Part shown: positions 1 to 37,100 of the stretch, in pieces
Numbering within the stretch: the first letter of the stretch is position 1
Layout: every line of letters starts with the position of its first letter
Assembly: GCA_965369805.1 (NCBI GenBank)
Contig: CBDURG010000002.1
Coordinates: 1-37,100 of the forward strand
Source of the DNA: an uncultured bacterium
GTDB lineage: Bacteria > Auribacterota > UBA6266
Length of the DNA stretch: 37,100 bases
Direction: 5' to 3'
Made by a program: the position numbers and the translations under genes
The notes under the pieces: model-generated
Databases searched by the model: none
What the model saw: the letters and a program-made list of their open reading frames with translations, nothing else
What the model was told of the DNA's origin: nothing

Positions 1-1255
1 CAACAAAGGGAGCGGCAACTACCAATACGCGCTTCGCCATTATAGATAATAAAAATAGTATTATCGACACCGACGCAATAAAAGTACCGGAACTTGGTTT
101 ATATCTCTCGGACCATAAAATAAAAAATGACCCGATTATCCCCAGAGGAAAGACCAGTTTCCCAAGCCACCATAGTTCGGAAAGCGTCGGTGAATTGAAC
201 GCGGATTCCCATAATTGACGAGCATTAAAACTAAGAAGTAATGGATTATCCGGTTTTGCCAATAAGAATTTCAATTTTTCGAAGAACATGCCGAAAACAT
301 GCGAATAGGCCGGGTTATAAAGGCCTGTCATATTTCTAGTCATCAGCAGTATAGAAAATACGAATGAAGCAAGCAGCAATCGGGTTAAGGGTTTTTTTGT
401 AATTTTTTTTAGGGGATATGAGATAAGAAGAGAATACAGACCGCACATCAATATGGATGTCCAGAATACTCTCTCTCTCAATACAGGAATGGTAAAACCA
501 GCCAAGAGCAATATGAGCAAGGCAGGAAAAAATTTTTTTAATAAAGTCGGCCTTGTCGCGTATATCAAAAAGAAAAAAGGCAGCATGCACATATAAATAA
601 AATGATTAAGGTGCCACGACGACACATTAAAGACAATCAAAAGGCCCAGGAACGCGACTCTTAGCGGATTTGGCTTACAGTCTAACTGTTTCAAAATTAA
701 GAGTACGCTGAACAACAAAAAAAACAGAGTAAAGTCTTCACGCAAAAAAGATCCTGACGCAATCCGCAGATAACTGACAGGGGTAGTAATATAATAAAGA
801 GAGGCCGCGAGTGAGACAAGGTTATTTTTAAATAACGTTTTGGTAATTAGAAATACCATTACGAGAGACAGGCTTGAGAAAAAACAACTCGCATATATAA
901 GAAAGAGATTAAAGGGTAATCCAAAACTAAATAACCTGTAAAGGAAACCATAAAAAAACTCCATCATTATTGTGTAATATTTAAAAACATTGATAGTCTC
1001 CGGATGCTGTATGAACTTATCATTTTTTAATAAAGGAAAAACATTTTCTCCTTCTTTTGCTGTAAGTTCCGCGTAACGGTAATGGAAAGCCGCCTCGGCA
1101 TAATATAAGGAGCCCGGCGCTGAGGGATTAAAATGGCTGTTCTTTTTTACTTTGACAATTTTGTAAAGGGAAGTACCAAGGACAAGGATTCCAAGAATAA
1201 GGCATATGCTGATAAATTTTATATTGAAACGCCTGGTATATGAATAATCTTGCAT
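1..1255 (-). CDS. GT-C superfamily multi-pass membrane glycosyltransferase (DPY19/STT3-like), runs off the left window edge
   Basis: Not in the ORF track because there is no stop in the window. Manual translation from ATG 1255 stays open to base 1: MQDYSYTRRFNIKFISICLILG...LYAEAAFHYRY...NDKFIQHPETINVF...FLREDF...SSWHLNHF...SHVFGMFFEKLK...IMAKRVLVVAAPFV. It has many hydrophobic segments and starts 1 nt after the radical SAM stop. Confidence 0.75.
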   Translation of the reverse strand, partial: MQDYSYTRRFNIKFISICLILGILVLGTSLYKIVKVKKNSHFNPSAPGSLYYAEAAFHYRYAELTAKEGENVFPLLKNDKFIQHPETINVFKYYTIMMEFFYGFLYRLFSFGLPFNLFLIYASCFFSSLSLVMVFLITKTLFKNNLVSLAASLYYITTPVSYLRIASGSFLREDFTLFFLLFSVLLILKQLDCKPNPLRVAFLGLLIVFNVSSWHLNHFIYMCMLPFFFLIYATRPTLLKKFFPALLILLLAGFTIPVLRERVFWTSILMCGLYSLLISYPLKKITKKPLTRLLLASFVFSILLMTRNMTGLYNPAYSHVFGMFFEKLKFLLAKPDNPLLLSFNARQLWESAFNSPTLSELWWLGKLVFPLGIIGSFFILWSERYKPSSGTFIASVSIILFLLSIMAKRVLVVAAPFV

Positions 1256-1256
1256 A

Positions 1257-2711
1257 TTATTTCGCACTATATCTTAATATATGAAACGCCCGTTTGGCAA
1301 GAAAGGGGAGGTCTTTCAGTTTAAAATATTTTCTTTTCAAAAGACACACCATTCTAAGAAATTCTCCTTTTAATTTTATTATGTTTCTGTCCGTTTTGCT
1401 GACACCGGGCAGATCCATTATAAATAGGCCTTCTTTTTGCCAACTTTCCCAACTATCCCGGAATACAGGGTTCAACAAGTTATGTTTACAAGCAATATCG
1501 TATAATTCGCTGCCCGGATATGGTGTTGCTATTGACCAGCTGATATAATCTACAAGATTATTTTTAACCAGTTTCCACGCGAAATTCAGTGTATTTTGGG
1601 TCATTCTCATATCTTCGTAGAACAATTTCCCGTTTTCTTCCCATACGTTAAAAAGCATAAAAAGCGCCATAATTTTTATATTATATTTTTTCAAGAGTTT
1701 ACAAGTCAGCTCCACGTCCTTTAAATCTATACGCTTATTTATGCCATTCAGTGTTTCCTGATTGCCGCTTTCAATTCCGAGGTGCACATACCAGCAGCCT
1801 GACGCGGCCAATTCTTTCGCGAGTTCTTCTGTGAATGGGCTAACCCGTAATTGTGTCTTCCAGGTTATCCCCAAATTTCTTTTTTTAATTTCACGGCATA
1901 TAGATAAAGAATGTTCTAAATTGCAGTTAAATTCATCGGAGTTATCAAATATCTCTTTTACAGAAAAATTATTCTTTAGGTACTCCATTTCATCAACTAT
2001 ATTTTGCGGGCTGCGGAAACGAACAACCGGTTGCGATGATTTCCATACACTATTAGAACAGAATGTGCAATTGTACGGGCAGCCCCGAGAAAAAAACATA
2101 GTTGCCTCCGGACTCTGTTTCGACATATACCATCCCTTATATTCCGCAATGTTAATCAAGTCCCAGGCAGGGAAGGGAATACGGTCTAAAGGCGTTATGA
2201 ATTTAGATGGCGCATTTTGGCGTACTCTACCATCAACATTAAGACATATTCCCGGAAGGTTCGCGAGCTCAGACAAATTCTTATCTTGGGATATTAGTCT
2301 CACAATCCGGCTGAATGTCTTCTCGCCTTCTCCTATTACTACTATATCCGCTCCGCTGGCCTTAAGTGTTTCCTCCGGCAGGGTAGTAGCATGAGCGCCG
2401 CCCATCACAACTATTGAGGAGGGTAGTATTTTTTTTGCCTCTTGAGCTAACTTTGACGCGCCGTAGGCCAGGGTAGTATAGAAAGAAATCCCCACTATGT
2501 CCGGCTTAAAAATTTTTATTTCCTGAAGCGTACTTTTATATCCTATTTTACAGCCGTCAGTTATCTTGATTTCTACATTCGCCATTCTAGAACGAAGATA
2601 TGATGAAAGATACAGTATACCCATAGGCGGCCACATATTTTCTCCCAAGACCTCATACGGCGAGTAAATAAGAGAAGGAGCGAAGATTAAATGGACTTTT
2701 ATTTTATTCAT
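1257..2711 (-). CDS. cobalamin-binding radical SAM protein (class B methyltransferase-like)
   Basis: N-terminal B12-binding region (WPPMGILYL, DIVGIS, MGGAHAT), CxxxCxxC motif (RGCPYNCTFC), GIESG and PYPGS motifs. Confidence 0.9.
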   Translation of the reverse strand: MNKIKVHLIFAPSLIYSPYEVLGENMWPPMGILYLSSYLRSRMANVEIKITDGCKIGYKSTLQEIKIFKPDIVGISFYTTLAYGASKLAQEAKKILPSSIVVMGGAHATTLPEETLKASGADIVVIGEGEKTFSRIVRLISQDKNLSELANLPGICLNVDGRVRQNAPSKFITPLDRIPFPAWDLINIAEYKGWYMSKQSPEATMFFSRGCPYNCTFCSNSVWKSSQPVVRFRSPQNIVDEMEYLKNNFSVKEIFDNSDEFNCNLEHSLSICREIKKRNLGITWKTQLRVSPFTEELAKELAASGCWYVHLGIESGNQETLNGINKRIDLKDVELTCKLLKKYNIKIMALFMLFNVWEENGKLFYEDMRMTQNTLNFAWKLVKNNLVDYISWSIATPYPGSELYDIACKHNLLNPVFRDSWESWQKEGLFIMDLPGVSKTDRNIIKLKGEFLRMVCLLKRKYFKLKDLPFLAKRAFHILRYSAK

Positions 2712-2874
2712 TATTTTCGACTATAACAAAAACAAAATATCCCCGCAATGTATTTCAATAATATGTGTTATAAACTAATTTCATCCGCTATTCTCCATTT
2801 TCTTCGCTTTAATCAGTTGAATTTTTGACACACTTAACTTATCATCTATTTAAGGGGGTATTACAAAAGAAATT

Positions 2875-3837
2875 ATGAAAAAGAACAAAAAAACTGAAAT
2901 TGATGCCTTAAAAGCTCAGGTTGCCTCAAAATCCGGCAAAAAGCTTTTAAGGAACAATGATATAATTATAAAAGAGGACAAGGAACTTGTCGATTACACA
3001 AGGCTGATTAAAAATCTCGACACAAAAAGTATTTCATATGTAGGCATAAAGCCAATATCAATAAAAAACATAATAGGCAGTGTGGATCGTTATACCGATT
3101 TTACCAGTAAATTTTTTACAGCGAAGGACATAAAAAGCGCGAAATATTTAAGCGTGCTTAACGCGGTAAAAAGTGGAAAAGAACTTGCTCCAATAAAAGT
3201 TTATCAGGTTATGGACAATTATTTTGTCATAGATGGGCACCACAGAGTAACTATAGCAAAAAACGTCTTTAAAACTGAATTTATAGACGCTGAAATAACA
3301 AAAGTGGGTTTCGAACTTGATCTCAAATCCGGAAAAAAGTATACATACAACTCCGCAACGGCAAAGAAGTTTCTAATACTCCTTGAAGAAAAAAGCTTTG
3401 AGGAAAAGACACATCTAAAAAATAACATTTTAAAATATCCTATAAAAGTAACCAATCTTACAAGCTTTGCCAAGCTATACGAAGCAATCCTCTCGTTTAA
3501 GGAATATCATGATAAAGGCAGGTTAAAAAACAGGGAAATAATTTACGCGGCTTACGAATGGTATGAAAACATCTTCATACCCGCGATTCATGTAATCTTC
3601 AAGGATAGGCTCTTGAAAGATTTTCCTGATAGAACCTATACTGACCTTTACGTCTGGGTTTCTCTTCATAAATACTATTTGTCTCAAGAAGTCGGTTATG
3701 ACGTAGGCTTCGATTTCTCAAAGAAAGATTTTATAAAAAAATTTAAGCCTGAGAAGATTACAGATATTATCCCTTCAATATTCACTAAATTTTTCAAAGG
3801 TATTGCCAGGCCTTCCAAGAAAAAGGGTACAACATGA
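2875..3837 (+). CDS. ParB/Srx-like N-terminal domain protein with DUF4032-like C-terminus
   Basis: IIGSVDRY, PIKVY...YFVIDGHHRV (ParB/Srx core) and C-terminal TDLYVWVSLHKYYLSQEVGYDVG. Confidence 0.7.
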   Translation: MKKNKKTEIDALKAQVASKSGKKLLRNNDIIIKEDKELVDYTRLIKNLDTKSISYVGIKPISIKNIIGSVDRYTDFTSKFFTAKDIKSAKYLSVLNAVKSGKELAPIKVYQVMDNYFVIDGHHRVTIAKNVFKTEFIDAEITKVGFELDLKSGKKYTYNSATAKKFLILLEEKSFEEKTHLKNNILKYPIKVTNLTSFAKLYEAILSFKEYHDKGRLKNREIIYAAYEWYENIFIPAIHVIFKDRLLKDFPDRTYTDLYVWVSLHKYYLSQEVGYDVGFDFSKKDFIKKFKPEKITDIIPSIFTKFFKGIARPSKKKGTT

Positions 3838-4541
3838 TAAAAATACTAGCCGTATCGGACAGAGAAAGCGCTTCACTGGAAAACATACTGAAAAAAAATC
3901 CGGCTATTTCCAAAAATCTTGACTACCTAATCTCATGCGGAGACCTTGGAAAAGACTATCTGACATACCTCTCCGGCTCGTTAAACCTTGAGCTGATGTT
4001 TGTTTACGGAAATCATGATGTCCGGCAAAAAGAAAGCCCCTGCAGAATTCAACCGGCCGCTTTTAACTCAAGAATAGCCCTCCCCGGCAGTAATCTCCAT
4101 AAGAATTTCATCAAACGGGGAGAATATTCATTAATCGGATTTGAGGGCTCACGGTGGTATAACGGGCAGGGAACACAATATGAAGAAAAAGAGATGAAAA
4201 GTCATGTCAATTCCCTATTAAAAAAAATTAAGCTGAAACATATGTTCGGTAAAATATCCGGAAAGCCTAAAAATCCGCTTATTGTCGTATCGCACGCGCC
4301 CATCGCGGATGTTCACGATCTCAAAGACCCCTGCCACAAGGGCTTTAACTGCTTCAAAACAGTTATTGAAAAGCTGCAGCCTGTCCTATGGCTGCACGGG
4401 CACATCCATCAACCAAGCCTTTTAAAAAACCAGGCTACAACATATGAAAGCACCAGGATCATAAATGTCTGCGAATACAGGTTTATAAGTATTGACGCGG
4501 GTGGAAAGATAAAAGTTTCATACAACTGGGACAAGATTTAA
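3834..4541 (+). CDS. calcineurin-like metallophosphoesterase
   Basis: Motifs AVSD, CGDL, GNHD, SHAP, HGHIH; ATGA overlap with the upstream gene. Confidence 0.85.
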   Translation: MIKILAVSDRESASLENILKKNPAISKNLDYLISCGDLGKDYLTYLSGSLNLELMFVYGNHDVRQKESPCRIQPAAFNSRIALPGSNLHKNFIKRGEYSLIGFEGSRWYNGQGTQYEEKEMKSHVNSLLKKIKLKHMFGKISGKPKNPLIVVSHAPIADVHDLKDPCHKGFNCFKTVIEKLQPVLWLHGHIHQPSLLKNQATTYESTRIINVCEYRFISIDAGGKIKVSYNWDKI

Positions 4542-4569
4542 AAAAGCAGTGAATAGTATATAGTAAGAA

Positions 4570-5982
4570 TTAAACCTTTACCATTTTAAGGGTATTAGCG
4601 GTCGCATCGTGATGAGAATCACCGGATATCATAACCAAAACCTGGCCTTTTTTAACAAGGCGTTTGGTTAAAAGCTTACGGCGGCCTTCACTAATAAGTT
4701 TCGAATAATCCTTGTTTCCCTTTATAAGGACCGGTATTACTCCATTATAAAGACACAGCCTTTGGGCAACCACCGGTGACGAAGCAAGAGCTATAATAGA
4801 CGCGGTGGGTTTTCTTTTGGAAAGATTCAAAGCTGTTTTACCTGTTTCGGTATAAACAACTATCCAGTTTGCTTTTGATTCTGCCGCTGCTTCACAAGCA
4901 GCGTGAATAATAGAAAAAGCCAGGCCTGTTTTCTCGCTGTCAAACCCCGTTACAATCCGTGGTTCGTATCCGCTGGACTCTGAGTTACCGGCAATTTTAT
5001 TCATCATGCTTACAGCTTTTACAGGGTATTTACCCACTGATGTCTCACCGGATAACATAACAGCGTCCGTACCATCAAAAATAGCATTTGAAACGTCACT
5101 CACTTCCGCTCTTGTCGGAATAGGGTTTTCTATCATGGATTCCATCATCTGGGTCGCGGTTATTACCGGCTTGTACATTTTATTAGCAAGGCTTATTAAC
5201 CTTTTCTGCACCGGAGGAACCTGCTCCGCGGGAATCTCTGTGCCCAAATCTCCCCTGGCAACCATTATTCCGTCAGATAAATTTAAAATCTTTTCAATAT
5301 CTTTCAGGGCTTCGGGTTTTTCTATCTTCGCGATAACAGGAAGATCTATTCCCCTACGCTTCATAAAAGATTTTATCATTTTAATATCGCCGGCCGAACG
5401 GACAAAAGACAAGCCCAGGTAATCAACACCTATTTTAGCCGCGCAAATAAGGTCTTTTTCATCCTTAGCCGTCAGTGACGGAGAACTTATTTTTACCCCC
5501 GGGAGATTTATTCCCTTATGGTTTTTTATTATGCCGCCGTTTATAACCTTACAATATACTTTGGTTGACTCCTTCTTTAAGGCTTTTAACTTTATGAGGC
5601 CGTCATTAACAAGTATGGTGTCATTCTTCTTGACGTCTTTGACAAAATCTTTGTATATAGTAGGGATTAACCCTTCCTTTCCCTTAACATCTCTGTCGGT
5701 TATAGCGACAATACTGCCTCTCTTTACTGTTATATGGCCGTTTTCAAAAATTCCAACCCGAATTTTAGGGCCCTGGAGATCTGCCAGTATGCCTATGGGC
5801 CTGTCAAAATACCCGGACACTTTCCTTATGGTTTTTACTATTTTTTCAGCTTCAGAATGTTCGCAATGAGAAAAATTAACGCGGAATAAATCAACGCCGG
5901 CTGAAACCATACTCTTTAATGTAGAAAATGTATGAGCAGCCGGCCCGACAGTCGCAATTATTTTTGTTTTGATAGCCTTCAT
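4570..5982 (-). CDS. pyk: pyruvate kinase
   Basis: TKIIATVGP, RVNFSH, DLQGPKIR, AKIE, MVARGDLG, ATQMMESM, PTRAEVSDV, MLSGET. Confidence 0.97.
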   Translation of the reverse strand: MKAIKTKIIATVGPAAHTFSTLKSMVSAGVDLFRVNFSHCEHSEAEKIVKTIRKVSGYFDRPIGILADLQGPKIRVGIFENGHITVKRGSIVAITDRDVKGKEGLIPTIYKDFVKDVKKNDTILVNDGLIKLKALKKESTKVYCKVINGGIIKNHKGINLPGVKISSPSLTAKDEKDLICAAKIGVDYLGLSFVRSAGDIKMIKSFMKRRGIDLPVIAKIEKPEALKDIEKILNLSDGIMVARGDLGTEIPAEQVPPVQKRLISLANKMYKPVITATQMMESMIENPIPTRAEVSDVSNAIFDGTDAVMLSGETSVGKYPVKAVSMMNKIAGNSESSGYEPRIVTGFDSEKTGLAFSIIHAACEAAAESKANWIVVYTETGKTALNLSKRKPTASIIALASSPVVAQRLCLYNGVIPVLIKGNKDYSKLISEGRRKLLTKRLVKKGQVLVMISGDSHHDATANTLKMVKV

Positions 5983-6014
5983 AACGTATCCCCTCTTTAA
6001 ACTTGGTATTGAGT

Positions 6015-6044
6015 ATTATAAAAGTTCAGAGGTAATGATGTAAA
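6015..6044 (-). promoter_or_regulatory. putative sigma70 promoter for pyk
   Basis: Minus strand reads TTTACA-N18-TATAAT, about 30 nt upstream of the pyk start. Confidence 0.45.
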
Positions 6045-6061
6045 GAAGTAGATGTGTTTTT

Positions 6062-6358
6062 TTAATTCAAATCCCAGTTGAAGGCTTTTATGCCCTCTTT
6101 GCCGCGCTTTTTTCGAAGTTCCGCAACGCCGCTAATTATTTTCCCTGCTGTTTCACTTTCACAGGCAACATATATTAAATTATTTTTGCCGGGCCATACA
6201 TCATTCCCAAGCCTGGTTCCGGACAATGCGCCTTTGCCAAAAACTCCCTGTAACTTTGTAAAATAAGGCATACAGCAACGACCTAAAACTTCCATCACTT
6301 CATCATCCATTGCCTCATAATAAACCACCATTACCATTTTTAATTCTTTGTCAGGCAC
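6062..6358 (-). CDS. small PII-like transporter-associated protein (PG0541-like)
   Basis: 98 aa with GVFGKG...GNDVWPGKNN; last gene of the RND operon; GTG start with an AGGGG RBS. Confidence 0.65.
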   Translation of the reverse strand: MPDKELKMVMVVYYEAMDDEVMEVLGRCCMPYFTKLQGVFGKGALSGTRLGNDVWPGKNNLIYVACESETAGKIISGVAELRKKRGKEGIKAFNWDLN

Positions 6359-6369
6359 TTAAATACCCC

Positions 6370-9300
6370 TTAGTTAACTATCTTCCGGTTCTTTTCTTTT
6401 CGCATTTCAAATATAGCATATACGGTTGGAATCAGCAACAAGGTCACAAACGCTGATACACTAAGCCCCCCTATCATAGTAATTCCTAACGGCTGCCAGG
6501 ATTCGGAACCCTCACCCCGGAAAAACGCCAGCGGACACATCGCGACTATGGTTGAAAGCGTAGTCATTAACACAGGCCTAAGACGATCCCTGCAGCCGCT
6601 GATTATAGAATCCTTAACGGAAAAATCCCTTGATCTAAGAATATTGATATAACTTATCAGAACTATGGCGTTGTTTACCACAATACCCATAAGCATAACT
6701 ACCCCGAGGAAAGACATAACATTCAAAGTGGTTCCTGTAAGAATAAATGCCAGAAGCACACCGGTAAATGTAAATGGGATTGAAAAAACCACAATAAAAG
6801 GGTCCCGGAAAGATTCAAACTGCGCGGCCATAACCATGTATACAAGTATAATTCCAAGAACAAGAAGTGTGAAAAGATCTTTAAAGGCTTCTTTCTGTTC
6901 TTCCGCTTCCCCCCCGAAATTTATAGCCACTCCCTCCGGCAAAGGCATTCTGCTAATTTTCATTCTTACATCCGCGACAACTTCTCCCATGGAACGATCG
7001 TGGGTATTGCATTCAACCATTAAAACCCTCTCGCGGTTTTTTCGTTCTATTTCCAAAGGGCCTACTGTTTCTTTAACTTTTGCTATATTGCTTAGCCGTA
7101 TCTGCCTGCCGGAATACGGTGAAATCACAATAAGATTTTGTATATCCTCAATGCTCTGCCGAAAGGACTTTTCAAGTCTTACCGTTATATCATAAGTGTT
7201 ACCCGCCTCCCTGTAATTTGAAGCCACACCTCCTTCAATATAAGTTTTCAATGTCTGGCTGATGGTAGTCATATCAAGCCCGAGAGAAGACGCTTTTTCC
7301 CTGTCAACCTTAATTATTATCTCCGGGCGGTTTATTTCACGTGAAATGCTTATATCAACGGCACCTTCAACATTCCTCATGACTTCCATAATGCCTTTAG
7401 CAACCTCATCAGTTTTTTCGAAAGAATTGCCAATTACTTCCACCTGAATACTTTTGCCCCCGCCCCCGATAACCATTTGTCCGATAGGGCTGCCGGTTGC
7501 TATCCCCAGTTTTACAACGCCGCCTATTTTTTCAATTTTTTCTCTTACCACCTGCGCAATTTCCCATATAGACCTTTTTCTCTCATCTTTTTTTACACAC
7601 TTTACCCCGGCCTCGCAGAGATTATTCCCCATACTGTGCCCGAGAGCAGCGGCTATCCCCGGCATCTTACCGGATCTTACAAACATATATTTTTTCTCGG
7701 GGACTTCTTTTTCAAAAATCTCTTCTATTCTCGCGGCGACCTTATCGGTCTCTTCAACTCTGGTTCCCACAGGAAGTTCGGCAGTCACCCGCAAATCACC
7801 TGAATCTTCTTCAGCAAAAAAATCCGCCCCTATAAAAGAAGCCATTGATAAGCTTGTAAAAAAAATAACCGCAAACGCAAAAGCTACAATGCCTTTATTC
7901 TCTATGCAAAATTTAATCAAAGACGCGTATATCCTCTCAAGGGCCGTAAAACCTTTTTCAGAAGCGTCATATAATGATCCGAATTTTGATTTCTTTACTG
8001 ATTTCCCCGCGGAAGGTTTCATCCACTTTGAACACAGCATCGGGGTAAATGTGGCACAGGTAAAAAGGGCGCCAAAAAGCGTAATTATAATAATAGCGGC
8101 CAGCTCGCCAAACATGATTCCCACCACTCCCCTTACAAAAAGCAGCGGCGCAAAAACTACAACCGTAGTTAAGGTGGAGGCAGCCACCGCAAAAAATATC
8201 TCCATAGTGCCGTATATCGCCCCTTCCCTCGGACGCTCCCCCCTGGCCACATGCCTGGTAATGTTGTCAACAACGACAATTGCGCCGTCAACTACCATGC
8301 CAAGAGCTATAACCAGAGATGAAAGGCTTACTATATTTATGGTTTTATTGGCTACAAAAAGGTATATAAATGACAAAAGAAGAGAGAATGGTATTGTAAA
8401 AGCAATGATAAGGCTCGACTTAAAACTCCTTAAGAAAAACCAAACGACCAGAACTACAAGCAAAATCCCATACCAGAGGTTTGTTTTAAGCGTGTCGATA
8501 GAAGTAACAATGTCCGCGGAAGTATCAAAAATAATTTTAGCCTTAACATCAGGCGGAAGTTTTTTTATTAGTTCATCAAGTCTTTTTTTAACCCTCCGGG
8601 CAACCTGAACTGAATTTGTTCCCACCTGTTTCTGCACCATAAGAAAAAGGCCCGGGTTTTTATCAACCCTTACATGCATATCCAGCTCTTTGAACCCGTC
8701 TTCTATTCTCGCGACATCTTTAAGATATATGAGTCTTCCGTTTCTTTTACCCAGCGTCACATAATTAATCTCCTCGGGATTTTCAAATTCCCCGGGAATC
8801 CTTACAAGATAATCCGTTAGCCCCGTTTTTACATTTCCAACAGGCTGGGTAATATTTTCACGCCTTAAGACATCCTTAATATCAAGAACCGAAAAACCAT
8901 ATCCCTCAAGCTTTTGTCTGTCAATCCATATGTTAATCTGCTTCTGGAACCCCCCGTACAGCTGAACAGTACCCACTCCGGGAAGCTGCTTCAGCTGATC
9001 AACGATCTTGTTATCTACCATATCGTAAAGTTCTATATAAGATTCGTCTCCCTGTATTCCAATCTGAAGTATTGGAATATTCGCCGTGTTAAATTTAAAA
9101 ATAAAAGGGTTTTCCATTTCGTCCGGTATGTCCGGAAGAAATCTTTTTGCCAGCTCGATCCTGTCTCTTATATCGTTTGAAGCCTCATTAAGATCCACTC
9201 CCCACGCAAATTTTAATGCCACCAGCCCAATGCCTTCCATACACTTTGATGTAATTTTCTCCAGCTGCGGTGTAGTAGCAAGCTGGTTTTCCAATGGCTC

Positions 9301-9492
9301 AACAACATTGGTTTCAACATCCTTGGGGCTCGCCCCGGGATAAACCGCTATAACCGAAATTACCGGCGGTTCGATTTCAGGAAACAAATCAACTCCCAGC
9401 CTGGTAATACCGTATAGAGCAATTACAATAAGCCCAAGAAAAATAACTATGTTTGTAACAGGCCTTTTAACCCCAAATTCCGGAAGATTCAT
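6370..9492 (-). CDS. RND efflux permease (AcrB/AcrD/AcrF family)
   Basis: 1040 aa; RPV N-terminus, YPGASP, GMVVDGAIVVVDNI, GIVVNNAIV, RLRPVLMT. Confidence 0.95.
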   Translation of the reverse strand: MNLPEFGVKRPVTNIVIFLGLIVIALYGITRLGVDLFPEIEPPVISVIAVYPGASPKDVETNVVEPLENQLATTPQLEKITSKCMEGIGLVALKFAWGVDLNEASNDIRDRIELAKRFLPDIPDEMENPFIFKFNTANIPILQIGIQGDESYIELYDMVDNKIVDQLKQLPGVGTVQLYGGFQKQINIWIDRQKLEGYGFSVLDIKDVLRRENITQPVGNVKTGLTDYLVRIPGEFENPEEINYVTLGKRNGRLIYLKDVARIEDGFKELDMHVRVDKNPGLFLMVQKQVGTNSVQVARRVKKRLDELIKKLPPDVKAKIIFDTSADIVTSIDTLKTNLWYGILLVVLVVWFFLRSFKSSLIIAFTIPFSLLLSFIYLFVANKTINIVSLSSLVIALGMVVDGAIVVVDNITRHVARGERPREGAIYGTMEIFFAVAASTLTTVVVFAPLLFVRGVVGIMFGELAAIIIITLFGALFTCATFTPMLCSKWMKPSAGKSVKKSKFGSLYDASEKGFTALERIYASLIKFCIENKGIVAFAFAVIFFTSLSMASFIGADFFAEEDSGDLRVTAELPVGTRVEETDKVAARIEEIFEKEVPEKKYMFVRSGKMPGIAAALGHSMGNNLCEAGVKCVKKDERKRSIWEIAQVVREKIEKIGGVVKLGIATGSPIGQMVIGGGGKSIQVEVIGNSFEKTDEVAKGIMEVMRNVEGAVDISISREINRPEIIIKVDREKASSLGLDMTTISQTLKTYIEGGVASNYREAGNTYDITVRLEKSFRQSIEDIQNLIVISPYSGRQIRLSNIAKVKETVGPLEIERKNRERVLMVECNTHDRSMGEVVADVRMKISRMPLPEGVAINFGGEAEEQKEAFKDLFTLLVLGIILVYMVMAAQFESFRDPFIVVFSIPFTFTGVLLAFILTGTTLNVMSFLGVVMLMGIVVNNAIVLISYINILRSRDFSVKDSIISGCRDRLRPVLMTTLSTIVAMCPLAFFRGEGSESWQPLGITMIGGLSVSAFVTLLLIPTVYAIFEMRKEKNRKIVN

Positions 9493-9507
9493 CCCGTTAG
9501 ACCTCCA

Positions 9508-10449
9508 TCAATTTTCAATATCGTATTCATCCGAAATGACAGCTCTTCCTTCCCGAAGCAGCTGCTGCCCCATAATAACAACCTTTTCTCCCCGGGAAAG
9601 GCCCTCTTTGACCTGAAAATAAGAGCCTTCTCTGTAACCTAATTTAATATTCCTTTTATTTGCTATTCCATCTTTAACAACATAAACATAAGTATTCGGT
9701 TCTTTTCCTGAAATTGCCTCTTTTAAGATAACCGGTACATCTTCAAACCTTTTTAAAACTAATTTAATCCTGGCATACATTCCGGGCTTCAGATCATGAG
9801 CCGCATTGTCTATACCAATAGTGACGGAAGCAGCACGGGTCGAGGTATCAATTATAGGGCTTATCTTTGTTACAGCCCCCATAAAAACCCTGCCGGGGTA
9901 AGCGTCAGCGGTAACCTTGGCTTTCTGCCCCACAGTAAGCTCCGGAAAGTAAACTTCAGGTATATCGAGTTTTATTTCCACCTCATCCATATCCGCAACA
10001 ACAGCTACCTGTACGGAAGGGCTTACATGGTCACCTACATCAACTAAAATATCCCCTATTATTCCCGCAATCGGACTTTCCACAGGTGCCTTCTCGTATT
10101 CAAACCCAATCTCATCCCTATCGATATAAAATATAGCATCACCTTTTTTTACGCTGTCTCCTTCCTTTTTCAACTCATTTATTATCTTGCCGTCAACTTT
10201 CGGAAAGACTTCAGCCATGTTTTTCGCTTCAATATCTCCCACATAATCAAGAGCATTTTCTATATCAGATAAATTTACTTCCATAACTCTTACGGGAACT
10301 TTAACTTCAATTTTTTCGACATTTTCTTCTTTTGAAGAACTTGCTATTTTTGATTTAACTCTCTTCACTATGCCAAGGTTGTTTTCAGCCAGTATGCCCA
10401 AAACAAAACAAATCAAAGCTATCAAAAAAATAATCGGTTTTATTCTCAT
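9508..10449 (-). CDS. RND periplasmic adaptor (membrane fusion protein)
   Basis: N-terminal TM segment, lipoyl-like half motifs (EGDSVKKGD, SPIAG), LKPGMYA, GLSRGEKVV. Confidence 0.9.
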   Translation of the reverse strand: MRIKPIIFLIALICFVLGILAENNLGIVKRVKSKIASSSKEENVEKIEVKVPVRVMEVNLSDIENALDYVGDIEAKNMAEVFPKVDGKIINELKKEGDSVKKGDAIFYIDRDEIGFEYEKAPVESPIAGIIGDILVDVGDHVSPSVQVAVVADMDEVEIKLDIPEVYFPELTVGQKAKVTADAYPGRVFMGAVTKISPIIDTSTRAASVTIGIDNAAHDLKPGMYARIKLVLKRFEDVPVILKEAISGKEPNTYVYVVKDGIANKRNIKLGYREGSYFQVKEGLSRGEKVVIMGQQLLREGRAVISDEYDIEN

Positions 10450-10460
10450 TTGAAAATCCC

Positions 10461-12044
10461 CTATTCTTCTAATCTTATTTTATTTTTTATGAAGACAACC
10501 CCGCTCGCTTTATCAAGTTTTACCAGCGCTATTTGATAACTGGTAACAGCTCTTAAGTGCTCCAGCTTTGCTTCCGAAAGATTATCCTGGTAATCCAGAA
10601 TATCGTGAGTGCTTACCTGTCCGGCATTAAACCTTTTCTTTTGAGCTTCATAATTTTTTATCGCGGTATCTTTAAAAAGGCCGGCTGCTTCTACCTGACG
10701 CTTTTGGGCTTCAACTTCTCTTACTTTATTCCTAAGGTCGAGGATTATGTTGTGCTCGAGGTTTTTTAATCCCAGAAGAGCTATTGCCTTTTCAAGTTGA
10801 CGTTTCTCATGCTCAGCTCTTTCTCCTCCGCCCCATGGGATTTCAAGCTTTATTCCCGCATACCAGTCCTTATGCTTATAATCGATATTTTCAACTGCCT
10901 TTTTGACATCTCTGCCCAGCCCGTTCAAACCAAAGCTACCCGTTAAATCCAGCGTCGGAAGAGCAGCATTTTCTGCCACTTTAATCCTGATATTATTATT
11001 TTGCAGGGATATCATTATGGCTTTATAATCGGGGCGGTATTCAAAAGCATTCTTTAACTCATCAACAAGGTCCACTTCAACAATATCAAAAACAGGGCTG
11101 TCAACAAACTCAAGCTTTGCGTTCCACAGCCTTGAGTCACTAACAAGATTAGTAATGAATTTAAGCTGGTCTTCCGTGTTTCTCATTGCGGACTCGCTTT
11201 CTATAACATAGCTCATTCTTCCGGCTTCAGCGCTTTCTGACTCGAGAAGCTCCACCGAACTGACAAGCCCTTTTTCATAGCGCTTTTTATTTATCCTGTA
11301 AAGTTCCCGCGCAAGCTTTAAATGGTCTTTGGCTATATCATGGGCATCCCTCGCGAATATGCAATTAAAGTAGATCTCTTTTGTTTCTGAAACTATATTC
11401 ATCACGGTTTGTTGAAATTCCTCGGAGCTTACAGCATAATTATTTTGAGAAATAACAATTTCGGCTCTGTTTATATATGTTCCAAAATCCCTTAAAAGCG
11501 GCTGTGTAACAGTTAAACCGGCCTCTGACAAATAAGAAGGATTATATTTAAAACTGCCGGAATTGGATTTATCCCGGTTATTATTAAAATAGAGTTCGTA
11601 TGTCGCGCCTGTAATAATTTTGCCGCTGATTCCAAAATCCAGATTGCCGGTTCTGTAAGTATCTCTTTCTTCCGGCACGCTTAAAACAACATTGCCCAGC
11701 ATTACAGGAAGACTGTTTGACGGATCGGAGCTGTCCGTAAAGTTAAGCTCTGTTGTAAACTCAGGCTCAAACTCAGCCCCGGCTATTTCAATATCTTCAC
11801 TGAACAGGTACGAATTTTTGCGGCTGATTTCAATCTCAAGATTATTTTTAAGAGAATATTCAATACATTCGTTAAGAGAAACGGCCAAAACTTTATCATC
11901 TCCAGCACTTTCAATAAAATCTTCCTTGTCGAATTTGCCAACTAATTCTTTGATTTCGGCTTCTGTCTCCGCGGCCAAGGGAGAGCAAAGAACACAACAA
12001 ACCAAAATAACTAAAAATGGTATATAACCTCTTTTATCTCTCAT
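10461..12044 (-). CDS. TolC-family outer membrane efflux channel
   Basis: Signal peptide, SLNECIEYSLKNN, QPLLRDFG, YEKGLVS, RPD and LPTLDL repeats. Confidence 0.9.
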   Translation of the reverse strand: MRDKRGYIPFLVILVCCVLCSPLAAETEAEIKELVGKFDKEDFIESAGDDKVLAVSLNECIEYSLKNNLEIEISRKNSYLFSEDIEIAGAEFEPEFTTELNFTDSSDPSNSLPVMLGNVVLSVPEERDTYRTGNLDFGISGKIITGATYELYFNNNRDKSNSGSFKYNPSYLSEAGLTVTQPLLRDFGTYINRAEIVISQNNYAVSSEEFQQTVMNIVSETKEIYFNCIFARDAHDIAKDHLKLARELYRINKKRYEKGLVSSVELLESESAEAGRMSYVIESESAMRNTEDQLKFITNLVSDSRLWNAKLEFVDSPVFDIVEVDLVDELKNAFEYRPDYKAIMISLQNNNIRIKVAENAALPTLDLTGSFGLNGLGRDVKKAVENIDYKHKDWYAGIKLEIPWGGGERAEHEKRQLEKAIALLGLKNLEHNIILDLRNKVREVEAQKRQVEAAGLFKDTAIKNYEAQKKRFNAGQVSTHDILDYQDNLSEAKLEHLRAVTSYQIALVKLDKASGVVFIKNKIRLEE

Positions 12045-12052
12045 AAAAATAT

Positions 12053-12502
12053 CTACCTCTGTTCAACTGATTTATCAATCTCTTTTGTAACTTCATAGAG
12101 CATTTCATAAGCCTTATAAAATTTATCTCTGTTTTTGGGGCTAAGAATTTTGAAGATTTTCTCAAAGTGCTCTTTTGCCATCTGATGAAAATCAGATATG
12201 ACTTTTTTCCCTTTTGGTCCAATGGTAATAATCACCTGCCTCCTGTTCTCCTTATCCAACGCCCTGTTAAGATATTTTCCCATTACCATCCTGTCAACCA
12301 TCTCAGACGTAGTGCTTTTTGCTATATCAAGAGCCAAACTTAATCCGTTTAAAGTCGACTTCTCTATAGCGTCAATGTAAAGGATTGCTTTAAACTGGTT
12401 GAGGGTTACATCCATGTTCTTCGTTAATGACGCGCTAACCGAATGATAAGACTTTATTATATGGGGAAACATCTCAGTTAATTTTTCCAGCTTCTTTTCC
12501 AT
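12053..12502 (-). CDS. MarR-family transcriptional regulator
   Basis: TLNQF..L, KSTTSEMVDRM, D.ENRRQV...GPKG winged-HTH; heads the efflux operon. Confidence 0.88.
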   Translation of the reverse strand: MEKKLEKLTEMFPHIIKSYHSVSASLTKNMDVTLNQFKAILYIDAIEKSTLNGLSLALDIAKSTTSEMVDRMVMGKYLNRALDKENRRQVIITIGPKGKKVISDFHQMAKEHFEKIFKILSPKNRDKFYKAYEMLYEVTKEIDKSVEQR

Positions 12503-12557
12503 AATACATCCTTTCGGAGCTTAGACTATTCTATTTACGAACATTCCCAATATTGAA

Positions 12558-12586
12558 ATATTAGCACACACGAACATACCTGTCAA
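12558..12586 (-). promoter_or_regulatory. sigma70 promoter of the MarR-RND operon with a candidate operator
   Basis: TTGACA-N17-(TGc)TAATAT on the minus strand. ATGTTCGT occurs twice (12570-12577 in the spacer and 12537-12544), as expected for repressor boxes. Confidence 0.6.
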
Positions 12587-12653
12587 GATTAAAAGAACTA
12601 TCTGCCTATCCGCCCTTAACAAATAGTTAGAAAAGAAAAAAAAGAGAATAACA

Positions 12654-12814
12654 TCTCGCAAAGGCGCAAAGACCGCAAAGGAAAAAATAAAAAAGTTTAT
12701 AAGTTTAAGCATTAAAGAAAACAAATAGATTCGAGAAATTGTCAGAACAGTTAGTAAAGAAAAAAGGGGAATTTAAAAACTAAAAATCTTGGCGTGCTTC
12801 CCGGCTTGGCGGGA
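12654..12814. repeat. imperfect inverted-repeat element with (CGCMAAG)x3 arms around an A-rich core
   Basis: Left arm 12654-12680 is TCTCGCAAAGGCGCAAAGACCGCAAAG. The reverse complement of the right arm 12788-12814 is TCCCGCCAAGCCGGGAAGCACGCCAAG. Confidence 0.45.
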
Positions 12815-12868
12815 AATTAAAAGATTTTCAGTCTATTAAAATCGATGTGATTTTCATGAAGATTCAAG

Positions 12869-13960
12869 CTATAATTCTTTTTTTTGATAGAAATTTTCCA
12901 GTTTTTTCCAGGCCTTATCATCAACAATACCGGTGATTTTTAGATTGTTCTGTGCTTGAAATTTTCGGATTGCTTCTCTGGTTTTCGGCCCCTTTATGCC
13001 GTCAATAGGACCTGGATTAAACCCTGACTTCTTTAACAAAATTTGAATGTTGCGCGTGTCATGTACAATATTATTATTTGGATCCAGTAAAACTGTATTT
13101 AGCCCAAAGGCATAATCCAGAAGCCTGTTCAAATCCGCCCATACGGGTTTCTTACTCTTTAGAAGCGCCACAATCACGCGTTTGCCGCCATATACAGCAT
13201 AGCCGGCATAACAATGTCCTGCCGCTTTTGTAAAACCGGTTTTGCCAATCACCATTCCGGAATACTGCCATAAAAATCTGTTCTTAGTCTTAAGCTTAAC
13301 TTCTCTTACAGCCATCATTGGGCAGTCAGAAAGCAGGGATTTGTTAATATCGGCGGGAATTACTCCATCTTGGGGATGGTATACCTTAATTTTATCATCC
13401 GGCCTTTTCATTATATCTATGAAACGCGGATAAGTTATACACCGCTGAACTATAATGGATAAATCTCTTACGGTAGTATATTGCCCTTTTAGCGGAAGCC
13501 CATGCGAGTTGGCGAATTTTGAATTTATCGCACCGGCTTTTGCTGCTATAAGATTCATTCTTTTAACAAATCCTTGTTCTGTTAGCGCGATATTTTCAGC
13601 GAGCGCGACAGAAGCATCATTTGCCGAAGCCAAAAGAGCAGCCTTTAAAAGTGATTCTCTTGTAAGAATGTCCCCGCTTTGAAGATTTATCCTGCTTGGG
13701 AGCGCTGCTGCTGCTTTTGAACTCACGAAAGCAACATTATCAAGGCCGGCATCCTCAAATACCACCAGAGCAGTTGCCAGTTTAGCTGTGGACGCCGGTA
13801 AAAGCTTCTCGTCCGGATTCTTTGAATAAATAACCTCGTTTTTATCCAAATCAATTACAATGGCAGCACGTGCCGCGATATCCGGGCTGGAAGGCTCAGC
13901 ATCAGCAATGCCATTAAACACAAAACTTATGAGAATAATATAAAAAAAAATTCTTTTCAT
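12869..13960 (-). CDS. D-alanyl-D-alanine carboxypeptidase (peptidase S11) with C-terminal peptidoglycan-binding domain
   Basis: Signal peptide; SxxK (PASTAK), SxN (SAND), HGL, GKTGFT; C-terminal PG_binding_1 (GFNPGPIDGIKGPKTREAIRKFQ). Alternative GTG start at 13966. Confidence 0.88.
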   Translation of the reverse strand: MKRIFFYIILISFVFNGIADAEPSSPDIAARAAIVIDLDKNEVIYSKNPDEKLLPASTAKLATALVVFEDAGLDNVAFVSSKAAAALPSRINLQSGDILTRESLLKAALLASANDASVALAENIALTEQGFVKRMNLIAAKAGAINSKFANSHGLPLKGQYTTVRDLSIIVQRCITYPRFIDIMKRPDDKIKVYHPQDGVIPADINKSLLSDCPMMAVREVKLKTKNRFLWQYSGMVIGKTGFTKAAGHCYAGYAVYGGKRVIVALLKSKKPVWADLNRLLDYAFGLNTVLLDPNNNIVHDTRNIQILLKKSGFNPGPIDGIKGPKTREAIRKFQAQNNLKITGIVDDKAWKKLENFYQKKEL

Positions 13961-14032
13961 TTTCACACATTTAACTTATCAAATCGTCAATATTTATTCT
14001 ATGCTTTTTGCTTTGTCCCTTATTTTAAAACA

Positions 14033-14061
14033 TTGACATATTAAATAAACAGGCATATAAA
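14033..14061 (+). promoter_or_regulatory. sigma70 promoter for guaA
   Basis: TTGACA-N17-TATAAA, 30 nt before the ATG. Confidence 0.65.
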
Positions 14062-14090
14062 GTAATGATATTCAACAAAGAGAGGCATTG

Positions 14091-15620
14091 ATGATAGCTG
14101 TCCTTGATTTTGGTTCACAGTATAATCAGCTTATAGCAAGAAGGGTTCGTGAGCTCAAGGTTTACAGTAAAATAATGCCTTATAACACGACGGCAAAGGA
14201 GCTCTCCGGCATGAATTGCTCAGGGATAATTCTTTCCGGCGGGCCATCAAGTGTTTATTCCAAAAACGCGCCTTTCCCTGATAAAAATATTTTTAAGCTT
14301 GATATCCCGATTTTAGCGATATGTTACGGGATGCAGGTAATGTCATATATCCTGGAAGGAAAAGTAGTTTCAAGCAAGAAAAGGGAATACGGGTACGCTG
14401 AACTTTCTACAGACAGGCGTTCTCCCCTTTTCAAAGACATCAAGAAAAAAACAAAAGTCTGGATGAGCCACCAGGATAGAATAACTAAACTTCCCACCGG
14501 CTTTAAATCAATCGGAGAAACAAAAAACGCCCCTGTCGCGGCAATGTCAGACGCTTCCAGAAAGTTTTATGCCCTGCAATTTCATCCTGAAGTCGAACAT
14601 ACCCTGGAAGGAAAAAAAATATTTTCCAATTTCATAAAAGACATATGTAAGTGCAAGCATAGCTGGACCATAAAATCCTTTATTGAAACCGAAATTGAAA
14701 AAACAAGGGCTTTGGCCGGGAACAAAAAGGTTGTTCTCGGGCTTTCCGGAGGCGTTGATTCTTCCGTTGCTGCCGTTCTCCTGCATAAAGCAATCAAAAA
14801 CAATTTGCACTGTATTTTCGTAGACCATGGTCTTCTTAGGAAAAATGAAGCCAGAAAAGTAGAAAAACTGTTTCGGGAACACTATAAAATAAATCTTGTA
14901 ACAGTTAACGCTTCTTCCACGTTCCTTAAAAAATTGAACGGTGTAACTAATCCCGAGAAAAAAAGAAAAATCATCGGCAAAACCTTTATTGATGTTTTTA
15001 AAAAATCCGCGAAAAGGATCGGCAAGGTGGAATTTCTTGCTCAGGGAACACTTTATCCTGACGTCATAGAAAGTATCTCCGCGAAGGGGGGCCCGTCCGC
15101 GACAATAAAAAGCCATCACAATGTAGGCGGTCTTCCCAAAAAGTTAAAATTCAAGCTTATAGAACCGCTCAGGGACCTTTTTAAAGATGAGGTAAGAAAT
15201 CTTGGAAAGGAACTCGGTATGCCCGACGAGCTCATCTGGAGGCATCCTTTCCCGGGACCGGGCCTGGCCGTAAGAATCCTCGGAGAAATAACAAAAAGCA
15301 GGATCAGGCTCCTTCAGGAAGCCGACAGCAAGTTTATGGATGAAATAAAGAAAGCCGGGCTCTACAGGCATATCTGGCAGGCATTTACTGTCCTGCTTCC
15401 GGTAAAAACAGTCGGTGTCATGGGAGATGAAAGAACATATGAAAACGTTATCGTAATAAGGGCAGTTACAAGTTCAGACGGCATGACCGCCGACTGGGCA
15501 CGCATTCCATATGACACTTTAAGCAGCATTTCTAACCGCATAATAAATGAGGTCAAAGGCATCAATAGGGTTGTCTATGACATCTCTTCAAAGCCTCCAA
15601 GTACAATCGAATGGGAATAA
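14091..15620 (+). CDS. guaA: GMP synthase (glutamine-hydrolysing)
   Basis: [59 protein letters not shown]. Confidence 0.98.
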
Positions 15621-15625
15621 GATAG

Positions 15626-15712
15626 TGGTGCCGGAGACCGGACTTGAACCGGTACAGCCTTTTGGGCCGAGGGATTTTAAGTCCCTTGTGTCTGCCATTC
15701 CACCACTCCGGC
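15626..15712 (-). tRNA. tRNA-Leu(TAA)
   Basis: GCCGGAGTGGTGGAATGGCAGACACAAGGGACTTAAAATCCC...GGTTCAAGTCCGGTCTCCGGCACCA; long variable arm and encoded CCA. Confidence 0.95.
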
Positions 15713-15788
15713 TGGAGGCGGCGAGCGGACTCGAACCGCTGAATAAAGGTTTTGCAGACCTCTCCCTTAACCACTTGGGTACGCCGCC
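15713..15788 (-). tRNA. tRNA-Cys(GCA)
   Basis: GGCGGCGTACCCAAGTGGTTAAGGGAGAGGTCTGCAAAACCT...GGTTCGAGTCCGCTCGCCGCCTCCA; U73 discriminator and encoded CCA. Confidence 0.95.
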
Positions 15789-15810
15789 ATAGGGAATTAA
15801 CAACCCGCAA

Positions 15811-15839
15811 AATCTATCATAAGAGCATTTTATAGTCAA
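15811..15839 (-). promoter_or_regulatory. sigma70 promoter for tRNA-Cys/Leu
   Basis: TTGACT-N17-(TGa)TAGATT, about 22 nt upstream of tRNA-Cys. Confidence 0.6.
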
Positions 15840-16007
15840 CAGAAAAGCCGTATTTTGGGGTAGTAAAATATTTAAAAACCTCATTTTTAATTTTTAAATG
15901 CTGATTTTATCCGCGCTAATCCCCTGCTATTTCGCCTCGCATAACAGTTTACCCGGTTTTTAAAGAAAGCAGTTAGACTTTCCTGAACAGGGGGTCATAA
16001 TTATTAT

Positions 16008-16041
16008 CAAACCGCTGAGGACTATAGTCTACGTCCCATTT
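16008..16041. repeat. 34-bp dispersed repeat, copy 1 (palindromic core GACTATAGTC)
   Basis: CAAACCGCTGAGGACTATAGTCTACGTCCCATTT; 31/34 identical to the reverse complement of 37024-37057. Confidence 0.8.
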
Positions 16042-16082
16042 ATCTTTTTTTATTTTCTCCGTACTCTTTGTGTCTTCTTTGT

Positions 16083-18122
16083 TTAATCTTTTCCTTTAAA
16101 AAACTTGTCAGCAATTTCCTTAATCTGCGGATTATCCCCGTCAAGCTCCAATGCCTCGGACATATATTCTTCCGCTTCCTTCTCTTTCCCCGCCGACTTA
16201 TAGATTAAAGCAATATTCGCGAGAATACTTGCTTCGTCTGTCTCATACTTTCTCACATTATCTAACACGTTTTGATTGACTTTTCCGAGGCTTTCGTTCA
16301 CAGTATTTTCTTTATAAGCCCTTACAAGCTTTAAAGCACCCTCGATCCATTTTTCTGCTTTCTCTTTATCGCCTAGCTTGAACAACAAGGTTCCGCAATT
16401 AAACGCGGCATTGTAATTCGTATCATCATACTCAAAAATGGAAAGATTCGCCTTAAGTGCAGAGACATAGTCATTTTTCAGTGTATAAATCATTCCCAGG
16501 TTTATACGACTCTCGGAATGATAGGGATTATGCTTAAGGTATCGAAGATAGAGCGCCTCGGCTTCATCATACCTGCTCAATTCAAGATACGCATTTGCCT
16601 TGTTATAAAGCGTGTGACCGTAATACGGGCTTATTCCAAGTATGAAATCATAAAGGTTTACCGCGTTTTCGTAATTTCCGAGCCGCCCTTCGATATAAGC
16701 CGCCATCGTTATCGCGGAAGCATTATACGGCTGTTCTTCAAGCCCTTTCCTAAAATAAAATGTCCCCTTCTGGAAGGACTCTTCAACCTTTGCATCAGCA
16801 GCCCTGGCAAAACAATATTCTGACATAATAGCCGATTTCAGGAATGCGAAAATCAATACGCCTGCAATAGCTAAAAAGACAACATACAAAGTTTTTTTAA
16901 AAACTATATTTCCAGCCTTAATACTTGTGCCGGGAGCAAAAGATGCCGCAACCCCCAGCAACATCCATAGATATGGCGCAAAATATTCAACATTCTGGTT
17001 TATGTTAAAAAGATTATATAAATACGTAACCACCAAAGCCGAAAAAACACCAGCCGCAAGATAAGAATGCCGGGAGGGTTTTAATGCTTCCCTGCCCAGC
17101 TTATACAGCAAAGAACCTATAAAAATCATTAGAAATATGAACCCGGGTAAGCCGGATTCCGCGATAATTTCAGGGAAATAGCTATGCGCGTGATTTGTAA
17201 CATCCGCTGAAAGCGGTAACTTGAAATACTCCGGCGTAATATATTCGGGGTAGGACAGAAGATAAGTATACGGCCCGGCCCCCAGAATCAGGTTATCCTT
17301 GATAAGCGCGAATGTTCCCCTGTAAATCTGGTATCTTATTGCCGCTGTCCCGTTGTTTCCTCCACTTTTTTCAAGAAACAAAACTAAACTGAGCCCGGTT
17401 ACAGCAAAAAAAACAATAACCAGGATGGCCAACTTCCTCCACTTCTTATAAATTAAACTTATCGGAAGAAGTATCGCAACTCCGCAAACAAGCATGGCGG
17501 TTTTTGATTTTGTAAAGTAAAGAGCCAGAAGGTTAGCCAGAAACGCAAGGCCCCACAAAGAAACCATTACCCTGTTTTTCTTCCATTCTTTAAGATACCC
17601 GGCAATAATCACTATAATAATAGGGATAGCAACCAGAAAAATATTTGAAAGAAAGAGGGTGTTACCAAAGAATATCCTTAATCTCCAAGGCCTGTAAAAA
17701 AAAACAATTATCAGTCCGTACACCGCAAAAACAGTCGAAGAATAAACAAAAAGCTTAACAAAAAAACTTTTTAAATCGGGATTTGACACAAGAATATACT
17801 TGGAAAAAGCGTAAATAAGGACAACAGAAAGGTAGATAACCCATCCTCTGCGGGCAAACCCCGTGAAATCTGAAGTTAAAGCGCACAATCCTAAATAAAA
17901 CAAAAACAGCAGAAGAAAAATATCGTTTTTGTCAAAAAGATATACTCCCTTATCTCTTCTGAGGTTCCAGAGGTAATATATGATAAAAAATAGAAGGACA
18001 AACTGGCCTATATATAACTTCCCCATAAAAGGATTTATCAGACCCGGTATCCCAAGAAAAGGAAACAGAAAGATATACAGTGCCAGCAGAGAAATAACTG
18101 TTATATTCAAGTTAATTTTCAA
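16083..18122 (-). CDS. O-antigen ligase/Wzy_C-family membrane protein with C-terminal TPRs (candidate pilin O-oligosaccharyltransferase)
   Basis: About 12 TM segments; FFGNT, TKSK, IRYQIY...LILGAGP, HAHS...AESGLPG; TPR-like helical repeats from about aa 440; TTG start. Confidence 0.8.
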   Translation of the reverse strand: MKINLNITVISLLALYIFLFPFLGIPGLINPFMGKLYIGQFVLLFFIIYYLWNLRRDKGVYLFDKNDIFLLLFLFYLGLCALTSDFTGFARRGWVIYLSVVLIYAFSKYILVSNPDLKSFFVKLFVYSSTVFAVYGLIIVFFYRPWRLRIFFGNTLFLSNIFLVAIPIIIVIIAGYLKEWKKNRVMVSLWGLAFLANLLALYFTKSKTAMLVCGVAILLPISLIYKKWRKLAILVIVFFAVTGLSLVLFLEKSGGNNGTAAIRYQIYRGTFALIKDNLILGAGPYTYLLSYPEYITPEYFKLPLSADVTNHAHSYFPEIIAESGLPGFIFLMIFIGSLLYKLGREALKPSRHSYLAAGVFSALVVTYLYNLFNINQNVEYFAPYLWMLLGVAASFAPGTSIKAGNIVFKKTLYVVFLAIAGVLIFAFLKSAIMSEYCFARAADAKVEESFQKGTFYFRKGLEEQPYNASAITMAAYIEGRLGNYENAVNLYDFILGISPYYGHTLYNKANAYLELSRYDEAEALYLRYLKHNPYHSESRINLGMIYTLKNDYVSALKANLSIFEYDDTNYNAAFNCGTLLFKLGDKEKAEKWIEGALKLVRAYKENTVNESLGKVNQNVLDNVRKYETDEASILANIALIYKSAGKEKEAEEYMSEALELDGDNPQIKEIADKFFKGKD

Positions 18123-18172
18123 TCTAATATACCGTTTTTAATATCCTACCAATTTTTCTTAAATCCGCGTAC

Positions 18173-18214
18173 AAAAAAAAACGCACCCGAAAATAAAATC
18201 CGGGCGCGTTTTTT
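18173..18214 (-). terminator. intrinsic terminator downstream of the prepilin gene
   Basis: Minus strand: CGCGCCCG-loop-CGGGTGCG followed by T9; the stem needs one G-U pair. Confidence 0.75.
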
Positions 18215-18227
18215 ATCAATCTAAGCA

Positions 18228-18716
18228 TTATTCTTCCGTATTACCATCTGGACACCATTTTGCATTACTGCCGATATAAACACAGTTGGAACCATCACCG
18301 TTGTGGTTAGCGGTGGAAAAATCCCAGGCTACACCAGAATCAGAATCGTCCGTTGCAGACAGGCCATGTTTGTAACGATAACTCATGTCATCACCATTAC
18401 CAGCAGTCAATAACCCGATCGAATCAGAAACACTATCCGTTGTACTGGGACATTCAAAAACACCCAGGCTTGATGCATATGTATCATACAAAGGTTGCAG
18501 ATCATTGTCAGAGCCAGTATCCACAAAAGAGTCATTATAGTCCGATGCATACATGTGAAGCGATGTTCCTATCTGCTTCAGGTTTGAAATACAGTTCACC
18601 CTTCTGGCTTGTTCCCTTGCTCTGCCTAACGCGGGCAAAAGCATTCCGGCAAGAATAGCTATAATTGCGATAACAACCAGAAGTTCGATCAGGGTAAAAC
18701 CCTTCATTCTTTTCAT
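18228..18716 (-). CDS. prepilin-type N-terminal cleavage/methylation protein (PVC DUF1559-like)
   Basis: KG|[50 protein letters not shown]-terminal H-X9-IG (variant of H-X9-DG); strong GGAGG RBS. Confidence 0.9.
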
Positions 18717-18820
18717 GTTAACTACCTCCTTTCCTTTTTTTTTACGATTTCTGTAAACCTAACGTCTTCTACCTACACCTACAGTAGACCATATTTAATA
18801 AACTAATGCAATAGGGGCAC

Positions 18821-18837
18821 TGCGTGAAAATGACGCA
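18821..18837. promoter_or_regulatory. palindromic operator candidate TGCGT-N7-ACGCA upstream of the prepilin gene
   Basis: TGCGTGAAAATGACGCA has the same geometry as the NtrC site TGCAC-N7-GTGCA and lies just upstream of a minus-strand TTGCAT (-35-like) hexamer. Confidence 0.45.
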
Positions 18838-18864
18838 TCCAGCCCACAGGTCCGGGGTATGAAC

Positions 18865-20268
18865 TTATTTCTTCAATAACATTCTCAACTTCTGCATCTG
18901 ATAACGAAGCGCGTGCCTGCTTAATTTGAGAATTTTCGCGGCTTTAGCGACATTACCTTCCGACTTCTTTATCGCGAGTTTGATCAGCCCGGCCTCATAA
19001 TTCGAGACCTCTTCCTGATAATCAATCCCCGATTCCGGAAGTTTCACCGCCGCTTCTTCTTTTACTCTTCTTTTACCCGGCTTTACAATTCCTTCGGGGA
19101 TGCTTTGTAAACCTATCTTATTCGATTTCTCAAGGACAACCGACTTCTCAATAGCATTCTCCAGTTCTGAAACATTTCCGGGCCAACTATATTTAACAAA
19201 CACTTCCTTTACAGAAGGCTCAAAACCATTAATAGCCTTACCCGTAAGGACAGCATATTTCTTTAAAAAATAGTCCATCAAAAAAGGCATATCCTCCTGC
19301 CGTTCTCTTAAAGGAGGGATTTTAATATTTATAACATTAAGCCGATAGAAAAGGTCTTCTCTGCACCTGCCTTTCTCCACTTCCTTTTTCAGATCCCTGG
19401 TTGTCGCGGCAACAACTCTGACGTCAACTTTTATCTCTTTACTGCCTCCGTTCCTGACGCACTTTTGGTATTTAAGAACATTCAACAGCTTTTTCTGAAG
19501 CCTGGCCGGCATATCGCCGACTTCATTAATATACAATGTTCCACTTTGAGCAACCTCAAAACAGGACTTTTTTGATCCCAAAGGGGCGGATACGGCGCTC
19601 TTCTCGTAGCCAAATAGCTCAATTTCAAGAGCTTCATCTGAAACATCCGCGCAGTTCACGCTGAAGAAGGGATTGCCCCCTCTTGCGCTGTGAAAATGCA
19701 GTGCCCGCGCCATAAGTTCCTTGCCCGTGCCGTCCTCACCTTCTATAAGAACAGGTGAAGATGTAGGAGCAACGACATAAATCAGTTTGCAAACTTCCTG
19801 CATCCGACCTGAGTTCCCCACAACTCCCCTGAGGCCTGTTTCATTTGACAGCTCTCCCATAAGCCTTTTATTTTCCAAAATGAGCCTGTTGTGCTCAAGG
19901 CCTCGTTTTACGATTATCAAAAACTCCTCCGGGTCAAACGGTTTTGATATATAGTCAAACGCTCCATCTTTTATCGCCTTCACGGCAAGTTTGGGAGTCG
20001 CGTAAGCGGTAATCATTATAAATTCGGTATCAGGAAAATCCTTTTTCACTCTATTCATAAATTCAAATCCGTCAAGCCCCTTCATCTTCGCGTCAGTAAT
20101 TATGAGATTGAATTTTTCCTTATCACAAATTGAAAGTGCCTGCTCGGCACTCAACGCGGTTACGACACTGTATCCGTTCCTTCTTAAGATAGTACAAAGG
20201 GTTTCAAGCATACCTTTTTCATCATCAACAATCATTATCTTGCTGTTTAAGATATTATTTTTTGCCAT
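18865..20268 (-). CDS. NtrC/PilR-family response regulator (REC-AAA+-Fis HTH) with degenerate sigma54-interaction motif
   Basis: REC domain (VDDE, TDAKM, TAY, KPF), GEDGTGKE, ELFGYEKSAVSAP, LYINE, REDLFYRL, WPGNV, C-terminal HTH. Confidence 0.9.
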   Translation of the reverse strand: MAKNNILNSKIMIVDDEKGMLETLCTILRRNGYSVVTALSAEQALSICDKEKFNLIITDAKMKGLDGFEFMNRVKKDFPDTEFIMITAYATPKLAVKAIKDGAFDYISKPFDPEEFLIIVKRGLEHNRLILENKRLMGELSNETGLRGVVGNSGRMQEVCKLIYVVAPTSSPVLIEGEDGTGKELMARALHFHSARGGNPFFSVNCADVSDEALEIELFGYEKSAVSAPLGSKKSCFEVAQSGTLYINEVGDMPARLQKKLLNVLKYQKCVRNGGSKEIKVDVRVVAATTRDLKKEVEKGRCREDLFYRLNVINIKIPPLRERQEDMPFLMDYFLKKYAVLTGKAINGFEPSVKEVFVKYSWPGNVSELENAIEKSVVLEKSNKIGLQSIPEGIVKPGKRRVKEEAAVKLPESGIDYQEEVSNYEAGLIKLAIKKSEGNVAKAAKILKLSRHALRYQMQKLRMLLKK

Positions 20269-21553
20269 TTTTAAAAACCGTCCTTATTGGAAGGGTGACA
20301 ATCACTTTCGTACCTTTCTTACTGCTTCGCAAAGATATTTCTCCATTATATGTTTCAACTATGGATTTAACAATAGCCAGCCCAAGCCCGGTTCCCTTCG
20401 GCTTTGTTGTCACAAAAGGATCAAAAACCTTATCTTTTAAATCCTCATCTATTCCTTTGCCGGTATCTTTAAAATATATAACAATTCTGTCCGGCGGAGA
20501 AAAATAATCAGTTTCTATACTCAAAGTACCTCCATCCGGCATAGCCTGTTTCGCGTTTGTAACTATATTGGTTATAATCTGCCTCATCTGCAAAACATCA
20601 AAATAGATAGATGGAATATCCTTCCTGTAGTTTCTTATGATTGTAACATTTTCAAGGAATATTTCCGGATTCAGGCTTTCAATTACTTCATCTATACACG
20701 AATTAACATCCACTTTTTCTATCTTTCCTTCAGAAAGGCGGGAATAATTCAACAAGTCGCTGATTATCCTATCGGACCGCATGGTTTCACGTTTTATAAC
20801 TCCAACCTGCTTTTTTGTTAAATCAGAAGATGCTTCAGGAGAATTCTCCAGCAGATACGCCGCATTCATAATTATTCCAAGAGGATTTTTCAGCTCATGG
20901 GCAATGCTCGCGGCAAGCTTTCCCGCAAGCGAAAGCTTTTCCGATCTGAGAGTCATTTCCTGGAATTCTTCGCCTCTCTTCCTCTGATAAACCAAAATAG
21001 TATATATGCCCCAGCAACAAACGCTTACAAGGATAAGAACAGCCACTTTAAGCCAGAAAATCTGGTTTGACAGAAAAGCCGCGGTCTGATCGTGCGAATA
21101 AATAGCAATAATATAAAAAAGTATAAAACTAAGGTTTATCATTGACTGCGTTCTTATGCGGGGAAAATCAACCGCGTTACGTATTATAAGACCGCAGTAC
21201 AGCCAGTAAAACTCGCTTTCAAGGCCCGTCGTAAAATAGATTAAAAAGCTTAAAAACAAATTATCAATTATAGAAAGAAAAAAAGCTGAAAGCTGAACTG
21301 CTTTAAAATTAAATTTTCTCTGCCCGATTTTTATAAGGACAAGCATGAAAAAAAGGTTGCCAAGAACATACATCCAGAACTGATATCTATGAAAAGCGAA
21401 CTTTAATTCATGGGCTTCTCTCACCGACCATAAAAAAAAGGCCAGGATCAGAATCGCAAGGAACTTAGCAGGAAACATTATATATTTTTCAACTATAATT
21501 ATCCTGTGAAAGTGTCTGATTTTTTCGTCTGCGGTAATCCGGATTGCTTTCAT
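20255..21553 (-). CDS. membrane sensor histidine kinase (PilS-like architecture)
   Basis: About 6 N-terminal TM segments with no large periplasmic domain; H-box AHELKNPL, N-box NAKQAM, DTGKGI, FDPFVTTK, GTGLGL. Confidence 0.92.
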   Translation of the reverse strand: MKAIRITADEKIRHFHRIIIVEKYIMFPAKFLAILILAFFLWSVREAHELKFAFHRYQFWMYVLGNLFFMLVLIKIGQRKFNFKAVQLSAFFLSIIDNLFLSFLIYFTTGLESEFYWLYCGLIIRNAVDFPRIRTQSMINLSFILFYIIAIYSHDQTAAFLSNQIFWLKVAVLILVSVCCWGIYTILVYQRKRGEEFQEMTLRSEKLSLAGKLAASIAHELKNPLGIIMNAAYLLENSPEASSDLTKKQVGVIKRETMRSDRIISDLLNYSRLSEGKIEKVDVNSCIDEVIESLNPEIFLENVTIIRNYRKDIPSIYFDVLQMRQIITNIVTNAKQAMPDGGTLSIETDYFSPPDRIVIYFKDTGKGIDEDLKDKVFDPFVTTKPKGTGLGLAIVKSIVETYNGEISLRSSKKGTKVIVTLPIRTVFKNGKK

Positions 21554-21559
21554 GGAAGA

Positions 21560-22357
21560 TTAGGTTCCTTCAACAAGGCTTTTTATGTACTCCTCTGTGG
21601 AATCTTTCGCGGAAATGGAGGTTGCCTCCAATGAACCTGTTACAAACTGCTGAACATAAGGATTGTTTGAATTCTTAATCTGGTCAGAGGTACCAAGCTC
21701 AATCACCCTGCCTTTGAATAAAACAGCCATTTTATCGGCAATCCTGAACGCGCTTTGCATTTCATGAGTTACCACCACGGATGTCATGCCAAGCTTCTTG
21801 CTTAAATCCATGATAAGTTTGTCAATAACAGCGGCAACAATAGGGTCGAGGCCGGCACCGGGCTCATCATAAAAGACTATGTGGGGATCAAGAGCTATAG
21901 CACGGGCAAGAGCCGCTCTTTTTTTCATGCCTCCGCTTATCTCCGCGGGCATTTTATTTTCAAAACCAACAAGCCCTACCTGCGCAATTTTCATTTTAAC
22001 TATTATCCCAATTATGCGTTTATCCAGTTTGGTATGTTCCTTAAGCGGTAAAGCTACATTTTCTCCAAGCGTTAGAGAGTTTAAAAGAGCTCCGCCCTGG
22101 TACAACATACCGAATTTACGCCTGACCACATCAAGCTCGTTGTCAGTCATATGGGTAATCTCATCTCCATCAATATAAACTTCCCCATCATCGGGTTTAA
22201 GCTGTCCGATCAATATTTTGAGCAGCGTGCTCTTGCCGCAACCGCTCCCTCCCATAATCACCATGGTTTGACCCTTTTCTATCTTGAGGTTAATACCATC
22301 AAGTACCCGGCGATTATCGTATATCTTAACCAGATTTTTTACTTCTATTATTGCCAT
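21560..22357 (-). CDS. mlaF: MlaF/Mkl-family ABC transporter ATPase
   Basis: GGSGCGKS, FGMLYQGGALLNSL, ISGGMKKR, YDEPGAGLDP, VVVTHE. Confidence 0.85.
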   Translation of the reverse strand: MAIIEVKNLVKIYDNRRVLDGINLKIEKGQTMVIMGGSGCGKSTLLKILIGQLKPDDGEVYIDGDEITHMTDNELDVVRRKFGMLYQGGALLNSLTLGENVALPLKEHTKLDKRIIGIIVKMKIAQVGLVGFENKMPAEISGGMKKRAALARAIALDPHIVFYDEPGAGLDPIVAAVIDKLIMDLSKKLGMTSVVVTHEMQSAFRIADKMAVLFKGRVIELGTSDQIKNSNNPYVQQFVTGSLEATSISAKDSTEEYIKSLVEGT

Positions 22358-22364
22358 TTTTCTC

Positions 22365-23156
22365 CTAAATAAAATAAAACCAGGCGTTAAACAAGCAATC
22401 TATAATGATTATAAACATAATTGATTGAACAACTGACTTAGTGGTGGAAATCCCAACCCCGGCGGAACCGCCCCTGACAGTAAGCCCATGATAACACCCT
22501 ATCATGGCTATAACAACCGCAAAGGCAACGCTTTTTAGCAGCCCCGTGCAGATATCTTTAAGGACCAGGCAATCAAACGTAAGCTTAAGATAATAGGCTG
22601 AATTCAGATGTAAATTAAAGCGGCCTATGACATATCCGCCCAACATCCCGACACAGTTAGCAACAATAGTCAGGCAGGGCAGCATGATAACAAGAGCAAG
22701 AAATCTGGGAACCACCAGAAACCTTATGGGTTTTAATGCCATGGTTTCAAGGGCATCAACCTCTTCGGATACAGTCATTGTCCCTATTTCCGCGGTTATA
22801 GCAGACCCCACTCTTGAAGCCACAACCACCGCGGCCAGGAAAGGGCCCAACTCCCTTGTAAACGAAACCCCGACAAGCCCGGCCATAAGCTCCTGGGTTC
22901 CTACCTGCTTCAACTGGTAAGATGTGAGCATTGCCAGCGTAATCCCGAAGAAAAAATTTACAAGGGCCACAATCGGAACGGACCCGACACCTATCAGGTT
23001 CATCTGAGCAAAAACCGCACCCGGCTTCAACATCTGGCCTTTAAAAGGCGCTATAAAAATCCAGTAAAGCGTCTGCATAAAAATCTTCCAGATGCTTCCA
23101 AGATGCCTGAAAAAATTCAAAGTTGGTTTGCCTAAACTCCCGAGAAAATCCTTCAT
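22365..23156 (-). CDS. mlaE: MlaE-family ABC transporter permease
   Basis: RELGP, RVGSAITAEIGTM..SEEVDALE, VVPR, GGSAGVGISTT.SVV. Confidence 0.9.
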   Translation of the reverse strand: MKDFLGSLGKPTLNFFRHLGSIWKIFMQTLYWIFIAPFKGQMLKPGAVFAQMNLIGVGSVPIVALVNFFFGITLAMLTSYQLKQVGTQELMAGLVGVSFTRELGPFLAAVVVASRVGSAITAEIGTMTVSEEVDALETMALKPIRFLVVPRFLALVIMLPCLTIVANCVGMLGGYVIGRFNLHLNSAYYLKLTFDCLVLKDICTGLLKSVAFAVVIAMIGCYHGLTVRGGSAGVGISTTKSVVQSIMFIIIIDCLFNAWFYFI

Positions 23157-23165
23157 CCAATTCTC

Positions 23166-23498
23166 CTAAAAAGCATTTATAGCCTCTTCTCTTGTCTTAT
23201 ATATCGAAAAAATTGAATCAAGTTTCGCTATCTCGAATATACCCCTGGTAGCATCATTCATACAGCAAAGCTTAAGGACACCATCATACATGTGCATTTT
23301 TTGAAAAACCTCGATAAGTGTGGCTAAGCCGGCACTGCTAATGTACCCCACATCCGCAAAATCGATAAGCAATTTCTTTTTCTGTTCCTTTAAAATTTCC
23401 GCAAAAAAATCACGTGCCTTAGGAGAAGTATATGAATCAACATCTCCTTTGATCTCGACTATTTCTATTCCTCCGCTGGAGACCCTTTTCAAATCCAT
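23166..23498 (-). CDS. STAS-domain anti-anti-sigma factor (RsbV/SpoIIAA-like)
   Basis: GDVDS, D...V.YISSAGL with the conserved phospho-Ser; start placed at MDLK behind a GGAG RBS. Confidence 0.88.
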   Translation of the reverse strand: MDLKRVSSGGIEIVEIKGDVDSYTSPKARDFFAEILKEQKKKLLIDFADVGYISSAGLATLIEVFQKMHMYDGVLKLCCMNDATRGIFEIAKLDSIFSIYKTREEAINAF

Positions 23499-23569
23499 AA
23501 ACTCTCCTTCCATTTCATTCATCCGCAGCCGGAAATCAACAACCCGGATAAAAAAGCAAACTTACACCC

Positions 23570-23998
23570 CTATGGGCTTTTAAGGCGTTTTACCATTATA
23601 AGTTCATTTCCATCTTCATTATCCAGGTTATACATCACACTATCCATAACTTTTTTCATCAAAAAAATCCCTAACCCGCGTGGTTTTATGTCATCCAACT
23701 TTCTCCCCCAAAGTTTCACAGGGTCGAGTTTTTTTCCATAATCCCCCAACAGAATCTCTATCTCTTCATCCTTCAAAGATAGTTTTACAAAAATATCCTT
23801 TGTTTTATCGCCGCCGTAAGCATGTTCTATAATATTGGCACACGCTTCGTCAACCGCAAGAACCATATCATCTATATCTTTGCGCGGAAACTCCGCGATA
23901 ACAGCAACTTCCCTTATTACTGACCTGATTAGTTTAAGATATTTGTCATCACTTTTCACCTTAAGAATAACTTGATTATGTCCAATATTCACTTCCAT
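23570..23998 (-). CDS. RsbW/SpoIIAB-like anti-sigma Ser kinase (HATPase)
   Basis: LAVDEACANIIEHAY, DYG, RGLGIFLM..VMD, GNELIM. Confidence 0.9.
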   Translation of the reverse strand: MEVNIGHNQVILKVKSDDKYLKLIRSVIREVAVIAEFPRKDIDDMVLAVDEACANIIEHAYGGDKTKDIFVKLSLKDEEIEILLGDYGKKLDPVKLWGRKLDDIKPRGLGIFLMKKVMDSVMYNLDNEDGNELIMVKRLKSP

Positions 23999-24019
23999 AA
24001 TAACCCCATACTTAATAAC

Positions 24020-25342
24020 TCAATGTTTCAATGTTGCAGCGACCAGTGTTAAATCATCATGCTGCGGAGCTCCCTTTGAAAAATCAACAACCTTATCAAG
24101 GATACACTCAATTGCTTTTTCGGGATTAATGTTCCTGTCTTTTATAATATCAAAAAATCTCTTTTTCCCAAACTCTTCCCTGGATATATTTCTCGCTTCA
24201 ATAATCCCATCCGTATAACCGATTATGGTTTCGCCGCCTTTTAACTCCAGAACCGTTTCCCCAAATTTCACATCCGGGACAACCCCAACAGGAAGCGCCT
24301 GCTTACAAACAGCTTCACTGATGTTACCCCTGCCATCGCGAATCAGAAAAGGGTAATGCCCGGCATTCACAGATGTAAGAGTTTTCTGTCTTAAATCAAC
24401 CATACCGATAAGAAGGGTTATAAACATCCCAAGAATGCTTTTCTCCACTAAAATGTTATTTATCTTTTCCATAAGTTTTCCGGGTTTAGCTAAGTTAGCT
24501 AAGAGAGAAGCATGAAATCTTATTTCGCTCATAGCTTTAACCATAAAAAGGGCCGCGGGTACACCCTTTCCCGAAACGTCTCCGACAACAATTCCAACCC
24601 GTCCGGCGCCAAAATCGAGAAAATCATAAAAATCCCCCCCGAGCTCCAGCGCGGGAATGTTTTTTGCGTCAAATAACAAACCGTCATACTCCGGAAATTT
24701 GGAAGACAGAAAATTTTGCTGTATCTGATGTCCAATTTTCAGTTCATCTTCAACTCTTTGCTTTTCAAGGAGACTCGCGTGCATCCTCGCGTTCTCAATC
24801 GCTATGGCAGCCATACTGGAAAAATTTTCCAAAAGCTTCTGGTCTTCTGAATCAAATCCCTTCTTATGTTTGGGGTTCAAGACCTGAAGAACCCCAATTG
24901 TTGTATCCTTTACCTTCAAAGGAACACATAAAACGGCCCGTGTCTTAAACCCTGAATATTCATCAGCTCTTTTAAAATGTCTCGGGTCATTCTCCACATC
25001 ATTTATTAAAACCGGTTTTTTTTCTTTGGCAACCCAGCCGGCTATTCCCTTCCCCAATTCAAGCCTGATTTCTTTCACTTTGTCGCCTGATTTTCCATGA
25101 GCTATCTTAAAAACCAGTTCTTTTGCGCTCTTGTCTATCAGCATAAGAGCGCTTGCTTCTACCTCCATAATTTTTCCCGCAACTTTCATAGCGCGATCAA
25201 GAAGTTCGTCTATATCAAGAGTGGAGTTTATTATCTCACTAACAGCAAACAGCTTCTTGAAATCTGATAATTTCTGCTGTAATTTTTCTAAATTTCTTCC
25301 CTTTTCAGCCGCGTCAGTCAATTCTCTTCCCTTTAACCCCAT
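24020..25342 (-). CDS. GAF-domain PP2C/SpoIIE Ser phosphatase (RsbU-like)
   Basis: N-terminal GAF domain; GGDFYD, GDVSGKG, NAGH, YTDG, DDLT. Confidence 0.92.
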   Translation of the reverse strand: MGLKGRELTDAAEKGRNLEKLQQKLSDFKKLFAVSEIINSTLDIDELLDRAMKVAGKIMEVEASALMLIDKSAKELVFKIAHGKSGDKVKEIRLELGKGIAGWVAKEKKPVLINDVENDPRHFKRADEYSGFKTRAVLCVPLKVKDTTIGVLQVLNPKHKKGFDSEDQKLLENFSSMAAIAIENARMHASLLEKQRVEDELKIGHQIQQNFLSSKFPEYDGLLFDAKNIPALELGGDFYDFLDFGAGRVGIVVGDVSGKGVPAALFMVKAMSEIRFHASLLANLAKPGKLMEKINNILVEKSILGMFITLLIGMVDLRQKTLTSVNAGHYPFLIRDGRGNISEAVCKQALPVGVVPDVKFGETVLELKGGETIIGYTDGIIEARNISREEFGKKRFFDIIKDRNINPEKAIECILDKVVDFSKGAPQHDDLTLVAATLKH

Positions 25343-27251
25343 ATATCCTAACCTTTTTGTCTTTCCCCTTTACTGAAACCTCATCCAGGAAATTTATCTC
25401 AAAATCATCCTTTACACAATTATAAGTTGACTCAGCTACTATAACCCTGTAAGGATATTCCCTTGTAAGAGCCTGAACTCTCGATGCAAGATTTACATTA
25501 TCCCCGACAACAGTATAGTCATAGAACCGGCTTGAACCCATATTTCCAACCATCATAAGCCCGGTATTGATCCCAATTCCAATGCCTATAGGCTCAATCC
25601 CTTTTTCAACAAATTCCCTTTGAAGTACCTTCAGTTCTTCGAGCATATCAAGGGCGGCAAGAACCGCGAGTTTCGCATGGCCTTTTTGTTCTACCGGAGC
25701 ATTCCAAAAAGCCATAATTTCATCACCAATATATTTATCAAATGTCCCATCATGTGAAAGTATAACCCTGGTCATCCTGTCCAGGTATTCGTTAAGCACC
25801 GGAACTACCTCTTCAGGGGCTTTTTTCTCACAATAAGGAGTAAAACCCTTAATATCGGCGAACAACACTGTAATATCCTTCCTTTCACCGTGAAGATTCA
25901 ACTTTGAGGGATCCCGCAAAAGCATTTCCATTATATTATTTGAAATATACCGTCCAAGGATTTTCTTAACATACTTTTTATCTTTTGACTCAACCATATA
26001 TTTGTATACAACAGCGCTTCCAAAACAGATGCTCATAGCCGTATATGGAGCAACAATATCTATATACAAATTATGGTTTATAAAAAACCAGAAAGCAGCT
26101 AATATAAACCCCGCGACAAAAACAACCGAACATGTAACATAAAACCATGCCCTATCGGAAAGTTGAATAAAACCGACAGCACCGGAAAGCAATAAAATTA
26201 TCAGCAGGTTCCACGCAAAAAGAGGATTTTTTATATAATCCTTTAAAAGCACTGTATTCAAAGCATTGGCATGAATAAGCAATAACGGGAACTTCTCCGG
26301 TGAAATAGGAATGAGGCCTATATCATATCCGCCTGTCATACCAACACCGTAAATAACCATCTTCTCAGAATAATCTAATAAAGGAACAACCGGGGGTTTA
26401 CCCTCTGACATTAACTTGTCTGAATTTAATATCTGTATCGCGGGATCTCCCTTAAATTCTTTTAAACCACCCCGAAAATTAATCCTCAAATTCCCGCGTT
26501 TATCAACAGGAATTTTTATGTCGGTGCCGGAGATAGAAATAACACCTTTCTCAATTCTTATATCAGATATTTCTTTATTCAAGAACCTGCAAAGAAGCAC
26601 GAGGGAAAAAGAAGGATAAACACTCCCGGAATATTTTATAAGCAATGGCGCTTTTCTAACCACGCCGTCAGATTCCTCGGGAGCATTGGTGAAGCCCAGT
26701 AATCCACAATTTCTCAGCTCAGCAACAGGAAGCTGATAACTCTCTGCCCCTGGAATTTTGTTTACAAAATCATCATTAACAATATTCAGCCGGTACTTGT
26801 CCAGAGTCCCATCCGATTCCTCTTTAATATAGTCCCTATAATAAATCCCTTTGTCATCTTGTTTCATTCTGAAATAATAGGGCAAGATAGTTCTTCCTGT
26901 AAGGGATGTACAATATTTAAGCGCCTCAAGACCTTTTTTCTGACTCTCGTATGATTCAAATCTTATATCAACGCCAACCGCCGCGACATTTGTCCGGGCC
27001 AGAAAATTTAAAACCCCGGCATGATTAATCCATGGCCACGGCCATTTATCACCGCGCTGGACAGACTGGTCGTCAACAACAATTATTCTTATAGTATCGG
27101 AAATATTTTCCCCCACACCCATTTTCATCATATAGTCATAAAAAATATTCTTGAAGTGACGAATAGGAGGAGTAAGGCAAAAAAGATACCCTGAAAGGGC
27201 AGAAAGAATCGGTATTATTAAGCATATCACTAATATTTTTGATTTCTTCAT
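25314..27251 (-). CDS. CHASE2-domain class III adenylate cyclase
   Basis: N-terminal TM, CHASE2 (WPWP, DGVVR, HANALN), 3 TMs, then the catalytic domain FADIKGFT, DKYIGD, DYTVVGD.VNLASR. The Lys/Thr specificity residues point to ATP. Start moved to MKKSK at 27251 because the longer ORF overlaps the divergent gene. Confidence 0.9.
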   Translation of the reverse strand: MKKSKILVICLIIPILSALSGYLFCLTPPIRHFKNIFYDYMMKMGVGENISDTIRIIVVDDQSVQRGDKWPWPWINHAGVLNFLARTNVAAVGVDIRFESYESQKKGLEALKYCTSLTGRTILPYYFRMKQDDKGIYYRDYIKEESDGTLDKYRLNIVNDDFVNKIPGAESYQLPVAELRNCGLLGFTNAPEESDGVVRKAPLLIKYSGSVYPSFSLVLLCRFLNKEISDIRIEKGVISISGTDIKIPVDKRGNLRINFRGGLKEFKGDPAIQILNSDKLMSEGKPPVVPLLDYSEKMVIYGVGMTGGYDIGLIPISPEKFPLLLIHANALNTVLLKDYIKNPLFAWNLLIILLLSGAVGFIQLSDRAWFYVTCSVVFVAGFILAAFWFFINHNLYIDIVAPYTAMSICFGSAVVYKYMVESKDKKYVKKILGRYISNNIMEMLLRDPSKLNLHGERKDITVLFADIKGFTPYCEKKAPEEVVPVLNEYLDRMTRVILSHDGTFDKYIGDEIMAFWNAPVEQKGHAKLAVLAALDMLEELKVLQREFVEKGIEPIGIGIGINTGLMMVGNMGSSRFYDYTVVGDNVNLASRVQALTREYPYRVIVAESTYNCVKDDFEINFLDEVSVKGKDKKVRIYGVKGKRID

Positions 27252-27465
27252 ATACGCATACAAGGTTAACACAGAATAATTCAGATTAGTATAAATTTGT
27301 CTAAGGATAAAGAAGAAGGGAATATCTGAGGTAAAAATATGAAAAACCCCAAATAAATTTGCTTGTCTGTCATCATGTTTAACGCTATCATACGTGAAAG
27401 AGAAGTGATAATCAGCTCTCCTATATGGCGGGCCGGCAAAAAAATATCCAAGGGGATAATACACT

Positions 27466-28791
27466 ATGAAAAAGCTATTGTTATTCTTCACAATACTGTC
27501 TTTAGTTTCACCCGCGCTTGTCCTTTCAGGAACTATAAAAACCACTAATGTTTCCGGAAATGTGTGTTACACCAGGCCTCCTGAAACTGCATGGCAAACG
27601 TTAAAACCGGAAATGACTCTCATAAAAGAGAGTTCCATCCGCGTTGAGACCCTGTCTCTTGCGGACCTTGAAATAGATAAAAACAATAAATTCAGAATAA
27701 TGGAAAACACTGAAATCAAAATTCAGGCTCTTGAAGACCCTGAAACTCTGGAAAGCGGTAAGGTTATCAAGCTTGTAAGCATAAAACTTTATAACGGTTC
27801 AATCGGGGCAAAACTGAATAAACTTCCGGAAGATGTTCGCGTAAATATTGAAGGCCCTTCGGCTGTTTCCGGGTCAATGGGAACAGGCTTCATTGTTTAT
27901 GCTGATAAAAAAATCCTTAATACTTGCGTTTCTGTAATCGACAGCAATGTAATGGTCTCAAGCTTTGATTCACCCGATAAAAGTATTGTAGTAACCCCTT
28001 TAAAGGAAGTAGCAGTAACCCCATGGAAATCAGCATCTCTGAGAGCGAAAGGAACCGGTGTTCTCTCCGAAGCTATACTCGGAAAATTAAAAATTGAAAA
28101 AATCAAAGGCGCAATACCTGTTTACACTGAGGGACCCGCGGACAATAAAGAAAATGCTAAAAACGCCGCTCTTTTTAACCTAAGCGAGAAAATTTATTCG
28201 GTAAAAATTTCCGATAAGAATACTATTTCAGATATAGTGTATTGTGACCCGGAGATAGCTTCGAAGCTTCTTGATGAAATTTCAAACGCAAAAATCACAG
28301 CTTATATAACTAATGAATCGGGAACGGTAACAGCTAAGGCAGAAATAACACTCGATGTCATAGAAAAAGCAGTCAATGAAAAAATAACTTCTGTCAGAAT
28401 ACCTGTTCAAAGAATAACACTCAAAGAATACGGAAGTAAATTCGGGCCGCTGGCCAGGGTTACAACAAGAAGAGCGGCTGTGATTGACAGTTACAGAAGG
28501 CTGGCGGAAAAAATCTACGGAACCGTAATAGACTCAAAGACTACTTTAAATGATTACGCGATAGAAAATGATATCGTAAAACAAAGTGTGGAAGGCATGG
28601 TGAAAGGAGCCCAGGTCGTAAAGGAAAAATATTATTCCGACGGTTCAATAATTGTCGAAGCCACGATCCCGGGAAATAGAATAGTATCCGAAATTTCATC
28701 AGTAAAACCCGATATAAACTTTGGGACAAATTACGTTTCTTCGCCTGAAAATATCACATTAAAATCATATTCATCTTTTAGGGGTATTTAA
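27466..28791 (+). CDS. exported FecR-like domain protein fused to LPP20/FlgP-like domain(s)
   Basis: Signal peptide; FecR-like region (VSGNV...W..L, IMENTEIKI, L..G.I, P.AVSGSMGTGF.V); C-terminal RRAAVIDSYRRLAEKIYG..IDS.TT..D......D.V...V.G.VKGA. Confidence 0.7.
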   Translation: MKKLLLFFTILSLVSPALVLSGTIKTTNVSGNVCYTRPPETAWQTLKPEMTLIKESSIRVETLSLADLEIDKNNKFRIMENTEIKIQALEDPETLESGKVIKLVSIKLYNGSIGAKLNKLPEDVRVNIEGPSAVSGSMGTGFIVYADKKILNTCVSVIDSNVMVSSFDSPDKSIVVTPLKEVAVTPWKSASLRAKGTGVLSEAILGKLKIEKIKGAIPVYTEGPADNKENAKNAALFNLSEKIYSVKISDKNTISDIVYCDPEIASKLLDEISNAKITAYITNESGTVTAKAEITLDVIEKAVNEKITSVRIPVQRITLKEYGSKFGPLARVTTRRAAVIDSYRRLAEKIYGTVIDSKTTLNDYAIENDIVKQSVEGMVKGAQVVKEKYYSDGSIIVEATIPGNRIVSEISSVKPDINFGTNYVSSPENITLKSYSSFRGI

Positions 28792-29510
28792 TGTTCGTTT
28801 TTCTAAGACTTGCACTTGCCCATTTCCTTGCTGACTTTCCGTTTCAGACTTCAGAAATTTATAATCTGAAAAGAAGAAGGTTGCGGGGCCGGATCTTTCA
28901 CGGAACAATTGTAGCAATAATGTCTTTTGTTCTTCTACTGCCTTTCTATAAAAACATATGGGTATGGGGAATCTGCCTCTTTATAGGGATAACACATTCT
29001 TTGATCGACTGGGCAAAACTGGTGTACACGGATAAGAAACAGAATGCGAACCATTTTCTGGGTTTTATAATTGACCAATCAGCTCACCTTACAATAATTT
29101 CTATTATCTTTTTAACACCTTTAAAAAACATTGTTTCAGCAAATATGCCAAATCTAACGATCAATACTATTTACAATAATAACATTTATATAATTCACGC
29201 AATTTGTTATATCGCCGTCACTTTTGGTTTTATATATTTTATCGATACTTTCAGGATGACCTATTTAAAAAGCATTTACAAACCATTGGACACAAAAGAA
29301 AAGGCCATTGGAATTATAGCAAGAGGAATCATCCTTACGCTGGTTGTCCTCCCTGGGGATTTTTACCTGGCAATTGTCCCGGTTATATTAGCTGAAACAT
29401 ATTTGCTAAAATCAGCTGATTTAAAATCAAGGTTTGCTAATTTTATTATCGGAACAATCCCCGTTATTATCATAGGATTACTGCTAAGGGGCCTAGGGGC
29501 AAGGGGATAA
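28791..29510 (+). CDS. DUF3307-family membrane protein
   Basis: LAHFLADFPFQ, H..I, THSLID..K, F..DQ.AH; overlaps the upstream stop (TAATG). Confidence 0.75.
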   Translation: MFVFLRLALAHFLADFPFQTSEIYNLKRRRLRGRIFHGTIVAIMSFVLLLPFYKNIWVWGICLFIGITHSLIDWAKLVYTDKKQNANHFLGFIIDQSAHLTIISIIFLTPLKNIVSANMPNLTINTIYNNNIYIIHAICYIAVTFGFIYFIDTFRMTYLKSIYKPLDTKEKAIGIIARGIILTLVVLPGDFYLAIVPVILAETYLLKSADLKSRFANFIIGTIPVIIIGLLLRGLGARG

Positions 29511-29577
29511 GGCGCGGGGTAAAAATTTTATATTCCCTAGAACCTGCAACTAATTACTATTTACCAGATACGGCTGA

Positions 29578-30471
29578 CTAACTCTGTCTTACCAGGTATC
29601 CTCTTTCAAATTCTCCGCCCGCGATAATTTTAGCTTTGGAAAATTTTTCCTCAACAGCATACACCTGAACTCTTCCAGTCTTTTCCGATTCGCATCCCAA
29701 ACTGATACCTGTGTCAGGGTCAATCAAATCTTCCCCAACCGAATATATGGCAAACTCATCTCCAACCTGAACGCCTGAGTCCGCGCCACAGTTTAAATAA
29801 ACATCCTCTCCTTTTACAGTAACAACCTTTCCCTGCCAGGAAACATTTTCAAGCTCAGCGCAAATCCATGCTATTGCCACATCAATAGCAGCCTGTGTCG
29901 CTTTGCCAAGAGGCGCTTTTTTAAAATTGGAGGTTCCAATTCCCCAGCCTGAACGCGCATAACCTATACTCATGCCGGAGGACTTGGCCTTTCCTTCAAC
30001 CCTTTTTGATGCAAGAACCTGGCCGGTGGCCACATCATAAAGCCTCACATTAACCGCAACATGCGCAAAAGAACCCGAGCCTCCAAGGGAAAACCCTTTT
30101 ATTGTGATGCCGGCACCGCCCCCTGAACTTCTTTCAGAAAATTCTGTTACCGCTCCGCTCACAAGTACCTGGGCATTCAACAGTTTCCCAAGTTCTGGAG
30201 CACCAACTTTGGTTGTCCTTCCACTTGCAGAAAAATCCTGTTCCTGAAGGATACCCTGAATATTCTGCCTTTCCACGACAATAAAACTGCCCGAATTGGT
30301 AAGGGAAGTGGTAACCATTTCTGCCATACCGCTGCCAAGATTCCATTCGGAACTGAACCCCGCTTTATTTTCAAAATCAGAAACTGCTATGGTTTTCTTT
30401 ATGCCGGCACCGGCATAAGAAACCAAAAGAACAAAAACCAAAACAAAGATGCATGATAAAAACCTTTTCAT
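29578..30471 (-). CDS. CsgG/HfaB-family protein with FlgT-like C-terminal domain (paralog 2)
   Basis: IAVSDFENK, F.VVER..I..IL.EQ, GAVTEF, V.VRLYDV.TG.V; C-terminal VYLN.G...GV..GD.F......LIDP.TG..LG. Confidence 0.8.
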   Translation of the reverse strand: MKRFLSCIFVLVFVLLVSYAGAGIKKTIAVSDFENKAGFSSEWNLGSGMAEMVTTSLTNSGSFIVVERQNIQGILQEQDFSASGRTTKVGAPELGKLLNAQVLVSGAVTEFSERSSGGGAGITIKGFSLGGSGSFAHVAVNVRLYDVATGQVLASKRVEGKAKSSGMSIGYARSGWGIGTSNFKKAPLGKATQAAIDVAIAWICAELENVSWQGKVVTVKGEDVYLNCGADSGVQVGDEFAIYSVGEDLIDPDTGISLGCESEKTGRVQVYAVEEKFSKAKIIAGGEFERGYLVRQS

Positions 30472-30534
30472 AAAAACCCCCCGCTGTAATTATAGTAGTT
30501 TGTTTGCCTTAATTTGTAATTATAGCCCATCCTT

Positions 30535-31590
30535 CTATTGAATTATTACTTCTTCAAGCACTGGCGGCGGAGGTGGCAGAAATTTAATTATATCTCCCCT
30601 CTCAAATTTTCCGCCCGAAACAGAATCCGCAAGCGAAAACTTATCCTTAACTTCAAAAACCTTAACCAATCCTATTTTTTTTGTCTCAAAACCAAGAGAC
30701 ACTCCTGAATCAGGATCAATAAGCTCCTCGCCCTTTCTGTAAACCTCAAATTCATCACCGGCTTTAACATTGGAACTCGCGCCGCAATTAAGATATATTT
30801 TACCGCCTTTGATAGTAACAACAGTACCTTGCCATGAAACCTTCTGCATCTCCAAGCAGATATAATAAACAGCTTTATCAATCGCTTGTTGAGTTACCTT
30901 ACCAAGAGGAGACGCTTTAAAGTTATCAAAATCAATGCCCCAATCACCTTCAGAATAACCAACGCTAAGGCCTGAAACATTCCCCTTGCCTTCAACACGC
31001 TTAGAAGCAATTACTTCACCGGTAGTAGTATCATACATCCTTATATTAAGGGCCACATGAGCAGTGGCTGATTTTACCCCCAGAGAAATCCCTTTATATT
31101 GAAAAAGACTTCCAGAATCAAAAAAACGCTGTGAAAATTCTGTTATGGCTCCGCTTACAAGAATCTGGGTATTTAAAAGGCGCCCTATCTCAGGTGCTCC
31201 GACATTAATTGTCCTGCCGCTTACAGAAAAATCCTGTTCCTGAATAATAGCCTGGATATTCTGGCGTTCAACAACAATAAATCTGTTCGTGTTCACCAGA
31301 GTAGTGGTAAGCATCTCTGCCATACCGTTTCCGAGATTCCACTGCGCTTGAGCCCCTGCCTTATTCTCAAAATCGGCAACCGCTACAGTCTTTCTCGGCC
31401 CAACAATAGGAGGAAGCACTATCTGCTGGCTAACTTTCTTTTTCTTCTTTTCCCGGGCCGGCCTTTCTTTTCGCTCAGAAGATGACGTTCTTCTTCTCGC
31501 GGCAGCGGCAGCGGCACCATCAAGGCCGATAACAGCAACAATCAAAAAAGACATCCCCACTATAAAAAACCATCTTTTCATAAACAGCAT
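30535..31590 (-). CDS. CsgG/HfaB-family protein with FlgT-like C-terminal domain (paralog 1)
   Basis: Same motifs as 29578-30471, plus a basic N-terminal extension and a poly-Pro C-terminal tail; start placed at MLFMKRW behind an AGGGG RBS. Confidence 0.8.
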   Translation of the reverse strand: MLFMKRWFFIVGMSFLIVAVIGLDGAAAAAARRRTSSSERKERPAREKKKKKVSQQIVLPPIVGPRKTVAVADFENKAGAQAQWNLGNGMAEMLTTTLVNTNRFIVVERQNIQAIIQEQDFSVSGRTINVGAPEIGRLLNTQILVSGAITEFSQRFFDSGSLFQYKGISLGVKSATAHVALNIRMYDTTTGEVIASKRVEGKGNVSGLSVGYSEGDWGIDFDNFKASPLGKVTQQAIDKAVYYICLEMQKVSWQGTVVTIKGGKIYLNCGASSNVKAGDEFEVYRKGEELIDPDSGVSLGFETKKIGLVKVFEVKDKFSLADSVSGGKFERGDIIKFLPPPPPVLEEVIIQ

Positions 31591-31670
31591 CTTAATACCC
31601 CTATAGGTTCTTAGCACACCACAAATTATATACAGATGAATACACCATTCAATATAAAAATGTTACAGTC

Positions 31671-32804
31671 TTATAAAAAATCTAAATCTATCCTGTTTTG
31701 AGTTTTTGCCTTAATTTTTACATCAACATCGGGAAGGGTATTTATTATCTCTTCAAAACCTTTATATAATGCCCCGTCAATTGTTACATCTATAATCACG
31801 ACATCCTTTGTAAAACTTCTTTCGTTTACGCTTCTTACGCCCCTGACCTGCTCAAGTGCCTTCTCAAAAGCAAGGCGGTTATCGGCGTCAGCATGAAAGC
31901 CAACAATCTGAATATCCATTGTATTGTAAACTTTGGTTCTCCAGTTTTCAACTATTTGGTCCATCATTTTCCCTGCCAGCTCCACACCTGCTTCCTTGGC
32001 TGCTTTGCGCGCCGAAGGGACTCTTCCTCCAGCCCTTGCCTGGGCACTGGTACCGTCTGAAACTATAACCTGGGCAGAATCAACATCAATAGCTTTTGCG
32101 GTAGCCTGCGCTTCATAGGCAAAGACACAAACGCCATAGGGCTGGCTGGAATCAACTAAATCGGAAGAGACCTGTCCAACCACAATAACCTCAGCTCCGA
32201 ACCTCCTGCCAAGAGCAACAGCTTCCGTAGGATTTTCATAGTAAACAGTAGCATCCCGTAATTTCACGGCTTCCATTTGAGCTTTATCTATCAGTTTAAA
32301 ATCGTTGTTTAAAAAACTCTTTTCTATTCCGGTTTGAACCGTTTGTCCGGGTTGTTCAAGGCCATCTACGGTCTCAGAAAAAACAATCATGATTCTGGGT
32401 TTGTTAAGCCTTTCCTTGACTATATTAAAAGCTTTAAGGTTCTTTCTTAGGGCACCCAGTAAAACAACAGCTTTAACCCTTGCTTGATAAACCCCTCCTT
32501 CACCATTATTATCATCTACAATTTCATAACTCTTCACATATCCTTTTACCTCTGAATAAACCTGGTCATCCAGCAGCTGAAAATTCTGGACCATAGTTTC
32601 AGAATCAATAAGGCTGCCCACCGCCTGTTCCACAGCATTCCTTAAAGCACGGTTAATCGCCTCATCTCTCGCACTGAGAACAGCATCCGGGCCAGCCCCC
32701 CTTACGGCAGCCATGCCCTTCGCCACTATAGTAGTCTCCATCTGAGCAAAAACGCAAGTTGTTACAAATATACAAACGAAAAATAATAATATTAACCGTT
32801 TCAT
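31671..32804 (-). CDS. exported FlgT N-terminal-domain-like protein (FlgT_N + TolB_N/CsgG-like middle domain + small C-terminal domain)
   Basis: Signal peptide; A.G.A...ARDEAI..ALRNAVEQAVG..IDSET.V.N; KPRIMI; GAEVIVVG. Confidence 0.7.
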   Translation of the reverse strand: MKRLILLFFVCIFVTTCVFAQMETTIVAKGMAAVRGAGPDAVLSARDEAINRALRNAVEQAVGSLIDSETMVQNFQLLDDQVYSEVKGYVKSYEIVDDNNGEGGVYQARVKAVVLLGALRKNLKAFNIVKERLNKPRIMIVFSETVDGLEQPGQTVQTGIEKSFLNNDFKLIDKAQMEAVKLRDATVYYENPTEAVALGRRFGAEVIVVGQVSSDLVDSSQPYGVCVFAYEAQATAKAIDVDSAQVIVSDGTSAQARAGGRVPSARKAAKEAGVELAGKMMDQIVENWRTKVYNTMDIQIVGFHADADNRLAFEKALEQVRGVRSVNERSFTKDVVIIDVTIDGALYKGFEEIINTLPDVDVKIKAKTQNRIDLDFL

Positions 32805-32815
32805 TTCAACCTCCC

Positions 32816-32941
32816 CTATTCGACAACAACTTCTCTTGTTTCAACCACGGTTCTTTCGGTAACAACATACTTTTCGGTACATCCCACAATTACAATTGAA
32901 ATAACAGAAAACAAAACTATCAAAATTACAGCCTTTTTCAT
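32816..32941 (-). CDS. small 41-aa lipoprotein (not in ORF track)
   Basis: MKKAVILIVLFSVISIVIVG|CTEKYVVTERTVVETREVVVE*; GAGGGG RBS and lipobox IVGC; fills the gap in the operon and its stop overlaps the next gene's RBS. Confidence 0.8.
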   Translation of the reverse strand: MKKAVILIVLFSVISIVIVGCTEKYVVTERTVVETREVVVE

Positions 32942-32997
32942 CGGGCCCCTCTCTTTCTAAACCAATTGTATTTACCATCCAAAAACGTCAATTTATT

Positions 32998-34302
32998 TTA
33001 TCTGATTTTGTTTATGGAATCCCATAAACCCCGCAAGAAAATTGAAGCTGTTACCTCAACGCTTCCATCCTCAAGAAAAACAGGCTCGCTTACCTCCGCA
33101 CCTGCCATAAAAGTTTTGACTTCCGCATTCACCTGGTCATTTTGAACAGCAAAATCCCTGACAGTTGTACTCGCGTTAATCTTTACTCCATAAATAATCT
33201 CAGCAAGATTTCTTCTTGCGTCTACCTCAGCCGCCCTGGCCGCATTAAGCTTTGCAATGGTCCCGATCTCACCTTCTCTCGGAACCCCAGAACCTTTGGC
33301 TGACACAGCCTGAGAAGCCCAGGAAGGCGCGGAAACAGCTTGGGAAGGAGCCTGAGACACAGGCCCCTTCTCTGTATATTTCTCCGGAGGAACACCGGAA
33401 CCAGTCGCTCTTATCACGCGAATATTCTGCTGAGTTACAACCTCTTCCCACCTTACTTTCTTCCATCTCACTTTTCTAAATCTATAGCCTCTTCTTTCAA
33501 AGCGTTTCCATATTTCATGAACTTCTTTTATTATATCCACTATAGTTACTTCAACATCACATTCAGCTATTCCGTCAGGCAAATATCTATACGGACCTGA
33601 CAAACGAATGCCTTTTATATATGTGTCCAGTGCCGCATTTATCTGATCATTCTCTGCCACAAAGTCTCTGACATAAGTACTCGAAGTGATTCTTACTCCC
33701 TTAACCTTTTCAGCGAGATTTCTGTACGCGTCAACCTTTGCAGCTCTTTCAGCCATCAACCTGCCGCGAGCTGTAACTCCTTCCCAGCCGGGTATCCCAT
33801 CAGTAAGCCTGGCAGGTTTAGTCCGCGAATTCTCAGAAGGATCAACGGTTCTGATCGTCCCCGAACCTTCAACCTCTATCACCTTATACTCCTTGTTGTA
33901 AGTCTCTATCTGCTGAATTTTTGTGTGCGTCCAGAAGAGAAACCTTGTTTTCTTATAGTATGTTTCAATAAATTTGACTACCTGTTCTATCGTAAGCCCG
34001 GCTCTTAAAGTGTAAACTTCACCATCCCATCTATCGCTCCCCGGAACAATGGCAGCACCTTTTATAAAATGATCAAACGATGCATTGATCTGGTCACTTT
34101 CCGCGACAAAATCCCTGACATAGGTATTAGCGTCTATTCTAAGCCCTTTCACTCTTTCAGCAAGATTTCTATAGGCATCAACCTTTGCCGCCCTTTCAGC
34201 CATAAGCTTCTGCTGCCCCTTGGATGCAGCACAAACCGGCATACAAACCAGAGGAATAATCAAACTCGCCATCAAAACCACTACTCCTAATTTCCTCAAC
34301 AT
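32998..34302 (-). CDS. exported protein with three LPP20/FlgP-like repeats
   Basis: Three copies of [LMAERAAKVDAYRNLAE.VKG.RI...TYVRDFVAE.DQINA....IKG]; signal peptide; start placed at MLRK behind a GGAGGA RBS. Confidence 0.8.
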   Translation of the reverse strand: MLRKLGVVVLMASLIIPLVCMPVCAASKGQQKLMAERAAKVDAYRNLAERVKGLRIDANTYVRDFVAESDQINASFDHFIKGAAIVPGSDRWDGEVYTLRAGLTIEQVVKFIETYYKKTRFLFWTHTKIQQIETYNKEYKVIEVEGSGTIRTVDPSENSRTKPARLTDGIPGWEGVTARGRLMAERAAKVDAYRNLAEKVKGVRITSSTYVRDFVAENDQINAALDTYIKGIRLSGPYRYLPDGIAECDVEVTIVDIIKEVHEIWKRFERRGYRFRKVRWKKVRWEEVVTQQNIRVIRATGSGVPPEKYTEKGPVSQAPSQAVSAPSWASQAVSAKGSGVPREGEIGTIAKLNAARAAEVDARRNLAEIIYGVKINASTTVRDFAVQNDQVNAEVKTFMAGAEVSEPVFLEDGSVEVTASIFLRGLWDSINKIR

Positions 34303-34375
34303 TTCATCCTCCTTCATTACCATAGGTTATCGATTGTGGGTTATAGGTTCCAGGGAATACAAATTTCCCTTGACC

Positions 34376-34873
34376 CTAATTAGGTTTCATTCCTAACCAT
34401 TCCTGTTCACTTACTACAAAAGCTTTTCTGTTAACTGAAATCAATTCATCATTATAAACCTTTATACCCTCTCTTTTGCAAACTCTTTTTTTACTAATTC
34501 CAGGCATTTCCAGAATAATCTGAACCATTCCGTCTTTGTAATATCTTGTTTCTACACATCTTGCGCCAATTATATATCCATTTGATTTTATGTTGCCCGA
34601 CTTTATAACCCTACCTGAAAAACCAGCAAGGGCCCGGGTAAGATTCCTATAAGCGTCAATGAGTGCCGCCCGGCGAGCCATAAGCTTCTTTTGAGATTTC
34701 CCATAATACGAAGATGCCGGAGGCTTCCCCGTACCAACAACTCTTATCTTCCCTCCCTCAACTATAACACAATTCAATGAGAATAATCTTTCATCTCCCA
34801 GGACATCTTCAGGGAAGAGGCAGGTGCCGCAAAAAGCGGCACCCAGAACTAATGTGATTATAAGCTTTTTCAT
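34376..34873 (-). CDS. exported protein with one LPP20/FlgP-like domain
   Basis: V.GTG.P...KLMARRAALIDAYRNL...GYIIGA...RY..DG.V.I matches the repeats of the downstream gene. Confidence 0.7.
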   Translation of the reverse strand: MKKLIITLVLGAAFCGTCLFPEDVLGDERLFSLNCVIVEGGKIRVVGTGKPPASSYYGKSQKKLMARRAALIDAYRNLTRALAGFSGRVIKSGNIKSNGYIIGARCVETRYYKDGMVQIILEMPGISKKRVCKREGIKVYNDELISVNRKAFVVSEQEWLGMKPN

Positions 34874-34877
34874 AAGA

Positions 34878-35231
34878 TTACCACCAACAATTGTTTTCTT
34901 CTACAACTACAACAGGGGCAGAATAGTTAGTAGCATATGTAGTTGTATACGTTGTGTATGAAGGGACATAATACGTGTTTGAAGAACGGTACCTTCTCGA
35001 TGAATAATGCCTTGGTGTTTGATAATAACGTCTTGAACGTCTTGGCGCGTAATATGAGGAACTATAATATGCTCTCTGCTGTGGAAGTAAATTCCCGCTT
35101 AAAAACTGATACGCTGTAACTCCTGCAAGTATTTTGCCTGCTGTTGCCCATTCTTTCTCTCCCGCTGAAGCAGTTGTAGTAACTCCTGTTGCCATTGATA
35201 CTGCAACCAACATTAAAATTAGCTTTTTCAT
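34878..35231 (-). CDS. secreted Tyr/Ser/Arg/Thr-rich low-complexity protein
   Basis: AGGAGG RBS, signal peptide ending ASA, GEKEWATAGKILAG helix, then a Tyr-rich tract and C-terminal PVVVVEENNCWW. Confidence 0.8.
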   Translation of the reverse strand: MKKLILMLVAVSMATGVTTTASAGEKEWATAGKILAGVTAYQFLSGNLLPQQRAYYSSSYYAPRRSRRYYQTPRHYSSRRYRSSNTYYVPSYTTYTTTYATNYSAPVVVVEENNCWW

Positions 35232-35261
35232 CTTGCACCTCCTTTTCCTGGTTTATAATAG

Positions 35262-35277
35262 AGCAAAAGCCATGCCA
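35262..35277 (-). promoter_or_regulatory. sigma54 (-24/-12) promoter
   Basis: Minus strand reads TGGCATGGCTTTTGCT, i.e. TGGCA...TTGC with exact GG-N10-GC spacing, 30 nt upstream of the 35231 ATG. Confidence 0.85.
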
Positions 35278-35388
35278 TTTAACCTTTCATATACTAAAAA
35301 AAGACCATATACCGTCGATTAAAAAAATAGAGAACTTTTTAAGTATCAAACAAAAGCCTCTTCATGTACTACAACAATAAAAACAATG

Positions 35389-35406
35389 GTTGCATTCTGG
35401 AGCAAC
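35389..35406. promoter_or_regulatory. candidate enhancer (UAS) GTTGC-N8-GCAAC
   Basis: Inverted repeat about 110-130 bp upstream of the -24 element, between the divergent genes. Confidence 0.45.
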
Positions 35407-35514
35407 GCCGGATAGAATATACGATATAATCCCTTATGAAATAGATAGTTATAGAATATTGCTTCAAAATGACACACATCACATAATGAAACATGTTGAA
35501 AAAGGAAATTGACG

Positions 35515-37014
35515 ATGGAAACAAAACAAACCACTGAACTTTTTAAAGATATCGGAAAAACAAACCTTCTAAAACTTTTTGAAATAAATCAGATCATAAA
35601 TTCGACTCTGGACCTTACAGAAGTCCTGGAACGAGTACTGAAAACGGCCAGTAATGTTTTAAATTCTGAAGCAAGTTCTATAATATTGATTGAAAAAAAC
35701 ACTAATTATCTTGCATTTAAAACAGTTACCGGTAAAAAGGCAACCGAAATAAAGAATTTTAAGATAAAGGCTGGACAGGGAATTGCAGGATGGGTAATAA
35801 ATGAAGGGAAACCTACCATCTCCAATAATGTCCAGGAAGATAAACGATGGTTCGGAGATATAAGTAAGAAAATAAATTACCCAACACGTTCAATTATCTG
35901 CGCCCCCATAAAGATAAGAGAGCAAATAGTTGGAGTAATAGAAGTTATCAATAACAAATCCGGCAACTTCAATGATAAAGACCTTTCTTTGCTAGTCGCA
36001 TTTACAAACCAGGCGGCTATCGCCATTGAAAATGCCCGCCTTCACAATGAAATAGGAATAGAAGTCAAAAACTTGAAAACCCAAATACCCCAGTCAACAA
36101 AAATGATAGGCTCAGGCAATAAAATGAAGAGCGTTTATGAACTAATAAATACCGTCGCGGGAACTGACTCTACCATATTGATTCGAGGTGAAAGCGGCAC
36201 CGGCAAAGAACTCGCCGCAAGGATGATCCACATAAAAAGCCCAAGGAAACATCACCCCTTCATATGTATCAATTGCTCTGCTCTACCGGAAACATTGCTT
36301 GAAAGCGAACTCTTTGGACATGAGAAAGGCGCTTTTACAGGAGCTGTTGCCAGGAAAATAGGAAGATTTGAGCTTTGCGCAAAAGGAACTATTTTCCTGG
36401 ATGAAATCGGAACGCTATCACCCCATATCCAGGTAAAACTTTTAAGGGTTCTGCAGGAAAAAGAATTTGAAAGGGTAGGCGGAACAGAAACTATAAGATC
36501 CGAGGCCCGCATAATTGCGGCTACCAACGAAAACCTCGAGAAAGCAATCGAGGAAGGACGTTTCAGGGAAGACCTGTATTACAGAGTAAAGGTAATAGAA
36601 CTTTACATGCCTCCGCTAAGAGAACATAAGGAAGATATCCCCGACCTGCTTACATACCTTATTGAAGAACAGACAAAAGCTATGGGAAAAGTAATAACGT
36701 CAATAGAACCCAGGGCAATGGATATTCTTCTTTCATACAGCTGGCCCGGAAATATCAGAGAGCTTAAAAATACAGTCGAGAGGGCCATGGTCCTGGGAAC
36801 AGGTAAAATTCTCAAAGCAGAAGACCTTCCTGCCGAAATAAGGTCAAAACGCGCCCCAATAACAACTGATTGGATGTTAAAATCTGCTGAAAAAAATCAC
36901 ATAGAAAAAGCTGTTCAATATACAACCGGCAACAAGAGTAAAGCAGCCAAACTTCTCGGAATTTCCAGGAACAGGCTAGATAGAAAAATTAGGGAATACA
37001 ATATCAAAATCTGA
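35515..37014 (+). CDS. GAF-domain sigma54-dependent transcriptional activator (NifA/FhlA-like bEBP)
   Basis: N-terminal GAF domain; GESGTGKE, ESELFGHEKGAFTGA, FLDEIG, FREDLYYR, WPGNIREL; Fis HTH GNKSKAAKLLGISR. Confidence 0.93.
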   Translation: METKQTTELFKDIGKTNLLKLFEINQIINSTLDLTEVLERVLKTASNVLNSEASSIILIEKNTNYLAFKTVTGKKATEIKNFKIKAGQGIAGWVINEGKPTISNNVQEDKRWFGDISKKINYPTRSIICAPIKIREQIVGVIEVINNKSGNFNDKDLSLLVAFTNQAAIAIENARLHNEIGIEVKNLKTQIPQSTKMIGSGNKMKSVYELINTVAGTDSTILIRGESGTGKELAARMIHIKSPRKHHPFICINCSALPETLLESELFGHEKGAFTGAVARKIGRFELCAKGTIFLDEIGTLSPHIQVKLLRVLQEKEFERVGGTETIRSEARIIAATNENLEKAIEEGRFREDLYYRVKVIELYMPPLREHKEDIPDLLTYLIEEQTKAMGKVITSIEPRAMDILLSYSWPGNIRELKNTVERAMVLGTGKILKAEDLPAEIRSKRAPITTDWMLKSAEKNHIEKAVQYTTGNKSKAAKLLGISRNRLDRKIREYNIKI

Positions 37015-37023
37015 TTTAAAATA

Positions 37024-37057
37024 AAATTGGACGCAGACTATAGTCCTCAGCGATTTG
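37024..37057. repeat. 34-bp dispersed repeat, copy 2 (inverted relative to copy 1)
   Basis: AAATTGGACGCAGACTATAGTCCTCAGCGATTTG, 10 nt after the bEBP stop. Confidence 0.8.
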
Positions 37058-37100
37058 TTTTGCGAAGCGAAACAGCATGGGATTAACGCAGATATTATAG

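Follow-up and report, generated by a model that had tools for sequence, protein, structure and literature searches.

Does the neighbourhood of a CHASE2 adenylate cyclase, a FecR-like protein, GAF-domain effectors and a sigma54 operon for exported proteins form one envelope system, or are these genes merely adjacent? We addressed this question in a window of 37.1 kb (the whole stretch of DNA analysed) from a MAG of Candidatus Auribacterota (G000; 1.79-Mb assembly), for which the original prediction had proposed a feedback loop running through cAMP. A phylum-wide set of 79 species genomes of Auribacterota was surveyed, with families labelled f1, f3, f6 and so on. Gene order is common among kin, so genome counts overstate independence, and the family is the safer unit. 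The domain content of the window ORFs was taken from Pfam matches. The domains named in the original prediction were all confirmed by Pfam, fold searches and alignments (for FecR in the window protein, by means other than Pfam). The module formed by the four sub-clusters is real and conserved, and their co-occurrence, on which the prediction depended, was evident as synteny across several Auribacterota families. The features of the window, with their strand and basis, are as follows.

35509..37014, +, GAF + Sigma54_activat + HTH_8 enhancer-binding protein (bEBP) with intact GAFTGA, divergent from the operon (Pfam, sequence)
35447..35471, -, 25-bp upstream element CATTTTGAAGCAATATTCTATAACT, candidate enhancer (UAS) (copy search, f1 alignment)
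35262..35277, -, sigma54 -24/-12 promoter TGGCATGGCTTTTGCT (strict consensus match, conservation)
34878..35231, -, 117-aa exported protein with leader, Gly-zipper-like segment and Tyr/Ser/Arg-rich tail ending CWW (sequence inspection)
34376..34873, -, 165-aa exported protein with one LPP20/FlgP-like helix motif (KKLMARRAALIDAYRNL) (sequence inspection)
32998..34323, -, 441-aa exported protein with three LPP20/FlgP-type domains (Pfam LPP20)
32816..32941, -, 41-aa putative lipoprotein, leader end IVGC (lipobox by inspection)
31671..32804, -, 377-aa FlgT-like three-domain protein (weak Pfam FlgT_N; AF2 model and Foldseek)
30535..31617, -, CsgG-like + FlgT_C protein (Pfam CsgG 125 bits, FlgT_C)
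29578..30471, -, CsgG-like + FlgT_C protein, paralogue of the preceding gene (Pfam CsgG 142 bits, FlgT_C)
28791..29510, +, DUF3307 membrane protein (Pfam); its start overlaps the FecR-LPP20 stop
27466..28791, +, exported FecR-fold domain + two LPP20-type domains, FecR-LPP20 (sub-threshold Pfam LPP20, orthologue, AlphaFold2 model)
25314..27251 (ORF 25314-27545), -, CHASE2, 3 TM and class III adenylate cyclase (Pfam CHASE2 1.7e-36, Guanylate_cyc 3.3e-29)
24020..25342, -, GAF + SpoIIE/PP2C phosphatase, GAF-PP2C (Pfam)
23570..23998, -, RsbW-type serine kinase, HATPase_c_2 (Pfam)
23166..23522, -, STAS protein, Ser context YISSAGL kept (Pfam, sequence)
22365-23156, -, MlaE permease (Pfam MlaE, 253 bits)
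21560-22357, -, MlaF-like ABC ATPase, ABC_tran (Pfam)
20255-21553, -, histidine kinase, HisKA + HATPase_c (Pfam)
18865-20268, -, REC + Sigma54_activat + HTH_8 regulator with degenerate GAFTGA (Pfam, sequence)
18228-18716, pilin gene

The exported-protein operon and its promoter

The promoter at 35262-35277 on the minus strand was the sole match to TGGCAYN5TTGCW in the 37.1 kb (0.06 expected), and at least one match arose in 6 of 100 shuffled sequences. About 30 nt downstream come an AAGGAGG ribosome-binding site and the first ATG of the operon (35231). Conservation of this promoter ahead of the operon was seen in 10 fetched loci. It is followed by seven minus-strand ORFs (35231 down to 29578; 117, 165, 441, 41, 377, 360 and 297 aa), all of which carry hydrophobic N-terminal leaders as judged by inspection, in agreement with the predicted consensus promoter heading seven exported-protein genes. 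The whole source genome contained only three strict sigma54 promoters. One leads to dnaK-groESL and lies beside its own histidine kinase and response-regulator bEBP; the other two, at the operon and on contig C53, were identical at 15 of 16 positions. The 25-bp element had just two copies in the assembly with up to four mismatches allowed, located at -194 and -187 relative to the -24 elements of these two near-identical promoters, and its block was conserved in the f1 intergenic alignment. The C53 promoter heads the gene of a small Tyr-rich exported protein, followed by that of a PDZ/LpoB-like protein.

The best conserved operon component was the 377-aa FlgT-like protein, which had a homologue in 36 of the 79 genomes. 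Its AF2 model (pLDDT 76) showed 8z5n (LPHT ring) and 3w1e (FlgT) as the top Foldseek matches, and its profile matched 9hmf_C over residues 29-109. The 441-aa protein matched Pfam LPP20 with 63.4 bits over three stretches, and an LPP20 match was found in 25 of 41 relatives. The 117-aa and 165-aa proteins gave no Pfam match; homologues of the latter were present in most orthologous loci, and the 41-aa putative lipoprotein was conserved in f1. Judging from the sequence, the true start of the 30535..31617 CsgG-like gene is probably an internal Met (MKRWFF).

The operon proteins are homologous to the builders of flagellar H-rings, basal disks and the curli channel, and each of these likenesses suggests a product. 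It is highly improbable that the operon encodes accessory flagellar motor rings (an H-ring or basal disk) with the bEBP as a FlrA/FlgR-type flagellar regulator, although FlgT, both within the Vibrio LPHT ring and on its own, gave the best fold matches, FlgP-like domains are present, the operon occurs in the flagellated (FlgI-positive) families f7, f12, f5 and f14, and FecR-LPP20 in f7 lies 19-27 kb from flgI. FlgI was found in none of the six f1 genomes (87-96% complete), in none of the 16 genomes with the bEBP beside the operon, and was missing from 23 of the 36 operon-positive genomes; FlhA and flagellin were found in none of five genomes searched (G000, G001, G002, G004 and G014). According to PMC9324843, flagella are encoded by Ca. 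Auribacter fodinae alone of the MAGs compared there. The absence of flagellar genes from the lineage makes a ring or channel of non-flagellar type the most likely operon product, located in the periplasm or at the outer membrane. We also considered a curli-like export apparatus instead of a static ring, in which the two CsgG-like proteins would make up an outer-membrane channel for the small Tyr-rich protein of the first operon gene, and the FlgT/FlgP-like proteins would be a periplasmic scaffold. This arrangement would be compatible with the proposed regulation, and it is favoured by the strong Pfam CsgG matches, by the small, leader-bearing, Tyr/Pro/Arg-rich counterparts of the 117-aa protein that are encoded first in the operons of f1, f8, f10 and f18, and by the second Tyr-rich protein behind the C53 promoter with its common upstream element. 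However, we regard it as unlikely: by inspection, both CsgG-like proteins lack a lipobox Cys, the two scored 36 and 28 bits with the NCBIfam CsgG equivalog against a cut-off of 505, the Tyr-rich first gene was absent at the f3, f7 and f11 loci, and the 117-aa and C53 Tyr-rich proteins had no significant BLASTP similarity (E 0.89).

The FecR-LPP20 protein and the CHASE2 cyclase

The window's own FecR-LPP20 protein gave no Pfam FecR match, even at E<=1; Pfam returned LPP20 only, below threshold (24.3 bits; cut-off 25.9). Its G014 orthologue, 36% identical over the full length, matched both FecR (41.6 bits) and LPP20 (26.3 bits). The AlphaFold2 model (pLDDT 82) was most similar to the FecR-family periplasmic domains 4m0n/4m0h, with an rmsd of 2.7 Å over 131 columns, and to PupR 6ovk, and additionally matched Lpp20 5ok8. 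The C-terminal LPP20 domain was 40% identical to repeat 3 of the 441-aa protein (E 1.7e-12), and the predicted pairing of a CHASE2 cyclase with a divergent FecR-like protein that shares the operon's LPP20 domain was recovered. FecR-LPP20 was present in 32 of the 36 genomes positive for the FlgT-like operon, compared with none of the 43 operon-negative ones. In 11 genomes (f1, f8, f10, f18 and f20), no more than about 5 kb separated it from the operon, and a DUF3307 gene followed it in f1, f3, f10, f11, f18, f20 and one Omnitrophota locus.

The cyclase, which by inspection likely starts at the MKKSKIL Met at 27251, keeps the class III catalytic motifs and was the sole class III cyclase (PF00211) match in the source assembly, where one small cNMP_binding protein and rpoN were also present. 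Of the 32 genomes with FecR-LPP20, 23 (six families) had its gene head-to-head with the cyclase gene across a gap of no more than about 650 bp; in one further genome the gap was 2.8 kb. The FecR proteins (Pfam) that precede the CHASE2 cyclase in f6 and f16 have no LPP20; FecR/CHASE2 pairing is therefore generic, and what tracks the structure is the added LPP20. The FecR/CHASE2 gene neighbourhood is already described in PMC5192318 and PMC9239204. The view that no such system had been described thus fails for the neighbourhood and stands for the wiring between the parts, which is the new element.

The GAF domains and the genes behind the cyclase

As predicted, the bEBP and the PP2C phosphatase carry related GAF domains (41% identity, BLASTP E 4e-50), which were mutual best paralogues in the genome. 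The nearest solved sequences were CyaB2 (3.8e-32) and 5w10 (8.6e-25) for the PP2C GAF, and PDE5 (1.4e-20) and 5w10 (1.2e-19), with CyaB2 also among the nearest, for the bEBP GAF, whereas non-cNMP GAFs reached at best 7.7e-10 and 1.9e-7, respectively. Among solved structures, both domains are by sequence closest to cAMP/cGMP-binding GAFs, matching their assignment as PDE/CyaB-like, a class that by itself is no proof of ligand. The NKFDE-type motif was only partly kept.

In 16 genomes, representing five families, the operon was flanked by a close bEBP orthologue (at least 48% identity). Close orthologues were present in 25 genomes and GAF-PP2C orthologues in 33 of the 79, all of them cyclase-positive (25/25 and 33/33). 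On the operon contig of 15 operon-positive genomes there was no GAF-bEBP match, although several of these contigs are short and some of the absences may be only apparent, and G060 had the block with no bEBP match at E<=1e-90. GAF-PP2C came immediately after the cyclase in f1 (6/6) and f11 (7/7 found), that is, in 13 genomes of two families, and in G031 an RsbW-type kinase likewise stood behind the PP2C. The Ser of the STAS motif YISSAGL presumably corresponds to the phospho-Ser of SpoIIAA/RsbV.

Among the fetched loci, the STAS/MlaEF/histidine kinase/regulator/pilin stretch was beside the cyclase in f1 only, and the link of MlaE/MlaF to the module is weak. In the REC-AAA+ regulator, which besides the bEBP is the window's sole AAA+ regulator, the GAFTGA loop is degenerate, and no sigma54 consensus was found upstream of the pilin gene; pilin control by the circuit is therefore unsupported. 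With the histidine kinase, the REC-AAA+-HTH protein probably makes up a PilS/PilR-like pair of its own, next to the pilin gene. The branch to MlaEF and pilin control in the original prediction is weak.

Proposed wiring and the case for simple adjacency

Our preferred reading is a conserved Auribacterota envelope module of four coupled parts with cAMP wiring, which we hold tentatively, as something close to an even chance. The domain identities, the promoter and the conserved gene order and co-occurrence are observed; the contacts between proteins and with ligands, the feedback loop that they would close and the sign of regulation are what we infer. The sigma54-dependent operon of seven genes, for exported proteins only, would supply a ring or channel. 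The divergent GAF-AAA+-HTH bEBP most likely activates its promoter, and probably also the C53 promoter, given the common 25-bp element and the Tyr-rich exported protein there. The third part would consist of the exported FecR-LPP20 and the DUF3307 membrane protein, encoded head-to-head with the cyclase gene, and the fourth of the sole class III cyclase with its periplasmic CHASE2 sensor and the GAF-PP2C/RsbW-like/STAS partner-switching set behind it. FecR-LPP20 would bind the FlgP-like polymer via its LPP20 domains and CHASE2 via its FecR domain, and the state of the envelope structure could thus tune cAMP synthesis. cAMP may then bind both paralogous GAF domains and so switch two effectors: the bEBP, which would control expression of the ring operon and of the Tyr-rich proteins, and the PP2C, which would control a phospho-switch on the STAS protein.

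The genes may instead be adjacent and the signalling chain wrong, with FecR-LPP20 (and DUF3307) as a structural or assembly subunit, CHASE2 sensing another periplasmic cue, and the GAF domains recognising a ligand that is not a cyclic nucleotide, like those of NifA, NorR and FhlA. FecR-LPP20 was convergent to the operon in six loci labelled Omnitrophota or Planctomycetia, and loci with these labels had no cyclase or bEBP within 10 kb. Five such genomes with the operon and FecR-LPP20 had only CHASE2-region matches, on other contigs, and no cyclase-domain match; FecR-LPP20 can therefore work without the cyclase. The two genes were also apart in six genomes (five operon-positive f7 genomes and f8); in the f7 genomes G020, G042 and G036, the cyclase neighbours ddl and there is no FecR gene beside it. 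Furthermore, f6 and f16, which lack the operon, had close bEBP orthologues at 52-56% identity next to glmS, ligA and accD, so the bEBP is not exclusively tied to the ring operon, and its best NCBIfam whole-protein model was NifA (5.6e-123, below the model's cut-off). We nevertheless consider simple adjacency somewhat unlikely. The head-to-head order across six families, the GAF-PP2C directly behind the cyclase in two and the confinement of close bEBP and PP2C orthologues to cyclase-positive genomes argue for the coupled module, and both GAF domains were far nearer to cNMP-binding GAFs than to those of NifA, DevS and Nlh. Moreover, the FecR-CHASE2-cyclase operon of f6 and f16 has a sigma54 promoter next to it.

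Linkage of the sub-clusters across the phylum

The four sub-clusters of this locus are linked, by their gene order and their phyletic pattern, well beyond chance juxtaposition. The window is contig C2 of a metagenome-assembled genome (G000; 1.79 Mb, 174 contigs, 88.9% complete). The phylum was sampled as 79 species genomes of Candidatus Auribacterota, and co-occurrence and gene order were read from tblastn searches with the window proteins against fetched loci and from phylum-wide searches. The domains named in the original prediction were confirmed by Pfam, with FecR recognized via an orthologue in genome G014 and via its fold, and the gene row reads as follows.

18865-20268 (-): REC-AAA+-HTH regulator
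20255-21553 (-): histidine kinase
21560-23156 (-): MlaF-like ATPase and MlaE, followed in the row by STAS and RsbW-like kinase genes
24020-25342 (-): GAF-PP2C phosphatase
25314-27251 (-): CHASE2 class III cyclase
27466-28791 (+): LPP20-bearing protein (FecR-LPP20), then a DUF3307 protein
29578-35231 (-): the structural operon, listed from its distal end: two CsgG + FlgT_C proteins (297 and 360 aa), a weak FlgT_N protein (377 aa, FlgT-like), a 41-aa lipoprotein, a 3xLPP20 protein (441 aa) and two proteins without a family match (165 and 117 aa)
35509-37014 (+): divergent GAF-AAA+-HTH bacterial enhancer-binding protein (GAF-bEBP) with GAFTGA

A complete lack of co-occurrence of the sub-clusters in other genomes had been set beforehand as refuting the prediction; we found that they do co-occur and are syntenic. 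FecR-LPP20 was present in 32 of the 79 genomes, all within the 36 that are operon-positive, and in none of the remaining 43. By family, nine contained both, two contained only the operon (plus a weak match in f13), and none contained FecR-LPP20 only. The two lie within about 5 kb of each other in f1 (the family of G000), f8, f10, f18 and f20, and six loci that carry an Omnitrophota or Planctomycetia label have a shorter version of the FecR-LPP20 gene, convergent to FlgT-like/CsgG-like genes. FecR-LPP20 and the cyclase were head-to-head, with a gap of at most about 650 bp, in 23 of the 32 genomes; the gap was 2.8 kb in G060, the genes were apart in six genomes (five operon-positive f7 genomes and f8), and contig ends cut off the adjacency in two.

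As Pfam misses FecR (PF04773) in the window protein even at E ≤ 1, the FecR call was made via the orthologue and the fold. In particular, the G014 orthologue matched PF04773 at 41.6 bits (cut-off 24) and also passed Pfam LPP20, while the AF2 model of the window protein (pLDDT 82) revealed a FecR-type beta fold with 4m0n/4m0h and PupR 6ovk as the best matches (probability 1.0) and also matched Lpp20. LPP20 (PF02169) scored 24.3 bits on the window protein, just below the cut-off of 25.9, and 26.3 bits on the orthologue. The FecR-LPP20 and 3xLPP20 proteins have this domain in common (40% identical, E 1.7e-12). On the FecR part, NCBIfam gave Lsa33 and LipL45, both far sub-threshold.

The cyclase matched PF05226 (CHASE2) at 126.6 bits and PF00211 at 102 bits, the sole PF00211 match in G000; the CHASE2 domain follows an N-terminal TM helix and precedes a TM bundle (TM segments by inspection). 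The best PDB match of the cyclase was P. aeruginosa CyaB (3r5g, 3.6e-36); FADIKGFT, KYIGDEIMAF and YTVVGDNVNLASR line up with motifs of CyaB and do not vary among ten orthologues, presumably providing two metal-binding Asp residues, the substrate Lys and Asp/Thr, and the transition-state Asn and Arg. The ORF as listed opens at a GTG inside the neighbouring gene, and the Met of MKKSKIL at 27251 is the plausible true start. A complex prediction between the CHASE2 periplasmic domain (27-345) and the FecR domain (23-215), supplied as alignments, scored 0.00 twice and is evidence neither way.

CHASE2 cyclases were found in 53 of the 79 genomes, operon-less families included. In f6 and f16, the cyclase lies behind an Alginate_exp-type porin and Pfam FecR proteins that have no LPP20 domain; the porin, one or two such FecR genes and the cyclase form one row in the three loci L035:6653-11661, L036:5328-14236 and L037:6872-11767. 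Just downstream of this FecR/CHASE2-cyclase operon, on the opposite strand, is a sigma54 promoter that heads a 75-77-aa very acidic protein in L035 and L036, the two where the ORF was resolved. The GAF-bEBP orthologue is present in these families and the ring operon absent. In G041 of the flagellated family f7 (L079:154-6631), the cyclase is directly behind several flagellin-like genes, and in G020, G042 and G036 it is behind ddl; none of these four f7 genomes had a FecR gene next to the cyclase. In three f10/f18 loci (L011:1-6647, L013:11912-18379 and L014:250-7416), an exported DUF3108 protein, confirmed by Pfam in L011 alone, is encoded downstream of the cyclase, followed by hldE-, gmhB-, kdsB-, pyrG-, kdsA- and kdsD-like genes, named from N-terminal sequence only and apparently for LPS heptose/Kdo biosynthesis.

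The original prediction knew of no described system of this composition, which holds in part. FecR + CHASE2 gene pairs are published: in the available parts of the two papers, the Burkholderia BiofilmReg pair (LysM-FecR and CHASE2 kinase; PMC5192318) likewise has an exported FecR-domain protein gene beside a CHASE2 membrane sensor, and the Campylobacterota set of CHASE2 adenylate cyclase, FecR protein, PDE and TPR (PMC9239204) also has an adenylate cyclase as its output. In contrast to these pairs, the FecR protein of the window has two LPP20 domains with homology to the structural operon nearby, it occurs in step with that operon, and no PDE or TPR gene adjoins the locus.

The structural operon and the flagellar reading

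The best conserved part of the operon was the 377-aa FlgT-like protein (mean column identity 57%, 13 sequences). Its AF2 model (pLDDT 76) retrieved with Foldseek, in order, the LPHT-ring chain 8z5n, FlgT 3w1e, and then GNA1162, PelC, CsgG, HpaA and the TolB N-domain. The three-domain fold matched 8z5n_0 (E 1.9e-12) and 3w1e (1.8e-10) across roughly 390-400 columns, although the TM-scores were low (0.30-0.36). Pfam FlgT_N scored 17.1 bits against a cut-off of 28.8, there was no Pfam match to FlgT_M or FlgT_C, and NCBIfam gave LipL46, far sub-threshold. Against the PDB, the profile of this protein retrieved only 9hmf_C, which we take to be C. jejuni FlgP, over the N-terminal SHS2 domain and end to end with residues 84-163 of that chain. 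According to the available part of PMC12222027, FlgP builds concentric basal-disk rings, and ring formation in the FlgP family is associated with an insertion that separates the SHS2 helix from the second strand. In the FlgT-like protein, the corresponding residues 69-86 are nearly invariant and were modelled at low confidence in the monomer.

Among the other operon proteins, the 3xLPP20 protein matched PF02169 at 63.4 bits, and the 297-aa and 360-aa proteins matched PF03783 (CsgG) along almost the entire model, at 142 and 125 bits. With the NCBIfam CsgG equivalog NF011731 (cut-off 505), these two scored 36 and 28 bits. Although the CsgG domain is shared with curli CsgG, both window proteins have an extra FlgT_C domain, lack a lipobox Cys after the leader (by inspection) and have no csgA/B/E/F neighbours. 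The first gene (34878-35231; L011:16874-17158, L014:16340-16657, L016:2301-2621 and L013:2619-2948) keeps its position in four families and has no family match; in its product, a leader precedes a Gly-zipper-like stretch (W.AAG...G.V.GA..AD), and the Tyr/Pro/Arg-rich tail ends in CWW, CYY, CY or C.

These proteins recall the Vibrio H-ring (FlgT, FlgP, FlgO) and the Campylobacter basal disk (FlgP) in that the FlgT-like three-domain fold was the top Foldseek match and in that the operon likewise encodes FlgP/LPP20-type SHS2 domains and exported proteins throughout. Many flagellar genes are sigma54-dependent, and the operon, judged by its promoter, would be so too. For the lineage of the window, however, the flagellar reading was rejected: FlgI, found in 15 of the 79 genomes and only in f7, f12, f5 and f14, was absent from all six f1 genomes, and neither FlhA nor flagellin was found in the five genomes tested (G000, G001, G002, G004 and G014). 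Across the 36 operon-positive genomes, FlgI was present in 13 and absent from 23. The proteins also differ from the H-ring and basal disk: the FlgT match has low TM-scores and 11% identity, a single chain holds the LPP20 domain in triplicate, and two CsgG-like proteins replace FlgO. In the literature on LPP20, CsgG and FlgT, we found only flagellar papers. The available text of PMC9324843 describes flagella as encoded in Ca. Auribacter fodinae and not in its Ace Lake Auribacterota MAGs; its main text never mentions CsgG, curli, LPP20, adenylate cyclase or sigma-54, and its supplementary tables may list such genes.

GAF domains and sigma54 promoters

The two GAF domains, predicted to be related, were 41% identical to each other (E 4e-50). 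Among solved structures, both were closest to cNMP-binding GAFs and far weaker matches to those of Nlh, DevS, PtsP and NifA; the NK..F..D motif was kept only in part. The nearest solved relatives were Anabaena CyaB2, Leptospira Lcd1 (structure 5w10, by our assignment) and PDE2/5/10. In its available part, a review (PMC8846402) lists the GAF domains of Lcd1 and Tlr0485 as cAMP sensors. Unlike the CyaB2, Lcd1 and PDE effectors, the window proteins couple the GAF to a sigma54 AAA+ activator in one case and to a PP2C phosphatase in the other, and a small literature search showed no paper on a cAMP-GAF sigma54 activator. Elsewhere in G000, a third related (PDE-type) GAF is on an HD-type protein with a PilZ-like tail (C40:10763-11254), and a CHASE2-PP2C protein (C58:79-912), a TM-GAF-PP2C protein (C16:11729-12088) and a GAF-ANTAR protein (C1:13718-14206) are also encoded (domains by eye). 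G000 has one 163-aa cNMP_binding protein as well.

The GAF-bEBP matched Sigma54_activat at 235.8 bits, with GAFTGA and an HTH present, and rpoN is on contig C52. Orthologues (at least 48% identity) were found in 25 genomes, all cyclase-positive, and flank the operon in 16 genomes (f1, f3, f10, f11 and f18), none with FlgI; in this count four cases were cut off by contig ends and 15 genomes had no match on the operon contig. The f6/f16 orthologue adjoins glmS, ligA and accD, without the operon.

A sigma54 promoter, TGGCATGGCTTTTGCT at 35262-35277 (-), heads the seven exported-protein genes, as had been proposed; it was the only match in the window (0.06 expected), and the 41-aa lipoprotein ORF at 32816-32941 is the seventh gene. 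TGGCA[CT]-N5-TTGC lies upstream of the operon in the window, in loci L011, L012, L014, L016, L018, L026, L030, L020 and L022, and also in G060. The strict pattern was not found in L013 or in any Omnitrophota/Planctomycetia locus, and L024 had a weak 8-of-10 match. The whole of G000 contained three strict matches, namely the operon promoter, C53:11227 and C78:6644. The C53 promoter TGGCATGGCTCTTGCT is identical to the operon promoter at 15/16 positions and heads the following locus.

C53:9388-11414 (L083): promoter, 83-aa Tyr/Arg-rich exported protein ending in VVWW, 284-aa exported protein with PDZ and a weak LpoB-like match, and 178-aa protein

The two promoters also have a 25-bp element in common, at -194 and -187, which occurs nowhere else in the assembly (up to 4 mismatches) and forms a conserved block in the f1 intergenic alignment. 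The upstream element CATTTTGAA.CAATAT recurs loosely ahead of promoters in L011, L014 and L025 and was given no weight. The 117-aa operon protein and the 83-aa C53 protein were compared as possible paralogues; since BLASTP was not significant (E 0.89), we regard them as compositionally alike, not as paralogues. The third promoter, in the stretch C78:4329-9284, is directly upstream of dnaK-groES-groEL and just downstream of an HK/REC-bEBP pair, and by this placement these heat-shock chaperone genes seem to be under sigma54/two-component control.

The other candidate activator in the window, the REC-AAA+-HTH regulator at 18865-20268 (-), has SAVSAP in place of GAFTGA and, judged by this motif, is probably unable to contact sigma54. 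By elimination, the GAF-bEBP would thus be the natural activator of the operon and C53 promoters. The arrangement of the REC-AAA+-HTH gene, the kinase (20255-21553) and the pilin gene (18228-18716) resembles PilS/PilR/PilA.

A tentative circuit and its neighbours

We propose, as a rather unlikely reading of the locus as a whole, a previously undescribed kind of trans-envelope feedback circuit, running from a ring or channel through FecR-LPP20 and the CHASE2 cyclase to cAMP and on to the GAF bEBP and GAF PP2C, with the ring as a re-wired flagellar disk. FecR-LPP20 would act as an adaptor, signalling to the CHASE2 adenylate cyclase how far a non-flagellar FlgT/FlgP/CsgG ring or channel has been assembled, and cAMP would act via GAF domains, not CRP. 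One GAF would gate the sigma54 activator, making it the first cAMP-gated bEBP, which would drive the ring genes and small Tyr-rich secreted proteins, possibly exported by the channel, while the other would gate a PP2C partner switch. The ring would represent a flagellar outer-disk module that was retained when the flagellum was lost and was then re-wired. In this model we infer that FecR contacts CHASE2, that LPP20 domains dock on the polymer, that the GAFs bind cAMP and that the loop closes, as well as its sign. Should the wiring be true, it would give an example of cAMP acting on transcription via a GAF-sigma54 activator instead of CRP, suggest a ligand-level role for the enigmatic CHASE2/FecR pair, and suggest a regulatory handle on the widespread, uncharacterized non-flagellar FlgT/FlgP/CsgG envelope structure of PVC-related phyla.

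GAF-PP2C was found in 33 of the 79 genomes, all cyclase-positive, and directly behind the cyclase in f1 (6/6) and f11 (7/7 found). As in RsbU/RsbW/RsbV and SpoIIE/AB/AA, the PP2C (SpoIIE, 144.6 bits), the HATPase_c_2 kinase (97 bits) and a STAS protein (64.3 bits) with a conserved Ser (YISSAGL) stand in one row (Pfam). This set differs from known partner-switching modules in its input, a PDE-type GAF behind a cyclase, and in having no evident sigma factor target.

The extension of the original prediction to MlaEF has a weak link to the module, and that to pilin control is unsupported. E. coli MlaB is a STAS protein, and as in MlaB-MlaF, the window STAS gene abuts mlaE-mlaF (MlaE 253 bits, with an ABC ATPase), but among the fetched loci this adjacency occurs only in f1; neither MlaD nor MlaC was found within the window. 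Upstream of the pilin gene, no sigma54 -24/-12 element was found by eye or by pattern. The Mla, HK/RR and pilin genes seem to be neighbours specific to this family.

A Wzy_C (O-antigen-ligase-like) + TPR protein (16083-18122, -) adjoins the type IV pilin gene (N_methyl + DUF1559) and may be a pilin glycosylation enzyme. The remaining part of the window (1-15620) encodes a Dpy19-like membrane protein, a B12-radical SAM enzyme, pyruvate kinase, a MarR regulator with an OEP/HlyD/AcrB efflux set, a D-Ala-D-Ala carboxypeptidase with a PG-binding domain and GMP synthase, with no evident tie to the ring module.

Follow-up and report, generated by a model that had tools for sequence, protein, structure and literature searches.

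The window analysed here, a 37,100-nt stretch of an Auribacterota MAG (1.79 Mb, 88.9% complete), contains a seven-gene operon (g1 to g7, positions 29578-35231) which, judging from the encoded proteins, is likely to assemble a ring or pore beneath the outer membrane, of a kind previously undescribed; no published description of the module was found in literature searches. The reading that we prefer, with somewhat better than even confidence, is that the operon encodes a ring or disk complex that stands on its own, is induced by a signal and is attached to the outer membrane.

Organisation and conservation of the operon

The seven co-oriented open reading frames of the initial annotation were all located on the minus strand, running from g1 to g7 downwards in coordinate with intergenic gaps of 4, 52, 56, 11, 53 and 63 nt, and the domain homologies assigned to the module were borne out by Pfam, BLASTP and structure alignments. 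Export signals were assessed by eye (basic N-terminus, hydrophobic core and A-x-A-type site). The same gene order was found again in further genomes of the phylum as well as in public MAG contigs, and the dN/dS values against near relatives, 0.34 for g2, 0.18 for g3, 0 for g4, 0.20 for g5 and 0.13 for g7, show that the module genes are under selection; the arrangement is therefore not due to chance.

The family of the FlgT-like gene g5 comprises 889 clusters at E<=1e-30 among 1.84 billion representatives. A gene for a CsgG-FlgT_C protein is also carried by 35 of the 37 genomes with g5, the pair being adjacent wherever both are listed. The CsgG-FlgT_C gene occurs without the FlgT-like gene in 18 of the 53 genomes that carry it, and in three loci it is found alone, flanked by housekeeping genes; therefore, the CsgG-like protein can function without the rest of the module.

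CsgG-family proteins

The last two genes, g6 (30535-31617, minus strand, 360 aa) and g7 (29578-30471, minus strand, 297 aa), encode paralogues that are 60% identical (BLASTP 5e-127), g6 having an extra Ala-rich and basic linker past its signal or anchor segment. Both had been annotated as CsgG plus FlgT_C, in agreement with Pfam, where CsgG is matched by g6 at 2.7e-36 (125 bits) and by g7 at 2.1e-41 (142 bits; cut-off 20.8), and FlgT_C at 2e-5 (25.4 bits) and 2.9e-6 (28.1 bits; cut-off 27), respectively. The FlgT_M scores of both proteins (1.5e-5 in g6) are under the curated cut-off. All 48 aligned homologues pass the CsgG cut-off. A likeness of g6 and g7 to FlgO, also put forward earlier, was rejected, the Pfam FlgO model being touched by only 2 of the 48 family members. 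The AlphaFold2 model of g7 (pLDDT 74) was aligned by VIA-align with in situ FlgT (8z5n_0; Z 19.2, rmsd 4.4, 252 aligned) and with CsgG (6lqh_A; Z 15.5, rmsd 2.9, 169 aligned); by these matches, g6 and g7 are CsgG-family proteins with a two-domain fold most similar to the M and C domains of FlgT. The fold neighbours are, by their PDB titles, ring formers, namely the PelC dodecamer, CsgG and the LPHT ring.

The family membership also suggests a curli-like secretion system, a reading we regard as unlikely, in which g6 and g7 would oligomerise into a beta-barrel pore of the CsgG type that crosses the outer membrane, with g1 as the substrate (fibre, glue or matrix) and the LPP20 and FlgT-like proteins as periplasmic accessories. 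Besides the CsgG scores, such a pore would be consistent with the g7 family profile, whose alignment with E. coli CsgG extends across the first transmembrane hairpin and is gap-free in that part, and with the two amphipathic beta-hairpins conserved in g7, both with alternating conserved hydrophobic and small residues and charged tips. The standalone CsgG-FlgT_C genes would likewise suit an autonomous pore. However, the overall fold of g7 is closer to FlgT than to CsgG, and the lipid anchor, a defining feature of CsgG, is missing: as noted earlier, neither g6 nor g7 has a lipobox, and g7 has a signal peptide, with a lipobox-like motif in only 4 of 120 homologues. Moreover, the V. cholerae HL-rings are membrane-anchored without a pore, according to the available text of a preprint (bioRxiv 10.64898/2025.12.02.691832).

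In addition to Pfam FlgT_C, the C-terminal beta domain of the g7 family matches chains of TsaP in structures of the type IV pilus (3jc8, 7.8e-10; 6ve2, 1.1e-8). The TsaP ring surrounds PilQ, as FlgT wraps the LP-ring, and these are precedents for a collar around a secretin (of type II secretion or a type IV pilus) or a different large channel of the outer membrane, which we consider quite improbable for the present operon. The genome contains six secretin genes within its 1.79 Mb, a pseudopilin gene is located in the window at 18228-18716, and FlgT_C is described as scaffolding the T-ring and FlgT_M as binding FlgH in the available text of the same preprint (bioRxiv 10.64898/2025.12.02.691832). 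However, no secretin or pilus gene adjoins the module in any locus examined, and no LysM domain was found in g6 or g7, unlike in the TsaP chains, which are named 'LysM domain protein' in PDB.

FlgT-like protein

The g5 gene (31671-32804, minus strand) codes for a secreted 377-aa protein with no lipoprotein signal, a lipobox-like motif being present in only 7 of 120 homologues. Its earlier designation as FlgT_N-like captured a true kinship, in that 21 of 44 family members match Pfam FlgT_N, with g5 itself under the cut-off (E 0.0081, 17.1 bits; cut-off 28.8), but it is too narrow, since the AlphaFold2 model (pLDDT 80.2) aligns to both the N and M domains of FlgT. The best Foldseek matches of this model are FlgT structures (8z5n_0, 7e-13; 3w1e, 1.4e-12), and residues 24-292 align with FlgT 1-266 in VIA-align (Z 11.4, rmsd 12.0, 216 aligned). 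The protein consists of an SHS2/FlgT_N-like N-terminal domain, a middle domain of the TolB_N/CsgG fold and an alpha/beta C-terminal domain with no match to FlgT_C. The NCBIfam LipL46 match (2.7e-11) is well under the model cut-off.

The middle domain (residues 130-292) also aligns with TolB_N (VIA-align, Z 12.1, rmsd 3.3, 127 aligned), LptE and LpoB, while g7 has weak Pfam matches to TolB_N and LpoB, and the LpoB model is touched by 38 of the 48 homologues of the CsgG family. At one locus (L007) the module adjoins surA. These features would fit an envelope-homeostasis factor, in which the TolB_N/LpoB/LptE-fold proteins, as monomers, would regulate or tether peptidoglycan or lipid transport enzymes. 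This is the least probable of the readings considered: the fold, shared by many lipoproteins of the outer membrane, does not point to a function, the LpoB score of g7 (18.5) is under the cut-off of 22.3, and the hairpin-bearing LPP20 repeats, the FlgT_C domain and the conserved multi-gene set would be left unexplained.

FlgP-like LPP20 proteins

The products of g2 (34376-34873, minus strand, 165 aa) and g3 (32998-34323, minus strand, 441 aa) had been described as containing one and three LPP20 domains. In g3, Pfam LPP20 is indeed matched over three stretches (2.8e-17, 63.4 bits; cut-off 25.9), and these tandem FlgP-like domains match the solved FlgP chains of C. jejuni (9hmf_C, 1.4e-6), V. cholerae (9yds, 2.3e-6) and V. 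alginolyticus (8z5n_2, 3.3e-6). The alignment with residues 22-93 of V. cholerae FlgP has one gap only, one residue long, so the hairpin insert is present in g3. No Pfam match at E<=0.01 was obtained for g2; its single domain is a divergent one, recognised as LPP20 because BLASTP aligns g2 with each of the three g3 repeats (2e-7, 4e-6 and 2e-4). Gaps of 8-15 residues fall in the insert region of these alignments, the hairpin insert of g2 being shortened. The position of g2 upstream of g3 is kept in relatives, and neither protein has a canonical lipobox. According to the available text of PMC12222027, on the Campylobacter motor, ring formation in the LPP20/FlgP family is tied to the beta-hairpin insert, and FlgQ resembles a two-FlgP repeat; the repeats of g3 number three.

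Micro-lipoprotein and Tyr-rich mini-protein

The g4 gene (32816-32941, minus strand) encodes a micro-lipoprotein of 41 aa, in which a mature peptide of 21 aa, CTEKYVVTERTVVETREVVVE, follows the lipobox IVGC; compared with locus L014, it has 4 synonymous and 0 non-synonymous changes. The presence of micro-lipoprotein genes, one to four per locus, between the genes for the triple-LPP20 and FlgT-like proteins is a new observation here and holds for 14 of 14 Auribacterota-type loci (L021 was assigned by eye, the other 13 by regular expression). Most of the encoded peptides have a C-terminal E-x-VV-E/Q motif, and no such gene was found in L007 or in the Omnitrophota loci L008 and L028. By analogy, a micro-lipoprotein beside non-lipidated LPP20 proteins parallels Campylobacter PflE, which localises the non-lipidated FlgP of C. 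jejuni according to the available text of a preprint (bioRxiv 10.1101/2025.04.02.646747).

The first gene, g1 (34878-35231, minus strand, 117 aa), codes for a Tyr-rich mini-protein (15 Tyr among the 94 residues past the predicted signal peptide) with no match in Pfam or NCBIfam; its ESM Atlas best score of 0.86 is a lead only. The signal peptide is followed by a conserved Gly-zipper-like hydrophobic segment, KEWATAGKILAGVTAYQFLSG, and a Tyr/Arg/Ser/Pro-rich tail with the conserved C-terminus VVVEENNCWW. Being the first gene and encoding a low-complexity, Tyr-rich protein with a signal peptide, g1 could provide the substrate of a curli-like pore. However, the transmembrane-like Gly-zipper and the basic tail are unlike a secreted fibre subunit, and g1-like genes are limited to 7 of the 14 loci examined (first-position counterparts in six others), with none in the two Omnitrophota loci. 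Membrane topology can be predicted by the positive-inside rule, by which the hydrophobic second segment and the Arg-rich tail of g1 are as expected of an inner-membrane protein whose tail is cytoplasmic; if this topology is true, g1 would be outside any periplasmic complex.

Relation to flagella and curli

In line with the initial annotation, no flagellar or curli family was matched by the 31 window ORFs scanned. In the source genome no match was found to FHIPEP (FlhA), Flagellin_N, FlgI, FlgH, Curlin_rpt or CsgF, absences that are no proof because the genome is 88.9% complete. None of the 6 genomes in its family, some of which are 96% complete, has FlhA either, and the source bacterium is apparently non-motile. 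The curli-like alternative of the annotation retains the CsgG family membership but is weakened by the lack of curlin and CsgF matches and by the absence of the Tyr-rich gene from half of the loci examined.

The FlgT-like gene occurs in 37 of the 79 genomes of the phylum, and FlhA is absent in 24 of these 37 carriers. Three families have the gene and no FlhA (6/6, 4/4 and 8/8 genomes), many of their genomes being 94-97% complete. In the flagellate relatives checked, the module is unlinked to flgI, flhA or any flagellar gene: flgI is on another contig in 5 of 5, and in four flagellate genomes none of the 31 ORFs scanned near the module matches a flagellar family. The designation as non-flagellar thus stands, in that co-occurrence with flagella is not strict. 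The module is present in each of the four flagellate families of the phylum and is found in 13 of 16 FlhA-positive genomes versus 24 of 63 FlhA-negative ones (related genomes, compared with no statistical test); therefore, it may have a flagellar role in those lineages.

The presence in the flagellate families would also suit a true flagellar accessory, homologous to the H-ring or basal disk, that is a decaying relic in non-flagellates or serves a flagellum missed by incomplete assembly. The nearest solved relatives are all flagellar, and flgO and flgP are considered ancestral flagellar genes in the available text of a 2026 preprint (PMC13277936). We nevertheless judge this reading very unlikely, given the four flagellar markers missing here, the family-wide lack of FlhA, the lack of linkage to flagellar genes in the flagellate relatives checked, and the module's own regulators and promoter; in addition, the reading frames are intact with dN/dS of 0-0.34, so there is no decay.

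Regulation and neighbouring genes

A putative sigma54-type promoter, TGGCATGGCTTTTGC (35263..35277, minus strand), is followed by an AGGAGG ribosome-binding site and precedes the g1 start codon by ~32 nt. It differs by one mismatch from the sigma54 promoter consensus TGGCAC-N5-TTGC. A loose sigma54 pattern is not enriched across the whole window (24 found versus 23.9 expected), and the weight of this predicted promoter rests on position, not on motif frequency: of the 9 loci with an adjoining GAF-sigma54 activator, 8 have a stricter motif upstream of the module's first gene. This activator, a GAF-domain sigma54 enhancer-binding protein, is encoded divergently from the operon (35509..37014, plus strand; Pfam Sigma54_activat 2.8e-70, GAF_2 3.7e-22, HTH_8 2e-12) and is in the same place in eight loci.

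On the other side, convergent with g7, is a gene for a DUF3307 integral membrane protein (28791..29510, plus strand; Pfam DUF3307 5.5e-19), whose start overlaps the stop of the gene for a secreted protein with FecR-like and LPP20 domains (27466..28791, plus strand; Pfam LPP20 4.2e-5; weak NCBIfam Lsa33 and LipL45, FecR-type). The L008 orthologue of the latter matches Pfam FecR (4.8e-11) as well as LPP20, and its gene keeps its place near the module in relatives. Divergent from it is a gene for a class III nucleotidyl cyclase with a CHASE2 sensor (25314..27545, minus strand; Pfam CHASE2 1.7e-36, Guanylate_cyc 3.3e-29); relatives align only from about residue 99 on, and the true start probably lies within the ORF as listed. 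The DUF3307 gene adjoins the module in eight loci and the cyclase in seven, and the super-locus of cyclase, FecR-LPP20, DUF3307, module and activator recurs in families f12, f13 and f17. The FecR-LPP20 protein is probably the periplasmic partner of the cyclase; for such a pairing of a CHASE2 sensor with a FecR protein in the periplasm there is a precedent in the available text of PMC5192318.

Proposed ring or disk complex

According to the preferred reading of a free-standing ring or disk complex, the seven genes would form one sigma54-dependent operon, turned on by the divergent GAF-sigma54 activator, which probably receives its input from the neighbouring CHASE2 cyclase. Every product of g1 to g7 would be exported by Sec, the only step resting directly on the sequence; the remaining ones we infer. 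Together with the FlgT(N+M)-like g5, g6 and g7 would form an oligomeric ring under the outer membrane, as proposed because all solved relatives of the fold (CsgG, PelC, FlgT and FlgO) oligomerise in this manner, and the conserved amphipathic hairpins of g6 and g7 may dip into or span the membrane. The FlgP-like g2 and g3 would polymerise via the beta-hairpin inserts to give a single ring or several concentric ones. The LPP20, FlgT-like and CsgG-like proteins would have no lipid anchor of their own, and g4 may tether or chaperone them at the membrane, a role modelled on that of PflE with non-lipidated FlgP in C. jejuni, docking possibly through its C-terminal VV-E-VV-E strand. The Tyr-rich Gly-zipper protein g1 would be a lineage-specific accessory or cargo, and the periplasmic FecR-LPP20 partner could report the state of the ring to the CHASE2 cyclase.

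The initial proposal that these ring-forming modules build a non-flagellar envelope machine is supported as regards the homologies and the independence from flagella; as to the type of machine, we infer that it differs from the flagellum in kind. FlgT, FlgP and FlgO in the Vibrio H-ring, and FlgP, FlgQ and PflE in the Campylobacter basal disk, are added to the motor, whereas the operon described here would encode a flagellum-independent relative of both structures.

Organisation and conservation of the locus

The DNA studied here represents contig C2 of a genome assembly of 1.79 Mb in 174 contigs, which is 88.9% complete; its nearest public relatives are metagenome-assembled genomes labelled Candidatus Auribacterota or Aureabacteria. 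Seven ORFs on the minus strand, located within positions 29578–35231 and spaced by 4–63 nt, encode a Tyr-rich mini-protein (g1), proteins with one (g2) and three (g3) LPP20 domains, a micro-lipoprotein (g4), a FlgT-like protein (g5) and two paralogous proteins of the CsgG family carrying an additional FlgT_C-like domain (g6 and g7, here CsgG-FlgT_C). This module is classed here as a set of H-ring/basal-disk parts in a flagellum-free, separately regulated assembly.

The full seven-gene order is found in three homologous loci (L004, L013 and L014; L-numbers denote loci in public contigs or other genomes) and partially in L003. The core, consisting of one or more LPP20 genes, the FlgT-like gene and a CsgG-FlgT_C gene, is present in L007, L008, L017, L018, L020–L023 and L027–L030. 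A CsgG-FlgT_C gene accompanies the FlgT-like gene in 35 of 37 genomes; the FlgT-like gene is missing from 18 of the 53 genomes of the phylum that possess a CsgG-FlgT_C gene. In L010, L011 and L012 a lone CsgG-FlgT_C homologue, 48–49% identical to g7, is located between a recO-like gene and der (about 7840–8830 in L010 and L012, 2852–3838 in L011), with no LPP20 or FlgT-like neighbours. The dN/dS ratios calculated against near relatives were 0.34 for g2, 0.18 for g3, 0 for g4, 0.20 for g5 and 0.13 for g7.

FlgP-like proteins

The g3 product (441 aa) belongs to the LPP20 family, with three domains recognised by Pfam (PF02169, 2.8e-17, 63.4 bits against a cut-off of 25.9). Its sequence matches the solved FlgP proteins of Campylobacter jejuni (9hmf_C, 1.4e-6), Vibrio cholerae (9yds, 2.3e-6) and V. 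alginolyticus (8z5n_2, 3.3e-6). The first repeat aligns to residues 22–93 of V. cholerae FlgP with one single-residue gap, and the alignment spans the beta-hairpin insert, to which ring formation in the FlgP family is tied according to the available text of a Campylobacter motor study (PMC12222027). The g2 product (165 aa) is a divergent single LPP20 protein with no Pfam match, tied to the family only through its BLASTP similarity to g3, and its insert is shorter by 8–15 residues. No canonical lipobox was found by eye in either protein.

The hairpin-bearing FlgP fold is common to g3 and the basal disk of C. jejuni, which is composed of FlgP and FlgQ. The latter resembles a repeat of two FlgP units, as described in the part of the same study at hand (PMC12222027); both FlgQ and g3 are thus multi-repeat FlgP-like proteins, with two and three repeats, respectively.

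FlgT-like protein

The AlphaFold model of g5 (377 aa, pLDDT 80.2) retrieved FlgT at the top of the Foldseek search (8z5n_0, 7e-13; 3w1e, 1.4e-12). Residues 24–292 were superimposed by VIA-align on the N and M domains of FlgT (residues 1–266) with Z 11.4 and rmsd 12.0 over 216 aligned residues, and the middle domain (130–292) fits the TolB_N/PelC/CsgG/LptE fold with Z of about 12. The C-terminal region (295–377) forms an alpha/beta domain. At the sequence level the Pfam FlgT_N model gives 17.1 bits, below its cut-off of 28.8, and matches 21 of 44 members of the g5 family at E<=0.01; the family has no Pfam model of its own. A lipobox-like motif occurs in only 7 of 120 g5 homologues.

Among 1.84 billion cluster representatives, the g5 family comprises 9104 members at E<=0.001, 3965 at E<=1e-10 and 889 at E<=1e-30, mostly matched over their full length. 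Longer relatives carry caspase domains, transglutaminase and TPR domains, or SH3_3 or Ig-like domains (proteins P0358, P0319, P0346, P0378 and P0315). The Leptospira lipoprotein LipL46 (NF033164) aligns to residues 42–333 of g5 at 2.7e-11; unlike LipL46, g5 lacks a lipobox, and the score of 42.8 bits is far under the equivalog cut-off of 400. From this alignment, LipL46 probably belongs, at some distance, to the FlgT-like family of g5.

CsgG-family proteins

The g6 and g7 proteins are 60% identical to each other, and both belong to the CsgG family (PF03783), scoring 125.3 and 142 bits, respectively, against a cut-off of 20.8; the family was matched by all 48 aligned homologues. The initial annotation had placed them close to both CsgG and the flagellar protein FlgO: the assignment to CsgG is borne out, whereas the relation to FlgO is not, since only 2 of the 48 family members match FlgO, and weakly. 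The Pfam FlgT_C model (cut-off 27) gives 28.1 bits for g7 and 25.4 bits, below the cut-off, for g6; FlgT_M gives 21.1 and 25.7 bits for the pair, under its cut-off of 31.2. At E<=0.01 these models match 41 (FlgT_C) and 36 (FlgT_M) of the 48 homologues. In VIA-align comparisons the g7 model (pLDDT 74) was best superimposed on the in-situ FlgT of the Vibrio LPHT ring (8z5n_0; Z 19.2, rmsd 4.4, 252 residues) over FlgT residues 75–376, corresponding to the M and C domains, and second best on CsgG (6lqh_A; Z 15.5, rmsd 2.9, 169 residues). The complete N-M-C architecture of FlgT is therefore present in no single chain of the module, g5 comprising N and M and g7 comprising M and C.

The profile of the 48 homologues aligns to Escherichia coli CsgG with no gap across the first transmembrane hairpin. 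Both hairpins of the g7 family are composed of hydrophobic or aromatic residues alternating with small ones and have charged tips; the alternating hydrophobic positions 122/124/127/129 and 167/169/171/176/178 are conserved. The AlphaFold2 model of g7 contains long paired strands at 102–146 and 152–181. As had been noted at the outset, neither g6 nor g7 has a usable lipobox, and a lipobox-like motif was found in only 4 of 120 g7 homologues. The conserved amphipathic hairpins and the absence of a lipid anchor are suggestive of membrane insertion by g6 and g7. In g6, the signal/anchor segment is separated from the CsgG-like domain (residues ~28–62) by a stretch of Ala and then a strongly basic, Lys/Arg-rich linker, which is missing from g7.

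Membership in PF03783, the fold and the ungapped first hairpin are shared with CsgG (4UV3, 6SI7, 6LQH), and could be taken to indicate a curli-like secretion pore exporting g1. Unlike CsgG, which is labelled a lipoprotein in PDB titles, g6 and g7 have no lipobox and carry an extra FlgT_C/TsaP-like domain, and the g7 span equivalent to CsgG residues 47–252 is 17 residues shorter. The other components of the curli system were also not identified: the earlier statement that csgA and csgB are absent from the window holds, no curli family being matched there (curlin and CsgF among the ORFs scanned, and csgE), and profile searches of the genome, at 88.9% completeness, gave no Curlin_rpt or CsgF match, nor any to FHIPEP (FlhA), Flagellin_N, FlgI or FlgH, all with positive control genomes. 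A secretion pore for g1 is thus considered unlikely. A holdfast anchor of the HfaB type was set aside, as no hfa or hfs genes were seen within the window.

The C-terminal part of the same g7 profile matches TsaP in type IV pilus structures (3JC8, 7.8e-10; 6VE2, 1.1e-8), and in this beta domain the g7 family resembles TsaP. A collar around one of the secretins, or around another channel, would be in keeping with the presence of six secretin genes in a 1.79-Mb genome. Unlike TsaP, the N-terminal part of the g7 family is a CsgG-family domain, no LysM match was found and no pilus genes adjoin the module, and we regard a collar as distinctly improbable. The six secretin genes (PF00263) are located on contigs C5 (two), C37, C49, C62 and C85, which is unusually dense.

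Among the longer relatives of g7 there are proteins with TPR and PDZ domains and proteins with CsgG-FlgT_C units in tandem (P0250, P0251 and P0253). No common fusion partner that would name a function was found among the longer relatives of g7 and g5. CsgG-family proteins of this non-lipidated kind, joined to a domain of the FlgT_C/TsaP type, are candidates for a new class of ring or pore in the outer membrane.

Micro-lipoproteins and the Tyr-rich mini-protein

The g4 gene encodes a 41-aa protein with the lipobox IVGC and a mature peptide of 21 residues rich in Val and Glu. Between the LPP20x3 and FlgT-like genes, one to four such micro-lipoprotein genes are present in all 14 Auribacterota-type loci having both (13 were recognised by a regular expression and L021 by eye; one extra match in L022 looks spurious). 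Most of the encoded peptides end in a Val/Glu-rich strand, E-x-VV-E/Q. No micro-lipoprotein was found in L007 or in the Omnitrophota loci L008 and L028, where the intergenic gaps are short. The flagellate family f4 has three or four (L018, 11662–12202; L027, 7508–8089; L029, 10965–11692), with a common mature start, Cys-Thr/Ser-Tyr-His/Asn-x-His/Tyr-Tyr.

A parallel is provided by PflE of C. jejuni, a 57-aa lipoprotein which, in the available text of a recent preprint (bioRxiv 10.1101/2025.04.02.646747), is needed for the outer-membrane localisation of FlgP. According to the same text, C. jejuni FlgP is independent of its lipobox cysteine, and Helicobacter species with a PflE gene have a FlgP in which no lipobox is predicted. 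As with PflE, a lipoprotein of less than 60 aa is encoded here alongside apparently non-lipidated FlgP-like proteins. The likeness is one of size and context; unlike the Campylobacter system, the context is non-flagellar, the micro-lipoprotein is present in one to four copies, and the module includes CsgG-family partners, absent from the Campylobacter disk as far as it is described in the sources at hand.

In the g1 product (117 aa) a signal peptide precedes a conserved hydrophobic stretch of the Gly-zipper type and a tail rich in Tyr, Arg, Ser and Pro, with the conserved C-terminus VVVEENNCWW; of the 94 residues that follow the predicted signal peptide, 15 are Tyr. It matches no Pfam or NCBIfam family, and the best score in the ESM Atlas, 0.86, is under the lead threshold of 0.9, so that the BA14K, PXPV and WXXGXW clusters are leads only. 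A gene of this type occupies the first position in 7 of the 14 loci examined, namely the window, L004, L013, L014, L017, L021 and L030; a counterpart was not seen in L018, L020, L022, L023, L027, L028 and L029. The common architecture comprises a signal peptide, a W-x-A-A-G...G...G hydrophobic segment, a Tyr/Pro/Arg-rich tail and a Cys near the end. In family f1 the C-terminus of g1 (P-VVVV-EE) resembles the tails of the micro-lipoproteins, a likeness in sequence which hints that both may dock on the same partner. The positive-inside rule makes the topology of g1 ambiguous, as the basic tail could be cytoplasmic.

Promoter and putative regulatory circuit

A sigma54-type promoter motif, TGGCATGGCTTTTGC, is located just upstream of the operon (35263–35277), with one mismatch to the -24/-12 consensus, and is followed by an AGGAGG ribosome-binding site. 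A GAF-domain sigma54 activator, identified by Pfam, is encoded divergently from the operon (35509–37014, plus strand). Across the whole window the loose sigma54 pattern occurs at chance level (24 found versus 23.9 expected), and so only the conserved position of the motif is meaningful. Of the 9 loci with an adjacent GAF-sigma54 activator, 8 have such a motif upstream of the first gene of the module (the window, L004, L013, L014, L017, L022, L023 and L030; the exception is L021). Its distance to the first start codon is 32–50 nt in six of the eight; in L022 and L023 it lies 657 and 208 nt, respectively, upstream of the LPP20x1 gene. L029 contains the motif as well. Scanning for terminators revealed none convincing 3' of g7, and a sigma70 scan gave no informative site.

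Two genes convergent with g7 encode a secreted protein with FecR-like and LPP20 domains (27466–28791, plus strand) and a DUF3307 membrane protein (28791–29510, plus strand), the start of the latter overlapping the stop of the former. Divergent from this pair is the gene for a nucleotidyl cyclase with a CHASE2 sensor (25314–27545, minus strand). The super-locus of cyclase, FecR-LPP20, DUF3307 and module recurs in L017 and L030 (family f12), L021 (f13) and L020 (f17), and partly in the Omnitrophota loci L008 and L028. In the Burkholderia ‘BiofilmReg’ operon, as presented in the text at hand (PMC5192318), a secreted LysM-FecR protein is encoded beside a CHASE2 histidine kinase. The pairing of a secreted FecR-domain protein with a CHASE2 membrane sensor is the same; unlike in BiofilmReg, the second domain here is LPP20 rather than LysM and the output is a nucleotidyl cyclase rather than a histidine kinase. 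The gene order suggests a circuit in which the FecR-LPP20 protein would act as a co-sensor of the CHASE2 cyclase, and the cyclic nucleotide produced would act through the GAF activator on the sigma54 operon. A search of sequencing runs matched no RNA dataset and only DNA datasets with a small share of the words, none with half or more, and is uninformative on expression and habitat.

In the region 21560–25342 (minus strand), genes for a GAF-PP2C (SpoIIE) phosphatase, an RsbW-like HATPase_c_2 kinase and a STAS protein immediately precede those for MlaE and an ABC ATPase, an arrangement that has the appearance of a partner-switching module combined with a lipid-transport operon of the Mla type. 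Other genes of the window, all on the minus strand, include those for a Dpy19-like membrane protein (2–1267; PF10034, 8e-9), of a family known from eukaryotic C-mannosyltransferases, adjoining a B12-binding radical SAM enzyme (1257–2711); a Wzy_C O-antigen-ligase-like protein fused to TPR repeats (16083–18122); and a pseudopilin with an N-terminal methylation motif and DUF1559 (18228–18716).

Distribution of the module and of flagella

The FlgT-like gene was found in 37 of 79 genomes of the phylum (25 of the 41 high-quality ones) and FlhA in 16 of 79. Both are present in 13 genomes, the module only in 24, FlhA only in 3 and neither in 39, numbers which describe related genomes and do not constitute a statistical test. 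The module occurs without FlhA throughout families f1 (6/6, including the genome studied here), f12 (4/4) and f18 (8/8). In a sample of 121 Omnitrophota genomes, 5 contain the FlgT-like gene, 2 of them at full length, and one of the five, the genome of L008, has no FlhA match.

All four flagellate families of the phylum carry the module, and flgO and flgP were inferred to be ancestral flagellar genes in a 2026 preprint, as far as its available text goes (PMC13277936); the module could accordingly be seen as a true flagellar accessory or its relic. In five flagellate genomes flgI is located on a contig other than that of the module. In four flagellate genomes no flagellar family was matched by any of the 31 ORFs scanned around the module (0/31), the neighbours being genes of aromatic amino-acid synthesis, MurJ, ABC transporters and the like; in L007 they are surA and thrS. 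The initial annotation had called the operon non-flagellar and named strict co-occurrence with flagellar genes as evidence to the contrary; with 24 of 37 carriers lacking FlhA the description stands, and a true flagellar accessory or its relic is judged very improbable.

Possible structure and function

Four copies of the CsgG-like domain of g7 (residues 23–215) were co-folded with a best score of 0.29 against a mark of 0.42, which counts neither for nor against oligomerisation. Judging by their PDB titles, all solved relatives of the CsgG/TolB_N-fold parts returned by the searches form rings that are anchored at the outer membrane, namely CsgG, PelC (dodecamers), FlgT in the LPHT ring and TraT (decamers). 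A monomeric LpoB/TolB-like envelope factor is very improbable, the least likely of the readings considered. In the H-ring of V. cholerae, as described in the accessible text of a preprint (bioRxiv 10.64898/2025.12.02.691832), 26 FlgT subunits are accompanied by concentric 58-mers of the lipoproteins FlgP and FlgO; these rings are lipid-anchored and make no pore. The ring-forming relatives and this precedent lead us to favour, by a modest degree of belief, a free-standing ring or disk under the outer membrane.

The module shares with the Vibrio H-ring (3W1E, 8Z5N, 9YDS) an LPP20 sequence match of ~1e-6, the FlgT N and M domains in g5 and the FlgT M and C domains in g6/g7 (Z 19.2). The components are exported in both; in Vibrio they form concentric rings attached to the outer membrane. 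Unlike the H-ring, no flagellum or LP-ring genes were matched, the three domains of FlgT are spread over two kinds of protein, no FlgO-family member is present, and the module comes with regulation of its own, by sigma54 and a cyclase; nor do any of its large proteins appear to be lipidated, as FlgP and FlgO are in the available description of the Vibrio ring. In a ring or disk of this kind, g5, g6 and g7 would form the inner ring or rings and g2 and g3 the FlgP-type rings, g4 might serve as a lipid tether or assembly chaperone, and g1 would be a lineage-specific accessory.

A search of the literature, with most subscription journals and supplements outside its scope, found no description of a non-flagellar FlgP/FlgT/CsgG module. 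New here are the tabulation of the module against FlhA across the phylum, the assignment of g6/g7 to FlgT M+C by structure, the selection test, the micro-lipoprotein as a universal component of Auribacterota-type loci with its parallel in PflE, and the observation that the positions of the Tyr-rich gene and of the regulators are conserved. By analogy with the PflE principle reported for C. jejuni, the locus would be a second and independent case in which a very small lipoprotein accompanies FlgP-like proteins that are apparently not lipidated.

The wider proposal is tentative. Non-motile bacteria may build a free-standing, signal-induced disk under the outer membrane from H-ring/basal-disk parts (FlgP-, FlgT- and CsgG-like), with non-lipidated large subunits tethered by dedicated micro-lipoproteins and with a cyclic-nucleotide feedback loop running from the FecR-LPP20 co-sensor through the CHASE2 cyclase to the GAF-sigma54 activator. 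Such a disk would be either the pre-flagellar source of H-rings and basal disks, or a disk that outlived the flagellum and acquired a new envelope function. The additional outer disks on the motors of Vibrio and Campylobacter are regarded as inventions of the flagellum. The same parts make up a large family, with 889 clusters at E<=1e-30 for the FlgT-like protein alone, which is found under purifying selection in non-flagellate lineages with its own promoter and sensors and therefore makes it a testable question whether these rings were recruited from a pre-existing envelope structure or persisted after flagellar loss.
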